From the IMG/VR virus record IMGVR_UViG_3300027996_003878: DNA of 64,000 bases; one strand, given 5' to 3'. Within the stretch, counting starts at the first letter, position 1, and every line of letters begins with the position of its first letter. A model generated the notes under the pieces. It was not told the origin of the DNA, made no database searches, and saw only the letters and a program-made list of their open reading frames with translations. This stretch comes from a virus (lineage: Duplodnaviria > Caudoviricetes). Both the position numbers and the translations under genes were made by a program. Positions 1 through 64,000 of the stretch are shown one piece after another.

Positions 1-643
1 GGTACGAGTTAAGTCCTCCAAGCTCACAGCGAATATTTCCGCCAATCAACTTACCAGTGCCAGTTTTAAATATTCCAACACCTAATCCAGCACCACCCGT
101 ACCCTCAATATTTATAGCCACAACAGAGCCTGTCCCAGCGTTATGAACAAGTCCAGCAAAAGCTCCAGCTGGAACTTTTATAGTAATCCCCTCAATCGCA
201 GAATCTGCTCCCATTGTAATAATATCAGCTGTCCCAGCATTATCGCCAATATCAGTGACAGTCCACCCTGATCCTCGAAGAAGCACGCCAGGCGGAACTA
301 AAAGGCCATCTTCCGTATATGTTCCCGGACGTACTTCTACTATGTCTCCAGCAGTAGCGATAGCCAAAGCTGCACCCACTGTAAGAAAAGGTAAGTCCTG
401 CCTGTCAGCTGCGCCAGTGGCATCATTCCCGTAGACGGAGTCTACCCAGATTGAATCTCCAGTAAAAGTTCCAGAAAAACTAGGGAATGCCTGGTAAGCG
501 CCGCCAAATGCTGAAACCTCCGCGTCGCCAGTTAATTGGTTTGCCCTAATCCTAACGCTAGTTGCAGATGAAACGGCTGCACTCTGACCGTCATCAAGCT
601 CAATTACCTCTGACCCTGAAGGCCCTTTCGTTGAGATAGCCAT
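1..643 (-). CDS. Partial (runs off the window) fibre/spike protein with a pectin-lyase-like beta-helix
   Basis: Not in the ORF track. Hand translation from ATG at 643 is open to position 1: MAISTKGPSG...IWVDSVYGNDATG...PFLTVGAALAIATAGDIVEVRPGTY, the typical N-cap of right-handed beta-helix proteins. GAGGT SD-like sequence upstream. Confidence 0.75.
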   Translation of the reverse strand, partial: MAISTKGPSGSEVIELDDGQSAAVSSATSVRIRANQLTGDAEVSAFGGAYQAFPSFSGTFTGDSIWVDSVYGNDATGAADRQDLPFLTVGAALAIATAGDIVEVRPGTYTEDGLLVPPGVLLRGSGWTVTDIGDNAGTADIITMGADSAIEGITIKVPAGAFAGLVHNAGTGSVVAINIEGTGGAGLGVGIFKTGTGKLIGGNIRCELGGLNSY

Positions 644-792
644 CACCTTACCTCGTAAATTCTAATTGGATGATCTTTTGGAAAAAAAAGCGTATACTTA
701 CCATCCCCAAGGACGAGTCTTACAATTGAATTAGGATTGGCAGCTCGGGCAGCGTCAAACTCATTAAGGTTTAATATATCAACAATATTCAT
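643..792 (-). CDS. Small hypothetical protein (49 aa)
   Basis: Hand-translated MNIVDILNLNEFDAARAANPNSIVRLVLGDGKYTLFFPKDHPIRIYEVR. It fills the gap exactly: ATG 2 nt after the stop of 795..2603, and its TGA overlaps the next ATG (TGATG). Confidence 0.7.
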   Translation of the reverse strand: MNIVDILNLNEFDAARAANPNSIVRLVLGDGKYTLFFPKDHPIRIYEVR

Positions 793-794
793 AC

Positions 795-2603
795 TCATAG
801 CTCACCTATAAAAGCTGCATGGCTAAAATCATTAGCTGGCAATCCCGCAAAGTCACTTTGTACGGAGCCAACAAGGACATCAGATAAAGCTGATCCAGCC
901 ACTTGAAATCGAGTTGTTGCAGGAACTTCAAATACCAAGACCCCACCAGATTGAACTTCTATAGCATGATCAAGCGAATTGCCAAGACCCCACACAATAC
1001 CAGAGCTTATCACCTCTATTGTTCCAAACTCTTCTGCACGAAGAACTCTTGCCGCCGCACCTAGACTAATCAAATCTAGAACGCACCATTCGCCGCTTAT
1101 TAAAACCTTACCTGAATCCGCAGCAGAAATCGCCTTATCAACAACTGGACCACCAGCTGCCTGCTGACCAATGTTTCTAGAAAAAACATTCAACCTTGCA
1201 GCAGAACTAGAAACTGGAGTAGCGGAAAGGAACCAATTTGCATATAAAGAAAGACTGCAATTAAGAATCTGCGGTCTATCTGTAGAGTTTATTTTCGAGG
1301 CATATACTCCATTACCAAATGTACCGCCCCCTTGATAAAACATTTGATTGCACTCAATATCACAATATGTAAACGATAACGTTCCTCCATATACTTGAAT
1401 TTGTACATCAAAACCCCCCGGACTACGTAAGGCGAGGTCTCGAAAATAAGTGAACCCATCATTGACTTGAGTTATTTTTCCCGTAATCGATGTTAAAGTA
1501 ACTACATCATAAGTATCAGTCACACTAGGATCCGACAAAACAAATGTTGTATCATCAAAAAAACCAGAATACCTAGCGGTTTTAGCAACAGGCTCTAAAG
1601 TTAACCATGAAGCAGCGCCAGCATTTGCTCCACTTGTTAAAACACAAAGATTTCCAATACCACCACTAGCAGTGAAACTTACAGGCAAGGCTGCATCGTC
1701 AAAAGTACCTGCCGTAGTGCCGGTCACCCAAGGCGTTACTCCTGTAACACTACCAGAAAAAACCACAGTACGCTGCCCCTTATAGGTTATTGACCCATAC
1801 GGAGTAACTTGAGATACAGAAGCTGTGTTTTCAATGTCACCTACATAGTTAGAGGTGAATGTTACAGTCATATCTACTTCAAGAGGCTGATCTTGATCAG
1901 CAATACGTCTTTGAAATTCTTCATGACTAGCTAAAGCAGTTACAGCAGTGTTTCCGTCATTTTCATCGTCACCAGCTGCTTGATCAATAAACCAAGATGA
2001 TTGTTGACGCCAAGACAAGTGACTCTGAACCATTCTAATCCAACGACCAATACCCCCACTCGCTGTAATTACCGTAATCCCATCATCAACAAGAGTTGAC
2101 GTTTTATCTAGATACCACAGATCTCTAACAGATCTCATTGAAACAACAGAGCCATCATCAAGAGCTGCAATGCTAAGAGAACCTAACGCCATAACATTAG
2201 CAACAGCTAACAACGGCAGTGTAGTTGGCACCGGACCACCACCGCCGCCAGTAAATTGAGTAAATGTTAAAGGTGTAACCCCAACATCAATAGGATCAGG
2301 CGTTGATAGGTAATACAACTGACCTGCCTGCGTTCCCTCATTGCAAATTACCGCAAACCCAGATGTAACCAAGGCATTCGTACCAGCGTCAGGAGCCCTT
2401 CTCCAAGCACCAGCTGAAGCTAAGTAAACCCCATTTTCCACAGGATCAAGCTGATCTTTTAATAAGATCCTATCACCAGCAGCAGTAGGAACTCCATCTA
2501 CAGCAATTAAACCTCCCGTAGCAATATCTATATTGCCAGTAGAAGCAAGCCTAACGCTGTCCTTCCAGTCAATAGTACCAGGTATTCTTCCAAATGAAGA
2601 CAT
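795..2603 (-). CDS. Fibre protein (head or tail fibre), multi-domain
   Basis: N-terminal WKDSVRLASTGNI...DGV...GDRILLKDQ...ENGVY...W.RA.D module common in phage fibre proteins, a GGGGGP linker, then beta-rich domains ending in a beta-helix-like region. Confidence 0.7.
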   Translation of the reverse strand: MSSFGRIPGTIDWKDSVRLASTGNIDIATGGLIAVDGVPTAAGDRILLKDQLDPVENGVYLASAGAWRRAPDAGTNALVTSGFAVICNEGTQAGQLYYLSTPDPIDVGVTPLTFTQFTGGGGGPVPTTLPLLAVANVMALGSLSIAALDDGSVVSMRSVRDLWYLDKTSTLVDDGITVITASGGIGRWIRMVQSHLSWRQQSSWFIDQAAGDDENDGNTAVTALASHEEFQRRIADQDQPLEVDMTVTFTSNYVGDIENTASVSQVTPYGSITYKGQRTVVFSGSVTGVTPWVTGTTAGTFDDAALPVSFTASGGIGNLCVLTSGANAGAASWLTLEPVAKTARYSGFFDDTTFVLSDPSVTDTYDVVTLTSITGKITQVNDGFTYFRDLALRSPGGFDVQIQVYGGTLSFTYCDIECNQMFYQGGGTFGNGVYASKINSTDRPQILNCSLSLYANWFLSATPVSSSAARLNVFSRNIGQQAAGGPVVDKAISAADSGKVLISGEWCVLDLISLGAAARVLRAEEFGTIEVISSGIVWGLGNSLDHAIEVQSGGVLVFEVPATTRFQVAGSALSDVLVGSVQSDFAGLPANDFSHAAFIGEL

Positions 2604-2909
2604 TTACATTTGACTCCATGCTTCTACCCTAACAATCTGACCTGGCGTTCTAGCGCGGAACCAAATAAAACTAACTCTACGGTTATCAAAAAATATAGCA
2701 CCAGTTGATGTTCCAGGGGTCAAATCACCATGCAAGACATTCCCATTAAACGAATACTCAACAATATCGTTCCCCTCATTTACTAATGAAAATGAAACTT
2801 GGTACTTAATATCAAATATAATATTCGCTTCATTAGGGAAATTAGGTGTATTAACAGTAACTTTTCTAAAAAAATTAAAATCTGCACCTTGATTTATTTT
2901 ACCAACCAT
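2604..2909 (-). CDS. Small beta-rich putative virion protein (possible fibre adaptor)
   Basis: 101 aa, alternating-hydrophobic beta pattern, abuts the fibre gene, first gene after the MCP terminator. Confidence 0.5.
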   Translation of the reverse strand: MVGKINQGADFNFFRKVTVNTPNFPNEANIIFDIKYQVSFSLVNEGNDIVEYSFNGNVLHGDLTPGTSTGAIFFDNRRVSFIWFRARTPGQIVRVEAWSQM

Positions 2910-2940
2910 AAGTAATTCCTTGCTACTTAGCCACCTAAAT

Positions 2941-2959
2941 ATATGGTTACTAATTAGTA
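2941..2959 (-). promoter_or_regulatory. Putative late promoter motif TACTAAT-N7-CATA
   Basis: Minus strand reads TACTAATTAGTAACCATAT, about 30 nt upstream of the 2909 start. Similar motifs precede other structural units. Confidence 0.4.
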
Positions 2960-3018
2960 TATAAATATCGACAAACGGTAAGGGTTATTGTAAATAATAT
3001 TAAGAGGTTGAGGTAAAT

Positions 3019-3050
3019 AAAAAAGCCCTCTCGAATGAGAGGGCTTTTTT
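3019..3050 (-). terminator. Rho-independent terminator after the major capsid gene
   Basis: aaaaaagccctctc-gaat-gagagggctttttt: perfect stem with A/T tracts on both sides. Confidence 0.9.
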
Positions 3051-3071
3051 ATCTATTTAACTTAATTGATA

Positions 3072-4076
3072 TTAAGCAACAGACTTGTTGCCACGAGCAA
3101 CACCACGCGGGTTGGTGATGCCAATGCCAATGATTTCGCTGACAACCCAGCCAAGCTTAAGCTGCTTAGGCTCATCAGCCGGAAGGACCTCAATGTCCTG
3201 ACGAACAGGCATAACACCAACGAACTCAGGGTCAGCGCAAGCGTAAACAGTTCCAGGCGGAACAATCTTGCTAACCATGATGTCAGAGCCCCAAACGTGA
3301 GCATAAAGGCCGGTCTGAAGGATCTCGCGCTGCGTGACAGGATCAACCTCGCCACCGCCGGCACCCTGGCCACCGCCGGAAGCCCAGTTAAGGATATCAG
3401 TGAACTCGTTGATGTTCATGAAGAACTTGCTGGTGACAAGGTCCCAGCGATCAACTTGCTGCTTAAGCTCAACAAGATCGCGCTTAAGCATACCACCGTC
3501 AGCGATATCCTGACTTGTATTCTCAACGTCAGCAGCTGCATCGATAGCGGCGAAAACGTTTGCATCCTCTTGTGCCATGATCTCCTGACGAGCCTTCTGA
3601 ACTGCGCGGTCGATGACGTTAAAGCGGCGACGCTTGACCTCAGCGATACGAACAGTGGGGTTTGAGTAAAGCTCAAACTCAGGAACCGTAACACGATCAC
3701 CGAAAACTCGGCTCTCAGGACCCGTGCCATTGCTTGAAACAACAACAGCCGCAACATCAATATCACGATCATAAACAGGAAGGGCGCCTTGCGGTAACGG
3801 ATCGACTACAAGTGCTCTACGAGCAATTCCCTGATAATCTAGGTTTCGACGGATGGGGTTAGCCATTGCCTGAGCAAGAGCAACCTTGCCCTCATGAGTC
3901 ATGATAGCGCGTGAAATTAACTCATCACGCTGCTCAGCATTAAGGCCAGGCTGACCTGCGAGTGCAAGATTTGAGGGCGCATTGTCCTCTAAAATTGCAG
4001 CATACTTAGTAAGAGTCGTAAGCGCGTCCTTTAATGAGGAAGCGTTTAACTCTCCTTTTGAATTAAACATTGACAT
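3072..4076 (-). CDS. Major capsid protein (HK97 fold)
   Basis: 334 aa. Pattern PIRRNLDYQGIARRAL.VDPLPQGALPVYDRD...FEL.SNPTV.I.EVK.RRFNVIDR...ARQEIMAQED is typical of large-phage MCPs. High-GC codons, followed by a strong terminator and preceded by a cement gene. Confidence 0.88.
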   Translation of the reverse strand: MSMFNSKGELNASSLKDALTTLTKYAAILEDNAPSNLALAGQPGLNAEQRDELISRAIMTHEGKVALAQAMANPIRRNLDYQGIARRALVVDPLPQGALPVYDRDIDVAAVVVSSNGTGPESRVFGDRVTVPEFELYSNPTVRIAEVKRRRFNVIDRAVQKARQEIMAQEDANVFAAIDAAADVENTSQDIADGGMLKRDLVELKQQVDRWDLVTSKFFMNINEFTDILNWASGGGQGAGGGEVDPVTQREILQTGLYAHVWGSDIMVSKIVPPGTVYACADPEFVGVMPVRQDIEVLPADEPKQLKLGWVVSEIIGIGITNPRGVARGNKSVA

Positions 4077-4231
4077 AATTTTTTTTACTCCAAAGTGAAG
4101 AGGTTACCTGCCTAAGCCAGTACCCTCGATTTATATGTTTAGAAGGCAGAGGCCTGCTATTCACAGGCCCCTTACCATGCTTAACTAATAAGTTAAGAAA
4201 CTAAGCAAACTAAATAAGCTAAAATTATAGC

Positions 4232-4909
4232 TTAAAGCTCAGGATTCCAGTGGAATATAGCCTCGACAAATTGCGCCGCCGGAGCTGCTGCGCCCGGAGG
4301 AGAATTTTGCGCCTGAGTAAGGCTAAGAGGTGTTGTAACCAAAGAGCCGCTTGTAGCGAACTCAATGAAACGACCAAGAACAACAACCTCGAATGCGCTA
4401 CCTGCATCGGGGGTCAAAAGACCAGCAGCTGTTGCGAAAAGCGGGTCTCCACCAGCAAGAGCCGGGTTCGTGGGAAGAAGGCCACTATTGACCGTTGTAT
4501 CACAAGCATCCAATGTAACAGCATAAAGACCGGGCTTGTCCCAAAGAGTCCACTTACCAGAAGCTGTAGCTGTGTGCGGACCAAGAGCAGCACCGCCAGT
4601 TACGGTACGACCAGCGAGACCACCAACAACCTCACCAAACAATGTGCCATAATTTGTTGCACCGTCATCAGTGAGGAACAGCGGACGAGCGCCACCTGCC
4701 AATGTAGTCGTAGCAACAGGGCGGGTGTTATTTGATGCAACATAACCGTCCTCGATATCTGAAGCAGCTTCGTCTGTGCCGCCTGATGCAAGAGTTGCAA
4801 CAAAATCAAGAGTTGCAACCTCACCACCAAGGATAGTATTTGTCTGAGCGTCAAGCGCGTCAAACTGACCAAGAGGCTGAATACCGGGGTTTAAAATTCT
4901 TAAAGCCAT
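4232..4909 (-). CDS. Capsid cement/decoration protein (paralog 1)
   Basis: 225 aa, Gly/Ala/Thr-rich, immediately upstream of the MCP. Shares MxRIxxxG..P..F.D, P.x.xDD, ASG[KR].T.W and LF....GLLT with 12208..12900. Confidence 0.6.
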   Translation of the reverse strand: MALRILNPGIQPLGQFDALDAQTNTILGGEVATLDFVATLASGGTDEAASDIEDGYVASNNTRPVATTTLAGGARPLFLTDDGATNYGTLFGEVVGGLAGRTVTGGAALGPHTATASGKWTLWDKPGLYAVTLDACDTTVNSGLLPTNPALAGGDPLFATAAGLLTPDAGSAFEVVVLGRFIEFATSGSLVTTPLSLTQAQNSPPGAAAPAAQFVEAIFHWNPEL

Positions 4910-5008
4910 ATCAATTCCTTTTTTTAGTACGTTAGTGTACTAATTATTTTGTTTCTTTCTTTCATCTAAGTCTTACGATATATCAATGAGAATAAAAATT
5001 TCTCATTA

Positions 5009-5027
5009 TTATGAGCGTTTATTAGTA
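5009..5027 (-). promoter_or_regulatory. Putative late promoter for the cement-MCP unit
   Basis: Minus strand TACTAATAAACGCTCATAA. The 14-mer TTACTAATAAACGC recurs exactly at 11747..11760. Confidence 0.45.
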
Positions 5028-5070
5028 ATAACAACAGCTTTCAATATCAAATTGAATTTATTATATAAAT

Positions 5071-6609
5071 TTATACGTTATTGGCTCTAGCATCTTGTAG
5101 ATGCTTATCAATTTTATTAGAATTTTTTCTTGCATTTTCAATACTGGGAGAAATATCCAATGATAAATTAAACTTATTATTAGCCAAATTAACTGCTTTG
5201 CTAGTTATTGGACCCCAAATCCCATCTACCACCAATCCTCTTGAAGAGTCTGCATCCAGCTTACGAAGAGCCCCCTGCATTCTCCTTATTTCAGGCCCTC
5301 TAGGCATTACAGATCTTTGAGAAACCATTCGAGGGGGCGCAGGAGAGGGCGCAGACTGAGATTCTCCATATTGGGTATATCCAGGAACACGACTAATAGC
5401 TGCATACATCTTAGGATTATTTAAAAGATCTTTAAGAGTAGTTTCTTTAACAGTTCCATCAGGATACTTTACAGTAACTTTTTTTGAAGCATATCTAGCG
5501 CCATGACTATAATCATAATACATATCAGTATCATGATACGTTTGCATTGACGGCTGTAAAGGCTGCCCTTGCGGCGTTTTCCAGCCTGATAGCCTCAACT
5601 TATTAGGCGAATCTGTTGCATGCTGCTTAGTAACAGTTTTCATATGCCCTGCTACTAAATCATTACCACTTCCCACTTGCTGATTGATAGTTCTATTGTA
5701 TTGATCAATCGCATCAGGGTGCATCATTATGGGGTAGCCATCTTTAGTTTTAGATACAACATCTTGAGCTGAATATCTTTGACCGTCAATAGTGACACCG
5801 CTTCCGCTAAGAGGCTTGGGCTGAAGCTTCCTTGCCTTTTCCCATATATCATCTACCATTTTATCAGTGGGAATTTCCATATCAAATTCTTGCCCAATTT
5901 TCTCTGCTGTAACTCCTGATAACTGCAATCTTTTTCTTCCATCTGGAGTATCAATATAAAGAAAATCAGGAGTTACATGATAGGTAATTTCACTACCGCC
6001 AGGTCCTTTAGTTGTAACTGGCACAAGCTGCTCTTTAAGCTGTCTTTGAACTTGATCGCGAATAGCTTTATTTTTTAATACAGAATTAACAATAAAGTCT
6101 TCTCTATTTTTGCCCGGAGGTATTTTACCAAGATACTTGGAAAACTCCTTTGGCGTTAATTGAGAAAGCTCTGGTTTTTTTGGCTCTGGCGCCTTTGGTT
6201 TGGCTTCAGGTTCATCTTTTTCTTGCATATCTGGCTGCTGGGCGCTTGGCTGCTTTAAAAGCACCTTTTCCTCAGTCTCGTCGCTAAACCAACCTGTTAC
6301 AGTATCTTTTATACCTTCCCACCAACCATCGTTAACATCAACGTGATTCACATCTTTACCCGAAGCCGGAGGAAGAGTTACAATATAAGAAGGGAATCTT
6401 GGTCTTTCAAAGTCTCTAGAGTCAGCAGGAACGACCATTTGCATAGCAGACGGATGATCCCATCTCGTGGGCATATCCATAAATTGAGATTTTCTCTCAA
6501 TTTTTTCATAAGCGGCACGAAGCAAAGCCTTTCGACTACAAGAGCAAAATTTATACTTCTCTAGGAGCCTGCTTAGCGCTATCTTTCTTATCTCGGATTT
6601 CACCTTCAA
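5071..6609 (-). CDS. Putative virion protein: uncharacterised AGH..K/DYSHG domain plus C-terminal peptidoglycan-binding domain
   Basis: Central IPTDKMVDDIW...LVAGHMK...GWKTPQGQPLQP...H...YYDYSHG. C-terminal GPEIRRMQGAL...VDGIWGPITSKAV (PG_binding_1-like). Confidence 0.6.
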   Translation of the reverse strand: MKVKSEIRKIALSRLLEKYKFCSCSRKALLRAAYEKIERKSQFMDMPTRWDHPSAMQMVVPADSRDFERPRFPSYIVTLPPASGKDVNHVDVNDGWWEGIKDTVTGWFSDETEEKVLLKQPSAQQPDMQEKDEPEAKPKAPEPKKPELSQLTPKEFSKYLGKIPPGKNREDFIVNSVLKNKAIRDQVQRQLKEQLVPVTTKGPGGSEITYHVTPDFLYIDTPDGRKRLQLSGVTAEKIGQEFDMEIPTDKMVDDIWEKARKLQPKPLSGSGVTIDGQRYSAQDVVSKTKDGYPIMMHPDAIDQYNRTINQQVGSGNDLVAGHMKTVTKQHATDSPNKLRLSGWKTPQGQPLQPSMQTYHDTDMYYDYSHGARYASKKVTVKYPDGTVKETTLKDLLNNPKMYAAISRVPGYTQYGESQSAPSPAPPRMVSQRSVMPRGPEIRRMQGALRKLDADSSRGLVVDGIWGPITSKAVNLANNKFNLSLDISPSIENARKNSNKIDKHLQDARANNV

Positions 6610-7860
6610 CTAGCCTATAAGCCTTTTAGTTGCTGCATCAAAGTCTGATCCCTTCATCTTCTTCTTTTTATCTTCTTCTTTTTTATCTTCTTGCATACTT
6701 TTTTTCAAAGAAGATGTATTTTCTTTTAATTGTTTCAATTGTTTTTTTAGCTCACTTAGTCCGGCCGATTCGCGCAGCATTGACTTTTTCAATGGACCAC
6801 AAGCGTTTACAATATCATCAAGCTCAGTGCCGGGAAGCAAAAAACTTGTAAGCATTTTCCACTTACTATCTTCATGTTCTTTAATCATTCCTTCTACAAT
6901 TTGACAGTACGCGCTTAGCTTTTTTTGATTTGACGTTAAATTATCTTTATAAACATCAAAAAACTTCAAAAGATCATCTACTACCTTTGGATCAACTAAA
7001 ACAGTAATAGCTCTTTCGTCTTGACTTTGCAAAGACGCCCCCATTGCATTTCGAAGCTTCATTCGCATACGCGAAGCCTCTTCAGCCTGCTCTTTAATAG
7101 AGCCAGCAAGCTCAGAAAAATCAAACAAGGCTTGCTTATCATCATCACTTAATTTTGTTATCTCAATGTATTCAGTAAGCTTGTCATCAATCTCTTCCTT
7201 CAGCTCAGTGGCATCTTTAATTACCCCTGCACTAAGCTTAAGGGTATTTTCAACAGCTGATTTTGCGCTCCATAAGCCAAACAGCCAAGCGCCAAGTCTA
7301 GTCGCTGCGCCAGTTCTTACCGCCCACTTTGGCACTTCTTTGAGAGCCACTCCTGTGAAAAGCCTGGCTAAGAGGCTCAGCAGCGCTCCCGGATTAGCTT
7401 GCTTCGTTATTTTATTTGACTTGACACGAGCTAATTTGGAAGCGCAATCATCTGCGAGCTTCATCATTTCATATTCATCATTACGATCTAAAAGAAAAGC
7501 TGACTTTATTAACTCGTTCATTAAATCATTCTTAGCATGAACATAACGACGCTGAACAAGCAAACCATCATTAGGCTTAGATACAATGTCGCAAATGATA
7601 TTTTGACGCTCTAAATTGTTTTCAACCAAACCATTCACTCTATCATAAGCGGGCGCAACAATAGCAGGATTTGGATGAGCTTGCTCCATGATATGCTCCT
7701 CCTCTCCATTAGGTTGAACTCCATAAAGAGCTTCTACAGTAGAAATTTCATACCGAGATGTCTCTTCATCATAAGCTTTTTTAACATTGCTTGTATCAAT
7801 AAGACCTTGCTCTTTCGCAATTTCAGTATAAAGTTCAAAAATTTCACTATAAGGATTCAT
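6610..7860 (-). CDS. Hypothetical head-region protein with AHP module, hydrophobic segment and coiled coil
   Basis: 416 aa, operonic packing. IMEQAHP motif; KKA, KLA and KQA sites; amphipathic NPGALLSLLARLFTG...LGAWLFGLW. Confidence 0.75.
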   Translation of the reverse strand: MNPYSEIFELYTEIAKEQGLIDTSNVKKAYDEETSRYEISTVEALYGVQPNGEEEHIMEQAHPNPAIVAPAYDRVNGLVENNLERQNIICDIVSKPNDGLLVQRRYVHAKNDLMNELIKSAFLLDRNDEYEMMKLADDCASKLARVKSNKITKQANPGALLSLLARLFTGVALKEVPKWAVRTGAATRLGAWLFGLWSAKSAVENTLKLSAGVIKDATELKEEIDDKLTEYIEITKLSDDDKQALFDFSELAGSIKEQAEEASRMRMKLRNAMGASLQSQDERAITVLVDPKVVDDLLKFFDVYKDNLTSNQKKLSAYCQIVEGMIKEHEDSKWKMLTSFLLPGTELDDIVNACGPLKKSMLRESAGLSELKKQLKQLKENTSSLKKSMQEDKKEEDKKKKMKGSDFDAATKRLIG

Positions 7861-7880
7861 TTTATTTCCTACTATTGTTA

Positions 7881-8981
7881 TTATTTTATATTTCTTAAAA
7901 CTTCTTCTGCCGCATCTTCAGCAAATTCATCTACAACCTGCTTTATTGAATTAAATCCAATAGGCATCTCAATTTCCGTACTATTTATCCTATTTGCCCT
8001 GTCAAGTTTAGATGCAATATCTTTATAAGATGCAACGTTATTTATATTCCAATCATTCATATGACGCGCAAATGCCGGATAAACCGATTGAAGCCAATTC
8101 AGAAGGGTTTCATCTACATCGTTATAGATTAGCTCTACAGCCCAAGCCGTTTCACTATTATTGGTAAATCTTTTTTGACCCCAACCAGTTGTCCGAAGAA
8201 TATCTTGAACATCATGTTGTGTGATCTTTTTTGTCGGGTCGTAGCCTGCACCAGGAACTAAAGTTGCACCAGGAGCTAACGTCTTACCGGGGGCAGGTTT
8301 GTCTTTTTTGAAATAATCATACAGCTTAATTACACCTACTGTTCCGACTACAACGCCTGATAAAATCAAAGCTGTTTTTAGCGCCCATGCAAGAGCGCCT
8401 GCAAAAAACAATCTAATCTTACCAGCATTTCTTGGCCTCATTGAGGGGCCAAAAAGACCCTTAAGCCGAGCCCAGAGACCTTTGCGTCCTTGTTTAGTAA
8501 TTACTAAACTAAGGTCACTTGTACTAGCTGCACTTATAGATCCAGCGCCAGCAAAAGCAGCATCTCTTGCTGCTTGATCAAGCTCAGATCTTGAAATCTT
8601 TTCACCTTTTTCGAGCTTTGGCCCTAGTCTACCAACGAAACTATTGTAAACTTTTAAAAAATTTACGCCGAGCCCTTTTTCAACAGCAAGGTACAATCCA
8701 AATAATAAAGGATTTAATCTAAAAAGAAGAGTAGGCGCCATCAAACTAATTAAACTAACTACTGGCTGATCTTTATTTACATTATTTTTAATATGATTTG
8801 ATATCGCGCTTTTCCAAGAATCAAGGCGAAGTTTGTCCGTCAAACTAGCATTCTTTACAAGATAGTAATCTTGTAAAGAATCAAAATCATTTACAACAGC
8901 CAAAGCTGCACACTTAAGCTCTGACTTTCTGGATTTGACGATATTAGACATAAAAATAAAATTAAACAGCTTTATCCACAA
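7881..8981 (-). CDS. Hypothetical head-region protein with hydrophobic helices (probable start about 8951, MSNIVK)
   Basis: 366 aa ORF. Hydrophobic stretches LLFRLNPLLFGLYLAV and LFFAGALAWALKTALILSGVVVGTVGVI. Confidence 0.75.
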   Translation of the reverse strand: MWIKLFNFIFMSNIVKSRKSELKCAALAVVNDFDSLQDYYLVKNASLTDKLRLDSWKSAISNHIKNNVNKDQPVVSLISLMAPTLLFRLNPLLFGLYLAVEKGLGVNFLKVYNSFVGRLGPKLEKGEKISRSELDQAARDAAFAGAGSISAASTSDLSLVITKQGRKGLWARLKGLFGPSMRPRNAGKIRLFFAGALAWALKTALILSGVVVGTVGVIKLYDYFKKDKPAPGKTLAPGATLVPGAGYDPTKKITQHDVQDILRTTGWGQKRFTNNSETAWAVELIYNDVDETLLNWLQSVYPAFARHMNDWNINNVASYKDIASKLDRANRINSTEIEMPIGFNSIKQVVDEFAEDAAEEVLRNIK

Positions 8982-8996
8982 ATTTTTGAATTGTCA

Positions 8997-11375
8997 CTAC
9001 GACCAGGGTTGTCGTGTAAGTCCATTGGCTTTCATTTGCGACAAAGCACTGTTTTTTAATCGCGACAGACGACCAATAACTCTACTAAGCCGGTTACTGT
9101 GCTCCCTCATCAACTTCCTATCCTCTTTACGATCTTGATAACCACCTATTGCGTTTTCTAAATCCTTCATAAGTTTTTCTGTATATTCTGGAAGTTGAGG
9201 TAAGTTTTTAGAGTTGCCAAGATACATCTGAGCAAAATCTCCAGGCCGACTTATCCCACCTGCAATATCACTTGATGCTATTTCTCTACGAGGTCCAAAC
9301 CTCTTATAAATGCCTTTACTATACTCATCAGCGACATCCAGAAGGATATTACCGTCCCTATCAATAGGGAACTCTCTAGGCTTTTCGCGCCTTTGCTCGC
9401 GGCCTTGGCGGCGCTTAAACCAACGGCTTAGATCTGTTTCACTTTTTTTTCCCGACTTTATACCGAGCAAAAGCTTCACAAGCTCCAGAACAGCAGCTTC
9501 ACTTAAACCAAGCTTTTCACGCGCCTTTTCAACTGCCTGTCGCGTTTTTGGGTCAAGGCCTGCTCCAGGTGCTCCAGGTACTCCAGGTGCTGCGGGTCTC
9601 GGTCGAACCTCTGTAGCTCCCGGCCCTTCGGTAAGCTCTTTTAAAGGAATAACCAAATCGTGTAGCAAGAGGCCTTTGGGGTATTGCTCTTTATATTGCT
9701 CTTTATACCGCTTGTGGTAAAGTTTTAATGTTTCAAATATCTTATTTTTGATTCTAACAACATCATTTATATAGTTTGGATTTTTTCTTTGCCTAGCAGC
9801 ATTTTCAAGCGATACGAGCATCCACGTCAGATCCTGTGCACTAACTCCATCCAACCCGCCGGGGGTTATATGGTCTATGCTTATTAAGCCGCGTGAAATC
9901 AGCCAATCCATAAAAGATTTCACAGAAGCTAAATCTTTAGGATATATTGGCTTACCTCCAAACATATCATACCACTGCTCTTTCACCTCTAGTTTTTTCA
10001 GAAACTCCTTAAGGTGATCAGTATTAACTTTTGCATTCTGTAATGAAGGTGTTGTTTTTAAATCAAGATCTTTATGAGCATCTTTAGCCTCACGGATAGC
10101 AGTGGATGTTTTTGGCCCCCAAATCCCATCGTCTTTAATTTCACGAACACGCGGCACTTTAACTAAAAGCTGCTGCATCTCTTTGATAGCCTGCCCTCTA
10201 GGCATTGAAGGTCCCTTTTTGGCGGCAGGAGCGGCAGGGGCGGCGCCAGTTCCGCCAGGGCGAGGTGTAAGCAGAGCCTCTTTAATATTAATACCTTTCC
10301 AAAGTTCCTTTGTTTTTTTGATATAATCATCGAGGCCTTCTACATTTTTCAGCTCCTCCGCGCCTGGATCACCTTTTGTAATAGCCTTTTTTACTTCAGA
10401 GAATTTATAATATTCTCCAATTTTTTTAAGGCTTTCGAGGAGCCCTTTCATCGTTTTAAACCCAGACTCAGCTGTATAATCTTTAATTTTAATAGCATTT
10501 GGAATTGCCTTATTTTTTAAAAAATCCCGAAAATTATTAACGAGCCCCTCAGGTACTCTCATCTCACCGGGCTTAATCTCTTTTTTTGCAGCTGGGGCTT
10601 TTGCTGGACCTTCGGTTCTGCCGTAAACTCGACCGAGCCAGGCGCTGAAGGACCTCTTTACTTCGCTTTCATTTCTATATTTTGTGCCAACTAGTTCTTG
10701 TGCTAATCTGGCATGCTCCTCTTTATCCTTAGACATTTGATTTGCCGTTCGGAGATAATCCGAGGGGCTCTTCCCGGATTTCGCTGGCCTCTCAGTCATG
10801 TCTATCGTAAACATTCCCTCGTAGTTACTGTCACCACCCGGAAGAGATTGACGTTTTCCCGGATCAAGCCTAAAAACTGGCACATAAAGATTGTCTACAA
10901 ATGCTTCTACAACTTGCTTGGCAATATCTGCAGTCTTCTGCTGCGCCTTTTTGCTCAACTTAGCTGAAGCATACTTTCCCGTAGGTTGCTTTTTAACAAT
11001 CTCCTGGATCTTCTTACTTGCTGAAGGATGCGTGTACATAATGCCAAACTCAGAAGGACCAACCTTTACATCTCCTTCGGGATGAGCTTCGTCCATCATC
11101 TCTTCGCCGGCATCTTTTAAGTCTTTTTCAGCTCTCTTTAAGCGAGCCAACTTTTCATCAAGACTATTCGCCTCTTTGTTAAATCCCTTTGAGCGAAGTC
11201 CTTCTGACAAACGAACAATATTCAAATACAAATCATCGGTAGGATCAAATGAAGCTTTGGCGGCTTGCTTTACTACTTCCTGCTTCTTTGGCGTAACCAT
11301 CCCCTTGTCTGAGGCAACTTTAGCCAAGCTACGCATCACTTCACTGTCATAAAAATCAACATGCTTTAAAGTCAT
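8997..11375 (-). CDS. Large putative internal virion protein with AHP module and peptidoglycan-binding domain
   Basis: 792 aa. MMDEAHPEG motif; GQAIKEMQQLL...DDGIWGPKTSTAI PG-binding motif; Pro/Ala linkers. Confidence 0.75.
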   Translation of the reverse strand: MTLKHVDFYDSEVMRSLAKVASDKGMVTPKKQEVVKQAAKASFDPTDDLYLNIVRLSEGLRSKGFNKEANSLDEKLARLKRAEKDLKDAGEEMMDEAHPEGDVKVGPSEFGIMYTHPSASKKIQEIVKKQPTGKYASAKLSKKAQQKTADIAKQVVEAFVDNLYVPVFRLDPGKRQSLPGGDSNYEGMFTIDMTERPAKSGKSPSDYLRTANQMSKDKEEHARLAQELVGTKYRNESEVKRSFSAWLGRVYGRTEGPAKAPAAKKEIKPGEMRVPEGLVNNFRDFLKNKAIPNAIKIKDYTAESGFKTMKGLLESLKKIGEYYKFSEVKKAITKGDPGAEELKNVEGLDDYIKKTKELWKGINIKEALLTPRPGGTGAAPAAPAAKKGPSMPRGQAIKEMQQLLVKVPRVREIKDDGIWGPKTSTAIREAKDAHKDLDLKTTPSLQNAKVNTDHLKEFLKKLEVKEQWYDMFGGKPIYPKDLASVKSFMDWLISRGLISIDHITPGGLDGVSAQDLTWMLVSLENAARQRKNPNYINDVVRIKNKIFETLKLYHKRYKEQYKEQYPKGLLLHDLVIPLKELTEGPGATEVRPRPAAPGVPGAPGAGLDPKTRQAVEKAREKLGLSEAAVLELVKLLLGIKSGKKSETDLSRWFKRRQGREQRREKPREFPIDRDGNILLDVADEYSKGIYKRFGPRREIASSDIAGGISRPGDFAQMYLGNSKNLPQLPEYTEKLMKDLENAIGGYQDRKEDRKLMREHSNRLSRVIGRLSRLKNSALSQMKANGLTRQPWS

Positions 11376-11397
11376 TTTTTTTACCTTTAAATCTCAA

Positions 11398-11688
11398 TCA
11401 GTCATCTAAATTTAGCAACATGACACCTTCAACAAAAGATGCCTTTGTGTTTTGACGATATTCAGCGTCAATTAAAAATTTGTCACGAAGAGCGCGGAAA
11501 GCTCTCTTCATTTGTGGATCGTTATTAATTTTCTTCTCTAACTCTTCAAAATCAATAAGAACCTTATCCAAATCATCCTTTGGCTTCTGCTCTTGCTGAC
11601 TTTTCTTAGTCAATTGGTCTTTGAGATATTCTCTAAATACCTCTGAAGAAATAGCCGCATTCCAATCCTCTTTAGACACCATAATCAT
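11398..11688 (-). CDS. Hypothetical protein (96 aa)
   Basis: Co-oriented ORF with a GGAG SD-like sequence upstream. Confidence 0.7.
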   Translation of the reverse strand: MIMVSKEDWNAAISSEVFREYLKDQLTKKSQQEQKPKDDLDKVLIDFEELEKKINNDPQMKRAFRALRDKFLIDAEYRQNTKASFVEGVMLLNLDD

Positions 11689-11740
11689 TAACTCCTTTAT
11701 AGGATATTATTCAAGAATATGCTGAGTTATGCCTTGAGAT

Positions 11741-11760
11741 TTTAAGGCGTTTATTAGTAA
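11741..11760 (-). promoter_or_regulatory. Putative late promoter motif
   Basis: Minus strand TTACTAATAAACGCCTTAAA; exact 14-mer shared with 5015..5028. Confidence 0.45.
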
Positions 11761-11788
11761 ATAAAAAAATAATTTTAATATTTAAATG

Positions 11789-12217
11789 CTAAATCCAACT
11801 GAACTCTAAATAATCATCATCACCATCAGATGGCGGTAGTATAATATGACCCAAAGGCCAGCAATTTTCATTTTTTTTAAAAGATGTCAATAGCCCCTGG
11901 TCGCTTGAATACAGATACTTACCTACTCTATACCTTACATCTTTTTCATATTGATCTGTTCGAATTATCGCCGTATTAATCAACACGTAAACAAATCGCT
12001 CATCATCACAAACATCCGTAACAATTCCAAAAGGCTTCTCACCTTTGCATAAGGTACAAGCCAAATTATGATCTTTATCATCTATAAGGCTAACTATATT
12101 TCCAACAGAAATATTTGAATTAGCATCTTTTAGATATCTAGCAGGAGGGGCAATCGTTTCAATAACATCCAGCATCATATATATAATATAACAATAACTT
12201 ATTGATATTATAACCAA
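11789..12217 (-). CDS. Cement/decoration-like protein (paralog 3; probable start about 12178, MMLDV)
   Basis: Aligns by eye with 12208..12900: G.I.SL, PFGIV.D, IRTDQYE...RY, LY....GLLT, LE..W[IL] C-terminus. It lacks the central insert. Confidence 0.55.
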   Translation of the reverse strand: MVIISISYCYIIYMMLDVIETIAPPARYLKDANSNISVGNIVSLIDDKDHNLACTLCKGEKPFGIVTDVCDDERFVYVLINTAIIRTDQYEKDVRYRVGKYLYSSDQGLLTSFKKNENCWPLGHIILPPSDGDDDYLEFSWI

Positions 12218-12900
12218 ACCGCTTCAAGCATACTCATGACACTTGTAGGAGGCCCTGTAACCAAAGCAATTGCCGGATAGTCCGCACTAATCTGACGGGT
12301 TGTTAGTAATCCAGACTCATTCACAAACAAAGGGGCATTTAATGGATAACGCTGATTTGTTTCATAACGATCTGTTGCATATATCATTCTCATAAACCAA
12401 ACGGTAATTCTACCACTTGCAAAGGTAGAATCATCACCCGGAATATTAGGGACTTGATATGAATAACTTACTACTGTGCGAATTGCATCAGGGGCGCCGC
12501 TTCCACTTAAACTAAAGTTCAAAGGAGTTCCAGCCAAAAATGTAACAACCCCATTTCTAGGTATAAGCTCAACATCAACAGGATTTGATACGAATGAGCT
12601 GGCAAGAACATTTGGATTGTTTAATTCTACCTTAACATCTAATGGAGCAACTAAACCCCCTCCAGGACCAGGAATGCCAGCGACAGGCGCTATAACAACT
12701 TCATCAATTGACACAGATGTAAATGAGCTTTTCTTTATATCATCAATTATTCCAATTGGAGCAGAACCATCACTTACCCCGCACACAGTTTGATTTCCCA
12801 AAAGCGTTAACTGAGCAATCTGACCAGGCTCAAATTCCGCACTTGGATCAACTGGAAACGAAAACGGCAAAGCGTTTCCTGCTTGTACAATCCTCATCAT
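12208..12900 (-). CDS. Capsid cement/decoration-like protein (paralog 2)
   Basis: 230 aa. MMRIVQAGNALPFSF.VD...PIGIIDD...GDDSTFASGRITVW...LFVNESGLLTT. Confidence 0.6.
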   Translation of the reverse strand: MMRIVQAGNALPFSFPVDPSAEFEPGQIAQLTLLGNQTVCGVSDGSAPIGIIDDIKKSSFTSVSIDEVVIAPVAGIPGPGGGLVAPLDVKVELNNPNVLASSFVSNPVDVELIPRNGVVTFLAGTPLNFSLSGSGAPDAIRTVVSYSYQVPNIPGDDSTFASGRITVWFMRMIYATDRYETNQRYPLNAPLFVNESGLLTTRQISADYPAIALVTGPPTSVMSMLEAVWL

Positions 12901-13046
12901 AGCAAACTCGTTATCCTTAACTCTTTCGATTAATAAAATTGTTTCATATTATATGCATAGATATACGTAATGATAACATTCATTTATATAACACTCACAA
13001 GATCTCTAATAGGACTGTTTAAATCAAATAAACGCTATCGATAAAA

Positions 13047-13080
13047 ATAAAAAAACCCAGCTTTCACTGGGTTTTTTTAT
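13047..13080 (-). terminator. Rho-independent terminator
   Basis: ataaaaaaacccag-ctttca-ctgggtttttttat, downstream of 13102..13812. Confidence 0.85.
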
Positions 13081-13101
13081 ATTTAAATATTTGAGTTTTT
13101 A

Positions 13102-13812
13102 TTAATCTTCACAAAGCTGAGAGATACTGTTTCTAAACAAGTTGTTAATCGCTCTCGCAGCTTGCTTTGCCTCTGGCGATCTAAGCGTAAGGGGAACCTC
13201 TTCTTCAGCACCCGGCGGAAGAGGGAGAGTCTTTGCCTCAGGTTCCATGATTGACTCAAACTCAAGTATTTCCTCGGCCACTTGCAGCTGCTCTTCTTTT
13301 TCAGGCGTATAGCTTGTCTCCGGCTTTGGGCGAGGACCCACAGCGACAGGAGCCATGGCATCAGTGCATTTTTCAGAAATAACATCTGCCAATGATAAAA
13401 CAAATGCCTGCATTTCAGCATTTAAACCATTATCAGTGAGAAGCTTAGTTATCTCTTCATCTTTCTTACCCTGATCTTTCATCAAAGCGACTGCTAAAAC
13501 CAAATCCGCTTTAGATCCACCCAACCCATCATCTGCATTAAACATCCAGCCTTTTGTAGCAAGATTTTCAAGCATTTTTTTGGGCGTCAATCCTTTAGTT
13601 GAATCGTCTGGGCGAAGTTTATGAACTACTCTTATAAGAACTGCATCGTCGTCACAGCCAGCATGCTCACAATGCTCTGCTGCTTTTTCAAGATAAGCTT
13701 TAGCTTTTTTTAATAAATTATCGCGTCGAATTTTATCTCTATTTGATTCCTTATTAAGATTAGATTCTAAACTTTTAAAAAAATCATCTTCAGAGCAATT
13801 TTTAATGAACAT
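13102..13812 (-). CDS. Hypothetical acidic head-region protein
   Basis: 236 aa, co-oriented, followed by a terminator; carries a helical-hairpin-like module. Confidence 0.75.
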   Translation of the reverse strand: MFIKNCSEDDFFKSLESNLNKESNRDKIRRDNLLKKAKAYLEKAAEHCEHAGCDDDAVLIRVVHKLRPDDSTKGLTPKKMLENLATKGWMFNADDGLGGSKADLVLAVALMKDQGKKDEEITKLLTDNGLNAEMQAFVLSLADVISEKCTDAMAPVAVGPRPKPETSYTPEKEEQLQVAEEILEFESIMEPEAKTLPLPPGAEEEVPLTLRSPEAKQAARAINNLFRNSISQLCED

Positions 13813-13820
13813 AATTAATC

Positions 13821-14039
13821 CTATTCTTTGCTTGCAATTTTTTCAATAATAGAAACCAAAGCCTCAGCAGCTTGCGAGTCTTCCAAAGCCTCAAAGCAAT
13901 CCACTGCTTTATTTAAATTTGTTAGCGCTTCAGCTATCTTGTTTGTGTTTGAATCAGGATTGCAGCTATCTGACTGCAAGACCTTTAACATTTCATGCGC
14001 TAAATTATAACTCTTATCATCCATAAAAACCTCAATCAC
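13821..14039 (-). CDS. Small hypothetical head-region protein (72 aa)
   Basis: Overlaps the upstream stop by 4 nt; ends IEKIASKE; helical-hairpin module. Confidence 0.65.
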   Translation of the reverse strand: MIEVFMDDKSYNLAHEMLKVLQSDSCNPDSNTNKIAEALTNLNKAVDCFEALEDSQAAEALVSIIEKIASKE

Positions 14040-14533
14040 GGCTCATCTTCAAAGTCTTCAACATCACTATTGTTTTCAGGTAAATTCTCAATATCAAGTG
14101 AATCCGCCAAAAGTTTCATCTTGTCATCTTCGTCCAAAGCAAACATAACATCAGAACTATCTTTCCAATTATACTTCTCTAAAAGTGCCGCTTTCTCTTG
14201 GGTTGGCTCGCCCTCAAGTTTATTAAGTAAAGATTTTACAATAATTTGATTGTTAATTTCTTTAGACTCTTTAAATGTGCTTTCAATTACTTTTAATAGC
14301 GATACGGCTGTCTTATGCATTCCAATATCATCTAATCTCTGAGAATCCTCGATAAGTCTGCCGATTATCTCAAGAGGTGAATTTGGTTTAGAAGACCAAA
14401 CATTGTCTTGGCTTTTATTAGAAGAGCGTTTGCTATTTTTCTTTTTGGCAAATAAATCATAATGATCATCACTATTAATGATGTCATTCATATTAGCCTC
14501 TACAGCGTCAGATATTTTTTTGCTTTTACTCAT
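14036..14533 (-). CDS. Hypothetical head-region protein, paralog of 14556..15041
   Basis: Shares SQRLDD.G..K with its neighbour. Confidence 0.75.
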   Translation of the reverse strand: MSKSKKISDAVEANMNDIINSDDHYDLFAKKKNSKRSSNKSQDNVWSSKPNSPLEIIGRLIEDSQRLDDIGMHKTAVSLLKVIESTFKESKEINNQIIVKSLLNKLEGEPTQEKAALLEKYNWKDSSDVMFALDEDDKMKLLADSLDIENLPENNSDVEDFEDEP

Positions 14534-14555
14534 TGCTTATTTTTGTGAAATACTT

Positions 14556-15041
14556 TTAACAAGAATGATCATGAGCCTTGCAGCTATCATCAGCACAACT
14601 CTCATCAGCACAGTTGTCGTCAGCAGAGTTCATGTTAAGACCGACAGCTCCACTGGCTCCGGCAGCCCCGGAGGGCTTTGTCTCTTCTCCTGTGGCAAGG
14701 CCTGCCTCCTCTACTTCACTTTCAGAAGGGCCTGTTGGCTGAGTTAATGTAGATCCATTAGGAAGAGGTTCCGCCTGGGCGGCTTTATGAAACTCTAAAT
14801 AAAGATCATTGGCTACACTCAAAATTCCTAAAGAGCTTTTCTCAAGACCAAAGTCATCAAGACGCTGAGATAAAGTTACAAGGTTTTTATATATATCCTC
14901 TACAGTCGTTTGACTTGATGCTGTCTTTACATTCTCTTTTGATAAATTATACTTATCAAACATTTTGTTATGTTCAGCGCTTCGAAGAACATTACTCATA
15001 TTCCCTGCAATCAAACTACCAAGATCTTTTTTAAAGTTCAT
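14556..15041 (-). CDS. Hypothetical head-region protein, paralog of 14036..14533
   Basis: LVTLSQRLDDFGLEKSS; acidic, Cys/His-containing C-terminal tail. Confidence 0.75.
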   Translation of the reverse strand: MNFKKDLGSLIAGNMSNVLRSAEHNKMFDKYNLSKENVKTASSQTTVEDIYKNLVTLSQRLDDFGLEKSSLGILSVANDLYLEFHKAAQAEPLPNGSTLTQPTGPSESEVEEAGLATGEETKPSGAAGASGAVGLNMNSADDNCADESCADDSCKAHDHSC

Positions 15042-15058
15042 TTTTATCCTATAAAATT

Positions 15059-15104
15059 AAAAAGCGGCAATACACTCCTAATACGTTTATAGGTGCATTG
15101 CCGC
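15059..15104 (-). terminator. Long-stem terminator after the protease-scaffold gene
   Basis: Minus strand gcggcaat-gcac-cta...tag-ga-gtgt-attgccgc followed by TTTTT. Confidence 0.7.
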
Positions 15105-15124
15105 CTTATTTCTGAAGTTTAGTA

Positions 15125-18100
15125 CTAGTAACGCTTGTTTGCGAAAGCTCTCTCAAGCTCAGCAACCAAATCAGACTTTTCTGCTTCAGGCGCCGGCAGC
15201 ACAACCTCACCCGTGCCAATCATTCCAACCTGCGGAATTGAAGCTGACTTTTGCATCGGCTGACGCTCAGCCCAACGCTTCATGCTATTAAAGCCCTCGT
15301 CATTCCACTTCATAATTTCGCTAACTTGCTCGTTAACCGCAGAACGGTCATTGTTAAGCATGCCACGGCGAACCATGTCGTAAGCTAGCTCATAAGCTCT
15401 AGAGATCTTCACCTTATAAGTTTCTTTTTCCTCTGCAACCTTCTTTGCGTCATATTCCTTAAGAAGTTCATCAGCGAATTCTTTTCCACCGTCTTTTGCC
15501 TGGCTAAGATAATCTTTCCAGTACGCAACAGCCGCTTCATCTAGACCCTGGCTGATTAAAGCCGGGAAGTCATTGGCTGGGTCAATACGGCCAGCCAAAA
15601 CCAACTTCTGAATGTCTTCAGCCATTTTACGGATACGAGGAGGGGCTTGAGCCACTTCCTTCATAGCCGCATGTTGCTCCTTAAGATCTTCGACTCTAGC
15701 CAAGTTGCCCTCTGCCGGCATATCAAGCTCAACAGTTGTGCCGCCTTCAGGATGAGCCTTGTCAAGCATGTCACTGTAATGAAGGCCCTCTTGAGCTAAC
15801 TTGGCGCGATAGAGAGCGCGACCCTCTTTCGTTGTAAGGTCAGGCTCATCAGAGGCCATGGTTGAGAGTTCACTCTTAACAGCGTCCATAACTAGTTTCT
15901 CCAAGTCAAAATCATTAACATCATCATGATCGCCATCATGCATCATGCCGTGGTCATGCATCATGCCGTGGTCATGCGTCATGTCATCCGACTCAAAAAC
16001 CTCTTTTGTTTTCTCTTCCTCTTCTTCTGTCTGGACCTTATCAAACGGGGAGGGCGGTAGCGGCTTTTGATCCTCGGTCAAAACTTTTGCAAGCTCGGCC
16101 CCGGCATCTTGAGCCTTCTTTTCCAAAGCAGCAGTGCCCTTTGCATATTTAACAAATGAATCCATCAACTTGTAGCAGTCAGCAAACGTCTTTTTCGTAT
16201 CAGCAACTGCATCCGAAACAAGACCATTGACATACTCTGTATCCGTTGCACTTAGCTTTGCCTTGTTCGCATAAATATGGGAAGCCAAGGAAAGCTCTTC
16301 AAAATGTTCCTTCAAATCAGCCTGAGCTTGCTTCATACCAACGATAAGGGCAGTGCCAAGCTTTTGCTTCATATTAACCAAGGAAGCCGTGGCAGGGGAA
16401 AGCTCCGCTAATTGAGCCATTTCATCCTCGGCCTCTTCGCCTTCCTTCTCTTCTTCAAGAGCTTCAACTGCCTCATCGATATCATCAAGAAGGCCTTTTG
16501 CCTGCTCAACGAGATCCGGCAAGAGCTTAGCCGGATCGGCGCCCTCTAGCTCATCAATAGCTGCTTCAGGCGTAGGCGCCTCTTCAGCCATCTCAGGGGC
16601 CTCAGCGGCGGGCTGCTCAGGAACCTCTTCAGGAGCCATCTCCATCTCACCCTCTAATCCAGCTTCAGGCATTGCCAACTCAGCCTCAGGCATCTCCTCA
16701 GCAGGCTGCGCTCCTTTGAAAAGAGCCGCAGCCTTAGCAAATCCGCTAGTACGAATGGTGCTCAGAATCTTTCGGCCAAACTGCTTAGTTGCAATTGAGT
16801 CATAAAGAACATCGGCCTTGTTGCCAGCAAGCTCAGCGACAGTAGCTGTGAGGATTAGCTTGTCATCTGCAAAAACTTGCCAACAAGATGCTGACGGATT
16901 ATCGGTACCATCAGCGGATGCTGCTTTAACAAACTTCGCGCTAAGTTTTGCGCGTAATAGCTTTTCTTTTTTCTCTAGATCGCCAGTGTATAGACCATCG
17001 GTATCTCCAACCTCCGGGAATGGACCTGAACCATTCATCTGACGATCCTCATCACGATCAAAAGGCTCTTTTGGATAAACCTGCGGCTCATTGGGGCCGC
17101 CGCCGCCTTGGTAATAAGCTTCTTTTTTAGCAAGATTATTTTTAGCCCTTTCAAGCGCCGCCTGACGACGAAGAGCGCGTCGCTCTTGCTCCGCCATACG
17201 CTGAAGCTCGCGCTTCTTCTCCGCATCTCCAGGGTGCAAACCATCAACCGGACCAGTACCATCGCCAAGACCCGTCATTTGCTTGTCCTCGGTATCGCGA
17301 ATCGCCTCCGCATCACCCATGGGCTCGTAACGAGGCCGTCCTGGAGTGGGTTCATTTACACCACCACCACCTTGAAAGTAAGCTTTCTTATTTGTCATAT
17401 TGTTTTCCTCACTAGTATATAACTTGCCAAAATCCTGCTTTAATTCGTTTAAATTTGTAAGAAGAGAATTAATCGCACTCGAAATTTTAAAATATTTTGA
17501 ATCACGATTACTTAAAGAAGCAATTTTATTACCAGAATTATTTAATTCATCTTCTTGTAATTTGCATTCTTTATCATCCTCATTTTCCTGAAGTTGCTCA
17601 AGCTCACAAGTATCAGAGCTGTCATCCTGTTCCGCCTTCTCTTCCGCTTCGGCTTGTTCGGCTTCTTCTGCTCTTTCCTTGTACTCTTCTGCTTGTAGTG
17701 CGCTTAGCTTATCTGAGGCTTCATCTAATTTATGATAAGCATCATCAAAGCCCTCAAGAAGGTCGCGCAAATCTTTTTTCTTAGGCCTTTCTTCCTCAAG
17801 AAGACCTTCAAAAGCGTGAACTCCATCTCTCATAGATAACAAAGTGTCACGCAATGCCCCCAACAAGGCATCCTCTGAACCCTCGGCATCTTTCTCTTCG
17901 GCCTCTAGGTCAGAATCCTCGTGAGCGCTCTTTAAGAAAGCCTCTTTTGAGTCTATGTATTGAGCAATGCTATTAGCAGCAGCTACAATATGCCTAATCT
18001 TAGCGCGAGGATCTGCCCCACTTACTACAATTGAAAGTTCAATCGGATTCAAATCCACATTTATTTCACCATATGTAGTTTTACCTCTCATATGATTACA

Positions 18101-18724
18101 AAACTCACTTTCAACCGTAGCAACCTGACCACAGTCAAAACAAATTGCCTTGCCTACAGCGGTACCCATAGAGACTGACGCAGCATAACCGGTAGAAACT
18201 TTACGCGCCAAATCAGGATAATTCTTTTTGTCCAGAGCGCACAGCGCAATCACTCGCTTATTGGGATAATCATAATAGGTGTCAACAATAACACCACGAA
18301 TCATATCCACAGAGCTAGACTTATGATCCAAACAAAGAGGCTTACCAACCCACTTCTTGTGAGCCTTTATAAGCTCCTCTTCAGGAAAGATATCTGAATT
18401 ACTATTACGATAAGGCTTAATATTTGAATCGCTACAAACCCATCTCCATGAGCCATTGTCTTTTTTCCACTCTACAGTAACGTCGTTTCCAGTGGCATCT
18501 TTTTTTAGATTTGAATTGTCATCTAAAAGAGAGGCTTCTGCGGCATGCATCATAATTGCTGAAAAATACAAAAAATCATCAGCTTTTGGAGCTATAGTCT
18601 TTAACTCTGCCGCGACTTTTTTAAACCGCTCCAAAATAGAAGAATCAGACATCATGCTAACTGCTGACTGAATATTAGCAGTCGTAATTACTGTTGCTTC
18701 ACCTAACTTAATAATAGTTGACAT
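15125..18724 (-). CDS. Prohead maturation protease fused to a long acidic scaffold (1199 aa)
   Basis: N-terminal HK97/assemblin-type signature: GKPLCLDH (His), SVSMG (Ser), PIELSIVVSGADP, with a CxxC..C.H insert. About 940 aa of acidic coiled coil follow. Located between portal and MCP. Confidence 0.8.
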   Translation of the reverse strand: MSTIIKLGEATVITTANIQSAVSMMSDSSILERFKKVAAELKTIAPKADDFLYFSAIMMHAAEASLLDDNSNLKKDATGNDVTVEWKKDNGSWRWVCSDSNIKPYRNSNSDIFPEEELIKAHKKWVGKPLCLDHKSSSVDMIRGVIVDTYYDYPNKRVIALCALDKKNYPDLARKVSTGYAASVSMGTAVGKAICFDCGQVATVESEFCNHMRGKTTYGEINVDLNPIELSIVVSGADPRAKIRHIVAAANSIAQYIDSKEAFLKSAHEDSDLEAEEKDAEGSEDALLGALRDTLLSMRDGVHAFEGLLEEERPKKKDLRDLLEGFDDAYHKLDEASDKLSALQAEEYKERAEEAEQAEAEEKAEQDDSSDTCELEQLQENEDDKECKLQEDELNNSGNKIASLSNRDSKYFKISSAINSLLTNLNELKQDFGKLYTSEENNMTNKKAYFQGGGGVNEPTPGRPRYEPMGDAEAIRDTEDKQMTGLGDGTGPVDGLHPGDAEKKRELQRMAEQERRALRRQAALERAKNNLAKKEAYYQGGGGPNEPQVYPKEPFDRDEDRQMNGSGPFPEVGDTDGLYTGDLEKKEKLLRAKLSAKFVKAASADGTDNPSASCWQVFADDKLILTATVAELAGNKADVLYDSIATKQFGRKILSTIRTSGFAKAAALFKGAQPAEEMPEAELAMPEAGLEGEMEMAPEEVPEQPAAEAPEMAEEAPTPEAAIDELEGADPAKLLPDLVEQAKGLLDDIDEAVEALEEEKEGEEAEDEMAQLAELSPATASLVNMKQKLGTALIVGMKQAQADLKEHFEELSLASHIYANKAKLSATDTEYVNGLVSDAVADTKKTFADCYKLMDSFVKYAKGTAALEKKAQDAGAELAKVLTEDQKPLPPSPFDKVQTEEEEEKTKEVFESDDMTHDHGMMHDHGMMHDGDHDDVNDFDLEKLVMDAVKSELSTMASDEPDLTTKEGRALYRAKLAQEGLHYSDMLDKAHPEGGTTVELDMPAEGNLARVEDLKEQHAAMKEVAQAPPRIRKMAEDIQKLVLAGRIDPANDFPALISQGLDEAAVAYWKDYLSQAKDGGKEFADELLKEYDAKKVAEEKETYKVKISRAYELAYDMVRRGMLNNDRSAVNEQVSEIMKWNDEGFNSMKRWAERQPMQKSASIPQVGMIGTGEVVLPAPEAEKSDLVAELERAFANKRY
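15937..15972. repeat. Exact 18-bp tandem duplication encoding (DHGMMH)x2
   Basis: catgcatcatgccgtggt x2 within the scaffold gene. Confidence 0.9.
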
Positions 18725-18725
18725 A

Positions 18726-18890
18726 TTAATTCACCAAATCTTTACTAGATTCAATTTTATTACCATCTTTATTAGTATTTTTGATAACTTGACGCTCTGC
18801 CTCAGAGCCCTCTTTCAGAGGATTTTCCTCTGAGCCCTCCTCGGCATCAATAATATCTAATATTTCAACTTTTCCTCTTTTTATAATCAT
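18726..18890 (-). CDS. Small hypothetical protein (54 aa)
   Basis: Hand-translated MIIKRGKVEILDIIDAEEGSEENPLKEGSEAERQVIKNTNKDGNKIESSKDLVN. ATGA overlap with the upstream stop; ends 1 nt before the protease ATG. Confidence 0.6.
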   Translation of the reverse strand: MIIKRGKVEILDIIDAEEGSEENPLKEGSEAERQVIKNTNKDGNKIESSKDLVN

Positions 18891-19633
18891 GGTAAAATGT
18901 CTCCAACAGTTATGGGGGCACTTGAAGGCTCCCAGGGCTTATGCTTATCTGGCTGCCAAACCCTGGCAGTATCACTAGGGTTTAAAGGTTGATTTCCTTT
19001 GGTTATTTGAGGTGCTGCATTTTGTTCAACATTTTCAGAACGTTGCCTATAAAGCTGAACAATATAAGGCTCATCATTATTAACACTTACTTCATCAACG
19101 TCATCAGACCAACTTTTAGACAATATCTCATTACTTATATGAGCAATAGCCCTGTCTGTTATTACGTCCCTAGTTAAAGATATTTGTTTTATTAAATTTT
19201 TCGCACCAATAATTGCGCCTGACTTAAAATTTTCATTCTTTATATCGCCCAAATTATCTTTCAACATTAAGAAGCTTTTTTCCAAAGAGCCCACACTGTC
19301 ATTTGCCGCAGCGATTAACTCACTGATATTTTGATCTGGCAAAAAATTATTTAAATCTACAATAGCACTCATAGCTTGAGCTTTTAATTTATCTAGAACA
19401 GACTCTAGATATTTTGAATAATCATTTATCACGGTTCTTTTTTTCTGCACAACCTGCTCAGGAAAGACATCTACACTTTCAAATGCATCTATTAGAATAT
19501 GCAACTTACTAGCAAAAACGTCTAAAAGATTAGCTGCATCATTAAATGTTTCAATTGCCTTTGTTGCTATCTTTCTTTCATTATCAGTAACTGAGAAAGA
19601 AAGATCTATCATATTTGATATTTTTTTAAGCAT
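18887..19633 (-). CDS. Hypothetical helical head-region protein
   Basis: 248 aa, co-oriented ORF. Confidence 0.75.
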   Translation of the reverse strand: MLKKISNMIDLSFSVTDNERKIATKAIETFNDAANLLDVFASKLHILIDAFESVDVFPEQVVQKKRTVINDYSKYLESVLDKLKAQAMSAIVDLNNFLPDQNISELIAAANDSVGSLEKSFLMLKDNLGDIKNENFKSGAIIGAKNLIKQISLTRDVITDRAIAHISNEILSKSWSDDVDEVSVNNDEPYIVQLYRQRSENVEQNAAPQITKGNQPLNPSDTARVWQPDKHKPWEPSSAPITVGDILP

Positions 19634-19684
19634 AACTATAAAATATAACTTTTATTATAATCACTATGAATGTTTAAATATTCA

Positions 19685-20488
19685 CTAAAATTGCACCCAA
19701 CCGCCGGTCTCAACCGGCCCGACGCCTCGAACTCCAGAATAATTATCATATCCACCAACCGCTGGCACTGTATGTACAGTATCCCCTTCACTTTGATAGC
19801 TTTTCAATATCTGTCTTAGTATTTCTTTCCTATACTTCAACTCCTTATGCTTTCTATCTCTACCCTTTTCATCTACAGGGTAATAAGGAGTCTGATGATA
19901 AAAATCAGTATACGGAGCCCACGACTGCCTGGGGGAATAAAAGGGAGGGACGCTCTCTAAACCAAACATGTCATAAAGCTGAAATCCAACATCTATATCT
20001 TGAACTTCATTTACATCACTTTTATGTGCATTCTGTATTAAGTCGCAATAAAAGCTCTCTGTATCTTCCTTAATTTTATCTCCAAATTGAAAGCCAAGCG
20101 CTTCTCGAATTGCATCCTCTGGCTTCCAATCACTATACTTAACTCTAAATAATGCCACTGCCAACCCGGCCCTATCACTGCCGTGCAAGCAATGAATATA
20201 AGTAGGAGTATTATCCAATAATAATGAAACTATATTTTTATTCAAAAAATCGGTAAAATATGTATTATTTGTTTCCCCACCGCTAAGAGGAATTACTACA
20301 TGCTCCATTCCTAATTTATTTACAATTGGAGCTATCAAAGATGCAATATTTCTATCTAAACTAATAATGCGATTTATTTTCTTTGACATCGCAATCAAAT
20401 CCTTTGCTGAAGGCGCTCCGCCCCTATAAATATCTTTGATTACTTTTTTAAATCGAGCTGGCATATCACAAACTTTCAACAATTCCAT
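19685..20488 (-). CDS. Cys-based (PTP/dual-specificity family) phosphatase (probable start about 20464)
   Basis: IYRGGAP and HCLHGSDRAG (C-x5-R active-site loop); non-catalytic C-terminal extension. Confidence 0.8.
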   Translation of the reverse strand: MELLKVCDMPARFKKVIKDIYRGGAPSAKDLIAMSKKINRIISLDRNIASLIAPIVNKLGMEHVVIPLSGGETNNTYFTDFLNKNIVSLLLDNTPTYIHCLHGSDRAGLAVALFRVKYSDWKPEDAIREALGFQFGDKIKEDTESFYCDLIQNAHKSDVNEVQDIDVGFQLYDMFGLESVPPFYSPRQSWAPYTDFYHQTPYYPVDEKGRDRKHKELKYRKEILRQILKSYQSEGDTVHTVPAVGGYDNYSGVRGVGPVETGGWVQF

Positions 20489-21176
20489 CTAAAACCTCTC
20501 TAATATAAAGAGGCTCATGACCATTTAATATGGTTTTAATAAAAGTAATAGATTGCCCTAACGAAGCTGATGCAGGGGTTTTCTTTTGAGAAATTTCAAA
20601 CTCATTTAATTGGCTTATTTTCTGCTTTAGGCCTTGTAAAGATTTCTGTCTGTTTTCAATAGATATTCTACTTGTTAGAAATTTAACAATATCAGCAATG
20701 GCCTTCCCAGCAGATCTAGGCTCACCCATTTCAATCACACTAGCGCTTATCTTTAAAAGCCTATCCGGGATAGCAACCTCAGACTTTTTTATGGTATAAT
20801 TAACACAATACATAGCAGCAATTAACGCTGCGCCCTCGGGGTTTTTAATATTCGAATCACAAGCCCTATCAAAAACCTCTTTGAACTTCTTCATAAAAGG
20901 CTTAACTTTATCTTTATGATTCTTGTTTAGATCCCTCATGATTTTTGAATAAGAAAACTCTAAGTCATCATGCTCTTCTGATTCTTTTACCAAGCAGCGA
21001 AAGCTTTTGAGCGCTTTTTTTCTCCCTTTTGCCATATGCTTAAATACTTCAACCTGACGCAAGCGCTCTTCAGCCTCAGCCTTTGTGTCATATGTGCCAA
21101 GGTTCCTATGTTTTTTTGAGAGCACCCGATATTTTCCATCAGGCAAGCGCTTAATATAAGAATTTTTATTTAACAT
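20466..21176 (-). CDS. Hypothetical head-region protein with a small N-terminal basic module
   Basis: YIKRLPDGKYRVLSKKHRNLGTYDTKAEAEERLRQVEVFKH N-terminus; 236 aa. Confidence 0.75.
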   Translation of the reverse strand: MLNKNSYIKRLPDGKYRVLSKKHRNLGTYDTKAEAEERLRQVEVFKHMAKGRKKALKSFRCLVKESEEHDDLEFSYSKIMRDLNKNHKDKVKPFMKKFKEVFDRACDSNIKNPEGAALIAAMYCVNYTIKKSEVAIPDRLLKISASVIEMGEPRSAGKAIADIVKFLTSRISIENRQKSLQGLKQKISQLNEFEISQKKTPASASLGQSITFIKTILNGHEPLYIREVLDGIVESL

Positions 21177-21498
21177 TTCGTAATTTCATTCGCTTGCTAG
21201 AGCTATTAAAAACATTAAATGTTCTAATGCCGCTAGAATTAACTTCAATTACAGTCTTTATAGACCAACAATTTATAAAGACTAAATTTTTTCTTTTACC
21301 GTAAGTACACTCTAAAACTAGAGCATCACCATGAACATCTTTTACAATTCCACATACAACGCTCTTATCATTTTCATCAGATTCAGAATACTTGTATGAA
21401 GAGTCAGTGTCCCCACAATAAACTTCAACCTGCTTACCCTCTAAATACGCAAGTATCGCAGCCCCAAATAGCGAATCATAATCTTTTGTTGAATTCAT
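21166..21498 (-). CDS. Hypothetical protein, possibly Sm/Hfq-like fold
   Basis: LEGKQVEVY...GIVKDVHGDALVLE...VFINCWSIKTV resembles the Sm1/Sm2 pattern. Confidence 0.6.
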   Translation of the reverse strand: MNSTKDYDSLFGAAILAYLEGKQVEVYCGDTDSSYKYSESDENDKSVVCGIVKDVHGDALVLECTYGKRKNLVFINCWSIKTVIEVNSSGIRTFNVFNSSSKRMKLRNVK

Positions 21499-21501
21499 AA
21501 T

Positions 21502-23712
21502 TTACTCTTTACATTTTCCTAAATTAAGCGCCAGTGTGAACTTTCGATGGTTCTTCATCAAAGATTCTGCGCTCATTTTTTTTAATGGGACGCTTATCTC
21601 AGGATCTTTGAATACATTAGCTCTCACAAGTGGATGATGGCTAAGCGTTGATTCCATTGAATTTGAAACCATATTACATATCACAGCAATTCCCCTTACT
21701 AGCTCAAACTGCTCTTTGTCAGAATAAACTCTCAGCTCAACATCGCTCTGATCAAAGCCCTCCGACTTAAATATAGAAACTTTAATGCCTGCAAATTTAC
21801 GCAAAATATTTGCAGTTACTCTTGCATATTCTATTTTATCAGCTAGACTTGCATTTTCAGAGGACAACGCAATTAAATAAGAGTCTAGATTTAATTTTTT
21901 ATAGTCAAAATCAAAATTAGAGCTAGCTGATAACAATTTACTAATTGCAGAATCAAGCTCGATGCTATTGACCGGCGCTTCATCTTCTTTATCTAGAACT
22001 TGTTGAGGCGACTGCCTAGCCTTTTTCTTTTCCTCAGCGGAATATTCCGAAGACCAATTTTTAACTGAAAGATGTGGCACATGCTTTTGTGTTTCCAGCT
22101 TGAGATTTAAATGCTCAATTTTTGGAGCTATGTTATTAAAAAAATAAGCATACCTTCCAGTAAGGCCCTTTGCATAGTTTTTAATATTAGCGGTGTAATA
22201 CCCGCCAAGGCCCAAAGATACAGCTGCACTGCTAGGATCGCCTGCTTCAAAGTAGGCCAAGCTTGACTTGTATCTATCCCTACCTAACAGCTTCCAATAA
22301 TGCATCGCCCCCTCTTCAGGAGTTGCGTATGCTCTCCAACGATCTCCAGGAACTTCGAATGGCTTTCCTTCAGGAGTTTTTTCGTAAGCCTTGCTTCTAT
22401 AATAATCACCGCCACTGCTAATCCAGCCTGGCGTTGCCTTTATTCTTCCAATCGCATTATTAGGTAGTACAACCCGGTTGCCGCGTGAGCCATTTTCAAG
22501 CTCGCCTTGAGAATAACCGCCTGCTAATGCCTGTAAAGATGGCTTTTGTCCAAAAGCCATCTCATATCCTTTTGCCAAAATTTCAGCAAACTCTTCTTGG
22601 CTTACTGTTTTATTTTTGTCGTAAGGAACCTCTTTACCCGCAGCATATTTTAATAAATCTCTAAACCTATCGCTAGCATTGACGGTAGCGCCTTTATCCT
22701 CATCGATTATACTTTCCTCTTCTATTGGCTCTTCAAAAGAAGGTTCCTTTGTTTTTTCTAAGAATTGAAAGTCCTCAATATCAGATCTAGCAACAGATAC
22801 CTGGCCTGACTTAGATAAACCTAACGCCTCTGTCTTATCTCTAAGCTTTACCTTTAGTTTAAACCTTAACTTATAGTCATCATAATCTAATTCGATTGGT
22901 TGAGATAAAATTGTCACCAACAAAGAGCCAGGAACAGGCTTTTCGTCCTTTTTCATGAACGTTACTGGCTGTAGCGCCTCTATCTTAATTAAATTACCCT
23001 TAATTATTGCATCGCGTATTGCGTTTACACTATCATTATCAAGATGTTCAATTTTGTAAGGAGCCGGTATGGACTTTTGTATTTGACGTATAAGCGCAGC
23101 TTTATTTGCCTGTGTAAACTTTACTTTTGTAGGCGAATTATAGCTATCTTTAAAGTAAGAGATCTGATCAAGGGGAATATCATAAGATTGATTTATTTTT
23201 AAAAAATTACCAGAAAACTCAAACCCTGGAATGCTTTCTAATGTTTCTTGAGCCTTTTCAGCTGTATTCTGCTCGTCCTTAACTTTAACAGGAACTTTAA
23301 CAGGCGGTTTTTTTGCGGTATATGTAAACGGAACAGAGCTAGGGGCGTCATCAATGTTATCAATAACACTTTCTCCCAATTCTTTCTTTATATCTTCAGC
23401 CTCCGCCGCTGCTTCGCTCAATTCACCTGAAAGTCTTTTAACTTCGCTTAATGCAAAATCATATCCAGCAAGATTACCAGAATCAATATACTTCAATAAT
23501 TGTTTAGTTGCCTTATCCAGCTCTTTTATAATCTTCTCAGTTTTTACTGTCTTGACATTAAGCCTTCTTAAGTCAAATCTAAATTCAGGATCTGTTATCC
23601 AGTTCCATGCCTTTGACAAACTATCAACAATGTCTGCAACTTTAACAACATCATGAGAATCAGCCGCATAAAGCTTTAAAGTATATTTTCTAATATCTGA
23701 CACTTTAGGCAC
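21502..23712 (-). CDS. Putative virion protein with a GH73-like glucosaminidase/muramidase domain
   Basis: SQGELENG (catalytic Glu position), WRAYATPEEGAMHYWKLL and GGYYTA match the FlgJ/GH73 pattern; 736 aa. Confidence 0.7.
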   Translation of the reverse strand: MPKVSDIRKYTLKLYAADSHDVVKVADIVDSLSKAWNWITDPEFRFDLRRLNVKTVKTEKIIKELDKATKQLLKYIDSGNLAGYDFALSEVKRLSGELSEAAAEAEDIKKELGESVIDNIDDAPSSVPFTYTAKKPPVKVPVKVKDEQNTAEKAQETLESIPGFEFSGNFLKINQSYDIPLDQISYFKDSYNSPTKVKFTQANKAALIRQIQKSIPAPYKIEHLDNDSVNAIRDAIIKGNLIKIEALQPVTFMKKDEKPVPGSLLVTILSQPIELDYDDYKLRFKLKVKLRDKTEALGLSKSGQVSVARSDIEDFQFLEKTKEPSFEEPIEEESIIDEDKGATVNASDRFRDLLKYAAGKEVPYDKNKTVSQEEFAEILAKGYEMAFGQKPSLQALAGGYSQGELENGSRGNRVVLPNNAIGRIKATPGWISSGGDYYRSKAYEKTPEGKPFEVPGDRWRAYATPEEGAMHYWKLLGRDRYKSSLAYFEAGDPSSAAVSLGLGGYYTANIKNYAKGLTGRYAYFFNNIAPKIEHLNLKLETQKHVPHLSVKNWSSEYSAEEKKKARQSPQQVLDKEDEAPVNSIELDSAISKLLSASSNFDFDYKKLNLDSYLIALSSENASLADKIEYARVTANILRKFAGIKVSIFKSEGFDQSDVELRVYSDKEQFELVRGIAVICNMVSNSMESTLSHHPLVRANVFKDPEISVPLKKMSAESLMKNHRKFTLALNLGKCKE

Positions 23713-25030
23713 CCAAGAGTCCTTCTGCTATAGCAATTAGCTTTAAACTTGCGACTAAATCTTGATCTTCTATCTGACCAGCTCGCTCTAAAAGCCGCGA
23801 AGCTAGAGCGCGAGATTCACTGCCGTCCGCTATCTTATTTAATCTATAAAACAGACCAGCCGTTGCACTTTCCAAGCCTTCTCCAGCAACAAGAGGCTCT
23901 TTTTTCTCTTCCTTTTCTTCTACCTCTTCCTCTTCAACCAAAATCTCTCCCTCAGAAGACTCTTCATCCACCTTAAACTCACCAGCTGGCGCTATAGAAA
24001 GCTCCTCAGCGCTAGGAGGCGATTCCACCAAAATGGGGACGGGCGGCGGTGGAGGTATAACCGGAAGAGGCTCCGCCTCAATCCTTTCAACTTCTTCCTT
24101 TTGCCTTTGAATTTCTTTTTGCTTTGCCTCTTCGATCTTTTTTTGAGCCTCAGCTTCTGCCCGAGCCTTTTCTTCGGCTTTAGCTTTTTCTTTTCTAGCA
24201 GCCTCTTCAGCCTTCGCTCTCTCTTCTCTAGCAAGCGCCTCAGCTCTAGCCTTCTCCGCTCTAGCCGCCTCTTCAGCTTTAGCCCTCTGCTCTTCCAGTT
24301 GACGCTGGCGCTGCATCTCTATACGAAGCTCTTCCTGCCTTCTCTCTTCTAAAAGATTTTCAACATCTGTTTTCAAATAAGCATCATAAGTTTTGCCCAA
24401 CTGATTCTGAAAATCTTTTTGTTTTTTAGATATCTGGTCTAGTGTATTAACATAATCATATACATCACCACGAGAGCGCGCTTTTCCTAACTCATCCGAG
24501 AGTGCCTGTAATTGTTTTGTAGATACATCCAAAAGCCCCAACAACTGCCTTATAGCAAGTCTTTTTTCTGCCTCATATTTTCTATCTAATTTACGTACAA
24601 GGTACTCTTGCTTCTTTGACTCCCACCAGTCACGCAGCCCGGCCTGCTTTCCCAACCCTTCAAAGATCTGCTTGTCAAACTCCTCAGACACTTCTTTGGT
24701 ACCAATTTCTCGCAATAAATCTTTCCTTAAAGACTTAACCTTGTCACCGCTTGACTGAATCAAATTTAAATTGTTATTTATTTTTGCGAGCAAAATAGCT
24801 ACATCCATGTACCTATTGGCTTTAAAGGCACGCCTAGCTTTTTTTGCCAGCTCTTCTAAATCATTAACCCAATTATCAATATTATCATCAACTTCTCTTA
24901 GCTGAGTCATCAACTCTCGGTAAGCTGGAGAAAATCGCTCAGAAAAAGCCCGACCCCAACCGCTAGGAGTAAGCTTTTCTCTCCACCATGTACCCCTACG
25001 AGCTGCTATTATAAAAATATCTCGATTCAT
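23705..25030 (-). CDS. Coiled-coil head-region protein with TolA-like KAEEAAR repeats and a Pro-rich stretch
   Basis: 441 aa. KAEEAARAEKARAEALAREERAKAEEAARKEKAKAEEKARAE; PVIPPPPPVP. Confidence 0.75.
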   Translation of the reverse strand: MNRDIFIIAARRGTWWREKLTPSGWGRAFSERFSPAYRELMTQLREVDDNIDNWVNDLEELAKKARRAFKANRYMDVAILLAKINNNLNLIQSSGDKVKSLRKDLLREIGTKEVSEEFDKQIFEGLGKQAGLRDWWESKKQEYLVRKLDRKYEAEKRLAIRQLLGLLDVSTKQLQALSDELGKARSRGDVYDYVNTLDQISKKQKDFQNQLGKTYDAYLKTDVENLLEERRQEELRIEMQRQRQLEEQRAKAEEAARAEKARAEALAREERAKAEEAARKEKAKAEEKARAEAEAQKKIEEAKQKEIQRQKEEVERIEAEPLPVIPPPPPVPILVESPPSAEELSIAPAGEFKVDEESSEGEILVEEEEVEEKEEKKEPLVAGEGLESATAGLFYRLNKIADGSESRALASRLLERAGQIEDQDLVASLKLIAIAEGLLGA

Positions 25031-25123
25031 TATAAAACCTTTATATAGAAGTAATCAATAGTTATACTTCAATATACATAACAACTAATTGTTATGGCTT
25101 CTATAATTCAAAATAACATTTAT

Positions 25124-26836
25124 TTAGAAAGCTGGAGGTGAGGGAAGCTCAGACTCTCCTCCAGCTCCAGGAAGACCTGCGGCATTTGCCTCCTCTTCCT
25201 CGCCAGCAACGGGCTCAGTGATTTCATCTGAAGAAGAAATAGTGCGTAACTCATTTAAGGGCATCTTTGAAAGAACAAGCTTCTCTCTAGCCAAAATTGC
25301 CTCTTGAATAGATTCATCCTTCATTTTTCTTTGCTCATCCTCCCAGTCCAATCCCAAAGACCGATAAAGGGTTTGAATTGAAACTCTTCGAGGTTCGCCT
25401 GTTAAATTTTGAAGAACATTTATGTAGTCACCCAAATCAAATAACGACATGTGGTTCCATTCTACCTTTGGAACAATCAATATCTTTTTGCCATCTTTGT
25501 ATTCATAAAAGTCATTTATTTTAGAAATAGGCGCAAATATTTTACGTCGCAGCCATGAGCTTATCATATTCCTAAATTGCATGTATCGCTGCCTTAAGAC
25601 ATCTAAGGCAACGCCTCCATTTGCATACGTAACATCAGAGCCGCCATCCATCACAACAGAAGGAACCATCAGCCCTGTATAAATCTCTTTCAAAAGCTGC
25701 TGAACATCACCATTAATATCAATTATAGATCCTGATGCTCCAACTCTATCAATCTGAACGGCTTCATGAGTAAATATTTTAAAGTCTTTATCATACTGAG
25801 CTTGCTCAAACACCTGCCTCCAAGCCTCAAGGTCTGTTGGGCTGGGTTTATAAGAATCATTACCAACTTTAACCACAGTCAGTGGATTGATTAAATTCGC
25901 AGCTTGAGCAAACTTAGACTCCCTAAGTTGATCAAAAAGCATTAAAGTTCTGAATGAAGATACAATCAACCCCGTCCCTCGAACCTCATAAGGGCTAATC
26001 CTTCGAGCTATATGAGAACAATAAAAATTACTTAGAGGGATATTTTCACCACGTCGCACATGCTCAATAATACTACTATCAAGACGCTGACGCTGTTGAA
26101 TGTCAGAAGGTCTATTGGAATTCACAATTCTTCTTAAATTCTCATCAGGCCTTAAACTTATGATAGGCTCGCCCGCAACAACGGAGTGTTTCACCACTAT
26201 ATAGTCAGGATTTTGAATGGTGAGCCGGCTCCACTTACCCATACCTTCATTTAATTCTGCATAAACAAAAGCCTCACCTAAAACCCAATACTCTTGAGCT
26301 ATTTGAGTGCAAACATTTACAAGATTTAATTCATCATTCATTTCTTGAAAGAATCTTTGAACCTTTTCATTCTTACAAGTAATATTTAATTTAGAAATAG
26401 GATAAGTAGAGTGCAAAGAGATAGCATTCTGCACAATCGGATTCAAAGCAAAAAAAGCTCTACTCCAAGCATTTATAGTAGCACGATCTCTGGGCAGGTT
26501 GAGATTGCTAGTCAACCAAAGGGGGCTGTAAATTTCTGGTATTTGCCTTACAGTGCCACCAGAACCCCTCCAGCCGCCACCTCCAGAATTCGCAGCTCCA
26601 TCATCGGCATTTTTACGAAACGCCCTCATATTTGAGATAACGTTCCCAGCATCAGTAGAAGCAAACTTATCAATCATATAACCCGAGCCGCCTTTATGCT
26701 CTCGAAAATGACCCGCCGAAACTTCCTCTTCCAAAACACCTCTTCGATATTGACTAACCGATTTAGCCATATGTGGCGATACTATTGAAGGAAGCTTGCG
26801 CTCATTTAAAAATTTTTCAGAATTTGTCTCAGCCAT
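25124..26836 (-). CDS. Portal protein
   Basis: 570 aa. R.FF...P.V..AI.LH..YP, EY..LGEAF, W..L.I.NPD, YE.RG..L, YANG.VAL..L.QRY..FR..I..WL..KIF: typical large-phage portal pattern. Lies downstream of the terminase. Confidence 0.82.
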   Translation of the reverse strand: MAETNSEKFLNERKLPSIVSPHMAKSVSQYRRGVLEEEVSAGHFREHKGGSGYMIDKFASTDAGNVISNMRAFRKNADDGAANSGGGGWRGSGGTVRQIPEIYSPLWLTSNLNLPRDRATINAWSRAFFALNPIVQNAISLHSTYPISKLNITCKNEKVQRFFQEMNDELNLVNVCTQIAQEYWVLGEAFVYAELNEGMGKWSRLTIQNPDYIVVKHSVVAGEPIISLRPDENLRRIVNSNRPSDIQQRQRLDSSIIEHVRRGENIPLSNFYCSHIARRISPYEVRGTGLIVSSFRTLMLFDQLRESKFAQAANLINPLTVVKVGNDSYKPSPTDLEAWRQVFEQAQYDKDFKIFTHEAVQIDRVGASGSIIDINGDVQQLLKEIYTGLMVPSVVMDGGSDVTYANGGVALDVLRQRYMQFRNMISSWLRRKIFAPISKINDFYEYKDGKKILIVPKVEWNHMSLFDLGDYINVLQNLTGEPRRVSIQTLYRSLGLDWEDEQRKMKDESIQEAILAREKLVLSKMPLNELRTISSSDEITEPVAGEEEEANAAGLPGAGGESELPSPPAF

Positions 26837-27078
26837 ACTGCCCTTGAACTACCTATATATCTAACCGAAAATATTGACTCTAATTATAGAAACAAAACAA
26901 AATTTGAACCTCGACGCTAAACTGAATCAATCAATAAAAAATATATCATGAACGCCAAGACTATTAATTATAAGGTATATTATGGTAAATTGAAAATTAA
27001 AAAAGGGGCTTTAGATGTAGATAAATCTAAGGAAAAAATAAACCGCATATTAATTGTTTTTTAAACCCAAAAAAATAT

Positions 27079-28371
27079 ATGAAAAAAACTTATATACTAG
27101 ACACTTCAATTATTATAAATGACCCAAATTGCTTAAATAGCCTCAAAGGAAATCAAATTGTTATACCAATAGATGTACTTAACGAGCTGGACAAACTTAA
27201 AACCTTTCAAGATCAAGTGGCAAAAAACGCCAGATTATTTATCCGTAAACTAGACGAATTAATAAAATTAAATCAAAGTAATAATTTAAAAATAGATGAA
27301 GATACATCATTAGAAATTGATACAGAAAAATACAATAACAAATTTGAAGATGAGGACATAATAGATAATAAGATTATATCTTGTGCATTTTATCAAAATT
27401 TAAAAAAAGAAAATGTAATATTACTTTCAAATGACATCAATTTAAGAGTTAGAGCTACCGCGTTTAAAATTAAATCAGAGGGATACAAGAAAAAAAGTAA
27501 TAACGCGACTGATTTATATAAGGGACACAGAGTTATACAAGACGACGAGCTTGGTAAAATATTATGTGAAGAAAAATACTTAACCATTTCAGATTATGAA
27601 GATCTAGAATCACTTAACCCTAATGAATTTGTGAATTTCGAAACATCAAGCGGTAATGGCATTTGCATCGGAAGAAGAATAGAGGATGCGCTTTGTATGA
27701 GAAAGCCGTCAGTCCTATGGGGGCTAAAGTCCAAAAATAGAGAGCAGGCATACGCTACTGATTTGCTTATGGATCCATCAATTCCATTAGTTACACTTAC
27801 GGGTAAAGCCGGAACTGGAAAGACAGTACTAACTGTAGCAGCTGGTCTCGATTCGGTCATAAATAAAAAAGCTTACAATCAATTGATTGTCTATAAGCCC
27901 ATGGAACCTGTCGGCAGAGAGGTAGGATACCTGCCAGGCAATTTGGAAGAAAAATTAGACCCTTGGGCTGAAGCATTAAAAGACAGTTTAAACTTTTTAA
28001 CATCCTCCGGCAATGGAAGCGGCAGAAAAAGCAGCTGGAAAGACAAGTTAAGCCAATACACCGATCAAATTACATTCGAAGCTCTTACATACATTAGAGG
28101 GCGAAGCATTACTAATGCTTACATAATTATTGATGAATGCCAAAACACAACAAAAGAGCAGATTAAGACTGTTTTAACAAGAGTTGGAATGAATTCAAAA
28201 ATAGTACTACTAGGGGATATTGATCAAATAGACCACAGCTATCTTGACGCTGTTAATAACGGTTTGACTTACACCATAGAAGCGTTTAAAGATTCAAATT
28301 TATCGGGGCATGTGACGCTTGAAAGGGGTGAAAGAAGCGATTTGGCCACAGAAGCAGCATTAAGATTATAA
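27079..28371 (+). CDS. phoH: PIN domain-PhoH ATPase fusion (PhoH2-like)
   Basis: N-terminal YILDTS...ELD...D..I...SNDINLR PIN; GKAGTGKT Walker A, RGRS, IIDECQN, GD..QID. Confidence 0.9.
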   Translation: MKKTYILDTSIIINDPNCLNSLKGNQIVIPIDVLNELDKLKTFQDQVAKNARLFIRKLDELIKLNQSNNLKIDEDTSLEIDTEKYNNKFEDEDIIDNKIISCAFYQNLKKENVILLSNDINLRVRATAFKIKSEGYKKKSNNATDLYKGHRVIQDDELGKILCEEKYLTISDYEDLESLNPNEFVNFETSSGNGICIGRRIEDALCMRKPSVLWGLKSKNREQAYATDLLMDPSIPLVTLTGKAGTGKTVLTVAAGLDSVINKKAYNQLIVYKPMEPVGREVGYLPGNLEEKLDPWAEALKDSLNFLTSSGNGSGRKSSWKDKLSQYTDQITFEALTYIRGRSITNAYIIIDECQNTTKEQIKTVLTRVGMNSKIVLLGDIDQIDHSYLDAVNNGLTYTIEAFKDSNLSGHVTLERGERSDLATEAALRL

Positions 28372-28402
28372 AAAAAAGCCCAGAATAATCTGGGCTTTTT
28401 TT
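28371..28402. terminator. Bidirectional terminator between convergent phoH and 28413..29381
   Basis: aaaaaaagcccaga-ataa-tctgggcttttttt. Confidence 0.9.
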
Positions 28403-28412
28403 AGTGACTATA

Positions 28413-29381
28413 TCAAAGACCTACGGCTGCTGGATCTCTTACGATTTCAGGTAAGTCTACGTCTGCCTTTAATGATTTTTCCAATTCAGTCACAACTTGA
28501 TTTAAATCTTTAAAAGATTTCGATTGAGCGGGTTGAAAGCCCGAATTAGGGCCACTTAATCTTGCAACTTTTCTTAACCACTCTTGAACTTCCAGAGCCA
28601 TTAGATAGTTATGAATATTCTTAGAAATATCATTATAAGTTTTGCTTATATATGAATACAGCTTTTCAGCAGCCTTTAAGGCATTCTGCGGTGTGGGATT
28701 CCTTTCAAAATCAGCCTTTGCATTTTGATAATCTGAATTTTGACTCTTCCAACTAGCAAATTCACGCTTCGCTTTCTTAAGCTTCTCTTCTTTGCTTAGC
28801 TCAACTCCCTCTGGCTTGGCTGCTTCTTCAAGCATTCTCGTTAATTTGCCAACCTGAGAATCAAGGGCAGCACCACTCGGCTTTTGATCTACTCTAACTA
28901 CAACAGGCGCAATCTGATGACCAGAACCACCTTCAATGGCCTTTTGCAATTCTTTCACACTGCCTGTCAATTTTCTCAATTTTTCTAATTCATCTTCAGT
29001 ATCATAAGCATCATCTGCCAAATCTTTATCCGGGACATCCAATTTCATCCCTGGATAATATATGCCAAACAATTTTACAAAATCGGAAATGGCTTTTTGC
29101 GTAGCAGGCCCCCACTTACCGTCTTCTACAATCATATCAAGATCACTATCTAAACCGCTAGCAAGGCGATCTTTTACTCTCTTTAGAGCATTAAATGCAC
29201 GTTGAAAATCATAAACATCTCCAAAAGTATATTGTTGCGAAAAAGACCTTAACTCAAACTTTCTAGCAACCTTACTCAATCTGCTTGGAGCGCTTAAGGA
29301 GGCTTTATCTCGACGCCTGCCCTGCTTAAACTCAGCATTATAAATGCTAGCTAATTTTGAAATATCATTTACCAAACTCAT
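28413..29381 (-). CDS. Putative virion protein with a peptidoglycan-binding domain
   Basis: IVEDGKWGPATQKAISDF PG_binding_1-like motif; three K-x-A sites. Confidence 0.65.
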   Translation of the reverse strand: MSLVNDISKLASIYNAEFKQGRRRDKASLSAPSRLSKVARKFELRSFSQQYTFGDVYDFQRAFNALKRVKDRLASGLDSDLDMIVEDGKWGPATQKAISDFVKLFGIYYPGMKLDVPDKDLADDAYDTEDELEKLRKLTGSVKELQKAIEGGSGHQIAPVVVRVDQKPSGAALDSQVGKLTRMLEEAAKPEGVELSKEEKLKKAKREFASWKSQNSDYQNAKADFERNPTPQNALKAAEKLYSYISKTYNDISKNIHNYLMALEVQEWLRKVARLSGPNSGFQPAQSKSFKDLNQVVTELEKSLKADVDLPEIVRDPAAVGL

Positions 29382-29443
29382 TGCAATACCTTTGTTAAAA
29401 ATAAAAGCTATAGAATTACAAATTTATACTTAATTATAACCAT

Positions 29444-31345
29444 CTATCTCTTAACTGCCTCCATGCCTGGGACATAACCTACAACAACAGGCAATGAACT
29501 CTTACTTTTAGCATTTTCATTGATTAAATTAGGATTGTGAATTGAAAACGCATTTGTTATATCAAACTTATAAGCTAAATAGGCATTCAACATAGCCATA
29601 AATCCATCATTTGGAGTTGATCCTTTTACGTAACGAATGCCAGTATACCCAGCTCGATCAACTTTGGGCTTAATCTCCATAGAGCAACAATGCTGAACTA
29701 GCCACCCGACCTTTTCATAATCTCCAAATGGAAATCTTATCTTTCCTTGCTTCATTAAATCATAAAGCTCTGCAATGTAATAATCTCTCTCAAACATAAT
29801 AGTACTTGGAAAGAAATCTGTCTTATATTTTATATGGCCATTTAGCCTAGATACAGCCTGGCTCCCTAAAAACTTCTCGCCAAACTCACGCTGCAACACT
29901 TCAGTAAGGTCATTGGCAAAGCCAATATCTCCCACCCCCAAAGTAACGCTATATTGCCGATAAATTTGCTCAACAATAGCCCTTTTACTTTCAAAATCAT
30001 TTTTCTTTAACCTTGTTGCAAAGTCTATTGATAAAATATGAGGGCCATCTGCCACTAAAATGACTGCACAACTATATGATTGACCTTGTTGAGATCTTTT
30101 TCCGCCAGCTCCAGTATCAATATCAACCTTTTGACCCCAGTCGCAACCTAAATAAACTTTTTTATTCTCATTGTAGGATATACTGGCTCTAAATTTCCTT
30201 TCACGATCTGCGCAATGCTGATCTATTTGCTCTGGCGTAATCGGAGAGGCATCGCCTGAAAAAAACTCACCCAAAACCTCGTTTTGATAAGCCCTTTCCG
30301 TATTGATAGGATGATTTTCAGGCTTTTCAGACAGAATTTTTTCTTTTGTAAACTCTGGCATATATAATTGGTTTATATGATAACCAACAAATGAAGCATC
30401 TGGATTATCATTAAAAGCAATCCACTTACCTCGCTCTGCCGCCTGCCTTTTATCTTGCTCATGACCGCAGTGGGTGCATTTTACAATAAAACCATGCAGC
30501 CAAATTTTCTCCCAATCACTTCCAGGGCCATACAAAGGAAATGTTTCCTTGCAGCTCTCGCACCCCAAATGAAAATATTGTTGAGAAGAGGCGTTCCATA
30601 TGTTCCAATACTCTGACCCTCTTTGTTTAGGCGTTCCAAAATAAACCTGGATACCCTCGCCAACCCTGCCATACTGAGCTTTTGCTAATGTCTTAGTTGC
30701 ATTGCCTAATGCCTCGCCCTTCATGTCCTGAACTTCGTCAAAAAACAAAACATCAACAGTTCTACCGCGCAATCTGTCCCCATTTAATCCGGTTGACTCA
30801 ATCCATATATGATTACCACCTGCAAACTGTTTGAATTGCAAAGAATCATTTGATGAAGTGGATGTATCTAACTTGGCTTGCAAGAATGTTTTATTTCCGA
30901 AGTTAGATTTAGAATTATTATAGTCTTTATAAGGCATTGCGCTAGCAATCATAGAATTTAACTTAACCTTAGTATAGGCATAAGCTAATTCTAATTGAGG
31001 AAAGCAATGCATAATTCGAATCGGAGGCCGATTCGATGCGCCAAAAGAGCCTGACGCAACAAAAAACAATTCAAGCGCAGCTGCCATTGTAGTTGCGCCA
31101 ACCTGGCGTCCTTTAACAAGGACTACAGGTTTCGAATCTTTTTCTAAAGATTTTAAACCAATGTATCTATAGATATCAGCAAACGGCTTATAGCCATTAC
31201 CATTTAGTCTAAAAGGGCGGCCATCTAATGTTAAATATTTTTCACAAAAAGCAACAGGATCAATTGCTAACAGATTTTCTTTAATCTGAGAAAACAGATC
31301 TTCCTTGCTGCCCTTTTTTATCTTAGAGGCGGCATCTCTTTTCAT
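29444..31345 (-). CDS. terL: Terminase large subunit (GpA-like, with zinc ribbon)
   Basis: KGRQVGATT Walker A, LRG.TVD.LFFDEVQD Walker B, GTPK coupling motif, CESC/CTHC ribbon, nuclease LGCDWG and PNDGFMA. Confidence 0.88.
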   Translation of the reverse strand: MKRDAASKIKKGSKEDLFSQIKENLLAIDPVAFCEKYLTLDGRPFRLNGNGYKPFADIYRYIGLKSLEKDSKPVVLVKGRQVGATTMAAALELFFVASGSFGASNRPPIRIMHCFPQLELAYAYTKVKLNSMIASAMPYKDYNNSKSNFGNKTFLQAKLDTSTSSNDSLQFKQFAGGNHIWIESTGLNGDRLRGRTVDVLFFDEVQDMKGEALGNATKTLAKAQYGRVGEGIQVYFGTPKQRGSEYWNIWNASSQQYFHLGCESCKETFPLYGPGSDWEKIWLHGFIVKCTHCGHEQDKRQAAERGKWIAFNDNPDASFVGYHINQLYMPEFTKEKILSEKPENHPINTERAYQNEVLGEFFSGDASPITPEQIDQHCADRERKFRASISYNENKKVYLGCDWGQKVDIDTGAGGKRSQQGQSYSCAVILVADGPHILSIDFATRLKKNDFESKRAIVEQIYRQYSVTLGVGDIGFANDLTEVLQREFGEKFLGSQAVSRLNGHIKYKTDFFPSTIMFERDYYIAELYDLMKQGKIRFPFGDYEKVGWLVQHCCSMEIKPKVDRAGYTGIRYVKGSTPNDGFMAMLNAYLAYKFDITNAFSIHNPNLINENAKSKSSLPVVVGYVPGMEAVKR

Positions 31346-31356
31346 ATTAATCTTTC

Positions 31357-32013
31357 TTACATTTTATTTGGCATAAACTGCTTTAAAAAGTCTGTATTAT
31401 CTGCATCTGGATGCAAATCTAAACCAACACCTCTACCCAAATGATGATTAACTGATTGCTGACTTGTATTGCTGACAATGGATGAAATAATATCGCTTAT
31501 TAGCTTTGCAGCGTCATCATTATTTACGTGCTCAGGACTGCACTCCCTTGCAAACATATCTAAAATTTCACATTGAACAGCGGGCACTGCAATGTGGCCG
31601 TTGTGAGTATTCACCAGATTTTTTACAAATGCAATAACTCGCTCTTTAATATTATCGTCATCGCTAAACACGCATGCCACAAACGCTTTTTTTGAATTAT
31701 CAGCTTCTTTGTATCTTTGATTCGACTCAGAGTTCACTCTTTTTAAATACTCTGACAATCCCGTCCTGCGGTGCAAGTCCTCCACCGCCCCTTGTACGCT
31801 CGAAAAAACAGGACGACCGCTAACAATAGAAGATATTTGATCATAAATAGATTTATCAGAGGATGATCGCTGGCGAGCAACCTCTACCGCCGTAACAGCT
31901 GCCGGATCTGCAAGCTTATTTAGTCGATCAGCAAAATCATCTAACCAATCAACACGTTTACTAGACTCACGATCAATATAATGATTATTAGAGATTTTAA
32001 ATATTTTACTCAT
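31357..32013 (-). CDS. Hypothetical head-region protein
   Basis: 218 aa, co-oriented ORF. Confidence 0.75.
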   Translation of the reverse strand: MSKIFKISNNHYIDRESSKRVDWLDDFADRLNKLADPAAVTAVEVARQRSSSDKSIYDQISSIVSGRPVFSSVQGAVEDLHRRTGLSEYLKRVNSESNQRYKEADNSKKAFVACVFSDDDNIKERVIAFVKNLVNTHNGHIAVPAVQCEILDMFARECSPEHVNNDDAAKLISDIISSIVSNTSQQSVNHHLGRGVGLDLHPDADNTDFLKQFMPNKM

Positions 32014-32019
32014 AATAGA

Positions 32020-32859
32020 TTAACCCGGATAGTTAGCCACAAAATCAAAATTATCAGTTGAAGCTGTATCAACCTCTTCTCGCCCTTTACCTCGGTCCCA
32101 CCGCATGGCATAACCCATATCACTGAGCAGCTGCATGATGGAGGCCTGCTCCCGACCTGTTAGCTCATATTTATCGCACATATGATCAAACGTATCTTCA
32201 ATGTCTTTACCAGAGCTAACCATTGAGTTTATACACGTCCGCGCCACATATGACTCAAACATGGGCACACAAACAACAAATGAAGCGGCCTTTGCCTTTT
32301 TAACCATACCATCAGCAGCTTCAGATTTTTTTCTCTTTTTACGGTGAGGGTATTTGTTATCGCGAATCTTGGTCAAATGCTCTTCAAGCCTTTTTATTCC
32401 ATCTTGGATTTCATCACGCGCTAGCTCAACCGCATCAATGACAATATTATTATCTAAATCCATTCTTACTGCTTTGGATATTTCCGAATCAAGTTTTTCA
32501 AGATAAGCAATTGCCCTCTCACAGCCAGAGGTCTCTTTACCCGTATGACTGGGTATTGAGCTTAATTTATCCCTTAACCAATCTAAAAAGTTGATTACCG
32601 TCCATTTCCAAGGGTCATCCTCAACCTCAACTTCCTCATCTTCAACGATGAGGCTGCCTGGTTCGTACTCTCCATCACTTCCAGGAATAGAGCCTAACAT
32701 TTCAGATAAATTACCTCGCACGTCCTCTTCCTCTACCTCCAAATCACCGTTATCATGAACATAAAATGACTCATTAGAATCGGGAGAATCCACGTACATC
32801 AAATCCTGAGCTATTAAACTTTTGAATTTATTATTTTTTGAAGATTTACTAATAGACAT
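32020..32859 (-). CDS. Hypothetical head-region protein
   Basis: 279 aa, acidic N-terminus, MVKKAKA site. Confidence 0.75.
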   Translation of the reverse strand: MSISKSSKNNKFKSLIAQDLMYVDSPDSNESFYVHDNGDLEVEEEDVRGNLSEMLGSIPGSDGEYEPGSLIVEDEEVEVEDDPWKWTVINFLDWLRDKLSSIPSHTGKETSGCERAIAYLEKLDSEISKAVRMDLDNNIVIDAVELARDEIQDGIKRLEEHLTKIRDNKYPHRKKRKKSEAADGMVKKAKAASFVVCVPMFESYVARTCINSMVSSGKDIEDTFDHMCDKYELTGREQASIMQLLSDMGYAMRWDRGKGREEVDTASTDNFDFVANYPG

Positions 32860-32941
32860 AAAATAACCCTGACAATAAGAACTATATTCGATTATATTAC
32901 TTTTTATGCAATGATTTTTACTTGCAATAACGCGATACTAT

Positions 32942-33469
32942 CTAATCGGAGCCGTCTTTTTTTATTTTATTTACATCTTCCTCTGATATTTTCGTTAACT
33001 CATCACGATCATCTGATCCTTCTAAACCAAACAATCCATAATATCTATGCCTGCTCTTACCGCTATCCGAATAATAACCCAACGGATAACTAAAAAGACC
33101 ATCAACCCCTATGCCAGAGAAAAACCTCGGATAATAAGCCGAACCCCTTAATGAGCCCTTTTCATGCACTCCGGCGGCAACAGAGCCCCAATTGCACTCA
33201 ACAATATCTTTATTTGACTCTATCAAATTGCCAGCAAATTTACATATTTCATTTGGACTGTTATAGATAAGCAAATGAACATTTGCCGAGGCAATCATAT
33301 CTTTCTCCCAATCAGACACATCTTTTCCTAAGATAGCAAGAGGCGCCATTTTATCGACAAGTCTTCCCGCCGTTTTACATGCATGAGAAATGGGCAAACC
33401 AAAAGGACAGGGATTATCATTGTCATCCCTAAGCACGGCCAGCCTAACTATAGTTTTATCTTTGGGCAT
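32942..33469 (-). CDS. Cys-rich hypothetical protein
   Basis: CPFGLPISHAC...CKFA...ECNW; 175 aa. Confidence 0.7.
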   Translation of the reverse strand: MPKDKTIVRLAVLRDDNDNPCPFGLPISHACKTAGRLVDKMAPLAILGKDVSDWEKDMIASANVHLLIYNSPNEICKFAGNLIESNKDIVECNWGSVAAGVHEKGSLRGSAYYPRFFSGIGVDGLFSYPLGYYSDSGKSRHRYYGLFGLEGSDDRDELTKISEEDVNKIKKDGSD

Positions 33470-33531
33470 TTTAACTCGTCAAATTTGCGGCATTTTATCT
33501 ACATCATCACTAACGATATAATAGATAAAAC

Positions 33532-33762
33532 TTAAAGCTTTTTTTCGCTTCTTCCGCTTTTTTCTGTTTTTTTTCGCTTTTTTCTTTTTTCGCTAAGAAA
33601 GTCAGCTACACTTTTATATTTATCCATTGGCCCTGAATACAAGCCTGGTCCGGGAGTGGCTCCTGTAGGATCTTCGTGTTGAGTGTAGTCATAGTTTCTA
33701 AAAAAAACTTCAGGCCTAACGTCTAAATCAACACGCTCATTTCCCTTTTTTGCCCGCTTCAT
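33532..33762 (-). CDS. Small basic hypothetical protein (76 aa)
   Basis: ATGA overlap with the upstream nucleotidyltransferase stop. Confidence 0.65.
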   Translation of the reverse strand: MKRAKKGNERVDLDVRPEVFFRNYDYTQHEDPTGATPGPGLYSGPMDKYKSVADFLSEKRKKRKKTEKSGRSEKKL

Positions 33763-34520
33763 TGTTTCCTTGCCAAGTTCTGAGCCATACCCTTATAAAG
33801 ACTTGGAAGGGCCGGTATATAGTCCCAAAGATTCATTTCATTAATCAAATGAATGACTTTTTCTTTGTCATATTTTATTGATTTGTTGAGAACCTTTACA
33901 AGGTATCTAACCTTAACTCCATCAGCTATTCGTTCTGGATTAGCTCTAACCCAATCAATAATCCTATCATCAACATCAAAATCTAATTTTGCTGCAATAT
34001 AAATAACTCTAACAATTCTTTTATGCTGACTTCCTAATGTGATTTCTGGAGTAAGATTTGTTCTCACAATACGATCTTCTATATCTCTTAATCCTCGTCC
34101 AAGCGGATCTAGTATATTTTTAAGATCCATAGTCATCAAAAGAGAATTAACAGTAAAATCTCTACTATACAGCTCACGAAGCATGTCTGTAGGATTTTTT
34201 ATATTTAACTGCATTAAATAATAATTTATACCAGGCACTTTAAAGTTACTGGAAAAGTCTAACTTCAAATTGGCTAACTTCATCTGCGAATGACCATCAG
34301 GCATTACCTTGTAACTGCTCACAAAAGGCCAATAACGTTCATTTATTAATTCTGACAGTCGAATGACATCTTTATCACCCGTTGTAATATCAACATCGGT
34401 GAAATCATTAAATCTTTTCAACACTCTATCACGCGGAAGGCCTCCACAAACGTAAGGAGCTGATAAGCCGTTTTCAGAGGCTATATCTTCAATAGATTTC
34501 AACAACGAGCTAATTTTCAT
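33759..34520 (-). CDS. Class II tRNA nucleotidyltransferase / poly(A) polymerase family protein (short, atypical)
   Basis: CGGLPRD, DVD catalytic pair, SRDFTVNSL, ILDPLGRGLRDI. The canonical EDxxR motif is replaced by SQHKR. Confidence 0.8.
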   Translation of the reverse strand: MKISSLLKSIEDIASENGLSAPYVCGGLPRDRVLKRFNDFTDVDITTGDKDVIRLSELINERYWPFVSSYKVMPDGHSQMKLANLKLDFSSNFKVPGINYYLMQLNIKNPTDMLRELYSRDFTVNSLLMTMDLKNILDPLGRGLRDIEDRIVRTNLTPEITLGSQHKRIVRVIYIAAKLDFDVDDRIIDWVRANPERIADGVKVRYLVKVLNKSIKYDKEKVIHLINEMNLWDYIPALPSLYKGMAQNLARKQ

Positions 34521-34525
34521 ACAAA

Positions 34526-36343
34526 TTACCTCGTTGATTTTAATTGCTGTGGCACCGGAGCTACAGTTACCGGCTCCTCTATTTCCTGAAGATCTGCCTC
34601 AGGGCTTTTTGGCAATGAATCTTGCGACTTTTCTTGATTATCTTGCCTTTTCTTTTGCTCAGCTCTTTCCAAGTTAGCCTGGACCGCCGCAGGATCGACT
34701 TTATCTGCCTCAGAGTCCTCTACGTCAATCTCCAAATCAATAACATCTTCCTGAGGCACCTCTATCGACCCTCTAAGCCTGGACAAAATGCCTTCAATAC
34801 GACTCAAGCCATATTGATTTGACTCTAAAGAAGATCTAGTCGCCTCTGACAAAGCTGGAAAAAATGACGCAATGCCAAGCTTATCCATCATCAAATCAAC
34901 AAGTGACAATTGCCTTGATATCTCTCTATTTTTATACAAATTAGACAAAGCCTCTAATTTGGCAATAACATCCTCGATGGTTACATTCTCTAAATCAAAA
35001 TCTTTATCGCCCCCATTAGACTGCTCACTAACTTCAACAACTTCGTCAGCAGCAACATCCGCAGGTTCTTCTAAATCATCCTCGGAAACCTCAACAGCCT
35101 CAACGGGAGCAGGAGTAGGGGTAGGAGTAGGAGCAGGAGTAGGAGCAGGAGTAGGAGCAGGAGTAGGGGTTGGTAGAACGGCCTCCTGACCCTCTACAAC
35201 AATTATATCAGAACCATCAAAATTACGCTCTTCCTCATTTTCTTGTTTAGACGCAAACTTAACAAAGTTATCCAAAACATTATCATCTGAGCTTCTAAAG
35301 AAATCAGACTCTGCAAGAAATTTAAAAAATATACTCTCTTTAACAAGACCATCTCTTTTAAAACAATTGGCCTGTTTAATAATTAAATCATCAAACAAAC
35401 TAGCATTTTTATTCTTACCGCAAGTAGTGAAATAAGTACTTAAACTATTAATACCATCAAGAAGTTTCTTTGTGCAATCTTCTCCAAGATAATTTGTCGC
35501 CGGGCCTTCTTGAAGTAATTTTCTAATAGAATTAAATCTACTTATAACTTTCTTTCTAAGCTCTGCTGTTTTTTGAGCCTCTGTTTGCGCTTGAGTTTCA
35601 ACTTTAACATCAAGCTCTGCCTCCAGCCTTTCTTCAGGTTTGAAAGAATTCAAATTAGAATTATCAACTCTTTGCGGACGTTGGGGGCCTAAATGCTGAA
35701 GTGGAATGCCGGCAGTGCCATCCCCAACCATTAAATAATCATAATTATTTGCAGTTTTATATTTCAATTGAGCACCTTCGTCATAAAAAGACATCCAATA
35801 CTTAAAATCTTTGATTTCCATATCATCCCAATGAGCTGTTACTTTTTTAAATGAATCATTAAAAGAATGCCCTTGCTGTAATAGCATTCTCAGTCCTTGC
35901 ATAGAAGAGACCCATTTTTGTAAATTATAAGGACTTGCGATATAGCCCCCAAAGCCCCCTTGAGGATATGCTGTTTTTTTAATAGGTATGTTTAATTCGT
36001 TCAAACTATTAGCCACAGCTTTATGAAATTTAGAAATAGTATTAATTGGATACTTATCTCTATTTTTGTAAACTAAACTTGATATCTTTGCTCTCCGCGC
36101 TGGAGAAAACTCTACCCCTGACAAGTCTCGTGCAATTACAGGGGCATGAAGCAATGAATACATAAATATTTTATGATCATTTGGACACGTAACTCCAATA
36201 GAAGTCATTGCTTTTGATTGTCTTATCATCACATCTTTCAACTTCTCAGGCAAATCATCAATTCGATTCCGAATAAGCTCTTTAAAATAAGAGTTCACAT
36301 CGTCCAAATTAAAAGATTTTTTGTTAGTAGCTTTCATTTTCAT
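34526..36343 (-). CDS. Large hypothetical head-region protein with a Pro-Thr/Ala linker
   Basis: 605 aa; four K-x-A sites; PTPAP repeats. Confidence 0.75.
   Translation of the reverse strand: MKMKATNKKSFNLDDVNSYFKELIRNRIDDLPEKLKDVMIRQSKAMTSIGVTCPNDHKIFMYSLLHAPVIARDLSGVEFSPARRAKISSLVYKNRDKYPINTISKFHKAVANSLNELNIPIKKTAYPQGGFGGYIASPYNLQKWVSSMQGLRMLLQQGHSFNDSFKKVTAHWDDMEIKDFKYWMSFYDEGAQLKYKTANNYDYLMVGDGTAGIPLQHLGPQRPQRVDNSNLNSFKPEERLEAELDVKVETQAQTEAQKTAELRKKVISRFNSIRKLLQEGPATNYLGEDCTKKLLDGINSLSTYFTTCGKNKNASLFDDLIIKQANCFKRDGLVKESIFFKFLAESDFFRSSDDNVLDNFVKFASKQENEEERNFDGSDIIVVEGQEAVLPTPTPAPTPAPTPAPTPTPTPAPVEAVEVSEDDLEEPADVAADEVVEVSEQSNGGDKDFDLENVTIEDVIAKLEALSNLYKNREISRQLSLVDLMMDKLGIASFFPALSEATRSSLESNQYGLSRIEGILSRLRGSIEVPQEDVIDLEIDVEDSEADKVDPAAVQANLERAEQKKRQDNQEKSQDSLPKSPEADLQEIEEPVTVAPVPQQLKSTR
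35106..35165. repeat. 12-bp tandem repeat (ggagcaggagta) encoding a (PTPA)n linker
   Basis: Five consecutive 12-nt units, one variant. Confidence 0.9.
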
Positions 36344-36425
36344 TTAAAATTAAAAAATAATGCTTTTTAAATAATTATAAACATCTACACTATTAAGTAT
36401 ATCAATATATGACTAGGGGCAACTA

Positions 36426-37157
36426 TCAGTCAATGTTGGTAATTTTTTCATTCAGCTTCGTTGCCTCTGCCAATCTTCTATCAACTGTAAGTTTTTCTTC
36501 CTGCGGTGGTTTTAACTTGGCTAATCGCTCTGTTAAAAGCTCAACAAACAAAAAAGAAACTTCTGGATCAAAGTGAGTTAATGTTTCTCTTATAACATCT
36601 TGAAAGATAGCCGTGTGCTCTTCAACCGCCTGTATTGTGACGTTATGTTGTATGATTTGATCTGGAGATTGATTTATAATTTTGTCATATTTATCAACTG
36701 CATTGAACAACTGATCAAACCATCTTATTAGAACCGTATCGCCCTTAAAATCTTCAGGATCTTCTTGGATCTTATCAAATACCTGCTCCGCACGATCTCT
36801 AATGAGCGTAATAGTTGACACTAACATTTCGCGAATATCAAGCTCTTTATCAGCGATCTGATTAAGCCTCTCTCTATAAGTTTTATTATTTAAAAGAGAC
36901 TTTGATACTTTTTTATTTAACGTTGCGCCATTTTTAGTATCACTTAAATCAACAGCAAAGCGATTATAAGTATCAAGATATTTGCTATTTACAAAATCTT
37001 TTAATATTTTAATAGATAAAATTAAATGTTTTTGCTCTTTGTCTGGATATTTTAATTTTAACCACTTATTAATTTCTTTAGGAGACGCGCCAGAGACTAA
37101 CTTTGATATTATCTCCTCACCATTAGGGTGGTCTGTTATTGATGAAAAATCAGACAT
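36426..37157 (-). CDS. Hypothetical protein, candidate terminase small subunit
   Basis: N-terminal HTH-like segment, central helical hairpin, then an IIQHNVTIQ beta-strand. This layout is typical of TerS, but no specific motif is present. Confidence 0.35.
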   Translation of the reverse strand: MSDFSSITDHPNGEEIISKLVSGASPKEINKWLKLKYPDKEQKHLILSIKILKDFVNSKYLDTYNRFAVDLSDTKNGATLNKKVSKSLLNNKTYRERLNQIADKELDIREMLVSTITLIRDRAEQVFDKIQEDPEDFKGDTVLIRWFDQLFNAVDKYDKIINQSPDQIIQHNVTIQAVEEHTAIFQDVIRETLTHFDPEVSFLFVELLTERLAKLKPPQEEKLTVDRRLAEATKLNEKITNID

Positions 37158-37213
37158 ACATCAAAACAATTTCAAATTTTAAATTCTTTCTTACTTGCTT
37201 ATGAAAAGTATAA

Positions 37214-38005
37214 TTACTTCTCAAGCTTAGAATCTAACGAGGCATTTGATGAAAGTCTTTGATTACGATCTGTAAAAGACATTCCCTCTAGCCTACGATC
37301 ATACAATGCACGGGTTTGCTCAGCAACGTCACTACCAGGAACCTTGTTACCCTTAAGTGTAGTAAATCCACTGCTATAGTTATAGATCTTATGATCCATA
37401 CTACACTGAAAAACAGTATCCGCAATACGCGCCATCTGAGCGCCAGGATGATCTGGACATGTTCTCGTAGAAAGAGCAGTCTCAAGAGGTCGATAAGTTT
37501 TAAACCTATTTTCTATCAATTCGGCTGTATTCTTGACATCTAGAGCTTTGTCAGACTCTTCTCTAGCTCTTGTATAAGCTTCATCTCGCTGTTCGCTGCG
37601 AAGTTTAGCTCGAAGCCTGTCTATCTCTTTATCCTGAGCTTCTTTAAACTTTAAGCGTTCTTCCGCTGCATTCAGCTTCATTAGAAGCTGATCGATGACA
37701 GACGCCTGTCTAACTAAAACAGGATCATCACTTTTATCAAACTTATTCGCTACAGCTACAATCGCCTCTAAATCCTCATCATACAAATCATCTATTGACT
37801 TTTCAGCCATGACCTCTATACCATCAGCAGCCTTATTTAATATAGAATCAACAGTCACCAAAACTGAGGCTACATGATTAAGCAGATCTTCATTGCCTGT
37901 TTCTTCTGCTGCTATTATAATTGGATTCTCAGACAAATCAGTACTGATTTTTTCTGAAAAAATTCTAAGCAGATCAGCTACTTTAACAACTTTTTCATGA
38001 CTCAT
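37214..38005 (-). CDS. Hypothetical protein with a C-terminal zinc-ribbon-like motif
   Basis: TCPDHPG...FQCSMDH; 263 aa. Confidence 0.75.
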   Translation of the reverse strand: MSHEKVVKVADLLRIFSEKISTDLSENPIIIAAEETGNEDLLNHVASVLVTVDSILNKAADGIEVMAEKSIDDLYDEDLEAIVAVANKFDKSDDPVLVRQASVIDQLLMKLNAAEERLKFKEAQDKEIDRLRAKLRSEQRDEAYTRAREESDKALDVKNTAELIENRFKTYRPLETALSTRTCPDHPGAQMARIADTVFQCSMDHKIYNYSSGFTTLKGNKVPGSDVAEQTRALYDRRLEGMSFTDRNQRLSSNASLDSKLEK

Positions 38006-38007
38006 AA

Positions 38008-39639
38008 TTACCCCATGTAAATTCTGGAATGTAAGAAAGACCCGCCTTCAGCAGTTTCGCTCATTTTCTTTCTATAAAGCGGGTGGCAATCGCCGTTTTT
38101 GTCTTGATAAACCTTATGAACTGGAAGATTTGTGTGACTGCAAATAAGGTGCTTGCTGTGCTTATGCTTGAAGGTTGCAGCACATTTCGTTACAGGAACA
38201 TCGTTTGATGACTTACCACCAAGACCATCTCTATACGCTTTAAACGCTGTATCAAAGGCAGCCTTGTCGCCAGAGTGCCTTAGAACATTAAGCGCATCTT
38301 CTGCCTTTAAATAATCATTATCTAACATCGCCACACGAACCTGATCGATTAAATCACTCGGCTTTAGCTTGTAAAGCGGAGAGGCTTTTGCCAACTCTCT
38401 CGTATCATTCACGCCCTGAGCCAACAAAGTTGAAATACCCTCTTCAGAGAAATCTAATATATTTCCATTTGCCAAAACAACAGTGGGCTCAACAACCTCA
38501 CCGTTCTTGACTTTAACAGGAACCTTAAAACCAGTAGAACTATCAATTGAAACTGAGTAAAAAATGGTATCTGAATTGTTATCAGAAACTGAAACCTGAC
38601 AATTTCTGTGGCCAAACTTACCCATCAAAAATCTTATTATGTTACGCCCTCTATCAACAGCTTTTTTACCTAACAAAAACTCTGCTGCACCAGCGTGTGA
38701 AGAAAGCCTTGCAGCAATTTCCTTCACCTCTTCAGGTTGCTCAATTTCAATATCTTTAACCGAAGCAGTCAATTTATCAACTTCTTGATAAAGAATACCA
38801 TTAACTGTATGATTTGAAGGAGTTTCCTTGGCCGCCTCTGCCATCATGACAATTCGCTCAACTTCACTCATGGGCTCTGGAGTTCCGTTTTTAGCCTCAG
38901 CAATAACTCCGAGAAGCTTTTGAACATCAACCTTATAAGATTTACCCGCTGTAGACAGCAGATGTTCTTTAAGATCATCTTTGCTAATTGAAACAAAGCC
39001 CGCCTTGCTTAAGAACATAGTGGGAATCAAAGCCCTATCATCCACGACCTCAACTGGAATTAATGCATAACTCTGACCTCGCGGCGTGTCATAAGTTGCC
39101 TGACAAATCAATACATCGCTCTGGCCGGCTACAACATCAATCTTTTTTGGATGAATTCCAGTCTTGTTAAGCTCATGCAAGCAAGTTTTTTGCGCTCGCT
39201 TTGCCACTACTGCTGAATATCGCTTTAGAGGGGTGTCAGTATCGAAGGCAGACTGAAGTGCGTTAGACAAAAGAGGATCTGCCAGCTTTTCAAAACTTTC
39301 ACTAACAAAATCCTTCCCCTCATTGGGATCTCTTTTCATTTTATTCAGAGCAGTTTTCTTCGGAAGAGCTAGCTCCTCAACAAAATGTTCCGCAAACTTA
39401 TTGTTAGATCTATATAATTTATTATATACATCCTTTAGCTCAGCGCGAGTGATAAATAAAGCATCCCCCTCAGCTCTGCGTTTCAAAAAATTTGAAATAC
39501 CCACAACGGTTTGATCCATAGGGAATTGCTGAGCCAACCTGTTAGCCTTTACAGCTAACATATCAACGGAAAACTTCTCATTATCGTAAATTGCCTTAGC
39601 GGCTTTTGTAACAATATCGTTTAATTTATAGAGACTCAT
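38008..39639 (-). CDS. Hypothetical protein with an internally repeated domain and Cys/His C-terminus
   Basis: 543 aa. Two V.V...D.....PV.V....PT repeats; C-terminal CAA...CSH...CHP. Confidence 0.75.
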   Translation of the reverse strand: MSLYKLNDIVTKAAKAIYDNEKFSVDMLAVKANRLAQQFPMDQTVVGISNFLKRRAEGDALFITRAELKDVYNKLYRSNNKFAEHFVEELALPKKTALNKMKRDPNEGKDFVSESFEKLADPLLSNALQSAFDTDTPLKRYSAVVAKRAQKTCLHELNKTGIHPKKIDVVAGQSDVLICQATYDTPRGQSYALIPVEVVDDRALIPTMFLSKAGFVSISKDDLKEHLLSTAGKSYKVDVQKLLGVIAEAKNGTPEPMSEVERIVMMAEAAKETPSNHTVNGILYQEVDKLTASVKDIEIEQPEEVKEIAARLSSHAGAAEFLLGKKAVDRGRNIIRFLMGKFGHRNCQVSVSDNNSDTIFYSVSIDSSTGFKVPVKVKNGEVVEPTVVLANGNILDFSEEGISTLLAQGVNDTRELAKASPLYKLKPSDLIDQVRVAMLDNDYLKAEDALNVLRHSGDKAAFDTAFKAYRDGLGGKSSNDVPVTKCAATFKHKHSKHLICSHTNLPVHKVYQDKNGDCHPLYRKKMSETAEGGSFLHSRIYMG

Positions 39640-40163
39640 TATGCGTCTCTCCTTTTTTCAGCTACTTTTGTAAAATATTTCGAATTAAGCTCTTCATGAG
39701 TTGCAAATAAATCTTTCAACTGAGACTCAGGGAGCCCTGCTAATAAACTTACGGTCAAACCTTCACTTGAAGCTAGTTTTTCTGGCAAAAACCCACACAC
39801 TGACTTGGCCTCTTCATTAGGAAGGCCAAGTGATGATAAAGAAATACGAGTCACGGGCGTATCATTATAAAAAATATTTATAAATTTACCGGACTTATCT
39901 GAAACAGCATTCCAATTAGAGCTTGATTTAATTTGCTCACCCTGTTCATTGTCATACATAGCAACAATATAGTCACCATCATTTGACTTATGGATCTGCC
40001 AAAGCCCATCAATACTGTCACTCTTATCTACAAACCGAACGACATCAAAGGCCACTTTCTTTATACGGTGGCTAACATCTTCTAATTTATAAGCTTTCTT
40101 ACGATTAAGCTTATCTTGAAGTTCACTATAATCAACAGACAAATATCTCATCACATACTCCAA
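39639..40163 (-). CDS. Hypothetical protein
   Basis: 174 aa; its stop overlaps the next ATG (TAATG). Confidence 0.75.
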   Translation of the reverse strand: MEYVMRYLSVDYSELQDKLNRKKAYKLEDVSHRIKKVAFDVVRFVDKSDSIDGLWQIHKSNDGDYIVAMYDNEQGEQIKSSSNWNAVSDKSGKFINIFYNDTPVTRISLSSLGLPNEEAKSVCGFLPEKLASSEGLTVSLLAGLPESQLKDLFATHEELNSKYFTKVAEKRRDA

Positions 40164-40261
40164 AATATCTAAGGAATGCTCTTTCCTTTATATATTACAT
40201 AATTACCCGATTTTATGCCTATAAAAATAGCGAAACAAAAAGCCGAAATATTCATATAATT

Positions 40262-40462
40262 TCAAGAAAATGAACAACCATCCATTTTTCTCAATAGAGA
40301 TATTACAGGGTCTATTTTATTTTCAACAATAAAATCAAGAGGCGAGCAATAATATAAATCTGGGCTAGGACACATAAGCCAACTTAACATTTCTGTAGGG
40401 CTTTTAAATATTTTATTTAAAAAAGATAAGCAAATAGAAAATTTTTCAATATCTAACTTCAT
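40262..40462 (-). CDS. Orphan Xre/MbcA/ParS antitoxin C-terminal (toxin-binding, DUF2384-like) domain protein
   Basis: IF.....MLSWLMCPSPDLYYCSPLDFI.......VISLLRKMDGCSFS matches the family pattern F.....A..WL..P...L....PL.L.......V..LL.R...G.F. Confidence 0.55.
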   Translation of the reverse strand: MKLDIEKFSICLSFLNKIFKSPTEMLSWLMCPSPDLYYCSPLDFIVENKIDPVISLLRKMDGCSFS

Positions 40463-40518
40463 TTATTTTATAGCTAAAACCCTCTGAATAAATAATGGAG
40501 CATAATAATTATTTTTAT

Positions 40519-40968
40519 TTAATAAGACATTTCTTCATGTAGCTCTGCTATTCTTTTTAAGATCTCATTAACTTCAGGATCTTGAGCCGCTATCCTTTTA
40601 AGCTTCTTTTTTGCGCCGCCATAAATCCTTTTGCCGTGCTTGTAATCGCAATTACCATTTATAGCTTTTGTGATTGAGCTTTGGTTTACATTTAATTTTT
40701 TTGCAATCTCAGTTTGAGTATACCCATCAGCGTACAGCCTAATAACCTGCCTTTGTCTATCAGTTAAATGAGTATCAATAATTCTCCAAAATGCTGCCTT
40801 CAGCTTATCTTGCAAATCATACAACTCTTCGTTGTAATGTGAATAATTTAAGAAGCCAGTCATGCCTTGAGCTTCAGAGAATTCTTTAAGCATATCTGGA
40901 GAGCACGGTGACTCTACTAAAACATATTGATAGCTATCGCTTCTATTTTTCTTTAAATCTCTTCCCAT
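40519..40968 (-). CDS. Sigma70 region-4-like HTH protein
   Basis: LTDRQRQVIRLYADGYTQTEIAKKLNVNQSSIT; no region 2 visible; 149 aa. Confidence 0.7.
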   Translation of the reverse strand: MGRDLKKNRSDSYQYVLVESPCSPDMLKEFSEAQGMTGFLNYSHYNEELYDLQDKLKAAFWRIIDTHLTDRQRQVIRLYADGYTQTEIAKKLNVNQSSITKAINGNCDYKHGKRIYGGAKKKLKRIAAQDPEVNEILKRIAELHEEMSY

Positions 40969-40999
40969 AACAATATTTAATTAATATCTAACCAATGAA

Positions 41000-41791
41000 C
41001 TATATATCGAATATATTATAGGTTTTACTATTCTTAAGATACTGATCGACATCTTTATGTTCAGAAGGCAGCTTAATCTTCTCAATATTAATTTCTTTTG
41101 AGTAATTTCTTATTATACTTTGTTCTCCTTTTAATCCAGAATCATCATTATCTAACAATAGATAAATTTTATTGGTATACTTTTTTAGTAAAAAAAGCTG
41201 ATAAAAAGAAAGAGATGAACCACCTAACGCTACCACATTATTAAAACCATTCGCATGACAATTTATACAATCGATCTGACCTTCAACTAAAATAGCACTT
41301 TGATTCTTCAAAATAGCTTTTTTTGCCTGATAAAGGCCAAAAAGGTGCAGCGACTTATTATAATAAGTATTTTTATATTTAGGTATTCCCCTTGACTTTC
41401 TCTCTTCATCCGAAAGGATCGAACGACCAATAAGACCAACTATATTTCCATACTCATCCTTAAAAGGAAAAACCAAATTATGGTAACTTAGATGACCTAT
41501 ATCCAAAAGTTGAACACATCCTTTTTCCGGTCTATATTTTCTATATATTAAAGATAACTCTAATAATATATCTTTATCTACAAATTTAACTATGCTATCC
41601 AGACGCTCATTTGAAGGAAAATAACCAACCCCAAACTTATTAATGCTAAATGAAGACAGCCTCTTCTCTATGTAGTTAGAGAACTCTTTAGCTTCTGGGA
41701 GATTTCTAAGAAGAAACTTACAGGCTCCTACTATTTCAGCAAAGTTCTGCGACTTCAATCTTGCATTATCAGATAATAACTTTAAGTTCAT
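41000..41791 (-). CDS. dnaG: DNA primase catalytic core (DnaG TOPRIM) lacking the zinc-binding domain
   Basis: LVFPFKD..GNIVG..GR, PKYKNT, ILVEGQID, ALGGS, LDND. Confidence 0.88.
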   Translation of the reverse strand: MNLKLLSDNARLKSQNFAEIVGACKFLLRNLPEAKEFSNYIEKRLSSFSINKFGVGYFPSNERLDSIVKFVDKDILLELSLIYRKYRPEKGCVQLLDIGHLSYHNLVFPFKDEYGNIVGLIGRSILSDEERKSRGIPKYKNTYYNKSLHLFGLYQAKKAILKNQSAILVEGQIDCINCHANGFNNVVALGGSSLSFYQLFLLKKYTNKIYLLLDNDDSGLKGEQSIIRNYSKEINIEKIKLPSEHKDVDQYLKNSKTYNIFDI

Positions 41792-42123
41792 TTGCTTTCT
41801 TTGTAAAATGAAGCAAATGCCTGAATGTATGATTTGGATAAATTTTTAAATTCAGTATTACAAAATGAACATTTCAATTTATCATCGTCAATAATTGGAC
41901 GAGCTGCTTTATTGCATGACGTGCATTCCACCGCAAAGGACTCTTGGTGTCCTGTATTTCTTTTTATTTGACCCAATGTTTTCATTTGCACTTTAGCAAA
42001 GCGTGTAATGCTATTGATGGAATTACCGCATTCAGTGCAAAACACTTTGTCAGACTCAACGTCTAACAAAGGCTCTTGATCTTTTCGACACCCTTTATTA
42101 TCACAAAAAACATGAAAGCCCAT
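41788..42123 (-). CDS. Double zinc-ribbon protein
   Basis: CDNKGC, CTEC, CTSC and CSFC pairs; 111 aa. Confidence 0.7.
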   Translation of the reverse strand: MGFHVFCDNKGCRKDQEPLLDVESDKVFCTECGNSINSITRFAKVQMKTLGQIKRNTGHQESFAVECTSCNKAARPIIDDDKLKCSFCNTEFKNLSKSYIQAFASFYKESK

Positions 42124-43080
42124 TTAATCCTCTTTTTCTAAAAAACTTACTAAATCAATAACGTTATCAGGATAAATTACATTAATTATAAAAATGTGAT
42201 CGCCTTTTTTTTTCAAGCCATATCCAGACAACTTTACTTCATCTCTGTGTCTCGTATTCTCTCGAATTTTCAAAGACATATCGCCATAGATCGTGTTGAC
42301 TTGAACAACTGTCCCCCTTAAAGCGTCCAAAAGACTTATATCGATGCTAGAAACAACATCATTACCTTTTAGGGTAATATTTTTTTCTGACTCTACGTTC
42401 ACTTTAACAAACAGATCTTTATAATGATTAACTCCTCCTCTAGAAATAAAATCACCAGCATTTGCCAATCGAACTATTTGCTCATTTATTATTCCAGCAG
42501 GAATGGCAATGTCTAATTCAGATTTCACCTTCCTTGTACCGCTAAAATCACAATAACTACATTTAATTATTTTTTTACCCGTACCACGGCAAGTGTTACA
42601 AGCAAATTCAACAGCATTGCAATTAAAAATATTAATTGAACCAGAGCCATTGCAAATATTACAAATACCTGCTTCTTTTTTTACAATACCTCCAACGCCA
42701 TCACATTTAAGACAGTGTATTTTTTTATCAATACTTATTTTCTTAACACAACCAAGAACCGACTCTCTAAATGAAATACTTAACTCTACATCAAATTTAA
42801 CTTCATTAGATGTACTTTTAGAAAAATTAACTGACCAATTTTTCTTTGTTTTTCTTTTTCTTGATTTTTTATTAACAAAATCAAACGCGGGGGGATGCTC
42901 AAGACTCTTCTTTATAACTTCATATGCTTGAGACATTTTTTTATAAAGAGCCTCGGCGTCAGGATCTTTGTTTACGTCAGGGTGACTCTTTGCCGCTAAT
43001 GTTCTAAATGCTTTATTAACGTCGTCTCTAGAGCAATTAATTGTTAGCCCTAAAATTTTATAAGCATCTGCAAGAATCAT
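42124..43080 (-). CDS. dnaJ: DnaJ-type co-chaperone
   Basis: J domain with HPD, four CxxCxGxG-like repeats, C-terminal substrate-binding domain. Confidence 0.9.
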   Translation of the reverse strand: MILADAYKILGLTINCSRDDVNKAFRTLAAKSHPDVNKDPDAEALYKKMSQAYEVIKKSLEHPPAFDFVNKKSRKRKTKKNWSVNFSKSTSNEVKFDVELSISFRESVLGCVKKISIDKKIHCLKCDGVGGIVKKEAGICNICNGSGSINIFNCNAVEFACNTCRGTGKKIIKCSYCDFSGTRKVKSELDIAIPAGIINEQIVRLANAGDFISRGGVNHYKDLFVKVNVESEKNITLKGNDVVSSIDISLLDALRGTVVQVNTIYGDMSLKIRENTRHRDEVKLSGYGLKKKGDHIFIINVIYPDNVIDLVSFLEKED

Positions 43081-43102
43081 TGATAAAGAAATATATTAAT
43101 AA

Positions 43103-43660
43103 TTATTCATTTTTTCTTTCATTATTAATATAACAAAGGGCGCAGGCAATACTGTCAGCCACATCAAAGTTCTCCTTACGGGGATTTCCCTTTTTGTTAA
43201 AGACATATGGAAAATCAACATTTAATATTGAAGCTACTACCTCTGGTATTTCTTCCTTTTTTGGCATTTTTTTTTCTTTTTTTATAGAATGCCTTATTTT
43301 TGTTACATTAAATAAAACTGGCTCTTCACCAGTTTTTTCATAAACGGCAAGTCCAACAGTTCGATTAAGTACGGCTAATGAGCTTATTGTCCTTGCAGTG
43401 CTGTTGCCTGCCATAAATAATACAATATCTTCTAAGGCAATAAAATCAGGCTTTAGCTCATCTATTTTTTTAGATATAAACTCACGCACAAAATAAAGCC
43501 TCTCAAAGATTCCGCCTTTCTTTGGAGGCTTGTAATATTCACAATGCTCTAATTGAATATCTGAATCATTATAACGAAGCAGAGACAAGCCAATTGTAGT
43601 AGTACTCGCATCAATGCCTAACACACGCTTGAAACTAAGATCTTCTTTATCTTCCATCAA
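43103..43660 (-). CDS. ruvC: RuvC-like Holliday junction resolvase
   Basis: VLGIDASTTTIG, IALED and DVADSIA acidic catalytic residues. Confidence 0.85.
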   Translation of the reverse strand: MMEDKEDLSFKRVLGIDASTTTIGLSLLRYNDSDIQLEHCEYYKPPKKGGIFERLYFVREFISKKIDELKPDFIALEDIVLFMAGNSTARTISSLAVLNRTVGLAVYEKTGEEPVLFNVTKIRHSIKKEKKMPKKEEIPEVVASILNVDFPYVFNKKGNPRKENFDVADSIACALCYINNERKNE

Positions 43661-43676
43661 GAGCTATATATCAAGC

Positions 43677-43712
43677 AAAAAAAAACCCACACAATTGTGT
43701 GGGTTTTTTTTT
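43677..43712 (-). terminator. Rho-independent terminator after the SSB gene
   Basis: aaaaaaaaacccacac-aatt-gtgtgggttttttttt. Confidence 0.9.
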
Positions 43713-43728
43713 GCCTTATTAATATTTA

Positions 43729-44424
43729 CTACATTGAATCTGTAGCATCAGGAAAAATAACATCATCATCACCAAAAGTAGGCATTGGTGCGGTATTCGA
43801 GCTAGTAGACTGATCAAAATTAGGAGCCACAACCTGATTTCGAACGTTATTCTTCTTCCTTATTGAATCTAATCTTTGCTTAACTTGCTCTGACGTAGGA
43901 GGAGAGCAGCGTCTAAGCAAATCATCAAGATCTGCATCATTCTTTAACTCTAAATCTGCTGGCGACAGAGCGCGATGTGGCAGAGCCACTACCATATAGT
44001 AACCTGAAGGTCCGGCTTCTTTATTTACCTTTATATCTATATCATAACGACCAGGATCGCCCCAGTTTTCATCACGTGAAAGCTCTTGAATGCCTCTAAA
44101 AACCGAAACGCTCATATCAAGGATTTTATAACTTTGAGTTTTACGATCAATGATTCCTACGAGCCATCGACGCTTAGCCCGATCACCCAATTCGCAGACC
44201 GCACAGGCCCCATTAAAGGAGCTACACATTATACGATCTCCAAAACCCTTCTGACCCTCTTCCTTATACTGATGCACCAAGTATTGGTGAGGTCGAGTAA
44301 TAATACGCACAGGATTACTGCCGCTGTTCAATCTCATATACAAATCACGAGATAAAGTTTTATTAAACTTAGGATTAACCTCAACATCATCCCAAGTTGT
44401 AAGACCGAAACTAGACTTTGACAT
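43729..44424 (-). CDS. gp32-like single-stranded DNA-binding protein
   Basis: VRII...H...C....C..C...R.W...IID, WGDP..YDI.I, acidic C-terminal tail DDDVIFPD; next to recA. Confidence 0.7.
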   Translation of the reverse strand: MSKSSFGLTTWDDVEVNPKFNKTLSRDLYMRLNSGSNPVRIITRPHQYLVHQYKEEGQKGFGDRIMCSSFNGACAVCELGDRAKRRWLVGIIDRKTQSYKILDMSVSVFRGIQELSRDENWGDPGRYDIDIKVNKEAGPSGYYMVVALPHRALSPADLELKNDADLDDLLRRCSPPTSEQVKQRLDSIRKKNNVRNQVVAPNFDQSTSSNTAPMPTFGDDDVIFPDATDSM

Positions 44425-44445
44425 ATTCTCTTTCCTTCTGCTTAA

Positions 44446-44745
44446 TTAGACGTTCGCCTTATAAGTTATATTTTTTATACTAACAATTTTGTGCCATGGA
44501 AAAAGTATATTTACCATAGCAATTTTTCTTTCATTTGCATGTTTTATTGCATCATCATAAGATTGAATATTGCTAGCTTTTTGCTCTTCAACTTCAAATC
44601 CCTTAAATTCAACAAAATTAGCACCTTTATCTACCCTCGTAGTCAAAAAGACTCGATAACAAGATTTAACAGGATCATTAATCGTAACCGAATAAAGAGA
44701 TTTATTCGTAGACGAACCCGGCATTCTATTTACTTTATCACTCAT
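44446..44745 (-). CDS. Hypothetical protein (99 aa)
   Basis: Co-oriented ORF between recA and the SSB gene. Confidence 0.7.
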   Translation of the reverse strand: MSDKVNRMPGSSTNKSLYSVTINDPVKSCYRVFLTTRVDKGANFVEFKGFEVEEQKASNIQSYDDAIKHANERKIAMVNILFPWHKIVSIKNITYKANV

Positions 44746-44761
44746 TATACAATCTTACCTT

Positions 44762-45733
44762 TTATTCCCAATCACCAGAACTACCTGATCCCTCGCCAGC
44801 CTTCAGAGACTCCAATAATGGGCTTTTTTTATGAATCATGATTCCGCCAGCTGTAATATCTAAATCCAACTCTGCAATAGAATCCTCTCCATCAAAAAGA
44901 TGATTCTTCCTGACCCTCGCACGAGTTACAATTCCAATTTTTCTCTTTATTTTATTCTTTACTCTAAATAAATCAGACTTTCTTGTCAATTGCACAATAA
45001 TACTGGAAAAGTATTCGACCTTTTGACCGCCTGATTCTTTTTGACCAGGAGCGCCGATATTGGCATACGTCTGATTTATTAGAAGAACGGCAATCTTTTC
45101 TTCATTTGAAACTTTATCTTTAAATTTTTCCATCAAATGAATAAATGATCTAAGAACTTGACCATTTTCCTTAGATGCCTCTGCCATTTGCCTTGAAGAA
45201 CGTAAGTTCCTGTCGCCCTCGCTTTTAGCCAAAGTCCCTCCAACAGAGTCCCAAACGACTAAAACTTTTCTATCAGGATACTGACTTAATGTTGAGTCAA
45301 TCAAATAATTGACCATATCAGCTCCCTCTGCAATCAACTTTGAGCTAACAATTAGCAGTTTCTTAGAATCACCACCAAAATAATTATCAAATCTATTTGC
45401 GCTAAATTTACTTTCTGAATCCCACAGAATTACAACAACTCCCTGATCCTGAGCCTGCTTCATAAAAGCCATAGCATGAGTGCTCTTACCGGAGTCCGGT
45501 CTACCTGCAATTTGCACTATACGACCAAAAGGTATACCTTTAATTCCAACCAACATTTCCCAAGGAGACTCCTTCCAACAAACAAAATGTCTATCTTCAG
45601 TAGGTCGAAAGATATCAGAGCCCGTTGATATCTGAGCCCCAAGGCCCTTCTCATTGCGAGAAAAATTAGCCCTAGCTTTATTAATAATATTATCTAAATC
45701 AATCTCAACTGGAGAATTGCTCTGCTTAGCCAT
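44762..45733 (-). CDS. recA: RecA/UvsX-family recombinase
   Basis: GIPFGRIVQIAGRPDSGKST Walker A, VWDSVGG Walker B, LINQ, SGG. Confidence 0.9.
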   Translation of the reverse strand: MAKQSNSPVEIDLDNIINKARANFSRNEKGLGAQISTGSDIFRPTEDRHFVCWKESPWEMLVGIKGIPFGRIVQIAGRPDSGKSTHAMAFMKQAQDQGVVVILWDSESKFSANRFDNYFGGDSKKLLIVSSKLIAEGADMVNYLIDSTLSQYPDRKVLVVWDSVGGTLAKSEGDRNLRSSRQMAEASKENGQVLRSFIHLMEKFKDKVSNEEKIAVLLINQTYANIGAPGQKESGGQKVEYFSSIIVQLTRKSDLFRVKNKIKRKIGIVTRARVRKNHLFDGEDSIAELDLDITAGGIMIHKKSPLLESLKAGEGSGSSGDWE

Positions 45734-45743
45734 AATTACCTAT

Positions 45744-46289
45744 TTACTTCGCCAAATTTCTAAAAAATATATGAGCTTCTTTGAAGATATTGAAGACGTA
45801 ATTCCACTTTTTTGAATTTTTCTCACACTTCAATATTTTATTCTTGGCGCTAGTTACGGAGCTATCTATTATAACCTTTTGCTTTAAGGCAACTTCCGTT
45901 ATTCTAGTTTCCGCCTCGCTCCTAATCCTAAGAGCCACTTCAGATTCAACCAACTCTACATCATACTTTGCCTGCTTAACCCTACATTCAGCATCAGAAA
46001 GCAAATCTGATATCTCAATTTGGGCTGACAAAGCTAATGAAGCAACTCGCTCTGCCTTCGAAACATCAAAGGAGCCCGAGTAAACTTTTGACATATAATA
46101 GTTGAGCGCATCCGTAAAAACCTCAACCTTTTTCGCTCTAGTACAATTACTGAAATCAAATAAAAATTTATCAAAATCAAAAACAGGCTCAGTCACACTA
46201 GTAGAAGCGCTTTGCGACGCCGTTACGGATGTCGGCGTATGACCTTCATTATAATTTGACTGAACTACTTCATCCCAAGATGCTGACAT
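45744..46289 (-). CDS. UvsY-like recombination mediator (coiled coil)
   Basis: Directly upstream of recA. Helical C-terminal half ...RITEVALKQKVIIDS.V..AK...L......W is similar in pattern to UvsY. Confidence 0.45.
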   Translation of the reverse strand: MSASWDEVVQSNYNEGHTPTSVTASQSASTSVTEPVFDFDKFLFDFSNCTRAKKVEVFTDALNYYMSKVYSGSFDVSKAERVASLALSAQIEISDLLSDAECRVKQAKYDVELVESEVALRIRSEAETRITEVALKQKVIIDSSVTSAKNKILKCEKNSKKWNYVFNIFKEAHIFFRNLAK

Positions 46290-46307
46290 AAAAGGTTCCC
46301 TTAATCA

Positions 46308-46655
46308 CTAAGATTGATTACTTTTCTTAAGTAACTTCATCTCATCGATTATTTTTTTAGCCTCATTTATTGTCAGCTTTGCATCTTTAATTAAATCATC
46401 AACATGGCTACACGCGGCACCCAAGTGCTGGTGAACCATAACATTAACAAGAAACATATAAATTTCCATACTGGTATATTTTCCAGTCGGAGGTCTTAAA
46501 AATATAATTATACCCTTTTCATTTGTTTCAAATAGACCTTTAAACAAATCCTTTCCAGAGAAATTATTTCTATCATAGGACTTGCAAATTTCATTATATA
46601 ATGCAAACTCAGAGTCAGTTAAATCAATTTTCTTGTTATCAATTATTCTGAGCAT
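46308..46655 (-). CDS. Hypothetical protein
   Basis: 115 aa, co-oriented ORF. Confidence 0.7.
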   Translation of the reverse strand: MLRIIDNKKIDLTDSEFALYNEICKSYDRNNFSGKDLFKGLFETNEKGIIIFLRPPTGKYTSMEIYMFLVNVMVHQHLGAACSHVDDLIKDAKLTINEAKKIIDEMKLLKKSNQS

Positions 46656-46658
46656 CTG

Positions 46659-47366
46659 TCAGCTGCCCCTTCTAAAGGTACCCTTTCCAGATCCAAAGTC
46701 AGCTGTACCGCCACTAGCTATTGCATCTTGTTTTTTCAGTCTATCAATTCTAGAGCGACGTAACGCCTCGCTGGCGCTCGCATCTCCCCCAGAAAGCCCT
46801 GACACAGACTCCACCATAGCTTTAACCTCATTTGAAGACAAAGGCTCAAGTTCTTTATCGTGCGACACAAGAGAATTGTTCGCAAGAAGCTTTTTTGCTA
46901 AAACTATATCTTTGGGCTCGGCATTTAATTGAATTTCATTTAAATCATCCAATTCAACATCGCTGCCTTCACCGCCATAAAGCGACGAGTCTTGATCAGA
47001 AAGCTTACTTAGCATAGCTTTTAATTTGTTATGATTATCCATTGCATGGGGCGCATTTGTTCGCTTTAAAAACTTTTGAACAGGATTGTCTGCCACTTTT
47101 AATTCAGAGCCTTTAACTAAACTTTCTTTTCTATAAAATAGAGTGGGCTCCGCACTGCCAATTTTCTTTAAAGAGTAATTAGAAAGAAGCCAACCTGCAA
47201 GTCCTTCAGGATCATTCGGCATTCTTTCCATTGCAGACGACAACTCTTCAAGCAGCTCTTTAGTGCTTTCCGACATAATCTCCCCACCGCAAGCAGGGCA
47301 TTCATTTTTAGCAATAACAGTCACCCACGCAGGGGGTATCTCCACTCTACAATTTTCACAAAACAT
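46659..47366 (-). CDS. Hypothetical protein with an N-terminal zinc ribbon
   Basis: CENC...CPAC; 235 aa. Confidence 0.7.
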   Translation of the reverse strand: MFCENCRVEIPPAWVTVIAKNECPACGGEIMSESTKELLEELSSAMERMPNDPEGLAGWLLSNYSLKKIGSAEPTLFYRKESLVKGSELKVADNPVQKFLKRTNAPHAMDNHNKLKAMLSKLSDQDSSLYGGEGSDVELDDLNEIQLNAEPKDIVLAKKLLANNSLVSHDKELEPLSSNEVKAMVESVSGLSGGDASASEALRRSRIDRLKKQDAIASGGTADFGSGKGTFRRGS

Positions 47367-47434
47367 ATAACACCCTTAATTTGTTAATTATAACTTTATT
47401 TATATTGTATGATCAAAAAAAATCGACAATTAAA

Positions 47435-50400
47435 TCATATTAAGTCTACACAATTAACGTCTACGTTACCTTCTTCTATTAGCTCGCTCTCAATTTCCTC
47501 TAGCACCTTATCAGGGTCTATCTTAGCTACCTTGACTCTTGGCTTTCTTTTGGTTCGAGTTTTTAAGGATACTTTCCTAGACTCTCTGTCTTTAGGCATA
47601 GGGGGGATTGGCGCGCATGTTAATATGTCATCTAAGACAATTGACATGCTTCCTTCGTACCAATTTATAGATCCAGAACAATGCATTGCCACCCCAGCCT
47701 CTAACTTAGACCTTCGTCCCAAGAAATCCCTAACTCTTTTCTTAACAGCAACTAATGTTTGGGGGAAAATAGTAACACTAATAATATTATTATAAGGATC
47801 TTCAAGTGTCATTTTAGCCATCAACTCGCCGTATAACTTACTTGTCTCCTTCTTTATTTTAAACTCAAAAATACTTCGAACTACGCCTTGAATAACGCCG
47901 TCAGATTCATCCAAGTAAAACTTATCTCTTGAATTACCACTATCACCCACAGAGTACTTTTTCTCTAACAAAGAAAAGTTTGAGGCATAACGATTAAAGA
48001 AACCAGGATACTGATCAAGTATTCCGCCAGACAAAGCCTCACCTATGTAATAATTTTCCATCGCACATTTTTCTGCAATGGTCCAGTCACCCACAACTTC
48101 ATCCTCAGGCCAAGGATAAGGAAATGTCTCATCAGGGCCATGCCTCTTTTTCCAAACCTGAATTTTCTTTTTATAGTCTGAAGAATATAAGTAAGCTTTC
48201 TTTCTGGATATCCCAAATCGATCCAAACAACCACATGCAGCAAGACCCTGCACACTTCCAAGGTTAACTTTTCTCCCATCAACCTTTCGCATCATATCTT
48301 CAAAGCTACAAAAAGGTCTTTTAGATAAAATTTCAGGTATAGCCTGCTTTCCCATATTTTTCAAAGCATCTAAGCCCGTAAGAAGCGTATTACGATCAAT
48401 GATTTTATAACTAACATCTGAATCATTAACATCAGGCGGAAGAATTGTTACATCTAAACTTCTTATCTCTTTCTTTATTTTTGAAATATTATCTTTGGCA
48501 ATTTTAGCGTTAGAGTTAACTTCATGCATAAGGTTTGCTGTCAAAAACTCTAACGGAAAATGAGCTTTAAGATATGCAGTCTGATATCCTAAAAAGCCAT
48601 AGAAGACCGCATGCGACTTGTTGAAAGCGTAGCCTTGAAATTTATCTACAATTTCATCCCATATACGAGTAGCAAGAGCCCTATCTAAACCTTTGTTATT
48701 CACACTGCCATTGATAAAGTCTTCTCGCCAATCCGCTACTCGCTTTGGATTTTTGCCCTTTTCCTTAGTCAATTTTCTCAAACGATCAGCCTCGTGCATA
48801 TTCCAACCGGCCACATCTTGAGCTAAATACATTAAGCACTCTTCATAAACGGCAAACCCATAAGTACTTTCAAAAGCTCTCTTTAAAGAAGGATGGAGCA
48901 GATCAACTTTTTTACCAGTATTCCTAAAATCAATAAATGGCTTTCTAATATCACGAGCATTGGGCCTTGCCAGCGCGTTAATAAGCGCTAAATCGGAAAT
49001 GCATTTTGGCTTTAATCTTTTACATAAGTCAATAGTTCCAGAACTCGTTCCAAGCTGAAAAACACAAAAGGTATTACCGCTTGATATCAAATCATATGTC
49101 TTTTGATCATTAGCATCATAATCCAAATGACCGGTAGGAACCTCTGCCCCTGAAACCTTAATCAACTCCAAGGTCTTATCTATAATATCTAAGGTCGATA
49201 CTCCAAGGACATCCATTTTTACGAGACCATTTGCCTCCGCACGAGTCTTTTCGTACTCTATTGCAACATTGCCCTCTTTGTCTCTTCTTATAGGTACAAA
49301 TTCAACCAAAGGCCTCTTTCCAATAACAATACCTCCGGCATGAGTGCTCCAAGTTTTTATCTTTTTATCTAAAAAGCTTGAAAATCTCTTAAGTTCTGAA
49401 TAGTTTGGAGAATTAGCATACTCCATAAATAAAGGCGCTTCTTTTAAAGCGCTTTCTATTGTCTTAATATCAGGAGGAATTGAGTCAGCTATGTTTGTGC
49501 CAATCTCTACTGCCTTTTTTGGGTTACCACCATATTCAAAGGCCCTTGAGATATCACGCGCAAAAATTTTAGGCGTCAGAGTATTGATATTGCTGACGTG
49601 CGCTACATGATTAACACCATATTTATCTCTTATATACTCCCAAACCTTTTCCTTGCCATACGAAGCAAAGTCAACATCAATATCTGGAAACTCTGTCTTG
49701 TATTTATTTAAAAAGCGAGCAAAAATTAAACCATATTTAATTGGATCAGCCTCATGAATGCCAATCAAATATGCAATCATACTGCCACCAACGGAACCTC
49801 TTCCAGGCCCAACCGGAATATTGTTTCTTTTGCAATAATTAATATAGTCAGCGACAATTAACATATAAGAAGAAAATCCATGATACTCAATAACATCATA
49901 TTCTTCTTCTAATCGAGATTTGTACTCTAACGAATCACCTTGGGCTTTACTTGAAATCCCTTCTTCACAAAGATATCTCAAGTAAGAGGCATCTTCATCT
50001 AAGCCCTTTACTTTGTTGCTTTGGCCGCCAAGCCAATTCTTAAAATTTAAATAGTTCTTTTGAATGGAGACATTAAACTTTGGCAACTCTTTTCCAGAAG
50101 GGTTAGAAAATTTAGGATCAATCCAATCAGGCTGCTCGCAAAGATCAGAAAAATATAAAGTATTATCGCAAAATTCATCAGCCTTTTCCTTATAGAGCCT
50201 AAAGAAAAAGTCACGAACTTCTTGTCTAGATTTTACGTAAAACTCATTGTAAGGAGAGTATTTAAGTCTAGCATTAGACCCAACCGGCCTCCCCGCACCA
50301 ATTGCCAACATCACATCATGAGCCTCACTATCTTTTTTGTAAAGATAATGAGCGTCAGTCGCTGCTATAACCCTAATACCTAATTCTTTGCCTATTTTTA

Positions 50401-50998
50401 TAAGCCAATGATTAACTATACTTTGATCTTCGTAATCATTGTAATTACTGGCATTTCTTTTTAAAGCATGCGGCTGAATTTCCAAACCAAGCGAGTCGCC
50501 AAAAATATCTTTTAATCTTTTGGCTTCTTTCTTTGCTTGATCTATTCTTCTAGTATTTATCAATCTAGATAAAATACCACTTCCACAAGCAGTAGTACAA
50601 ATTAAACCTTCACTACACTTTTCTAAGACATTCCAATCTATACGTGGAATAACTTTATTGAATCCGACGACAAATTTATCATTTGCCAACTTATTTGCTA
50701 ATAATAAATTTTTATAGCCAGTGTGGTTTTTAGCTATGAGAATTACATGCCTCAACCTCTCACTTTGATTTTCTAAATCCTCAGTAAAATAAAACTCACA
50801 GCCCATCAAAAGCTTAACGCCATGCTCTTTCGAGGACTTTAGACAGTCCCAAGCCCCTGCTAGTGTTGCGTGATCTGTTACCGCGATAGATTTTTGACCC
50901 AACTCTTTTGCGCGCTTAAATAAATCGGATGGCTCAATCAAACTATCCATCAAAGAATAGACTGTATGATTATGGAGAGAGCAATAATCATTTGTCAT
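47435..50998 (-). CDS. dnaE: DNA polymerase III alpha subunit (family C)
   Basis: PHP domain (HNHT.YS, TDH, GCEFY, DAHY), GRGS.GGS, PDIDVDF, KMDVLG, HAGG, FNKSHA, OB fold. Confidence 0.96.
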   Translation of the reverse strand: MTNDYCSLHNHTVYSLMDSLIEPSDLFKRAKELGQKSIAVTDHATLAGAWDCLKSSKEHGVKLLMGCEFYFTEDLENQSERLRHVILIAKNHTGYKNLLLANKLANDKFVVGFNKVIPRIDWNVLEKCSEGLICTTACGSGILSRLINTRRIDQAKKEAKRLKDIFGDSLGLEIQPHALKRNASNYNDYEDQSIVNHWLIKIGKELGIRVIAATDAHYLYKKDSEAHDVMLAIGAGRPVGSNARLKYSPYNEFYVKSRQEVRDFFFRLYKEKADEFCDNTLYFSDLCEQPDWIDPKFSNPSGKELPKFNVSIQKNYLNFKNWLGGQSNKVKGLDEDASYLRYLCEEGISSKAQGDSLEYKSRLEEEYDVIEYHGFSSYMLIVADYINYCKRNNIPVGPGRGSVGGSMIAYLIGIHEADPIKYGLIFARFLNKYKTEFPDIDVDFASYGKEKVWEYIRDKYGVNHVAHVSNINTLTPKIFARDISRAFEYGGNPKKAVEIGTNIADSIPPDIKTIESALKEAPLFMEYANSPNYSELKRFSSFLDKKIKTWSTHAGGIVIGKRPLVEFVPIRRDKEGNVAIEYEKTRAEANGLVKMDVLGVSTLDIIDKTLELIKVSGAEVPTGHLDYDANDQKTYDLISSGNTFCVFQLGTSSGTIDLCKRLKPKCISDLALINALARPNARDIRKPFIDFRNTGKKVDLLHPSLKRAFESTYGFAVYEECLMYLAQDVAGWNMHEADRLRKLTKEKGKNPKRVADWREDFINGSVNNKGLDRALATRIWDEIVDKFQGYAFNKSHAVFYGFLGYQTAYLKAHFPLEFLTANLMHEVNSNAKIAKDNISKIKKEIRSLDVTILPPDVNDSDVSYKIIDRNTLLTGLDALKNMGKQAIPEILSKRPFCSFEDMMRKVDGRKVNLGSVQGLAACGCLDRFGISRKKAYLYSSDYKKKIQVWKKRHGPDETFPYPWPEDEVVGDWTIAEKCAMENYYIGEALSGGILDQYPGFFNRYASNFSLLEKKYSVGDSGNSRDKFYLDESDGVIQGVVRSIFEFKIKKETSKLYGELMAKMTLEDPYNNIISVTIFPQTLVAVKKRVRDFLGRRSKLEAGVAMHCSGSINWYEGSMSIVLDDILTCAPIPPMPKDRESRKVSLKTRTKRKPRVKVAKIDPDKVLEEIESELIEEGNVDVNCVDLI

Positions 50999-51279
50999 GA
51001 ATTTACAGCTTTATCTAATGTTTTCTCAAAAAAATCTAACTGCTCGATGCAACCTTTTCCAGAACATCGGACATTAATACGATTAGAGCCATAAGCTGAA
51101 GTCGCAACCAAATTACCTCTTCTTGCATAAAACACACCTGCAACTTTAAAGTTAGAAGGTAAGGTATAATTATGCCTTTCAAAGATATATATTTGATTTT
51201 TTCGAATCGGCTTATTAGCCTCAAATATAAAGGCCTTGCTGCCACAGCAAGACCTTACTATATGCCTCTTGATGGACAC
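50995..51279 (-). CDS. Small Cys-containing hypothetical protein
   Basis: 94 aa; ATGA-type overlap with the dnaE start. Confidence 0.65.
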   Translation of the reverse strand: MSIKRHIVRSCCGSKAFIFEANKPIRKNQIYIFERHNYTLPSNFKVAGVFYARRGNLVATSAYGSNRINVRCSGKGCIEQLDFFEKTLDKAVNS

Positions 51280-51284
51280 AGTTA

Positions 51285-51572
51285 CTAAAAAGCCCCACGG
51301 CCTTCCATAACATATATCAAATATTTTATCATTGCTTTGTGAGTATTTATAACATCTCTATACCCGCCATTTAGCTCTTTAACCATTTCTTTTAAATCTT
51401 TAAGCTTCTCGTCACTCTCCATGTCCTTTTCAGTAGAAGAAATCTCTCTCTCATACTCTATGAGGCGGGCTTTTGCCTCTTCGGTAGACAGTGATTCTGC
51501 CGTTTTCTCAAAACCTTCGGGCAGCTTAACTCGCCATTTTTTCGGAAAAACCGTTGTTACATTCTCTGACAT
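51285..51572 (-). CDS. Small coiled-coil hypothetical protein
   Basis: 95 aa, helical. Confidence 0.7.
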   Translation of the reverse strand: MSENVTTVFPKKWRVKLPEGFEKTAESLSTEEAKARLIEYEREISSTEKDMESDEKLKDLKEMVKELNGGYRDVINTHKAMIKYLIYVMEGRGAF

Positions 51573-51586
51573 CTTTCTCTCCTCAG

Positions 51587-52891
51587 CTATTCAACAATTT
51601 CAACTTTACTAAGCAACCACTCCAATGTGGCCTGATCTTTCCATGCCGCTACCATCCCTACCAACCGACCACTACTTTGTAGTTGTTGAATAATAGCATT
51701 GGCATCTTGACCTGGATTATTCGATGCCAGCTGACTTTGCACAACTCGCATAATCTCTTCATCAGAAAATGAACAATCTGGCTCTCTATCTCGAATTGAA
51801 TCTAAAATTAAAGATAGCTTGACGCTCTTAACGGCATATTTATTTAAATTGACCCTGGTTTCTTCTGGAGCATTGCTCCAATCAACCCCACTTTGACGAG
51901 CCAATTGCTGAGCCTCCATTAGAGCCAGCCACGAAGGAACATCAATAGAATTCATCTCAACTAATTTATTTGTTAATTGCTGCAAGATAAGCTGCCTATA
52001 AGACTCCTGGCTCTTTTTTGCAGCTACTCCCTGCGCATTGTCCCTCAGTTGCTCAAAACTTTCAAAGTTAAGCTTTTTAGCAAGCTCATCATCTAATGCG
52101 CACGGGACATTCTTTATACCCATATGGAGATTGACTTTAAATGTCAAATTTTCAACATCTTCATCAAAAGTCAAATTCAACTCTTTATTGAAAACATCCC
52201 TAAACGATTCATTCAAAGGAATGTCAAATGATCGCTCTTCTCCGACTTCCATGCCGTAAAGGTTAACATCAAAATTTGGCAACCAATTTTGACCAACATC
52301 ATAAACAACGCCCTCTTTACTTAGCTCTTCAACAGATTCAGTTCCAGCCGTACATTGGACGTCAAAAGTAATCTTGTCACCTTCCTGGCAAAAATCACCA
52401 TCACCAAAAGGAACTACATCGCCGTGCTTAACTCTTAACTCTTGCAGCATGAGCTGCGCCATCTCAACGGCAGAAGAGGGCTGATGAGGTTTTGGTATTT
52501 TTATACCAACATAATCCACCAATTCAAAATCTGGCTTCTTTAAGAAAAACAAGTCACAATAAAAATTAGTACCATCAAGTGAAACATTATTTACCTGAGG
52601 GTAACCAATTGGCTTCATTTTAGTCTCGAACAAAACTTCATCGTAAGCCAGGGCGACTATTTCTTTAGTCATGACTTGCTCAATTTCGCGCTTCATCACT
52701 TGCTTTATAACCCTGTCAGGGGCTTTATTTTTTCGAAAGCCCTTGGCCTTAACACCGCGAAAACGCTCGACAGCTTCCTGTCTCTTTTCTCTAACGACGT
52801 CAACATCAGCGACGTATTCAACACTAATCTTGCAAGGCTCTACTTCTTTTATCTGAAAAGGCAACTCAATCACCCCAATCACTAACGCCAA
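51587..52891 (-). CDS. tig: Trigger factor (probable TTG start near 52864)
   Basis: GFRKNKAP ribosome-binding signature variant, FKBP-like domain (GD.ITFD...LPNFD.NLYGM..GEERSF.I), C-terminal chaperone domain. Confidence 0.88.
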   Translation of the reverse strand: MALVIGVIELPFQIKEVEPCKISVEYVADVDVVREKRQEAVERFRGVKAKGFRKNKAPDRVIKQVMKREIEQVMTKEIVALAYDEVLFETKMKPIGYPQVNNVSLDGTNFYCDLFFLKKPDFELVDYVGIKIPKPHQPSSAVEMAQLMLQELRVKHGDVVPFGDGDFCQEGDKITFDVQCTAGTESVEELSKEGVVYDVGQNWLPNFDVNLYGMEVGEERSFDIPLNESFRDVFNKELNLTFDEDVENLTFKVNLHMGIKNVPCALDDELAKKLNFESFEQLRDNAQGVAAKKSQESYRQLILQQLTNKLVEMNSIDVPSWLALMEAQQLARQSGVDWSNAPEETRVNLNKYAVKSVKLSLILDSIRDREPDCSFSDEEIMRVVQSQLASNNPGQDANAIIQQLQSSGRLVGMVAAWKDQATLEWLLSKVEIVE

Positions 52892-53696
52892 ACTTTATTA
52901 AGTTGGCTTCATTAATAAATTTACGACCAGAATCACACGATGATAAGAAATCACAAAACCCACATAATTTATTAGGGCTTGGCCTCCATAATTTTTCTTT
53001 ATTTATTTCGCCCGCATGGTGTAATAGCTTATCAGCCATCTTTAAGACTTCATCTCTAGAGAACTCTTTTGAGATCGCCTCGAAAGAGTGTCTCAACATA
53101 ATGTATGATGTTCTAACTCTGTCTATCGACGGATCCTCTAAACATATAACGTAAGCATAAACCAATAATTGAAAAAAATCTTTTTTAAGATATTTTTTAC
53201 TTTTTGATGTTTTGTAATCTGCAACATGAATTACACCATCACAATCTCGCTGAACAACGTCTATAAAGCCGTTTAATAAAATTTGATCATTTATATTAAT
53301 ATAAAAATCTTTTTCAACGCACAATACAGTCGGAAGTTGGCCTTTATTTTTATCCAACTGTATTTTTTTTAAATAATTATTACATATATCCCAAGCCTCT
53401 CTTTTTTGGGGCTCAGAGACATTGTACTCTTTTAATGCAGATAAAAAGCAATTTGACATCAAAAAATGATAAGGATCTTTATTCCCCTCAATAATTTGTT
53501 GATGAAAATCCTCTAAAATTTTATGACAGAACTTGCCAAAAACATGAAAATGCCACTCTTTTCTAGGTAACTTTTCAATATAAGAAAATCTATATTTAGC
53601 AGCGCAATCTTTGAATGTTTTTATTTTACTAGAAGATAAAGACAATAAATTACTTGTATTATCCTTATTAGGAAGAAACTCTTGCTTTAAAATCAT
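52866..53696 (-). CDS. PD-(D/E)xK RecB/Cas4-like nuclease with a probable Fe-S cluster
   Basis: S.S.I.TF..C...Y, GFID, DYKT, C-terminal LCGFCDF..SC. Confidence 0.85.
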   Translation of the reverse strand: MILKQEFLPNKDNTSNLLSLSSSKIKTFKDCAAKYRFSYIEKLPRKEWHFHVFGKFCHKILEDFHQQIIEGNKDPYHFLMSNCFLSALKEYNVSEPQKREAWDICNNYLKKIQLDKNKGQLPTVLCVEKDFYININDQILLNGFIDVVQRDCDGVIHVADYKTSKSKKYLKKDFFQLLVYAYVICLEDPSIDRVRTSYIMLRHSFEAISKEFSRDEVLKMADKLLHHAGEINKEKLWRPSPNKLCGFCDFLSSCDSGRKFINEANLIKFGVSDWGD

Positions 53697-53699
53697 AAA

Positions 53700-54680
53700 C
53701 TAAGGCAGCCTTTGTCCTTTAAATGGAATCCATCGAAATACATTACGATCCCCACGCTTTCTCGATGAAAATACAATATTAAAAAGGCCCGGCGCTCTTG
53801 GGTTTGGTTTATATGGCTCTTTAGAAATAATCCACCTTAATGTGGCAGAATCATGGTAATAATAAGTAATGGTATGCTCTCTTGGATTATAATGAGCCCT
53901 TACAAAGCTACCGGTAGGGCCTAAAACTTGTGCATCTAGAAGAACTCCGTCCCTAACGATTTCAGGATTTTCCAAAGAAAAATAATTTCTATTTATCTGC
54001 AATATATCATCATCAAAAGGCTCTTTCGTATTGTCCTGATAAATAACTAAAGCTCTTGGATTGAAATATCTGCTATTTGCATCAGTAGATTCTGGGCCAT
54101 AATTTGGCTCAGGGACATGAATAGTAACCTCTGCGGGCAAAGTTCCTATCCCATGACCCCTTTCTCCTAGATAATCAGAGTCTGAAAATAATATTTCATA
54201 TTCATTTATTGGCTTGTCGGTATAATTTGCATACTCTCCCGTGCCTGAGCCGTCAAACCCATCCGGTATGCCTGGAACGTCCGGCCTATCAACTACATCG
54301 CCTCCAATATTTCCATATTGAACCTCAACAGAGGGAGAGGCATCTCCAAATGGATATAAATTAATAGTCTTATCAGAAATATTACTTCCAGTCACCTCAT
54401 CATGAGACTGCCTAAGTGGGACTATATTTGGGGCATATTCTTTGGTAACAATTGGAGAGCTATCTGTTCCGTCAGTAGCAAATATTTTTAATGTTACAGA
54501 GTTGACATTAGTGGGCATCTCTATCGGATTTAAATATAATGTAGAAGATGCAGATGGATCTGTACCATCAAGAGTATAAAATATTGAAGAAGGAATATTT
54601 GTAGTTATAGTTACGGTCTTAGGTATTCCAGATAAAAGCTGATCTGAACTATCCGTCACTGTTATTACTATTACCGCCAT
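53700..54680 (-). CDS. Protein with an N-terminal chitobiase/Fn3-associated (CHB_HEX_C_1-like) domain
   Basis: IFYTLDGTDPS..STLY..PI.....VTLK.FA.D...SSP.V...Y. Confidence 0.7.
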   Translation of the reverse strand: MAVIVITVTDSSDQLLSGIPKTVTITTNIPSSIFYTLDGTDPSASSTLYLNPIEMPTNVNSVTLKIFATDGTDSSPIVTKEYAPNIVPLRQSHDEVTGSNISDKTINLYPFGDASPSVEVQYGNIGGDVVDRPDVPGIPDGFDGSGTGEYANYTDKPINEYEILFSDSDYLGERGHGIGTLPAEVTIHVPEPNYGPESTDANSRYFNPRALVIYQDNTKEPFDDDILQINRNYFSLENPEIVRDGVLLDAQVLGPTGSFVRAHYNPREHTITYYYHDSATLRWIISKEPYKPNPRAPGLFNIVFSSRKRGDRNVFRWIPFKGQRLP

Positions 54681-54713
54681 ATAATCCTAAAATAAAAATC
54701 TATTAATATTTGA

Positions 54714-55049
54714 TTAAGTCAACTCTTTTTTACAAATAGAAAGAAACCTTGCATCTTTCTCTGCCTTATTTTGCCTAACCAGCTCACGATAGACGGCATG
54801 ACCCGCTCGTCTTAGTATCTTTGCAATGTCAAAATATACACCTTCACCAGTCCTACGAGCCAGCTTAAAGAAGCATTCCGAAAGCTCAAGTAATTCAACG
54901 TGCGGAGAGGCGCTTACCTCATCTGCCTTTCGAATAAATGCAAGGCCTACGACTTTTTTATAAAAAACATCGTCTCCGTGCTTTTTTAATGATTTCAAAT
55001 AAGAATTTAAAACCACATCTGAAAGTTTTTTTTGCATTGTTAAGCTCAT
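54714..55049 (-). CDS. Hypothetical protein
   Basis: 111 aa, co-oriented ORF. Confidence 0.7.
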   Translation of the reverse strand: MSLTMQKKLSDVVLNSYLKSLKKHGDDVFYKKVVGLAFIRKADEVSASPHVELLELSECFFKLARRTGEGVYFDIAKILRRAGHAVYRELVRQNKAEKDARFLSICKKELT

Positions 55050-55100
55050 AAGTTCATTTAACTACAAGTAAATACAATAAAAACGATATATTAATATAAA

Positions 55101-57281
55101 CTACCAAGAAGAAACAAGCCTGCCCCTGGACCCTTCTTCTTCATCATGCTCAACTAATATTGCATTAGAAAATTTATCCTTTAGAGCATCATTATGAGTT
55201 ATTACAAATATCTTAAAATTATTTTGCCAGGATTTTATTACATCCGCAAAAGCGTCAACTCCCGCCTTATCAAGCGGCTGATCTACCTCATCTAACTCTA
55301 AAAACCGTATATCAACCCCTAATCGCTTTTGAATGATCAAAGAAAGCGCCAACTTCAAACTAAGAGATATAAATAGCTTTTGGCCGCCAGATAGTTGCTC
55401 ATAGTCGCGCTCAATACCGTTTATTCTATAAGCAATATCTAAAGTATCCTCTTCTTTTCCTTTTGCAGTGTCTTTAGCGACAACAAACCTAATCTCCAAA
55501 CCAGGGCGAAGTTGAGATAAAAGATTGTTAGTTTCAATTTGAATGTCATCTAATATAGTATATATAATCATTGTAGGAATGCCACGAGAACTAAACGCCC
55601 TACAAACATGCTTGTGAATCTTTAAATCTAGCTCTAGGGCCTTTTTGCTTTTATTTAATTTTTTTAATTCCTTCTCGTCACGCTCTCTTGAGGATATTTT
55701 TTCTGTGTAAATGCCTAAGTAAGTATTCAGGGAAGATATTTCCCTCAAAGACAGCTCAAGGCTATTCTCTTTTTCCAAAATAATTTCTTGAATCTTGTCC
55801 GCTTCACTTGAATGCTCGCTTCCTTTTGTACTATTAACCAAAGCGGCGATATCTGCCCGCTCTGACATCATTGCTTTTTTATCAACCGATGCATTTTTAA
55901 GATCAGACTTTAAATCAACTATAAGCTCTGATAACTGCTGGGAGTAATCTTGAGAGTTTTTTATTTCGTCTTTTGTCGCTTGAATTTTATTGAAAATTCC
56001 ATTTTTCTTGGAATTAATACTTTCTATATTCTTTATTTCTTGTTCAAGTGATTCTCTTTTAGACGTAACAACTTTTAACTTGTTGCTATTTTCAAATATC
56101 TTTGAATCTAAAGACTGTATCTCTTCAGCTATTTGTCTTAGGCATTCATTTTTATGCTCTTCCGTAAGGGGCTGCCGGCAATGAGGGCAAGAATCTTCAT
56201 CCGGCATAGGAAGCCTAAGCTCTTCAACTTTGGCTTCTAATGATCCAATATAAGCCCTTCCATTTATTTCATTTTTTATAGATTTTTTTAAAATCTCTTT
56301 TACATTATCTAAATCTCTCAACTCAACTAAATCAAGAGCCTTAAACTCTTCATTTAAAGAATTAAACTGATTAACCTTAACTCCCAAACCTTTAGTTAAA
56401 GACTGCAATTTACTTTCTTTTGAAGAAAGATTCGCCTCTAAAGAAGATATGTTAGAATTAACTCTACAAATCTTTTCATCTAAAGATTTTAGATTAGCTT
56501 TTAATTTTGGAAGATTACTGTCATCTTTCTGCTGTAGTGCGAATAACTTTTCCCTATATATTGATAAACTTTTTTGCAGACCATCCCGCTCTTCAATAAA
56601 ACTGTTCGTCTTTTCTTTAATTTCTTTTAGCTTAGAATTAAAATCATCAATATCTGACTTTGGATCTCCAATATTTAGTATCAAAGACTCAATGTTAGTC
56701 AATTTGTTAACCAAATCTGAAGTTTTCTTTTTTGCAATCTTTTCAAATTTAATATAATTATTTAAATTTAAAATCTCTTTAAGTATACCCTTTCTAGCCT
56801 CAGGAGAGGCCGAAGCCAGACCGCTTAAGTCCGATTGGGCAAACACAACAGAATTATGAAAAGTTTTATAATTTATTTTAATAATTTTATTAGACAGCTC
56901 ATTTTCTGTCTCTGTCGGTGTTTTTTGACTAATATCAACCCACTCTTCTTTATTTTTTTTATATAGCCTTAAATCTGATTTAGATGACTTTAAAGAGCGA
57001 GTTCGAACTACACGATAAATGTCCGAATTAACCTCAAATTCAAATTTGACCTTACAAAGATCACGGCCATCTCTCACAACCTTATCAATAGTCTTTGTTG
57101 GGTACTTGCCGAATAAAACATAATCTATTGCATGAAAAATAGTGCTTTTACCAACGCCATTTGATTCATTAGGATTATTCCTATTACGACCCACAATAAG
57201 AGTGCTTTCAAATGCATTACAGTCAATATCAGTTAAAGAATGACTCATAAAGTTTTCTATATAAATACGTAAGGGCTTCAT
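55101..57281 (-). CDS. sbcC: SbcC/Rad50-like SMC ATPase
   Basis: NGVGKST Walker A, CPHC zinc hook, LSGGQ signature, LDEVD Walker B, VITH. Confidence 0.93.
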   Translation of the reverse strand: MKPLRIYIENFMSHSLTDIDCNAFESTLIVGRNRNNPNESNGVGKSTIFHAIDYVLFGKYPTKTIDKVVRDGRDLCKVKFEFEVNSDIYRVVRTRSLKSSKSDLRLYKKNKEEWVDISQKTPTETENELSNKIIKINYKTFHNSVVFAQSDLSGLASASPEARKGILKEILNLNNYIKFEKIAKKKTSDLVNKLTNIESLILNIGDPKSDIDDFNSKLKEIKEKTNSFIEERDGLQKSLSIYREKLFALQQKDDSNLPKLKANLKSLDEKICRVNSNISSLEANLSSKESKLQSLTKGLGVKVNQFNSLNEEFKALDLVELRDLDNVKEILKKSIKNEINGRAYIGSLEAKVEELRLPMPDEDSCPHCRQPLTEEHKNECLRQIAEEIQSLDSKIFENSNKLKVVTSKRESLEQEIKNIESINSKKNGIFNKIQATKDEIKNSQDYSQQLSELIVDLKSDLKNASVDKKAMMSERADIAALVNSTKGSEHSSEADKIQEIILEKENSLELSLREISSLNTYLGIYTEKISSRERDEKELKKLNKSKKALELDLKIHKHVCRAFSSRGIPTMIIYTILDDIQIETNNLLSQLRPGLEIRFVVAKDTAKGKEEDTLDIAYRINGIERDYEQLSGGQKLFISLSLKLALSLIIQKRLGVDIRFLELDEVDQPLDKAGVDAFADVIKSWQNNFKIFVITHNDALKDKFSNAILVEHDEEEGSRGRLVSSW

Positions 57282-57285
57282 AAAA

Positions 57286-58494
57286 TCACCTTGTTATACT
57301 AGCTAAATATTGATCTACAATCTCATTAGATATTGAGATAAACTTTGATTTTTCTTTTTTACTTGATAGCTTTAGCTGATCATTTGCATATAACTTAATA
57401 GCAGTTCTTGGATCTATTGAATTATCTTTGACTGTTTGCTTTTCAAGAGGTACTACCAAAATATTCTTTGACTCAGAAAAGCTACATATATAATATACAC
57501 CTAACTCAATTAAACAATTTTCTATCTTTTTTCTATCAACATTTTTAGAAGAAGGATCTAATAGATGTAATTCAATTTTAACAATTGAATTTTTAAAAGA
57601 GTTTACTTTGTTTATTTCATTTATCTTATCTAATACAAATTCAGTAGGATCAAAGCCCTCCAAAACCTGTAAGGATAGTTTTCTAAGTGGCCTTGATGGA
57701 ACCTCAATCTCATTGAATTTACTATCATTTTCCGTGTCAAAATGAATCAATATTTTCTTATGATTCGTCTCTCCAAAATCCGACAAATCCATACTGCCAA
57801 TATGAGCAACATAAGGCTCCCTAGACCTCACCTGAGGTCTATGGACATGCCCCATCCATACATAATCATAATCTTTAAACATATTTACAGGGCACATTAA
57901 CTCATTTGCGTGACTGTCAATCTCATCGCCAACAAACAAAGAACCCTCTATAGCCAAGTGACCTATTAAAACTTTATCATTGTTAATAGGAATGCTAGAT
58001 GACTCATAAATCAACTGTTTATACAGAAAGCTCAAAGCGTCTACATTTTTATCTTTATCTAGGGATCTTCGATCTCTAAAAGGCATCATAGTAAATGAAA
58101 CACCATCTCTGTGAATTGTATTGATGTTTTTATAAACAAAAACATTGTCAAAATCAGCAGTTTCTATTAAATCAAGGGGAGAGCTGTAATTAGCGCCACT
58201 TCTTTTGATATCATGATTCCCAGCTATTACGTGAACCTCTATATTATTTACTTTACATCTTTTTAAGAATTTAAAAAATAAATCAACTAAAGCATAATGA
58301 GGCTTTACATCTTCCCAAATGTCACCTGTTAAGATAATTAGTTCTGCATCAACGCTTAGGCACTGATCAACAATCCAATCTAATAACTTAACTTGATCTA
58401 GAACTCTACTATTTAGCGCATTGCCTATGCCAGGCTTTCCAATATTCACACCTTTGCCTAAATGAACATCTCCAACAATTATACCAACAGTCAT
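57286..58494 (-). CDS. sbcD: SbcD/Mre11-like nuclease
   Basis: GDVH, TGD, GNHD, GH and GHVH metallophosphoesterase motifs. Confidence 0.92.
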   Translation of the reverse strand: MTVGIIVGDVHLGKGVNIGKPGIGNALNSRVLDQVKLLDWIVDQCLSVDAELIILTGDIWEDVKPHYALVDLFFKFLKRCKVNNIEVHVIAGNHDIKRSGANYSSPLDLIETADFDNVFVYKNINTIHRDGVSFTMMPFRDRRSLDKDKNVDALSFLYKQLIYESSSIPINNDKVLIGHLAIEGSLFVGDEIDSHANELMCPVNMFKDYDYVWMGHVHRPQVRSREPYVAHIGSMDLSDFGETNHKKILIHFDTENDSKFNEIEVPSRPLRKLSLQVLEGFDPTEFVLDKINEINKVNSFKNSIVKIELHLLDPSSKNVDRKKIENCLIELGVYYICSFSESKNILVVPLEKQTVKDNSIDPRTAIKLYANDQLKLSSKKEKSKFISISNEIVDQYLASITR

Positions 58495-58504
58495 AATAAA
58501 TTCT

Positions 58505-59146
58505 CTACTTATCCTGATACAGTTCGATAAATTCTTTTAATTTATAAATTCTAGCCTCTAAGTCATTGCAATTTAATGAACTAAAGTTGAACGCACTTGA
58601 CATATAAACATCAAGGTTCCAATTTAAATTATTGATATATTCAAAAGCCTGATCTTTGCATTCATTTCTAATCAAAAAAGACCTTACACAATCAGCATAC
58701 TCAAATAATATTTTCTTTATCTCTGATAAGTCTACAACGTCAGTGCCATTAATTTCTTCTTTTTTAAAATTTACTGGTAGCAACTTCTTTGCTACATCTA
58801 TCTGGCTAACCCCCTCCATATAAGATATAAATTGAACCGCTCTTCCGCTTTTTTTACAGCCAAAACAGTAAAACCTATCTTCAGTATAGTTGAAGCCGAA
58901 TGAAGGCGTCGAATCATTGTGATCCTGAAAGGGGCACTGAATACAAGGAAGCCATCCGTTCAAATCACTTTCTAAATTAGAAATTAAATTATAATGTTTT
59001 AATATGGAATAGAGCGTAACTTTTTTGTTCGCCAAATTAATAATTTTATTATTTAATCCTCTAAATTTTTCATCGTATTCATCGAATCTTGGGTCATCTT
59101 CCCATCCAGAAGACTCTTTAGTACACTTATCTTGGCCGTATGACAT
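58505..59146 (-). CDS. Stand-alone CHC2 zinc-finger (primase zinc-binding domain) protein
   Basis: CPFQDHNDSTPSF....RFYCFGC..SG.AVQFI...EG, plus a helical C-terminus. Confidence 0.8.
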   Translation of the reverse strand: MSYGQDKCTKESSGWEDDPRFDEYDEKFRGLNNKIINLANKKVTLYSILKHYNLISNLESDLNGWLPCIQCPFQDHNDSTPSFGFNYTEDRFYCFGCKKSGRAVQFISYMEGVSQIDVAKKLLPVNFKKEEINGTDVVDLSEIKKILFEYADCVRSFLIRNECKDQAFEYINNLNWNLDVYMSSAFNFSSLNCNDLEARIYKLKEFIELYQDK

Positions 59147-59262
59147 GAAGTTGCAATAGGATCTGGAATGATATCAAAATGAGCGCATAGGCGTAAATAA
59201 TCACTATACACCTCCTTCTCGTAAGTAATTAGATCAAGAATTCTTGCCCTTGAAATATCCAT
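59053..59262 (-). CDS. Small hypothetical protein overlapping the CHC2 gene by 94 nt
   Basis: 69 aa; fills the gap after 59268..59777. Confidence 0.5.
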   Translation of the reverse strand: MDISRARILDLITYEKEVYSDYLRLCAHFDIIPDPIATSCHTAKISVLKSLLDGKMTQDSMNTMKNLED

Positions 59263-59267
59263 ACAAG

Positions 59268-59777
59268 TTATTGCTCACCGACACCGCTAGCATCGACGCT
59301 AGCATCAGTAGCTTGCTCAGAATTGCCACTCGACAATCTTAATTCTTTTTCCAACCTATCAACCTTGAAAGACAATTCATTATAATTGTCTCTAAAAATT
59401 ATTAAAGCCTTATAAAGCAAAGTAAGCAAACTAACAGAGCCCATGCCCTCTTGCTCATTTTCATCCGTATTGATGCTGATGGCAAAATTTATTAAGTCAC
59501 TTATAACTTCACGCTCAAGCTCAGAACTTATTGGTCCTTTATTTTGCTTTAGAGTAGTATCATTAATGACAGCCAAAAACTTCTTACCAAGCTCAAAAGC
59601 TAATTGCTGTCTATTTTGTGACTTTTCATGAAAATTTTTAACCTTCTCATCAAAGGCCTCTTTTTCCATAATTTTTTTCGCAAACTTAGACTTGCTTTTG
59701 TCTATTTTAAGAGGCCTAGTTGTTTCTTTAGGCTCCTCTGTACTATCAAAACTTATACGCGGCTCACTTGCTTTCAA
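59268..59777 (-). CDS. Hypothetical helical protein
   Basis: 169 aa, co-oriented ORF. Confidence 0.7.
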   Translation of the reverse strand: MKASEPRISFDSTEEPKETTRPLKIDKSKSKFAKKIMEKEAFDEKVKNFHEKSQNRQQLAFELGKKFLAVINDTTLKQNKGPISSELEREVISDLINFAISINTDENEQEGMGSVSLLTLLYKALIIFRDNYNELSFKVDRLEKELRLSSGNSEQATDASVDASGVGEQ

Positions 59778-60207
59778 CGTCTTCCTCTACCTTCAAGACA
59801 ACACTCTGCCTGTTCTGACCCGGCAAGTTAGGCTCATAAGCGCCCACACCATGCGAGATTCCTAACTTTACTCTTAAATCGTCTAACAGCCCCTCTGTGA
59901 CTGCCTCTGCGCATTTCTGAGCCACAGCTATATCAGGACAAACATTGTAAAAATCAGCAATTCGAATAATTGCATTCCAAATGTTTTCTTCCACATCTGC
60001 TTTAAGATCAGAGCTAGAGTAAACATAAAACTCATCATTAGAACGAAGATTATCTGAGTATTTATCTATTTGCTTTGAAACATTAGAAGAAACCTTTTCC
60101 ATCTTATGTAACTCCGCCTCTTTATTCTGGGCTACAAGCCTATTAATCATAGTTTTATTAATACTTCTCATTTTATCCTTATTGCGATCCATAATTACCT
60201 GCCCCAA
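59764..60207 (-). CDS. Hypothetical protein (probable start at the 2nd or 3rd Met)
   Basis: 147 aa ORF; its N-terminal helix resembles the head-region hairpin module. Confidence 0.7.
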   Translation of the reverse strand: MGQVIMDRNKDKMRSINKTMINRLVAQNKEAELHKMEKVSSNVSKQIDKYSDNLRSNDEFYVYSSSDLKADVEENIWNAIIRIADFYNVCPDIAVAQKCAEAVTEGLLDDLRVKLGISHGVGAYEPNLPGQNRQSVVLKVEEDVESK

Positions 60208-60415
60208 TCTCTCCAGAGGTCATATAACCATAATTATAAGAACTTCTATCCAGCGGGCTAAAATATTGATTTCTGTTCGGCAAATAGTCTTTGTAAACAA
60301 GATGAGGGTCTAAATATTGCAAATCAAAATCTCCATTTAAAATCTTATTCACAATAAACCGTAACACCGCTATTCTTTTTTTACGATTATCACTTATCTC
60401 ACTGATACGTTCCAC
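60179..60415 (-). CDS. Hypothetical protein (78 aa)
   Basis: Co-oriented ORF filling the gap. Confidence 0.5.
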   Translation of the reverse strand: MERISEISDNRKKRIAVLRFIVNKILNGDFDLQYLDPHLVYKDYLPNRNQYFSPLDRSSYNYGYMTSGEIGAGNYGSQ

Positions 60416-60448
60416 AAAATAATATCTATATATTATATGTTATCAATA

Positions 60449-60907
60449 TCATCTCTTATAGAGCCTAAGCAAGGGCCTATGAGGCCGATCATCACTCTCT
60501 TCTACATTAGAAGAGTCCGATGCCTTTATAAAAACACCTCTCATGCCAGAATCACTAACCTCAGCTTCAACCTCATGACTATCAAGAGTTAGCTTCAAAA
60601 ATAAACCACAAAGCCGATGATTTATTATAAATTTCTCATACAACCTAAACTCACTCTCTAGCCACAACGGCCTTGTGGGCAACTGATACCTATCTCTAAG
60701 GTTAAATATAAAATGTCTAATGGCATTTGCATCAAACATGGGTCGATCAAAAAGACGACAATTATCGAAATAGTCAGTTATAGCTTCGTAGTTAGAGAGT
60801 GATTCATCTACTTTTAAAATTACGTTTTCAACACTAGGGCAGCTTATAAAGTTGCCCTGCCGCAAACCAAAGCAGCCAAGTACAACATTAACAGTCCCGC
60901 CATTCAC
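60449..60907 (-). CDS. Hypothetical protein
   Basis: 152 aa, co-oriented ORF. Confidence 0.7.
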   Translation of the reverse strand: MNGGTVNVVLGCFGLRQGNFISCPSVENVILKVDESLSNYEAITDYFDNCRLFDRPMFDANAIRHFIFNLRDRYQLPTRPLWLESEFRLYEKFIINHRLCGLFLKLTLDSHEVEAEVSDSGMRGVFIKASDSSNVEESDDRPHRPLLRLYKR

Positions 60908-60932
60908 TCAAAAAACATTAACGTAAAAGTTA

Positions 60933-61280
60933 TTACATTCTTTTTACAACAACAAAATCATCAGCTTGCTCAACAGTGAACTTACTCGCCAGCGCCTCTT
61001 CCAGGGAGACTATCACGGCTGTTGAACTTAGCTTTAAGTAAAGCTCATCTGAGCCCGACTTAACTTTTACTGCATGATTTTGAATTTCTTGATTTGGCAA
61101 AGAAAATGCATTTATTTTAATACCTTTTATTTCTTCCCATATTTTATCTGCATCAGACATAACTTCTTCCTCCGTATCAGTTAGAATTGGCTTTAGACTT
61201 TTAAAAAAAACATTTTCTTCAACCAAATCATCTTCGTTCAATTGAACATCTTCACTATTATTTGACTCTTCTGCGTTCAT
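60933..61280 (-). CDS. Hypothetical protein
   Basis: 115 aa, GAGGT SD-like sequence. Confidence 0.7.
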   Translation of the reverse strand: MNAEESNNSEDVQLNEDDLVEENVFFKSLKPILTDTEEEVMSDADKIWEEIKGIKINAFSLPNQEIQNHAVKVKSGSDELYLKLSSTAVIVSLEEALASKFTVEQADDFVVVKRM

Positions 61281-61302
61281 CTTTTACCTCAAAATTTAAA
61301 AA

Positions 61303-61608
61303 TTATCCAACTAAATCATTGAATAGCTGTCTAAAATTACTTATATAAGACAGACCAACGACTCTATTTACTTCATTCCCATTTTCTAAAACAACCAACG
61401 TGGGAACAGTTTTTATGGAATATTTAGTAGCAAGATCTGGAACTTCGTCTATATCAACAGATATGAACTTCACACAATCGAACTCCTCTTCAAGCTTAGC
61501 TATAACGCCATTCATCATTTTACATGGCTGACACCACGAAGCAGAAAACTTCAAGCCGATTACACCTTGCTCTGAAATTAAATCATCAGAATTATTTAAA
61601 TTTATCAT
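61303..61608 (-). CDS. trxA: Thioredoxin
   Basis: FSASWCQPC, VDIDE..DLA.KY.I..VPTL. Confidence 0.9.
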   Translation of the reverse strand: MINLNNSDDLISEQGVIGLKFSASWCQPCKMMNGVIAKLEEEFDCVKFISVDIDEVPDLATKYSIKTVPTLVVLENGNEVNRVVGLSYISNFRQLFNDLVG

Positions 61609-61619
61609 ATTTAATACTC

Positions 61620-61838
61620 TTAGTTAGATAATTTATTGTTTTTTATTAAACTCATAAAATTCTCTACATATTTAGAAGAAGATTTTTCAATTTCATCTAT
61701 AATCTCGTCTTCTGTAACAATTCCCTTATTAACAAGCAATTTTTCTAAAGAGTATATTCGTATAAGAGTTTCGATTACCAGCTGTTGCATTTGCTGATCA
61801 ACATCATTTTTACTAAAATCATCATCAAATTTCGACAT
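61620..61838 (-). CDS. Small hypothetical protein
   Basis: 72 aa; LEKLLVNKGIVTEDE helix pair. Confidence 0.65.
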   Translation of the reverse strand: MSKFDDDFSKNDVDQQMQQLVIETLIRIYSLEKLLVNKGIVTEDEIIDEIEKSSSKYVENFMSLIKNNKLSN

Positions 61839-61840
61839 AA

Positions 61841-62287
61841 TTAAACCTTTATAGCTACATCCGATAAGAGTATTCCCCTTGTGTGATCTAGCTCATGCTG
61901 ACAGCAAACAGCTGCCAGGCCCGTAACGATAAAATTAAAAGGAGGAACCAAATTATCTATAACATGTATTTCTCTATAACGCTTTGTCTTTACAATTTTA
62001 CCTGGAAAAGACAGACAGCCCTCTTCCTCGAACAAAGACTCATCATAAGCACTTGCTATACGACAATTAACAAGATCTATATTTATATTTAAATTACTAG
62101 TTGGAACCCTTACAATTGCCATTTTCTTAGGAATACCTATCTGTGGTGCGGCAAGGCCTATACCGGGCATTCCCATGTCAGCAGATCGCTGCAACTCATA
62201 CTCAAGTTTATCTCTTAAAGAACTAACTTCATCTAAAGTCACATCTTCACATTTTACCCTCAATAAGGACTCATCTGTAATTATCAT
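61841..62287 (-). CDS. def: Peptide deformylase, minimal (148 aa)
   Basis: GIGLAAPQIG, EGCLS and QHELDH motifs. Confidence 0.93.
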   Translation of the reverse strand: MIITDESLLRVKCEDVTLDEVSSLRDKLEYELQRSADMGMPGIGLAAPQIGIPKKMAIVRVPTSNLNINIDLVNCRIASAYDESLFEEEGCLSFPGKIVKTKRYREIHVIDNLVPPFNFIVTGLAAVCCQHELDHTRGILLSDVAIKV

Positions 62288-62294
62288 ACTTAAA

Positions 62295-62852
62295 CTAACC
62301 AGTAGAGTCGCTCTTAGATATAATTGTAATTAAATTACGGCCATCCTGAGTAGGCGCACTCAGGATCACAAATTCTTCTATCAAATTTAAGAAATCTTCT
62401 AATCTCTTAAATCCTAATTTTTTTAAAGCTAACTCTCGTCCTTTGAACGTCACAGTGACCTTTACCCTGCACCCATCATCTAAAAATAACTTAGCCCTCT
62501 TCGCCTTGATTTTTAAATCATTACCATCAGTGCAAGGTCGAAATTTTACTTCCTTTAATTTTATTACACTTTCACGTTGCTTCTTTGAAAGAATTTTTTT
62601 CTTTTTAGAAAGATTATATTTATATTTGCCATAGTCCAAAATTTTACAAGCAGGAACATTCCACTCATTTGAAAATGAAATTTGTACCAAATCTAAATTT
62701 TCTTTATACGCTAAAGCTAAAGCATCTTTTGTCTCAACAACGCCAATATTATTATTGTTGCTATCAATACATAAAACTTTTTTAGAACGGATTTCCTCAT
62801 TAACACGCTCTCTAAAAGACTTACTCTTAGCCTTGTTTTTGTAACCTTTCAA
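62295..62852 (-). CDS. infC: Translation initiation factor IF-3 (TTG start)
   Basis: RVNEEI, A...NLDLV, CKILDYGKYKY, KEVKFRP, VKVTVTFKGRE. Confidence 0.93.
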   Translation of the reverse strand: MKGYKNKAKSKSFRERVNEEIRSKKVLCIDSNNNNIGVVETKDALALAYKENLDLVQISFSNEWNVPACKILDYGKYKYNLSKKKKILSKKQRESVIKLKEVKFRPCTDGNDLKIKAKRAKLFLDDGCRVKVTVTFKGRELALKKLGFKRLEDFLNLIEEFVILSAPTQDGRNLITIISKSDSTG

Positions 62853-62853
62853 A

Positions 62854-63870
62854 TTAACAATTCTCCCTTAATTCAGAATAATTAAATTCTTTTTTATCAA
62901 ATTCCTTTATGTAACTTTCTAACTCTTTAAATGAAAGCTTCATTAAACCTTTTTCTTCTTTCGTTAACGCTTGTCTACTTTTTAATTTCATAATATTAAT
63001 TCCACCTTGCTTTGAGTAATATATTTTAAATAAATTATCGTTACTAAAATTTATATTTCCGCTTTTAACGTATAGATTATTACATTTATCTTTTTTAGCA
63101 GTAAACTTACTACACTCACTAAGCAATACTTCGCAAGTACTACTGCCGAAAGGAACGCTAAAGCTCAACAATGTAGGTCGCGCATAGTGCTGTTTAAAAT
63201 TATAACCAATGACAGGAAACCAATAAGTTGTTTTTACAATTGGTAGATTTTTACTACAAAATTTACAATTATCTCCCTCACAATAAAGCAGGCTCATCGA
63301 TGAGTCATGAATATCTTGATGATACTTTTCACACCAATATTCTCCAATCAATTTAAACCCAAGCTCTGTAGGAAATATACTATGGTTAGCGCTGGCGCAA
63401 TGAATGTGTAAAATACTTCTAGAAGATCTAAGAATGTAAGGGCCTAACTCCTCTATCGAGGACGAGCTATATATATGAGAACCCGCAGGTGGTATGAACG
63501 GCTCTGCTTCAAGCGCAACTTCATCTCCATAACGAAAAGCGCGAAACCCAACTTTACACGCTAGTAGTATTCTTAAAGGAGCCTTGCTAAGCCTTAGCCT
63601 CCATTTAGTCTTACCATCTATGCCAGAGCCATAAGTTGCCGTAGCAATGACTCTATCTTCATGTTGTTTTATTGGATTTCGCGCTATAATTATAGAGCTT
63701 CTATCATTTATAATACTAAATTCTTCTCCCAAAACAGGAGATAAAAGATTAATACATGTCCGATCTAGCTCTAGACGACCATCTGATTGCAAAGCTACAA
63801 CAGAAATATATCTTCTATGAAGATCTTTCTTAATAGCTGATATTACTACATCTTTATTCGGCAACATCAA
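62854..63870 (-). CDS. Hypothetical protein: AbrB-like N-terminus plus a gp32-like Zn-containing C-terminus
   Basis: 338 aa. LQSDGRLEL...LGEEF.I...III; H...CEGDNCKFC...YWFPVI. Confidence 0.7.
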   Translation of the reverse strand: MMLPNKDVVISAIKKDLHRRYISVVALQSDGRLELDRTCINLLSPVLGEEFSIINDRSSIIIARNPIKQHEDRVIATATYGSGIDGKTKWRLRLSKAPLRILLACKVGFRAFRYGDEVALEAEPFIPPAGSHIYSSSSIEELGPYILRSSRSILHIHCASANHSIFPTELGFKLIGEYWCEKYHQDIHDSSMSLLYCEGDNCKFCSKNLPIVKTTYWFPVIGYNFKQHYARPTLLSFSVPFGSSTCEVLLSECSKFTAKKDKCNNLYVKSGNINFSNDNLFKIYYSKQGGINIMKLKSRQALTKEEKGLMKLSFKELESYIKEFDKKEFNYSELRENC

Positions 63871-63900
63871 ATTTCTTACACATAACTTACAAATTATTGT

Positions 63901-64000
63901 TTAATCAAATATATTTATAACAACAACCTGATGCTCATCTTCTTCCAGTTGTCTTTTTTTCTTAATATTCTCTAATCTTTCTAATTCTTCTTTTGTTTCA
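63901..64000 (-). CDS. C-terminal end of a gene that starts beyond the window
   Basis: Hand-translated ...ETKEELERLENIKKKRQLEEDEHQVVVINIFD-stop. Confidence 0.55.
   Translation of the reverse strand, partial: ETKEELERLENIKKKRQLEEDEHQVVVINIFD

Follow-up and report, generated by a model that had tools for sequence, protein, structure and literature searches.

Does a short peptide pattern that recurs across the head genes of a giant phage represent the cleavage code of its prohead protease? The question is raised by a 64,000-nucleotide stretch of viral DNA (hereafter the window) from a giant phage that has Bacillus phage G among its relatives. The initial annotation had read [LIVMF]-x-K-x-A (Phi-x-K-x-A) in the ORFs of 3-40 kb as a maturation-protease code, and all the instances it listed are present in the ORFs it named, such as LTKYA↓A of the major capsid protein (MCP) at 3999-4013, with the arrow marking the putative cut. 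We propose that the prohead protease probably recognizes and cuts at Phi-x-K-x-A, a specificity unlike that of T4 (L/I-x-E) and phiKZ/SPN3US (S/A/G-x-E). All genes and sites given below with coordinates of their own lie on the minus strand.

Enrichment and conservation of the motif

The 32 ORFs of 3-40 kb (11,620 aa) contain 55 instances of the motif where per-protein shuffles predict 21.3 (z 7.1-7.7), and the excess is the same when shuffling is confined to 40-aa or 20-aa windows (z 7.7). Phi-x-K-x-A is the top outlier among all 400 [LIVMF]-x-X-x-Y patterns in this region (runner-up z 4.4), and no residue pair at any spacing rises above z 4.4. In the same ORFs, the reversed A-x-K-x-Phi (z 0.45), Phi-x-R-x-A (z -0.2), nonPhi-x-K-x-A (z -0.9) and Phi-x-x-x-A (z 0.9) are flat, and Phi-x-E-x-A, Phi-x-K-x-S/G/L and register-shifted versions show no enrichment. 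By comparison, the 29 ORFs of the replication genes at 40-64 kb hold 15 instances versus 11 expected (z 1.2), which is no excess; enrichment over both replication genes and shuffles, as the initial annotation had implied, is thereby confirmed. Sites are concentrated towards N-termini, the first 80 residues holding 25 of the 55 versus 22% expected (p 1e-4). None of the known motifs of T4, phiKZ, SPN3US or assemblin is enriched here, be it T4-type L/I-x-E (z 1.6), phiKZ/SPN3US-type [SAG]-x-E (z -0.7) or assemblin-type [VLI]-x-A-S (z -1.5). Moreover, the K and A codons within the motif match background usage and the other five reading frames contain 0.4-1.3 motifs per 1000 against 4.7, indicating a protein-level signal and not a DNA motif.

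The orthologue comparison drew on more than 150 environmental relatives. Across 25 orthologue groups of 3-40 kb there are 31 conserved motif positions (other patterns: median 2, next best 14), and 14 orthologue groups of 40-64 kb have two. In 3-40 kb, conservation of the motif K and A greatly exceeds that of the flanking residues (Mann-Whitney p 1e-4 and 1e-9, respectively); in 40-64 kb it does not. At conserved sites, P3 is K in 82% and R in only 5%, P1 is A in 87%, S in 5% and G in 3%, and flank identity is 15-45%, in agreement with the expectation that K and A are kept where flanks diverge. These positions lie at the N-termini of MCP and portal, at about a dozen points of a polyprotein and, in about 10 further proteins, within N-terminal leaders or at domain junctions. 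Furthermore, gene fusions and fissions and the presence or absence of leaders break at the motif in relatives. Around many sites the hydrophobic residues fall in a register like that of an amphipathic helix (P5, P1, P3' and P6'/P7').

More than half of the motif instances in the window are not conserved, for example IDKFA of the portal, LIKSA and VIKDA of the ORF at 6610, LRKFA at 21502, IIKQA at 34526 and most sites at 38008; the nonconserved sites among those originally listed are probably due to chance. Some 21 of the 55 sites would be expected by chance; only about 20 have conserved counterparts in relatives, and the number of the others is close to the chance expectation. The set of marked head proteins, first put at about 20, shrinks to nearer 12-15 with conserved sites. 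Several ORFs of 31-40 kb are not demonstrably head genes; one of them is a tRNA nucleotidyltransferase homologue.

The protease-scaffold polyprotein

The candidate reader of the motif is part of a 1199-aa polyprotein (15125..18724) that matches PHROG head maturation proteases over aa 106-217 and has 47 orthologues, mostly of 1100-1276 aa. Its protease core (aa 46-250; 17975..18589) contains His134 (18323-18325), Ser185 (18170-18172) and a CxxC...CxH insert; in an alignment of 37 sequences, H134, S185, C195, C198 and C209 are invariant and H211 is kept in at least 90%. The AF2 model of the domain (pLDDT 72) has T4 gp21 (5jbl) and herpesvirus proteases as top Foldseek matches, with VIA-align Z scores of 9.6 against VZV protease and 9.4 against T4 gp21, and the domain has the assemblin/T4 gp21 fold. 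The long C-terminal part is presumed to be scaffold from its position and from the split gp19/20/21 of phage G.

About a dozen motif positions are conserved along the polyprotein, about 10 of them in its long C-terminal part; they include those with P1 at residues 38, 267, 602, 672, 861, 871, 1035, 1065 and 1161. Ahead of the protease core, FKKVA↓A (aa 34-38; 18611..18625) retains the motif in 38 of 43 orthologues, and its counterpart in phage G gp19 is LVKTA↓A. At the C-terminal end of the domain, where the window has FLKSA↓H (aa 263-267; 17924..17938), LEKLA↓D or LEKVA↓S is seen in roughly two of every three orthologues with residues at this position (21/33 to 23/34), and LEKVA↓S in gp19. 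AF2 draws both flanking sites as low-confidence helices. Another instance, LKKIA-P (aa 41-46), is invariant and probably structural, since Pro follows Ala and the segment borders on the folded part of the protease domain.

Further along, the motif is kept at FVKAA↓S (aa 598-602; 16919..16933) in 26/35 orthologues, at LFKGA↓Q (aa 668-672; 16709..16723) in 31/39 (K in 38/39), at the neighboring FVKYA↓K and LEKKA↓Q (aa 857-861 and 867-871; 16112..16156) in 26/34 and 29/34, at IRKMA↓E (aa 1031-1035; 15620..15634) in 26/33, and at MQKSA↓S (aa 1157-1161; 15242..15256) in 23/30 (K in 29/30). A recurring cassette forms the TNKKA↓YFQGGGG junction (aa 444-448; 17381..17395), with a second copy, AKKEA↓YYQGGGG, at 17117-17131. 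Relatives show the cassette K-x-[AG]↓Y[FY]QGGGGVNEPTP in three settings: internal to polyproteins, N-terminal in another protein, and at a fusion junction.

Capsid, portal and other marked proteins

The MCP (334 aa; 3072..4076; phrog_2522, E 7e-79) is 52% identical to phage G gp27. Its LTKYA site (aa 22-26) is kept in 66/66 distinct sequences, and there is no motif in the predicted mature part of the protein; the phage G MCP begins at about residue 46 of the window protein, without the segment bearing LTKYA. The portal (570 aa; 25124..26836; portal PHROGs) carries FRKNA↓D at aa 73-77 (26606-26620), where K is present in 73/73 sequences, P1 is A in 49, G in 16 and S in 8, and P1' is Q in 57, while IDKFA at aa 55 is conserved in 0/30. 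Two proteins serve as negative examples. The large terminase (29444..31345; Pfam GpA_ATPase/Terminase_6N) has no motif sites, and its 71 orthologues contain the motif at 0.38 of the expected count. The 225-aa protein adjoining MCP (4232..4909) likewise has none (0.82 of the expected count in 66 orthologues); it occupies the place of phage G decoration protein gp26, and gene order, the sole indication, suggests that it is decoration-like.

Several marked proteins have no or only weak relationships to known families. The 416-aa protein (6610..7860; no known family) has ITKQA↓N at aa 151-155 (7396-7410), a motif position in 34/50 orthologues within a poorly conserved linker; a further feature of the orthologues is the N-terminal leader MxRSEIFDSFVKIA↓Q. 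In the 366-aa protein (7881..8981; no known family), the position of LVKNA↓S (aa 41-45; 8847-8861) is Phi-x-K-x-A in 12/12 sequences at a flank identity of 0.15. The 792-aa protein (8997..11375), with weak peptidoglycan-binding matches (Pfam PG_binding, below cutoff), carries LAKVA↓S (11313-11327), VVKQA↓A (11262-11276) and FNKEA↓N (11169-11183), positions shared by 24/37, 33/37 and 27/38 orthologues amid indels. A weak glucosaminidase match, also below the Pfam cutoff, is found in the 736-aa protein (21502..23712), whose VVKVA↓D (aa 22-26; 23635-23649) is kept as (Q)VVKVA↓G in all members of its subfamily having that N-terminus.

In the 441-aa protein (23705..25030), LGKQA↓G (aa 126-130; 24641-24655) is matched in 6/10 orthologues, with P1' Gly in seven, a small sample that makes for weak support. 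The 279-aa protein (32020..32859) has MVKKA↓K at aa 185-189 (32293-32307), seen as Phi-V-K-E-A↓Q-K in 38/44 orthologues (K in 43/44). About half of the orthologues of the 263-aa protein (37214..38005) keep the motif at LNKAA↓D (aa 56-60; 37826-37840), and relatives have a second conserved position near aa 101. Finally, relatives of the 236-aa protein (20466..21176) have a leader of about 30 aa with two motifs, the second directly before a conserved IRKLPNGKYRV block (48 sequences); the window copy starts MLNKNS↓YIKRLP. The motif stands at residues 2-6 after leader loss in this ORF, as it does in MSxNKxA↓YFQGGGG proteins of relatives.

Cleavage, docking and known systems

The reader would be the N-terminal assemblin/gp21-fold serine protease domain of the polyprotein, recognizing Leu/Phe/Ile/Met/Val at P5, Lys at P3 and Ala, rarely Ser or Gly, at P1. 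We infer that all cutting would take place inside the assembled prohead: the protease would release itself by cuts on either side of its domain (near aa 38 and 267), break the scaffold part down to fragments of some 10-330 residues, trim N-terminal segments off MCP (26 aa) and portal (77 aa), and remove short leaders or separate domains in about 10 further head-packaged proteins, several with cell-wall-hydrolase-like domains. A cut after Ala would fit the tolerance for small residues only at that position and would resemble herpesvirus assemblins. The cut may instead follow Lys, in which case the arrangement would be close to the Phi-x-charged P3-P1 pattern of T4 and of HK97. Fixed residues at i, i+2 and i+4, separated by variable ones, would be well matched to a strand lying extended in the cleft of a protease.

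The idea of a maturation-protease code is partly supported, by enrichment, conservation, an apt substrate set and the assemblin/gp21 fold, and is weakened by the lack of conservation at about half of the listed sites. Conserved sites occur in MCP, portal, protease-scaffold and proteins that look internal and are missing from terminase and the decoration-like protein, which is how the substrates of a T4/phiKZ-type prohead protease would be distributed. Cleavage is further favored by fusions and fissions that break at the motif, by the phage G MCP without the pre-site segment, and by a phage G enrichment confined to the head module with sites at the homologous gp19 ends. Counting against it are the helix-like register at many sites and the AF2 helices at the protease-flanking sites, as proteases normally require an extended substrate, along with the many nonconserved instances and LKKIA-P with its Pro after Ala. 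Moreover, removing 5-7 residues from leader-less proteins would have no obvious purpose, and the motif kept at their extreme N-terminus fits a binding signal better; the motif may therefore also, or instead, be a docking or targeting signal.

Such a docking or capsid-targeting peptide would bind scaffold, MCP interior or protease and load proteins into the prohead, with cleavage elsewhere or absent. The persistence of the motif after leader loss, its multiple copies along the scaffold part, which suit multivalent binding, and the helix-like register all agree with this. We nevertheless consider it unlikely, although it overlaps with the protease reading in that address and cut site are both possible: only small residues occur at the Ala position, the spacing suits protease subsites, and sites lie at domain junctions, at fusion and fission points and on both sides of the protease's own domain, phage G included. 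Furthermore, MCP and portal each have one conserved copy near the N-terminus, where T4, phiKZ and SPN3US propeptides end (PMC7411985).

That the motif has no specific reader, being a by-product of Lys- and Ala-rich amphipathic helices or coiled coils, or of chance and selective reading, is very improbable and largely refuted by the controls. Ala is indeed more abundant in the 3-40 kb proteins (8.2%) than in the 40-64 kb proteins (5.4%), the hydrophobic spacing is helix-like and chance predicts about 21 of the 55 sites, but the excess withstands composition-preserving shuffles even in 20-aa windows, the control patterns are unenriched, K rarely becomes R and A only S or G between divergent flanks, and conserved positions far outnumber the median for other patterns. 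Equally far-fetched is a conserved Lys serving as the target of covalent modification or cross-linking (acylation, methylation, isopeptide bond) directed by flanking residues. HK97-type capsids use Lys in cross-links, a precedent in keeping with the strong preference for Lys over Arg, yet no modifying enzyme was identified within the module, the motif reaches its highest density in N-terminal leaders and the scaffold-like polyprotein, parts normally discarded, and the predicted mature MCP is without it.

Read as a cleavage motif, Phi-x-K-x-A can be compared with known systems. T4 gp21 cuts after L/I-x-E, both in its own chain and in gp23, gp22 and those internal proteins that bear capsid-targeting leaders. 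Both phages have one head protease of the same fold, a short motif at the MCP N-terminus, in the scaffold, at the protease ends and in short leaders of unrelated proteins, and a terminase without the motif; unlike T4, the phage here has Phi-x-K-x-A, marks the portal too and fuses protease and scaffold in one protein, and its sites are predicted. Herpesvirus assemblin (MEROPS S21) cuts after Ala at (V/L/I)-x-A↓S and shares the fold and, if the cut follows Ala, a small P1 residue, whereas here P3 Lys and a hydrophobic P5 are required; there is no sign of special kinship beyond the fold common to all prohead proteases. HK97 gp4, a Ser/His protease of the same fold, removes the gp5 delta domain by cutting after Lys (L-S-K↓S), and if the present motif were read as Phi-x-K, Lys would likewise stand at P1. 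Both have an HK97-type MCP, but the HK97 protease acts on few proteins, and a long delta domain takes the place of a separate scaffold, compared with the 26-aa MCP segment and many marked proteins here.

Among cultured phages, Bacillus phage G (Donellivirus gee) is the nearest relative, with identities of 52% for MCP, 35% for portal and 33% for protease. Its motif excess is restricted to the head module gp4-gp28 (25 vs 9.3, z 5.2), with tail and other genes flat, and protease gp19 has sites at homologous positions; in contrast to the window, gp19 and the following gp20 and gp21 are separate genes and the MCP is without the N-terminal extension. We found no published statement on the specificity of the phage G protease.

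Specificity varies among prohead proteases, and trimming of the MCP N-terminus is common to all of them (PMC7411985). In giant phages, phiKZ gp175 and SPN3US gp245 recognize S/A/G-x-E, in SPN3US AXE, in numerous head and ejection proteins that they process (PMC7411985, PMC10052503), and the marked proteins here similarly include MCP, portal and candidate ejection proteins. The motif and the lineage differ, the present phage being phage G-like with an HK97-type MCP (phrog_2522), and the SPN3US sites were mapped by mass spectrometry whereas those here are predicted. If the protease reading is true, this phage would have a large processed head set, of 12-15 proteins with conserved sites, under a specificity unlike that of T4 and phiKZ/SPN3US.

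An Enriched Motif in the Head-Region Genes

In the 32 head-region ORFs of the window (3-40 kb), the motif Phi-x-K-x-A, where Phi stands for [LIVMF], is found 55 times, where per-protein shuffling predicts 21.3 (z 7.1); z values are 7.5-7.7 when the shuffles are confined to 40- or 20-residue windows. It ranks first of 400 patterns of the form [LIVMF]-x-X-x-Y, the runner-up reaching z 4.4, and no two-residue pattern at any spacing approaches its enrichment. The replication genes at 40-64 kb (29 ORFs), which served as control, are not enriched (15 sites vs 11 expected, z 1.2). Enrichment over replication genes and shuffles had been proposed as a check by the initial annotation, and these counts (55 vs 21 and 15 vs 11) bear it out. 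The sites are also concentrated near N-termini, where it had placed many of them: 25 of 55 fall within the first 80 residues (p 1e-4).

The signal depends on the order and identity of the residues, as related patterns that match it in composition or helical spacing remain near expectation: the reversed A-x-K-x-Phi (z 0.45), the shifted Phi-x-x-K-A (z -0.3), the form with any residue for Lys, Phi-x-x-x-A (z 0.9), and the substituted forms Phi-x-R-x-A (z -0.2), Phi-x-E-x-A (z 1.5), nonPhi-x-K-x-A (z -0.9), Phi-x-K-x-S (z 0.25), Phi-x-K-x-G (z -0.7) and Phi-x-K-x-L (z 1.2). Synonymous codons within the motif match the background and the five other frames hold no excess, so that the signal sits in the protein and a DNA-level repeat can be ruled out. 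The T4, phiKZ and assemblin motifs were likewise rejected as the code in use, none being enriched: the T4 motif [LI]-x-E reaches z 1.6, the phiKZ/SPN3US motif [SAG]-x-E z -0.7 and A-x-E z 1.2, in keeping with the earlier proposal of a specificity unlike that of T4 or phiKZ.

Nearly all genes of the window lie on the minus strand, among them those for the major capsid protein (MCP; 3072-4076, with a phrog_2522 match and 52% identity to gp27 of Bacillus phage G), a 1199-aa polyprotein with a head-maturation-protease domain near its N-terminus (15125-18724), the portal on the far side of the polyprotein gene from the MCP (25124-26836) and the large terminase (29444-31345). The sole plus-strand gene, between portal and terminase, encodes a PIN-PhoH fusion protein (27079-28371) and is present in just 3 related loci. 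The genes upstream of the terminase include one for a tRNA nucleotidyltransferase (CCA-adding-like) homologue (33759-34520). The first three ORFs (1-3000) differ in GC content (44.5% vs 33-40%) and Lys content (1.7% vs about 9% elsewhere) and are matched by few relatives among the fetched loci; recent acquisition is one possibility, a fibre-like nature another.

Conservation and Carriers of the Motif

Bacillus phage G, a cultured megaphage of 497 kb, is the closest cultured relative; megablast of 20 kb of the window against phage genomes gave no match, leaving the window without a nucleotide-level relative among sequenced phages. In IMG/VR, more than 290 loci on contigs of up to 480 kb encode an MCP with 81-87% identity, and portal loci are about as numerous; a search with ORF 34526-36343 as query found no related loci. 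Neighbouring proteins in the related loci share only 25-60% identity, which makes them suited to testing the conservation of a short motif. ORFs were called in 174 of these loci, grouped by BLASTP to the window proteins and aligned group by group.

In the 3-40 kb groups, the Lys and Ala of the motif exceed flank identity by means of +0.22 and +0.33, with other Lys and Ala at about 0 (Mann-Whitney p 1e-4 and 1e-9, respectively), and in the 40-64 kb groups the motif Lys and Ala are not conserved above their flanks. The expectation that both residues would be kept where flanks diverge thus finds support. When a conserved position is defined as an alignment position with the motif in at least half of the orthologues, Phi-x-K-x-A has 31 in 25 groups of the 3-40 kb region and 2 in 14 control groups (40-64 kb); the other 399 patterns have a median of 2 and at best 14. 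With the window itself left out, the orthologues hold 2.4 times as many sites as shuffling predicts in 3-40 kb, and 1.15 times as many in 40-64 kb. Residues at conserved positions are hydrophobic at Phi in 91% and Lys at P3 in 82% (Arg in only 5%), P1 is Ala in 87%, Ser in 5% and Gly in 3% with hardly any others, and both x positions vary. About half of the 55 window sites are not conserved in relatives, including IDKFA of the portal, three of five in ORF 6610, LKKDA and FAKAA of the polyprotein and most of those in ORF 38008; this proportion agrees with the roughly 21 occurrences expected by chance.

In the MCP, the motif at residues 22-26 (P1 at 26) is kept in 66/66 sequences; in the portal, it takes the form G-Phi-x-K-x-[AGS]|Q (the bar marking the supposed P1/P1' bond) with P1 at residue 77 and Lys in 73/73. 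The polyprotein has conserved sites with P1 at 38, 267 (where the protease domain ends), 602, 672, 861, 871, 1035, 1065 and 1161. Further carriers with conserved sites are ORFs 6610, 7881, 8997, 21502, 23705, 32020, 34526 and 37214. For example, ORF 7881-8981 shows the motif in 12/12 sequences at a flank identity of 0.15, ORF 8997-11375 has three conserved sites surrounded by indels, and ORF 32020-32859 has the conserved form Phi-V-K-E-A|Q-K. The longest form of ORF 7881-8981 begins at TTG; the ATG that follows 10 codons later (MSNIVKSRK...) is the likelier start, and site numbers would then shift by 10.

Candidates for a T4-type capsid-targeting leader, a short N-terminal peptide ending in the motif on otherwise unrelated proteins, are seen in the window at ORFs 28413 (A11), 37214 (A10), 38008 (A14) and 5071 (A11); these sites of 37214 and 38008 are unconserved, and for 28413 and 5071 orthologues fit for comparison are lacking. 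Such candidates also occur in orthologues of 6610, 20466, 18887 and 32942, the last three being carriers in relatives only. The motif is absent from, among others, the terminase, the decoration-like protein adjoining the MCP and ORF 12208. Across 71 orthologues, the terminase carries 0.38x the expected number of sites; a protein that contacts proheads may avoid the motif, or the deficit may be chance. Three head-module ORFs with N-terminal motif sites (5071-6609, 8997-11375 and 21502-23712) have endolysin, peptidoglycan-binding or glucosaminidase-like matches, most below curated cutoffs, and are candidate cell-wall hydrolases packaged in the head; the head module of phage G likewise has an 'endolysin' (gp22/23).

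Prohead proteases vary in specificity, and every one studied trims the MCP N-terminus (PMC7411985). The proteases of T4 (gp21) and phiKZ/SPN3US process the MCP N-terminus, the portal, their own ends, the scaffold and the leaders of internal proteins, and the carriers found here match this set. Given this carrier pattern and the lack of enrichment of the known motifs, Phi-x-K-x-A is read as the motif of the phage's own protease; the system would thus appear to work in the multi-substrate manner of T4, phiKZ and SPN3US, but with a different code.

The Predicted Protease and Gene Breakpoints

The protease-bearing gene sits between the portal and MCP genes. The N-terminal part of the polyprotein matches the head maturation protease families phrog_18299 (E 2e-13) and phrog_4523 (E 8e-7), and no Pfam family matched the polyprotein. 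Compared by sequence with solved structures, the protease domain gave nothing beyond chance-level matches. An AlphaFold2 model (pLDDT 72, core above 85) has as its best Foldseek matches T4 gp21 (5jbl) and herpes proteases, at E 4e-3 to 3e-2 and probabilities up to 0.99. VIA-align gives Z 9.6 to the varicella-zoster virus protease (rmsd 2.6, 113 aligned) and Z 9.4 to T4 gp21 (rmsd 3.0, 124 aligned), a modest margin over the next, unrelated MCE-domain (beta-barrel) matches at Z 8.0. On the strength of the fold and PHROG matches, we treat the domain (core aa 46-250; 17975-18589) as a predicted prohead protease of the assemblin/T4 gp21/HK97 gp4 fold. H134 (PLCxDHKS) and S185 (VSMGTAVG), 51 residues apart, are invariant in 37 aligned N-terminal domains, and we infer a catalytic role for both. 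Between this Ser and the last strands lies a conserved CxxC...CxH insert (aa 195-211) that looks like a zinc-binding knuckle: C195, C198 and C209 are invariant, and at least 90% of the sequences have H211. T4 gp21 and HK97 gp4 are not known to have such an insert. A predicted complex of the protease core (aa 46-262) with MCP residues 1-60 scored 0.01, which, in a run without controls, speaks neither for nor against binding.

The motif also coincides with differences in gene structure. The MCP of phage G starts at the counterpart of window residue 46, and hence has no match to the segment ending in the motif. In orthologues of ORF 20466, a 236-aa protein, a leader of some 30 residues contains two motifs, of which the second directly precedes a conserved IRKLPNGKYRV block; the window copy has no leader and begins MLNKNS|YIKRLP. 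Moreover, a cassette K-x-[AG]|Y-[FY]-Q-G-G-G-G-V-N-E-P-T-P, followed by xxxKY, is found in three settings: twice in the polyprotein, at 446-448|449 (aa 444-470; 17381-17395) and 534-536|537 (aa 532-556; 17117-17131); at residues 1-8 of an independent protein (280-440 aa) in ten relatives; and, in five relatives, at the fusion junction of that protein with a tRNA-nucleotidyltransferase homologue that precedes it (cassettes in relatives lie, for example, at L136:4271-4350 and at aa 244-275 of the L104 ORF at +2680). In ten relatives, the same two ORFs, for the nucleotidyltransferase homologue and the second domain, are split, usually overlapping by about 14 nt. Together, the cassette settings and the ORF 20466 leader place the breakpoints of fusions, fissions and leader loss at the motif, which at such breakpoints remains attached to the downstream part.

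An Apparently Lineage-Specific Code and Its Possible Roles

In 150 kb of phage G, the head module gp4-gp28 alone is enriched (25 sites vs 9.3 expected, z 5.2); the tail module reaches z 1.4 and all bins outside the head module stay at |z| below 1.5. In the phage G protease gp19, LVKTA|A (41-45), LEKVA|S (246-250) and LLKIA|S (272-276) flank the protease core at positions homologous to the window sites, and the portal gp14 has MAKQA|A, with the motif at residues 16-20. In LR745208, an uncultured phage of 485 kb, the head side is moderately enriched (z 2.8), and Rctr197k shows no excess (z 1.1). At the homologous MCP position PaBG reads M-S-A-Y-A|S, and four of its head-region proteins that were inspected contain no Phi-x-K-x-A in their first 100 residues. 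From these comparisons, the code looks confined to the phage G-like lineage. The literature searched contained no report of K-x-A or a similar prohead specificity, nor any on head-protein processing in phage G. Systems of this kind are well known; what is new here is the proposed code, the lineage, the fusion of protease to presumed scaffold and the marking of the portal.

We consider it more likely than not that Phi-x-K-x-A is both the recognition and the cleavage motif of the predicted prohead protease. The motif peptide would lie extended in the protease cleft with its Ala in a small, assemblin-like S1 pocket, an arrangement that the i, i+2, i+4 spacing and the restriction of P1 to small residues would fit. 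A cut after the Lys (Phi-x-K|) is a possible alternative bond: it would match the Phi-x-charged P3-P1 layout of T4 and, reportedly, that of HK97. A pure cut site is harder to reconcile with the helix-like hydrophobic register of the surrounding residues, with retention of the motif at the extreme N-terminus of leaderless proteins, and with one invariant copy, at the edge of the protease fold, that has Pro directly behind it.

The main rival is a docking or targeting role, alone or together with cleavage, which we think rather unlikely on its overall merits. Composition or helix bias, ruled out by the local shuffles and the reversed and substituted motifs, has very little chance of explaining the pattern, and a modification directed at the Lys is just as improbable. 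Address label and cut site might also be combined, in that cargo would dock in the cleft of the scaffold-fused protease and be released by cleavage on activation; we put this forward tentatively. If true, the code would pick out several dozen proteins as packaged and injected, a set predictable from sequence alone across the phage G-like megaphage clade.

Read as the motif of the protease, Phi-x-K-x-A points to the likely processed N-termini of the MCP, portal and protease and marks the cell-wall-hydrolase-like proteins as probable head cargo. Should the cut fall after Ala, it would offer a phage example of small-P1 specificity, otherwise known from herpesvirus assemblins. To our knowledge, head-protease codes have been established experimentally for few phages only: T4, members of the phiKZ group and some small phages. 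Once established, such codes have let packaged and injected proteins be read from the genome. A distinct and statistically clear-cut code would allow the same reading for the phage G-like megaphages, which have genomes of 200-500 kb and are widespread and almost wholly uncultured, phage G being the one cultured member.

Follow-up and report, generated by a model that had tools for sequence, protein, structure and literature searches.

A large, unnamed domain family joined to a divergent peptidoglycan-binding module in a head-module protein of an uncultured huge phage

The DNA analysed here (the window) is a stretch of 64,000 nucleotides from the Caudoviricetes record IMGVR_UViG_3300027996_003878 of IMG/VR, and it encodes a 512-aa protein whose central domain represents a real, large and unnamed protein family. 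The explanation that we tentatively favour is that this domain acts as a lectin-like wall-recognition module in a protein that is probably virion-delivered. Binding and catalysis were weighed about evenly as functions of the domain, and the lectin-like reading was chosen narrowly as the conservative one. What is new is the family, which is undescribed and large, whilst the superfold is already known.

An initial annotation, made from the sequence alone, had singled out positions 5455-5985 of the window (residues 209-385 of the protein) as a candidate new cell-wall enzyme fused to a peptidoglycan-binding domain. All of the amino acid strings it quoted are present in one open reading frame on the minus strand, and the central domain (approximately residues 154-418) proved wider than the segment first noticed. 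The gene and its features are as follows.

5071-6609, minus strand: whole gene of 512 codons, encoding 512 aa, the single open reading frame containing the segment first noticed.
6556-6597, minus strand: N-terminal basic amphipathic motif S-E-I-R-K-I-A-L-S-R-L-L-E-K, matched in the N-termini of homologues.
6160-6552, minus strand: disordered-looking Pro/Lys/Glu-rich N-terminal region, residues ~20-150 (pLDDT 26-44).
5356-6150, minus strand: central domain, residues 154-418 by HMM envelope, with a predicted lectin/FGE-like core, N-terminal helices and an insertion.
5494-5649, minus strand: segment with most of the invariant residues of the alignment (G321, K324, G342, Q352, H359, D366, Y367 and R372).
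5140-5307, minus strand: divergent PG_binding_1-like module, residues ~435-490, with a D-G-I-W-G-P-x-T motif, recognised by profile similarity.
5086-5115, minus strand: C-terminal helix motif K-I-D-K-H-L-Q-D, resembling the phage-clade tail R-I-D-N-F-L-x-x-I.

The start codon of the gene is a TTG lying directly against the stop codon of its upstream neighbour; a GTG two codons further on, at which the database record of the protein (P0002) begins, is the alternative. Several homologues of the phage clade carry F-R-K-L-x-L-x-K-I-A at their N-termini, matching the N-terminal motif of the 512-aa protein, and because these homologues share the motif the upstream TTG is probably the real start. The Pro/Lys/Glu-rich region that follows (residues ~20-150) is missing from most family members and, judging from the model, is probably disordered.

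Homologues of the 512-aa protein were recovered with E values from 3e-87 to 2e-33, with five relatives found by word-indexed search, and at least 4,032 protein clusters matched a profile built from 43 domain sequences at E <= 1e-10 (8,000 candidates scored). Names among the matches listed were restricted to 'hypothetical protein' or a T9SS sorting-domain label. The domain had been called uncharacterised from the outset, consistent with the absence of any Pfam, NCBIfam, PHROG or PDB sequence match across the 43 members, and searches of the PDB with the central domain, both by sequence and by profile, were likewise without a match. A genome scan using one genome per species detected the domain in Planctomycetota, Bacteroidota and Polyangiaceae, in agreement with the Planctomycetota, Bacteroidota and myxobacteria that the initial annotation had named from recall, and also in Verrucomicrobiota, Gemmatimonadota, Obscuribacterales, Paracoccaceae, Bdellovibrio-like lineages and others. 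The family spans at least ten bacterial phyla plus uncultured huge phages. Among the IMG/VR phage records with the domain, two were 409-433 kb in length (96-97% complete) and three were fragments (28-49%), whilst a tblastn search with two members against 50,697 GenBank phage records gave a sole match, to an unannotated 485-kb uncultured phage. In a midpoint-rooted tree of 166 unique domain sequences, the 512-aa protein was placed within a 40-sequence clade that held no sequence from a bacterial genome.

The domain model predicted from 43 sequences reached a pLDDT of 95 and a pTM of 0.92, an earlier model from six sequences having been poor outside the domain. Foldseek, which the initial annotation had put forward as a check on the predicted structure, returned no significant match in the PDB (two models) or among the BFVD viral models. 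Exhaustive structural alignment against 48,161 chains yielded best 50 rows that all belonged to the C-type-lectin/FGE-sulfatase fold, and a second structural listing was composed entirely of lectin/FGE-fold chains down to Z 4.3, with one unrelated chain at Z 4.1. Highest among the matches were CarF (5aoh; Z 8.1-8.7, 147 aligned residues) and the Bd2740 tip (Z 8.2, 105 of 111 residues aligned, rmsd 2.2 A), together with TvpA (Z 7.8), PorK (Z 7.8), FGE (Z 7.8, 147 aligned), pFGE (Z 7.4-7.5), Mtd (Z 7.3-7.5) and EgtB (Z 7.3), with PvdO, intimin, CTLDs and Link modules among the lower matches. The matched fold spans model residues ~31-230, leaving the N-terminal helices and the C-terminal ~35 residues as extra elements. 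Because the match list is uniform, though each Z value alone is middling, a C-type-lectin/FGE-like fold is a credible assignment for the modelled domain. This fold is chiefly a ligand-binding scaffold, and we know of no peptidoglycan hydrolase that has it. As a separate observation, the middling structural scores (Z 7-9) and the Foldseek result count against reading the domain as a lectin.

The closest comparison by fold class is with the FGE-sulfatase/C-type-lectin-fold proteins (CarF 5aoh, human FGE 1y1h, pFGE 1y4j, the EgtB C-domain, PvdO, CalU17 and PorK), on which 140-170 residues superpose (Z 7-8.7, rmsd 3.5-5.6 A) and which resemble the domain in size and in loop elaboration. The likeness does not extend to FGE family membership, since PF03781 matched neither the 512-aa protein (E <= 1) nor the 43 members (E <= 0.01), and hhalign with seven genuine PF03781 proteins gave a probability of 0.1. 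Unlike FGE, the domain has no conserved cysteine pair, and it carries an invariant set of its own (K, Q, H, D/E, Y and R) along with an extra N-terminal helical part; the search for a conserved cysteine column found none among 105 to 166 sequences, the commonest cysteine being that at position 244, in about half.

The same fold (Z 6.2-8.2) is found in the adhesin and receptor-binding tips of Bordetella phage Mtd, Treponema TvpA, Bdellovibrio Bd2740 and intimin/invasin, which phages and predators carry at the outer ends of fibres or Ig stalks; Bd2740, Mtd and intimin have been described as adhesin tips (PMC10769870). In the aligned ranges, the invariant segment 342-372 coincides with the variable receptor-binding region of Mtd and with the active-site cysteines of FGE, from which we infer that this segment may lie on the functional face of the lectin/FGE fold. 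In contrast to the Mtd-type tips, the 512-aa protein is not a tail fibre and its segment is invariant. A role as a target of a diversity-generating retroelement, of the Mtd/TvpA type, was considered and rejected, as the window lacks a template/variable repeat pair and the corresponding segment, far from being hypervariable, is invariant. Precedent for the fold binding GlcNAc-containing chains, murein included, comes from RegIII-gamma, HIP/PAP and Link modules (PMC7794044), with C-type lectins such as RegIII-gamma binding peptidoglycan glycan (PMC7794044), although these are animal proteins of about half the domain's size that contain disulfides. Canonical Ca-dependent C-type lectins matched the fold at Z 4-5.5, with no EPN/QPD or WND motifs and no disulfides recognisable in the alignment.

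Conservation was counted over the 166 unique sequences, which share ~25% overall identity, using the numbering of the 512-aa protein. K324 and G342 were kept in all 166, G321 and D/E366 in 165/166, H359, Y367 and R372 in 164/166, T248 and Q352 in 163/166, R169 in 159/166 and D215 in 158/166. The motifs AGHKKD, YGWH and DYSHG, which the initial annotation had attributed to the family, are right as consensus (A-G-H-K-K-D at 320-325, Y-G-W-H at 341-344 and D-Y-S-H-G at 366-370), and the 512-aa protein retains the entire invariant set, departing from the consensus at D325 (T), Q236 (E) and Y341 (S). The proposal that conserved His, Asp and Ser residues point to catalysis is not supported, given the lectin/FGE-like fold and the variability of H322 (71/166, 43%), S368 (136/166, 82%) and H369 (131/166, 79%). 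An LAS/M15-type zinc peptidase, prompted by the H-x6-D spacing from H359 to D366, was rejected: of the candidates for a third His, one is retained in just 43% of sequences and the other in 79%, and the structural matches are all of the lectin/FGE fold.

Only slightly less probable, in our judgement, than wall recognition is a reading in which the central domain is a catalytic domain of a new kind, with peptidoglycan or an attached wall polymer as its substrate, and an enzyme of the hydrolase, lytic transglycosylase or lyase type. H359, D/E366 and Y367 would then do the chemistry, with K324, R372 and Q352 holding an acidic or amide group, and the 512-aa protein would be a virion-associated lysin with PG_binding_1 as its wall-binding partner, the stand-alone phage forms being endolysin-like. 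The near-absolute conservation of K324, H359, Y367, R372, Q352, T248 and the acidic residue 366 across phages and more than 10 phyla argues for catalysis, as does the fact that the FGE-type members of the fold are true enzymes. Five to eight polar residues kept at 98-100% are more typical of an active site, an observation that counts against the lectin-like reading. Weighing against an enzyme are a fold foreign to known peptidoglycan hydrolases, the lack of any match between the central domain and a catalytic family, and the deviation of the clade of the 512-aa protein, which has T at D325 (a position 87% conserved) and E at Q236.

The peptidoglycan-binding module recognised in the initial annotation is real but divergent. 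Pfam PG_binding_1 (PF01471) matched residues 437-482 over positions 1-43 of its 57 at E 8e-4 and 20 bits, below the 23-bit gathering cut-off, and the core motif of the module, D-G-x-[FW]-G-x-x-T, is present as D-G-I-W-G-P-I-T. A profile built from three copies of the module in the window matched the 7rum endolysin (E 1e-8), 4xxt (3e-4) and 1lbu (6e-3), with further matches to 9h68, 4lpq and 5nm7. PG_binding_1 is what the solved proteins matched have in common, and they include the 1lbu D-Ala-D-Ala carboxypeptidase, SleC and a YkuD transpeptidase. We accept the C-terminal module as a divergent PG_binding_1. The two further copies in the window are as follows.

9996-10226, minus strand: paralogous PG_binding_1-like module in a 792-aa protein (39% identity over 72 aa, E 4e-12).
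28989-29219, minus strand: third occurrence of the PG_binding_1-like motif, within a 322-aa protein (28413-29381), recognised by core motif and profile.

The 792-aa carrier belongs to the same gene run as the 512-aa gene. By contrast with the 512-aa protein, its closest relatives (P0003-P0005, 62-63% identity) end directly past the central domain and have no PG-binding module, and the fusion of the two domains is therefore recent and confined to this phage. The PG_binding_1 lysins, such as the 7rum endolysin, likewise combine the module with a second globular domain, but the partner here falls outside the known lysin families. Another modular phage lysin with PG_binding_1 is phiKZ gp144, and the domain-linker-PG_binding_1 layout of the 512-aa protein matches that of modular lysins, in favour of an enzyme; two PHROG endolysin families, however, matched only the PG-binding part. 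The protein has no other catalytic domain, a further point for catalysis, and a central domain that only binds would leave it with two binding modules and no catalytic one, which sits uneasily with a lectin-like role.

Bacterial members of the family carry signal peptides, and the domain may be N-terminal, internal or C-terminal within its proteins. The commonest bacterial forms are a lone secreted domain (270-300 aa) and a domain with a T9SS sorting tail (~375-400 aa); these commonest architectures count against the lectin-like reading, and the frequency of the lone secreted form favours an enzyme. A further form of ~700 aa comprises the domain, fn3, another unnamed domain and a T9SS tail. 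The domain was also found fused to GHL10 (P0077), a family that includes the Clostridioides difficile lytic transglycosylase Cwp19 (PMC6016235), and in a 1,304-aa protein alongside Amidase_3 (E 4e-40) and DUF2272, the latter grouped with NlpC/P60-CHAP amidases (PMC10318531). In a GH16/SKN1 fusion the domain occupies the extreme C-terminus, and in Planctomycete proteins of ~600 aa it is preceded by an N-terminal part that is weakly alpha/beta-hydrolase-like. Elsewhere it caps Ig/fn3 stalks anchored by a T9SS sorting domain or is carried by giant Ig-repeat adhesin-like proteins. Its presence beside other wall hydrolases in multi-enzyme proteins is compatible with an enzyme, yet to accompany four unrelated hydrolase classes and to cap Ig/fn3 stalks is how carbohydrate-binding modules behave, and this speaks for the lectin-like reading and against the catalytic one.

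Three independent murein-module associations (the PG_binding_1-like module, the Amidase_3 plus DUF2272 fusion and the GHL10 fusion) corroborate the link to peptidoglycan that had been drawn from the 512-aa protein alone, and support the cell wall as the probable target of the domain. The idea of a new cell-wall enzyme stands in part: the murein-module fusions indicate a cell-wall-directed protein, but enzymatic activity is not established, considering the fold and the binding-module-like behaviour.

Because GH16 enzymes do not act on peptidoglycan, some other glycan could be the ligand. We regard it as improbable that the domain recognises or modifies a non-peptidoglycan target (a capsular, LPS or algal glycan, or a surface protein) and that the murein fusions are incidental, since this is opposed by the three murein links and by a pocket whose invariance in phages and in many phyla alike points to a universal ligand rather than to a strain-specific glycan or protein. 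Observations in its favour are the GH16/SKN1 fusion, the giant adhesin-like proteins, the protein-binding habit of the structural neighbours Mtd and intimin, and eight proteobacterial loci in which the domain gene lies beside genes for a secreted FGE-sulfatase protein, a HAD-UbiA prenyltransferase and an NAD-epimerase, an arrangement that looks like an envelope-glycan cluster. Kinship of the domain with these FGE-sulfatase neighbours was rejected, as profile-profile comparison revealed no relationship at the eight loci.

Phage-clade members are without signal peptides and often have a Pro/Lys-rich linker, an accessory 'E-P-H...K-G-V-S-V-Y' module and a C-terminal amphipathic helix (R-I-D-N-F-L). 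The 512-aa protein has K-I-D-K-H-L at the place of R-I-D-N-F-L, and PG_binding_1 replaces the accessory module of the others, for which searches gave no PDB or Atlas lead. These features are in keeping with an enzyme, and the resemblance of the phage forms to a catalytic domain-linker-accessory module arrangement without a signal peptide counts against a lectin-like role. At the other phage loci examined the gene product is stand-alone (240-460 aa), and in other huge phages the gene often occurs as a tandem paralogue pair among DNA-metabolism genes, outside the head module. Among the inspected ORFs (>= 100 aa) next to the phage gene pairs, none resembled a holin, a point against the enzyme. 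One endolysin family searched in five related phage records gave no match, three of these records being only 28-49% complete, and the related phage loci have no other gene in common with the window, hence no synteny with it.

Nearly all genes of the window lie on the minus strand, and the protein cluster to which the 512-aa gene product belongs is also present on a 296-kb contig. Two flanking genes locate the 512-aa gene within the window.

3072-4076, minus strand: major head protein (phrog_2522, E 7e-79).
15125-18724, minus strand: 1,199-aa protein with a head-maturation-protease-like N-terminal part (phrog_18299, E 2e-13).

Between them, the 512-aa gene is the last of four co-directional genes, preceded upstream by genes of 416, 366 and 792 aa and followed downstream by a 225-aa gene and then the major head protein. 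On account of the flanking protease-like and major head genes, the 512-aa gene is placed in the head module of a huge phage. No direct repeats across the 64-kb window involved the 512-aa gene, and a PDB sequence search with a 736-aa gene (21502-23712) was without a match. T7 gp16 is a virion-delivered wall enzyme, and the likeness of the 512-aa protein to this type lies in the place of its gene within a structural module. In other huge phages the homologous genes are surrounded by DNA-metabolism genes, and virion packaging is therefore no general trait of the family. The position between protease/scaffold and major capsid genes, together with the long disordered N-terminal region, would also suit a protein that serves only to build the head (decoration, scaffold-like or inner-body) and has no wall function in infection. 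We give this very little credence, as the domain family is mostly bacterial and secreted, the domain genes of other phages lie outside head modules, and the PG-binding module would be left without a role.

Under the favoured lectin-like reading, the 512-aa protein would be a late product of an uncultured huge phage of ~296 kb and would engage the wall of the host cell. It is made up of five parts: an amphipathic motif, ~130 disordered residues, a ~260-residue domain, PG_binding_1 and a short helix. Encoded between the protease/scaffold and major capsid genes, it is probably one of four cargo proteins and, judging from gene position, is probably packaged in the virion. The aligned ranges suggest that a polar pocket (K324, Q352, H359, D/E366, Y367 and R372) probably lies on the ligand-binding face of the fold, where the domain may recognise a conserved cell-wall glycan, most likely peptidoglycan. 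The domain itself would not be catalytic, and together with PG_binding_1 it would grip the murein layer. A bolder formulation, which we consider less likely than not, is a new class of cell-wall-active enzymes built on a lectin/FGE-like scaffold with an invariant K-Q-H-(D/E)-Y-R active site, serving huge phages as lysins (virion-delivered in this phage) and T9SS-secreting or predatory bacteria against the walls of other bacteria.

The murein-module fusions give the whole family one concrete question, whether the domain binds or cuts peptidoglycan. A domain that binds would be a new wall-targeting module, which could serve in wall probes or in the engineering of lysins; one that cuts would represent a new lysin fold. 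For phage biology, the head module of an uncultured phage of 296 kb gains a candidate wall-engaging cargo protein.

Within the window, two proteins outside the gene studied were found to carry a divergent PG_binding_1-like module with the motif D-G-[IK]-W-G-P-x-T:

8997-11375, minus strand: 792-aa protein with the module
28413-29381, minus strand: protein with the module, recognized by the shared core motif

Because the module of the 792-aa protein is 39% identical over 72 aa to that of the gene studied, sequence comparison suggests copying within the phage. The motif [IM]-[ML]-[DE]-x-A-H-P was common to three neighbouring genes (6610, 8997 and 15125), with just a loose counterpart, R-W-D-H-P...V-V-P-A, in the gene studied (residues ~47-54, window 6446-6470). 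The N-terminus of the latter also differs from those of its closest relatives (P0003-P0005), which start with a hydrophobic stretch that may represent a signal or lipoprotein-like sequence and then have the helical motif L-A-N-E-L-D-x-R-G-L.

Just downstream of the gene studied lies a 47-nt AT-rich intergenic motif (window 5021-5067). It recurs 35 kb away at window 40426-40472 with 72% identity, and could act as a phage promoter or regulatory site upstream of the genes for the 225-aa protein and the capsid. Repeats of another kind, probably encoding a repetitive helical stretch rich in Ala, Glu, Lys and Arg, were located within a coding region:

24174-24293: three imperfect repeats with 33-nt spacing, inside the 441-aa gene 23705-25030

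Fragments of other huge phages (L002, L003, L005, L008 and L009) encode the domain as a tandem pair of paralogues, at about 7,800-10,300 in each. One copy belongs to the phage clade; its partner, which is probably the gene that comes first, clusters with the bacterial sequences. Flanking genes, oriented opposite to the pair, encode a phrog_9582 dehydrogenase, thymidylate synthase and a DNA polymerase exonuclease. In many phage members the domain is followed by an accessory module of ~90 aa, with the signature G-P-P-x-G-Y...E-P-H...K-G-V-S-V-Y, and by a C-terminal helix whose sequence R-I-D-N-F-L-x-x-I is conserved; neither yielded a lead from PDB or Atlas. Phage-clade examples are:

L008:9644-10309
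L003:9509-9958

Our first profile search was dominated by an unnamed 'middle' domain of ~700-aa Bacteroidota proteins (P0007 residues ~300-620; V-N-G-F-D-R...G-E-E-S...S-G-S-E-I-x-W-D-L), which is without a Pfam model and very widespread, occurring in many 800-950-aa proteins. Eight proteobacterial, Vicinamibacteria and Bdellovibrio-like loci (L084, L087, L090, L103, L107, L112, L114 and L117) encode an uncharacterised secreted protein of ~590-650 aa near the domain gene. In seven of the eight, L087 being the exception, the domain gene also adjoins one for a secreted ~330-aa member of the FGE-sulfatase family. Several loci also contain a HAD-UbiA prenyltransferase and an NAD-dependent epimerase, and the neighbourhood looks like an envelope-glycan cluster. 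On a high-GC contig of 113 kb, the domain was found within a multidomain protein:

L052:7607-11518: 1,304-aa protein in which Amidase_3, DUF2272 and the domain are combined with a weak alpha/beta-hydrolase part

This protein is without a signal peptide and may represent a delivered multi-enzyme wall toxin.

Follow-up and report, generated by a model that had tools for sequence, protein, structure and literature searches.

As judged from its sequence, a giant marine phage encodes a half-size relative of the CCA-adding enzymes in a position adjoining a DNA-packaging gene, which raises the question of what such an enzyme adds and to which substrate. Class II CCA enzymes are the textbook case of template-free yet sequence-specific polymerisation, and the roles of their parts have been worked out mostly by mutagenesis. 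The family studied here amounts to a natural deletion experiment, in which only the ~25-kDa core has been kept by selection in hundreds of huge-phage genomes. A preliminary description of the gene was based on a 64-kb (64,000-nucleotide) stretch of phage DNA, referred to here as the window. It proposed a CCA-type nucleotidyltransferase with intact catalytic motifs and a rewritten nucleotide-templating motif, which might add tails other than CCA.

A class II head and neck

The product of this gene, the short nucleotidyltransferase (short NTase), matched the PolyA_pol head domain of Pfam (PF01743) with 43.3 bits against a gathering cut-off of 23 (E 5.8e-11), and its PHROG matches (2244 and 24229) carry the annotation 'tRNA nucleotidyltransferase'. 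The AF2 model had a mean pLDDT of 94.5, and Foldseek aligned it to 6q52, 7oqx and 1miv with a probability of 1.00 and a TMq of 0.71-0.73. This superposition covered just the first ~240-250 residues, corresponding to the head and neck, of CCA enzymes that are 370-420 aa long. The polypeptide stops after the neck, which means that not only the tail, as first described, but also the body is missing. Based on the PF01743 score, the combination of GGxxRD, DxD and a third carboxylate, and the head/neck fold, the short NTase, a basic protein (pI 9.1), belongs to the class II nucleotidyltransferase superfamily. One search retrieved 169 homologues; 144 clusters (50% identity) were found at E<=1e-30, and IMG/VR contained 223 loci with a short NTase. 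With this many homologues and with invariant catalytic residues, the 253-aa reading frame at 33759-34520 is not a chance ORF, and the observation that underlies the preliminary description is real. No close homologue was found in cultured phages.

Models of known functions did not accommodate the protein. On the NCBIfam CCA equivalog NF009814 it scored 51.9 bits against a cut-off of 290, whereas a full-length phage paralogue (L081) passed with 321.1 bits. The scores on the PcnB models (27.5 bits against 305.65 for TIGR01942, and 22.1 against 702 for NF008634) and on the A-adding model NF041569 (26.7 against 1440) were likewise below the cut-offs. The best PDB sequence match of the family profile was the A-adding enzyme of Aquifex aeolicus (1VFG, 4WBY; E 1.8e-18). 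The gene and its motifs are located in the window as follows:

33759-34520, minus strand: short NTase, 253-aa class II nucleotidyltransferase with head and neck only (ORF, PF01743, AF2, Foldseek)
34428-34445, minus strand: motif A part 1, GGLPRD (aa 26-31), triphosphate binding; G26, G27 and R30 invariant (alignment A1)
34389-34397, minus strand: motif A part 2, DVD (aa 42-44), two metal-binding carboxylates; D42 and D44 invariant
34242-34268, minus strand: strand LKLDFSSNF (aa 85-93) with the third carboxylate, D88; D or E in 117/117 clusters
34173-34241, minus strand: equivalent of the flexible loop (aa 94-116), ordered helices predicted (AF2); no conserved Arg in the alignment
34146-34166, minus strand: motif B, SRDFTVN (aa 119-125), Ser for the first Arg of the canonical RRD (cluster survey)
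34083-34109, minus strand: motif C, DPLGRGLRD (aa 138-146); D138 and D146 invariant
34017-34031, minus strand: motif D, SQHKR (aa 164-168), at the EDxxR position (HMMER alignments, family survey)
33879-33911, minus strand: motif E region, VRYLVKVLNKS (aa 204-214), degenerate, opposite the SRERIGVEVDK stretch of 9ns2

The three motifs first reported as intact (DVD, GGLPRD and SRDFTVN) were all recovered, with catalytic residues that are invariant in the family. Little or no variation was seen across ~150 clusters with 43-55% identity in the three carboxylates, GGxxRD, the templating Arg or the RD of motif B, as is typical of an active site under selection.

The accessory motifs present a different picture. 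In the strand that carries D88, a family-specific SSNF occupies the place of the canonical BxA motif, and the profile alignment puts F-K-V of the short NTase under R-R-E of the Aquifex enzyme. The ribose-recognising DxxRRD reads ELYSRD; the first position of motif B was Ser in 114 of 117 clusters (124 of 127 in a second count), while the canonical phage paralogues have RRDLTIN. In the flexible-loop region AF2 predicted helices at 98-104 and 112-118 with pLDDT >90, and a search for an invariant basic residue, the loop Arg, among aa 94-116 of the family alignment found none; in canonical enzymes this loop carries an Arg/Tyr lever for A76 addition. Motif E, correctly described as degenerate, shows a charge reversal, with (K/R)-Y-x-x-x-K aligned to ERxxxE.

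The short NTase thus shares with the class II CCA enzymes of Geobacillus stearothermophilus (1MIV/1MIW), Planococcus halocryophilus (6Q52) and Thermotoga maritima (3H37) the head/neck fold, GGxxRD, DxD, the third carboxylate, the RD of motif B, motif C and the Arg of motif D. In those enzymes, however, these elements are accompanied by RRD, EDxxR, BxA, the loop Arg, body and tail, where the short NTase has SRD and x[D/N/Q]xxR and lacks the rest; it also differs in its charge-reversed motif E and in its late-gene slot beside the terminase. The Aquifex A-adding enzyme, its closest solved relative by sequence, is a single-specificity enzyme that nonetheless retains EDxxR, RRD, the flexible loop, and a full body and tail for measuring the acceptor-TpsiC helix, none of which the short NTase possesses.

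Motif D and nucleotide choice

When aligned by HMMER with the A-adding enzyme of Aquifex (4wby, 1vfg) and with the S. pombe-type cca1/cca2 (9ns2, 9ns4), S164-Q165-H-K-R168 fell under E-D-x-x-R, in agreement with the first assignment of SQHKR to the position of EDxxR, of which the Arg alone is retained. The family as a whole puts this in another light. In a survey of 120 close homologues the last position was Arg in 120/120, the Asp position was occupied by D (53), N (38), Q (28) or S (1), and the first position was never Glu; among clusters the position of Arg168 was Arg in 113 of 117. D, N and Q have been interchanged at least 8 times on the family tree. The family motif is x[D/N/Q]xxR, which permits SQHKR; the sequence in the window is no isolated change, and speaking of a rewritten template overstated the case.

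The templating Asp accepts a hydrogen bond from the amino group of the base (4-NH2 in C, 6-NH2 in A), and the Arg donates to N3 or N1 (PMC3925840). As D, N and Q all have a carbonyl acceptor for these amino groups, selection of A or C is likelier than that of U or G. A switch of specificity towards U/G is not supported, given the invariant Arg, the hydrogen-bond acceptor common to D, N and Q, and the repeated interchange of these residues. The pattern is the same as in E. coli poly(A) polymerase I (PAP I; PcnB, 3AQK), the N-terminal ~25 kDa of which is homologous to the short NTase and which does not count nucleotides. In PAP I the Arg of motif D alone decides ATP specificity, and E211A and D212A have little effect (PMC2532741). 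Unlike the short NTase, PAP I does have EDxxR, RRD, a body and C-terminal RNA-binding domains.

Work on the CCA enzymes bears on the remaining two positions. The Glu of EDxxR has been proposed to pair with the loop Arg as a C-to-A switch (PMC2910056; PMC11784652), and both partners of this proposed switch are missing from the short NTase. In the human CCA enzyme the E164D, Q and G variants are functional, with E164G giving full CCA addition in vitro, while the templating Asp had no surviving substitute in a selection whose library included Asn (PMC11784652). The phage family thus tolerates Asn and Gln at a position where laboratory selections did not recover them. Because Asn was not recovered with the human enzyme, the N and Q forms may bind NTPs in another way than assumed here.

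A core gene with a private partner

The preliminary description regarded the position among packaging and head genes as odd. This position is real, and it is conserved. In the window the short NTase lies 2.4 kb upstream of the terminase large subunit gene, with the genes for the portal (25124-26836) and the prohead protease coming after the latter, and it was found ~3 kb upstream of the terminase in 44 of 45 TerL-seeded loci. The surrounding features are:

29444-31345, minus strand: terminase large subunit (TerL), anchor of the conserved block (PF05876; phrog_675 at 3e-58)
31357-38005, minus strand: syntenic block p263-p243-p605-NTase-p76-(p175)-p279-p218, upstream of TerL; neighbours in 65-77 of 80 loci
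33532-33762, minus strand: p76, basic partner protein of 76 aa (pI 9.8); start codon and NTase stop codon overlap in ATGA

The gene order of the block was seen on 8 large contigs, and the short NTase belongs to the core genes of a large huge-phage clade. Searches with the neighbours p605, p279 and p218 gave no match in Pfam, NCBIfam, PDB profile searches or the ESM Atlas. In the 64-kb window, tRNA and Rfam RNA searches found none, and promoter and terminator scans performed no better than on shuffled sequence. A core gene in a packaging block would also be compatible with a role in morphogenesis instead of RNA metabolism.

In the p76 protein a K/R-rich tail comes after the core motif, F.RNYD.Y...GPG.G.Y..M.KYKSV.(E/D)F. 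In 63 of 80 loci the corresponding module is encoded immediately downstream of the NTase gene and on its strand, and in 6 it is fused to the enzyme. P0058, P0073, P0086 and P0113 are fusions of this kind. In these 80 loci the motif was confined to 69 ORFs beside or fused to the NTase and occurred nowhere else; it is multicopy in 17 proteins, and its Tyr and Ser are near-invariant. In most loci the module stands at the head of a long acidic low-complexity protein and not in a small basic one. Docking of the module onto the enzyme was not seen in an AF2 model of a natural fusion, in which the module had a pLDDT of 36-64, and its role in RNA binding is for that reason a guess. The same low values give no support to the idea that p76 folds against the neck and stands in for body and tail. 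A generic capsid-targeting tag of several cargo proteins was rejected as well, given the single copy in the window and the restriction to NTase-adjacent ORFs in the 80 loci.

Related phages also encode canonical CCA enzymes. A form of ~415 aa with RRD and EDxxR coexists with the short NTase in 8 of 14 related genomes, and the idea of the short NTase as the phage's sole CCA enzyme was rejected on this ground. The canonical forms of 411-415 aa have RRDLTIN and EDGLR and score above the equivalog cut-off; in three genomes (G001-G003) their gene is on the opposite strand, at a distance of ~29-30 kb from the short gene, while in another (G005) a 613-aa DDPLR form directly adjoins the latter. By tblastn no canonical cca was found within the 64-kb window, which spans the equivalent of the region ~29-30 kb downstream in G001-G003. 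The other 6 of the 14 genomes, four of them at least 96% complete, have the short form only, yet carry tRNAs, and CCA is not encoded in about one third of the phage tRNA genes sampled. The canonical CCA enzymes of huge and jumbo phages (Al-Shayeb 2020, PMC7162821; Iyer 2021, PMC7824862) have clade and superfamily in common with the short NTase, with RNA 3' ends as the probable connection. They are optional (8/14 genomes), whereas the short form is a core gene. The first interpretation is therefore supported in part: the failed cut-off, the lost domains and motifs and the coexisting canonical enzyme support the view that this is not an ordinary CCA enzyme, while a U/G switch is at odds with the invariant Arg.

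Long forms of 290-1117 aa make up 39 of 150 clusters. In an orthologue in the same slot (L124) the NTase is fused to an M15 peptidase and a lysozyme; a cell-wall hydrolase was found in just 2 of the 39 long forms and a HAD fusion in 1, a family member fused to a HAD/PNK-phosphatase-like RNA-repair domain. At locus L121 an NTase lies beside a PNK-phosphatase-like gene; this is a more canonical, RRD-type enzyme in a different context, and it backs an RNA-repair reading only indirectly. Phage polyvalent proteins combine several effector domains in one polypeptide encoded among late genes, and lysozyme fusions in late context have been read as injected proteins (Iyer, Burroughs, Anand, de Souza, Aravind 2017, PMC5512222). 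Similarly, the NTase of relatives heads multidomain proteins of up to 1117 aa with M15 peptidase, phage lysozyme or PcfJ-like domains, and by analogy these long forms in late-gene context appear to follow the logic of delivered early effectors. The short NTase of the window, in contrast, is a separate single-domain protein, and its delivery is only presumed.

Three points missed in the preliminary description carry more weight: the Ser in motif B, the 76-aa partner dedicated to this enzyme, and the status of the short NTase as a core gene.

Candidate activities of the short NTase

We tentatively regard the short NTase as an active, minimal class II ribonucleotidyl transferase of head and neck only, paralogous to the CCA enzymes but diverged from them. 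It would add A or C to RNA 3' ends and is possibly delivered by the virion; we give this reading as a whole somewhat less than an even chance. As the gene is core to its clade and the catalytic core is kept while the parts that hold tRNA and count are gone, its job is probably related but different. The retained catalytic and templating residues suggest that ATP and/or CTP would still be bound. Loss of body and tail, BxA, the loop Arg and its Glu, the first Arg of RRD and motif E suggests that the enzyme would be unable to measure tRNA or count C-C-A. It may add untemplated A and/or C to RNA 3' ends at one fixed specificity, in a mode closer to poly(A) polymerisation or to simple end repair, and the basic partner module, just downstream or fused in relatives, could contact or tether the substrate. 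Less firmly, the protein might be loaded in the virion and enter with the DNA, and the target might be host or phage RNA (e.g. tRNA 3' ends) in the first moments of infection. Immunity that cleaves tRNA CCA tails exists (PMC12851939), and a delivered end-repair enzyme would, if true, be a new type of counter-defence against such systems. More generally, the terminase-side slot, the private partner and the hydrolase fusions hint at a new nucleotide-addition step in huge-phage infection or assembly, and the family offers a compact enzyme for studies of NTP selection separate from tRNA measurement.

The short NTase could instead be a true minimal CCA-adding and repair enzyme that makes normal CCA on the tRNAs of phage and host, with the partner peptide replacing body and tail in tRNA binding. 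It does retain the templating Arg and an Asp-like residue, the EDxxR Glu is replaceable in the human enzyme (E164D, Q, G), and the module takes the place of body and tail in the fusions. The tRNAs in the 6 of 14 genomes with the short form only and the tRNA genes without encoded CCA also speak for this reading. We nevertheless consider this unlikely, since the protein lacks BxA, the loop Arg and motif E, each of them required for, or linked to, adding A76 and handling the primer, the canonical enzyme coexists in 8/14 genomes, and the score is 52 bits against a 290-bit cut-off. Furthermore, Asp-to-Asn was not recovered in A- or CCA-repair selections with the human enzyme, the host's own enzyme can serve phage tRNAs, and the fixed late packaging slot is unlike the location of the canonical cca.

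Improbable to a further degree is a role in morphogenesis or packaging, such as nucleotide addition that protects the terminase-cut 3' ends of the genome, or modification of an RNA or nucleotide cofactor used in packaging. The fixed distance from TerL in 44/45 loci, within a clade-specific uncharacterised block, is in line with such a role, as is the loss of the tRNA-binding body and tail, and the Ser in place of the first Arg of the ribose-recognising RRD (114/117 clusters) could relax the choice of sugar or primer. However, the RD of motif B and the remaining ribonucleotide pocket are kept, the HAD/PNK-phosphatase-like fusions point to RNA ends, and synteny by itself is no proof of shared function. 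No class II enzyme is known to act on DNA ends.

The exclusive association of the partner motif with the enzyme (69 ORFs), its multiple copies in 17 proteins and its near-invariant Tyr and Ser would also fit a protein nucleotidyl transferase that places AMP or CMP on the Tyr or Ser of NYD.Y...GPG.G.Y...KYKSV, and the enzyme has lost motifs for handling an RNA primer. We know of no precedent for protein modification in the PF01743 class II lineage. AF2 gave no confident placement of the tail in the active site, and enzyme and partner are both basic, as expected of nucleic-acid binders. Conflict-system NTases of the Pol-beta fold have been grouped with protein-modifying domains (PMC5512222), and even so we assign this possibility only a very small chance.

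A bolder proposal covers two of these activities: the short NTase and the partner motif may form an undescribed core module of huge-phage infection, acting either as a virion-delivered minimal RNA-tailing or tRNA-end enzyme or by nucleotidylation of the partner. We rate this proposal as rather doubtful. The delivered enzyme would act before any phage gene is expressed, whereas nucleotidylation of the Tyr/Ser-rich partner would give the CCA-enzyme lineage its first activity directed at a protein. Under both versions the natural D/N/Q variation would mean that the 'uncompromising' Asp of EDxxR is dispensable outside CCA counting.

Finally, a catalytically dead structural or decoy protein that keeps the fold alone, for which the several degenerate accessory motifs might be invoked, is hardly credible in view of the three carboxylates, GGxxRD, RD and templating Arg that have been maintained throughout the family.

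Fold, motifs and predicted nucleotide choice

The gene studied here encodes a short nucleotidyltransferase (NTase) and adjoins that of a small protein, termed its partner:

33759-34520, minus strand: short NTase, 253 aa, with PF01743 and PHROG matches
33532-33762, minus strand: partner, 76 aa, whose start overlaps the NTase stop (ATGA)

The short NTase scored above the cut-off of Pfam PF01743 (PolyA_pol head) and matched PHROG tRNA nucleotidyltransferase families. Its AF2 model was confident (pLDDT 94.5), and Foldseek aligned it with class II CCA-adding enzymes (6q52, 7oqx, 1miv, 3h37 and human 1ou5/4x4w) as well as with E. coli PAP I. These alignments were limited to the first ~240-250 residues of the targets, which comprise head and neck (TMq 0.71-0.73, TMt about 0.5). 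[quoted passage not shown] Five elements showed little or no variation across the family:

Residues 26-31: GGLPRD
Residues 42-44: DVD
Residue 88: third carboxylate (D88)
Residues 119-125: SRDFTVN
Residues 138-146: motif C

HMMER alignments with the Aquifex A-adding enzyme and the cca1/cca2 structures placed S164-Q165-H-K-R168 on E-D-x-x-R. In the same alignments the BxA motif (R-R-E in Aquifex) reads F-K-V, inside an invariant DFSSNF. Motif E (ERxxxE) has become (K/R)-Y-x-x-x-K, and the flexible-loop region is predicted to form ordered helices without a conserved basic residue. The preliminary description, which reported intact catalytic motifs, SQHKR for EDxxR, an apparently degenerate motif E and 253 aa without a tail, was correct throughout.

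One database search returned 169 homologues of about 250 aa (43-55% identity), a profile run against 1.8 billion representatives matched 144 clusters at E<=1e-30, and 223 loci were found in IMG/VR, many of them on contigs of 200-480 kb. A survey of 120 close homologues and 117 clusters identified x[D/N/Q]xxR as a family trait rather than a local rewriting of motif D.

Residues at key positions in the family
Templating Arg: R in 120/120 close homologues and 113/117 clusters
Asp position, close homologues (n=120): D 53, N 38, Q 28, S 1
Asp position, clusters (n=117): D 62, N 29, S 10, Q 6, other 10
Glu position: never E in 120 close homologues; E 4 and D 34 in 117 clusters
First residue of motif B: S in 114 of 117 clusters
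Third carboxylate: D or E in all 117 clusters

On a 119-member tree, D, N and Q were exchanged at least 8 times (at least 3 changes being forced by supported branches), while the templating Arg was unchanged throughout. (A/D)DPRR is still found in the more remote members, which suggests a stepwise departure of the family from EDxxR.

The Asp acts as hydrogen-bond acceptor for the 4-NH2 of CTP or the 6-NH2 of ATP, and the Arg as donor to N3 or N1 (PMC3925840). With Asn or Gln in place of the Asp, a carbonyl acceptor is still available. Mutational work on E. coli PAP I showed that specificity was destroyed only by R215A, with AMP incorporation staying above 90% in E211A and D212A (PMC2532741). 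For the human CCA enzyme, D, Q and G are tolerated in place of E164, and selection from a library that included Asn gave no substitute for D165 or R168 (PMC11784652). A specificity switch toward U/G finds no support in this pattern of an invariant Arg and acceptor residues, and is unlikely on the cited hydrogen-bond chemistry since the Arg donor would clash with N3-H of U or N1-H of G.

It has been proposed that the Glu is salt-bridged to an Arg of the loop and that this Arg acts as a lever, moving the pocket from C to A (PMC2910056). According to published work, BxA positions the primer in A addition, RRD recognizes the ribose, motif E steadies motif D and may contact the primer, and the C-terminal part grips the elbow of the tRNA. 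The family is accordingly predicted to retain what is needed for binding A- or C-type NTPs and for transfer catalysis, and to lack what is needed for gripping tRNA, placing its end and switching from C to A. The best-supported reading, to which we give a little less than an even chance, is that the short NTase would be a minimal transferase adding A/C-type nucleotides at RNA 3' ends without counting to CCA. The partner would help or tether this enzyme, which would be expressed together with the packaging genes and possibly be carried in the particle.

Relation to the canonical CCA enzyme

The short NTase reached 51.9 bits against the NCBIfam CCA tRNA nucleotidyltransferase equivalog, for which 290 are needed, and was also far under the PcnB and A-adding cut-offs. 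The short form was present in 14/14 large related genomes searched, and 8 of these 14 had a second PF01743 gene (411-613 aa, E 1e-30 to 1e-41); the short NTase is therefore the constant component, to which a canonical enzyme is an optional addition. Three of four inspected second-gene proteins carried GGCVRD, RRDLTIN and EDGLR, and the only one of these tested, from L081, scored 321 bits, above the CCA equivalog cut-off. The fourth, of 613 aa (L084), has DDPLR. Among the seven genomes with a completeness of at least 96%, four had the short form alone. The score, and the paralogue present in some genomes, support the suspected departure: the short NTase is no ordinary phage CCA enzyme.

That it is nonetheless a true minimal CCA enzyme appears rather unlikely from the score and the predicted loss of tRNA-gripping functions, even with the predicted A/C binding retained. 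In related huge phages the number of tRNA genes is 18-56 (loci L090-L119, genomes G002-G005), and the 3' CCA was encoded in 46/68 sampled genes and missing from 22/68 (about a third). Cas12a3 host immunity clips tRNA CCA tails (PMC12851939), which could plausibly select for repair of 3' ends but does not account for the short NTase, rather than the canonical gene, being core.

In related genomes G001-G003 the canonical cca is on the strand opposite to that of the short NTase and always 29-30 kb away from it. Because no cca was present in the matching region of the window (around 4-6 kb), its phage may be of the short-only type. In a 435-kb relative (L049/G005) the usual partner slot is taken by the 613-aa protein (RRDLTIN and DDPLR; G005:C1:332101-333329; L084, L086), directly downstream of the short NTase, so that two paralogues adjoin.

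Position beside the terminase and the partner module

The order p263-p243-p605-NTase-partner-(p175)-p279-p218-TerL, with neighbours named by protein length, recurred and was confirmed on 8 large contigs; among 80 loci seeded with the NTase, block neighbours were present in 65-77. Next after TerL in the window come the portal and a prohead-protease protein. As an independent test, 45 TerL-seeded loci with at least 5.5 kb upstream were examined, and in 44 of them the NTase was present, its median distance upstream of TerL being 2.9 kb. The short NTase is a core gene at a fixed place beside the terminase, and its noted position among head genes is conserved. This slot would also suit a role in packaging or at DNA ends, which we consider improbable. 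Searches of Pfam, NCBIfam, PDB profiles and the Atlas gave no relatives of the conserved neighbours.

34526-36343, minus strand: p605, 605 aa, very acidic (charge about -22)
32942-33469, minus strand: p175, 175 aa, Cys-containing, after the partner
27079-28371, plus strand: PhoH-like ATPase (phrog_2765, E 1e-102)

The conserved upstream neighbour p605 has a Pro-Thr/Pro-Ala repeat linker (PTPTPAPTPAP...), and its only family matches were spurious low-complexity ones to surface proteins. Homologues of p175 occurred in 20/80 loci, in some relatives inside much longer proteins (e.g. 974 aa in L049); its position is a variable slot within an otherwise rigid block. The PhoH-like gene, the sole large plus-strand ORF (>=200 aa) between portal and TerL, may be an inserted auxiliary gene. 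In several relatives the TerL genes were about twice the normal length or gave stretched matches (a 1333-aa ORF in L040; 2.3-2.8 kb in L147, L187 and L193), and may contain an intein or another insertion.

The partner is very basic (pI 9.8). An HMM built on its core, F.RNYD.Y...GPG.G.Y..M.KYKSV.EF, and K/R-rich tail found the module immediately downstream on the same strand in 63/80 loci, fused to the NTase in 6/80, and nowhere else within 10 kb either side of the NTase in these loci; the entire 64-kb window had a single match. Of the 63 separate partners, 40 are longer than 200 aa, with the module at their head and a seemingly low-complexity, acidic make-up; at least 2 copies of the module were present in 17 proteins. 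The AF2 model of a natural fusion (P0058) left the tail unplaced (pLDDT <50 for residues 249-305, about 62 in the last helices), and in this model the module behaves as a flexible appendage. Candidate roles are RNA binding, enzyme binding, tethering or being a substrate; the last of these, nucleotidylation of the partner, would fit its exclusive pairing with the NTase and is, in our estimate, slightly less probable again than a packaging role.

Fusions and novelty

In 39/150 clusters (about a quarter) the protein was 290-1117 aa long with the NTase N-terminal. Pfam and PHROGs identified these domains in the extensions:

M15 peptidase: 2 members
Phage lysozyme: 1 member
PcfJ-like: 1 member
HAD domain of 'Swiss Army Knife' RNA-repair proteins, also matching a polynucleotide-kinase PHROG: 1 member

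A peptidase-lysozyme fusion (L124, 96% identical to P0199) occupied the same slot as the short NTase, between a p605-like gene and the p175/p279/TerL genes. Cell-wall hydrolase domains on effectors in late-gene context have been used to argue for delivered 'polyvalent' proteins (PMC5512222), and by analogy these few fusions are suggestive of virion delivery of the NTase. The single HAD fusion is suggestive of a function at damaged 3' ends of RNA. With the catalytic residues so strictly kept, a dead fold is scarcely credible. A 910-aa protein, P0240, with three PolyA_pol head stretches and weak HD and tRNA_NucTran2_2 matches, appears from its sequence to contain several NTase units.

CCA enzymes are already known from huge phages (PMC7162821, PMC7824862), as are the fold and superfamily of the short NTase. 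In the literature we found no description of a head-and-neck-only SRD / x[D/N/Q]xxR subfamily, of its core status beside the terminase, of its private partner motif or of its hydrolase fusions, and neither the GenBank phage set nor BFVD held a close family member. BFVD does contain other, even shorter (173-220 aa) head-only NTase-like proteins of cultured phages, annotated as tRNA nucleotidyltransferase (e.g. Acinetobacter virus fBenAci002, 184 aa; Pectobacterium phage PP2, 181 aa; Providencia phage PS3, 186 aa), which match the short NTase model weakly (TMq about 0.4).
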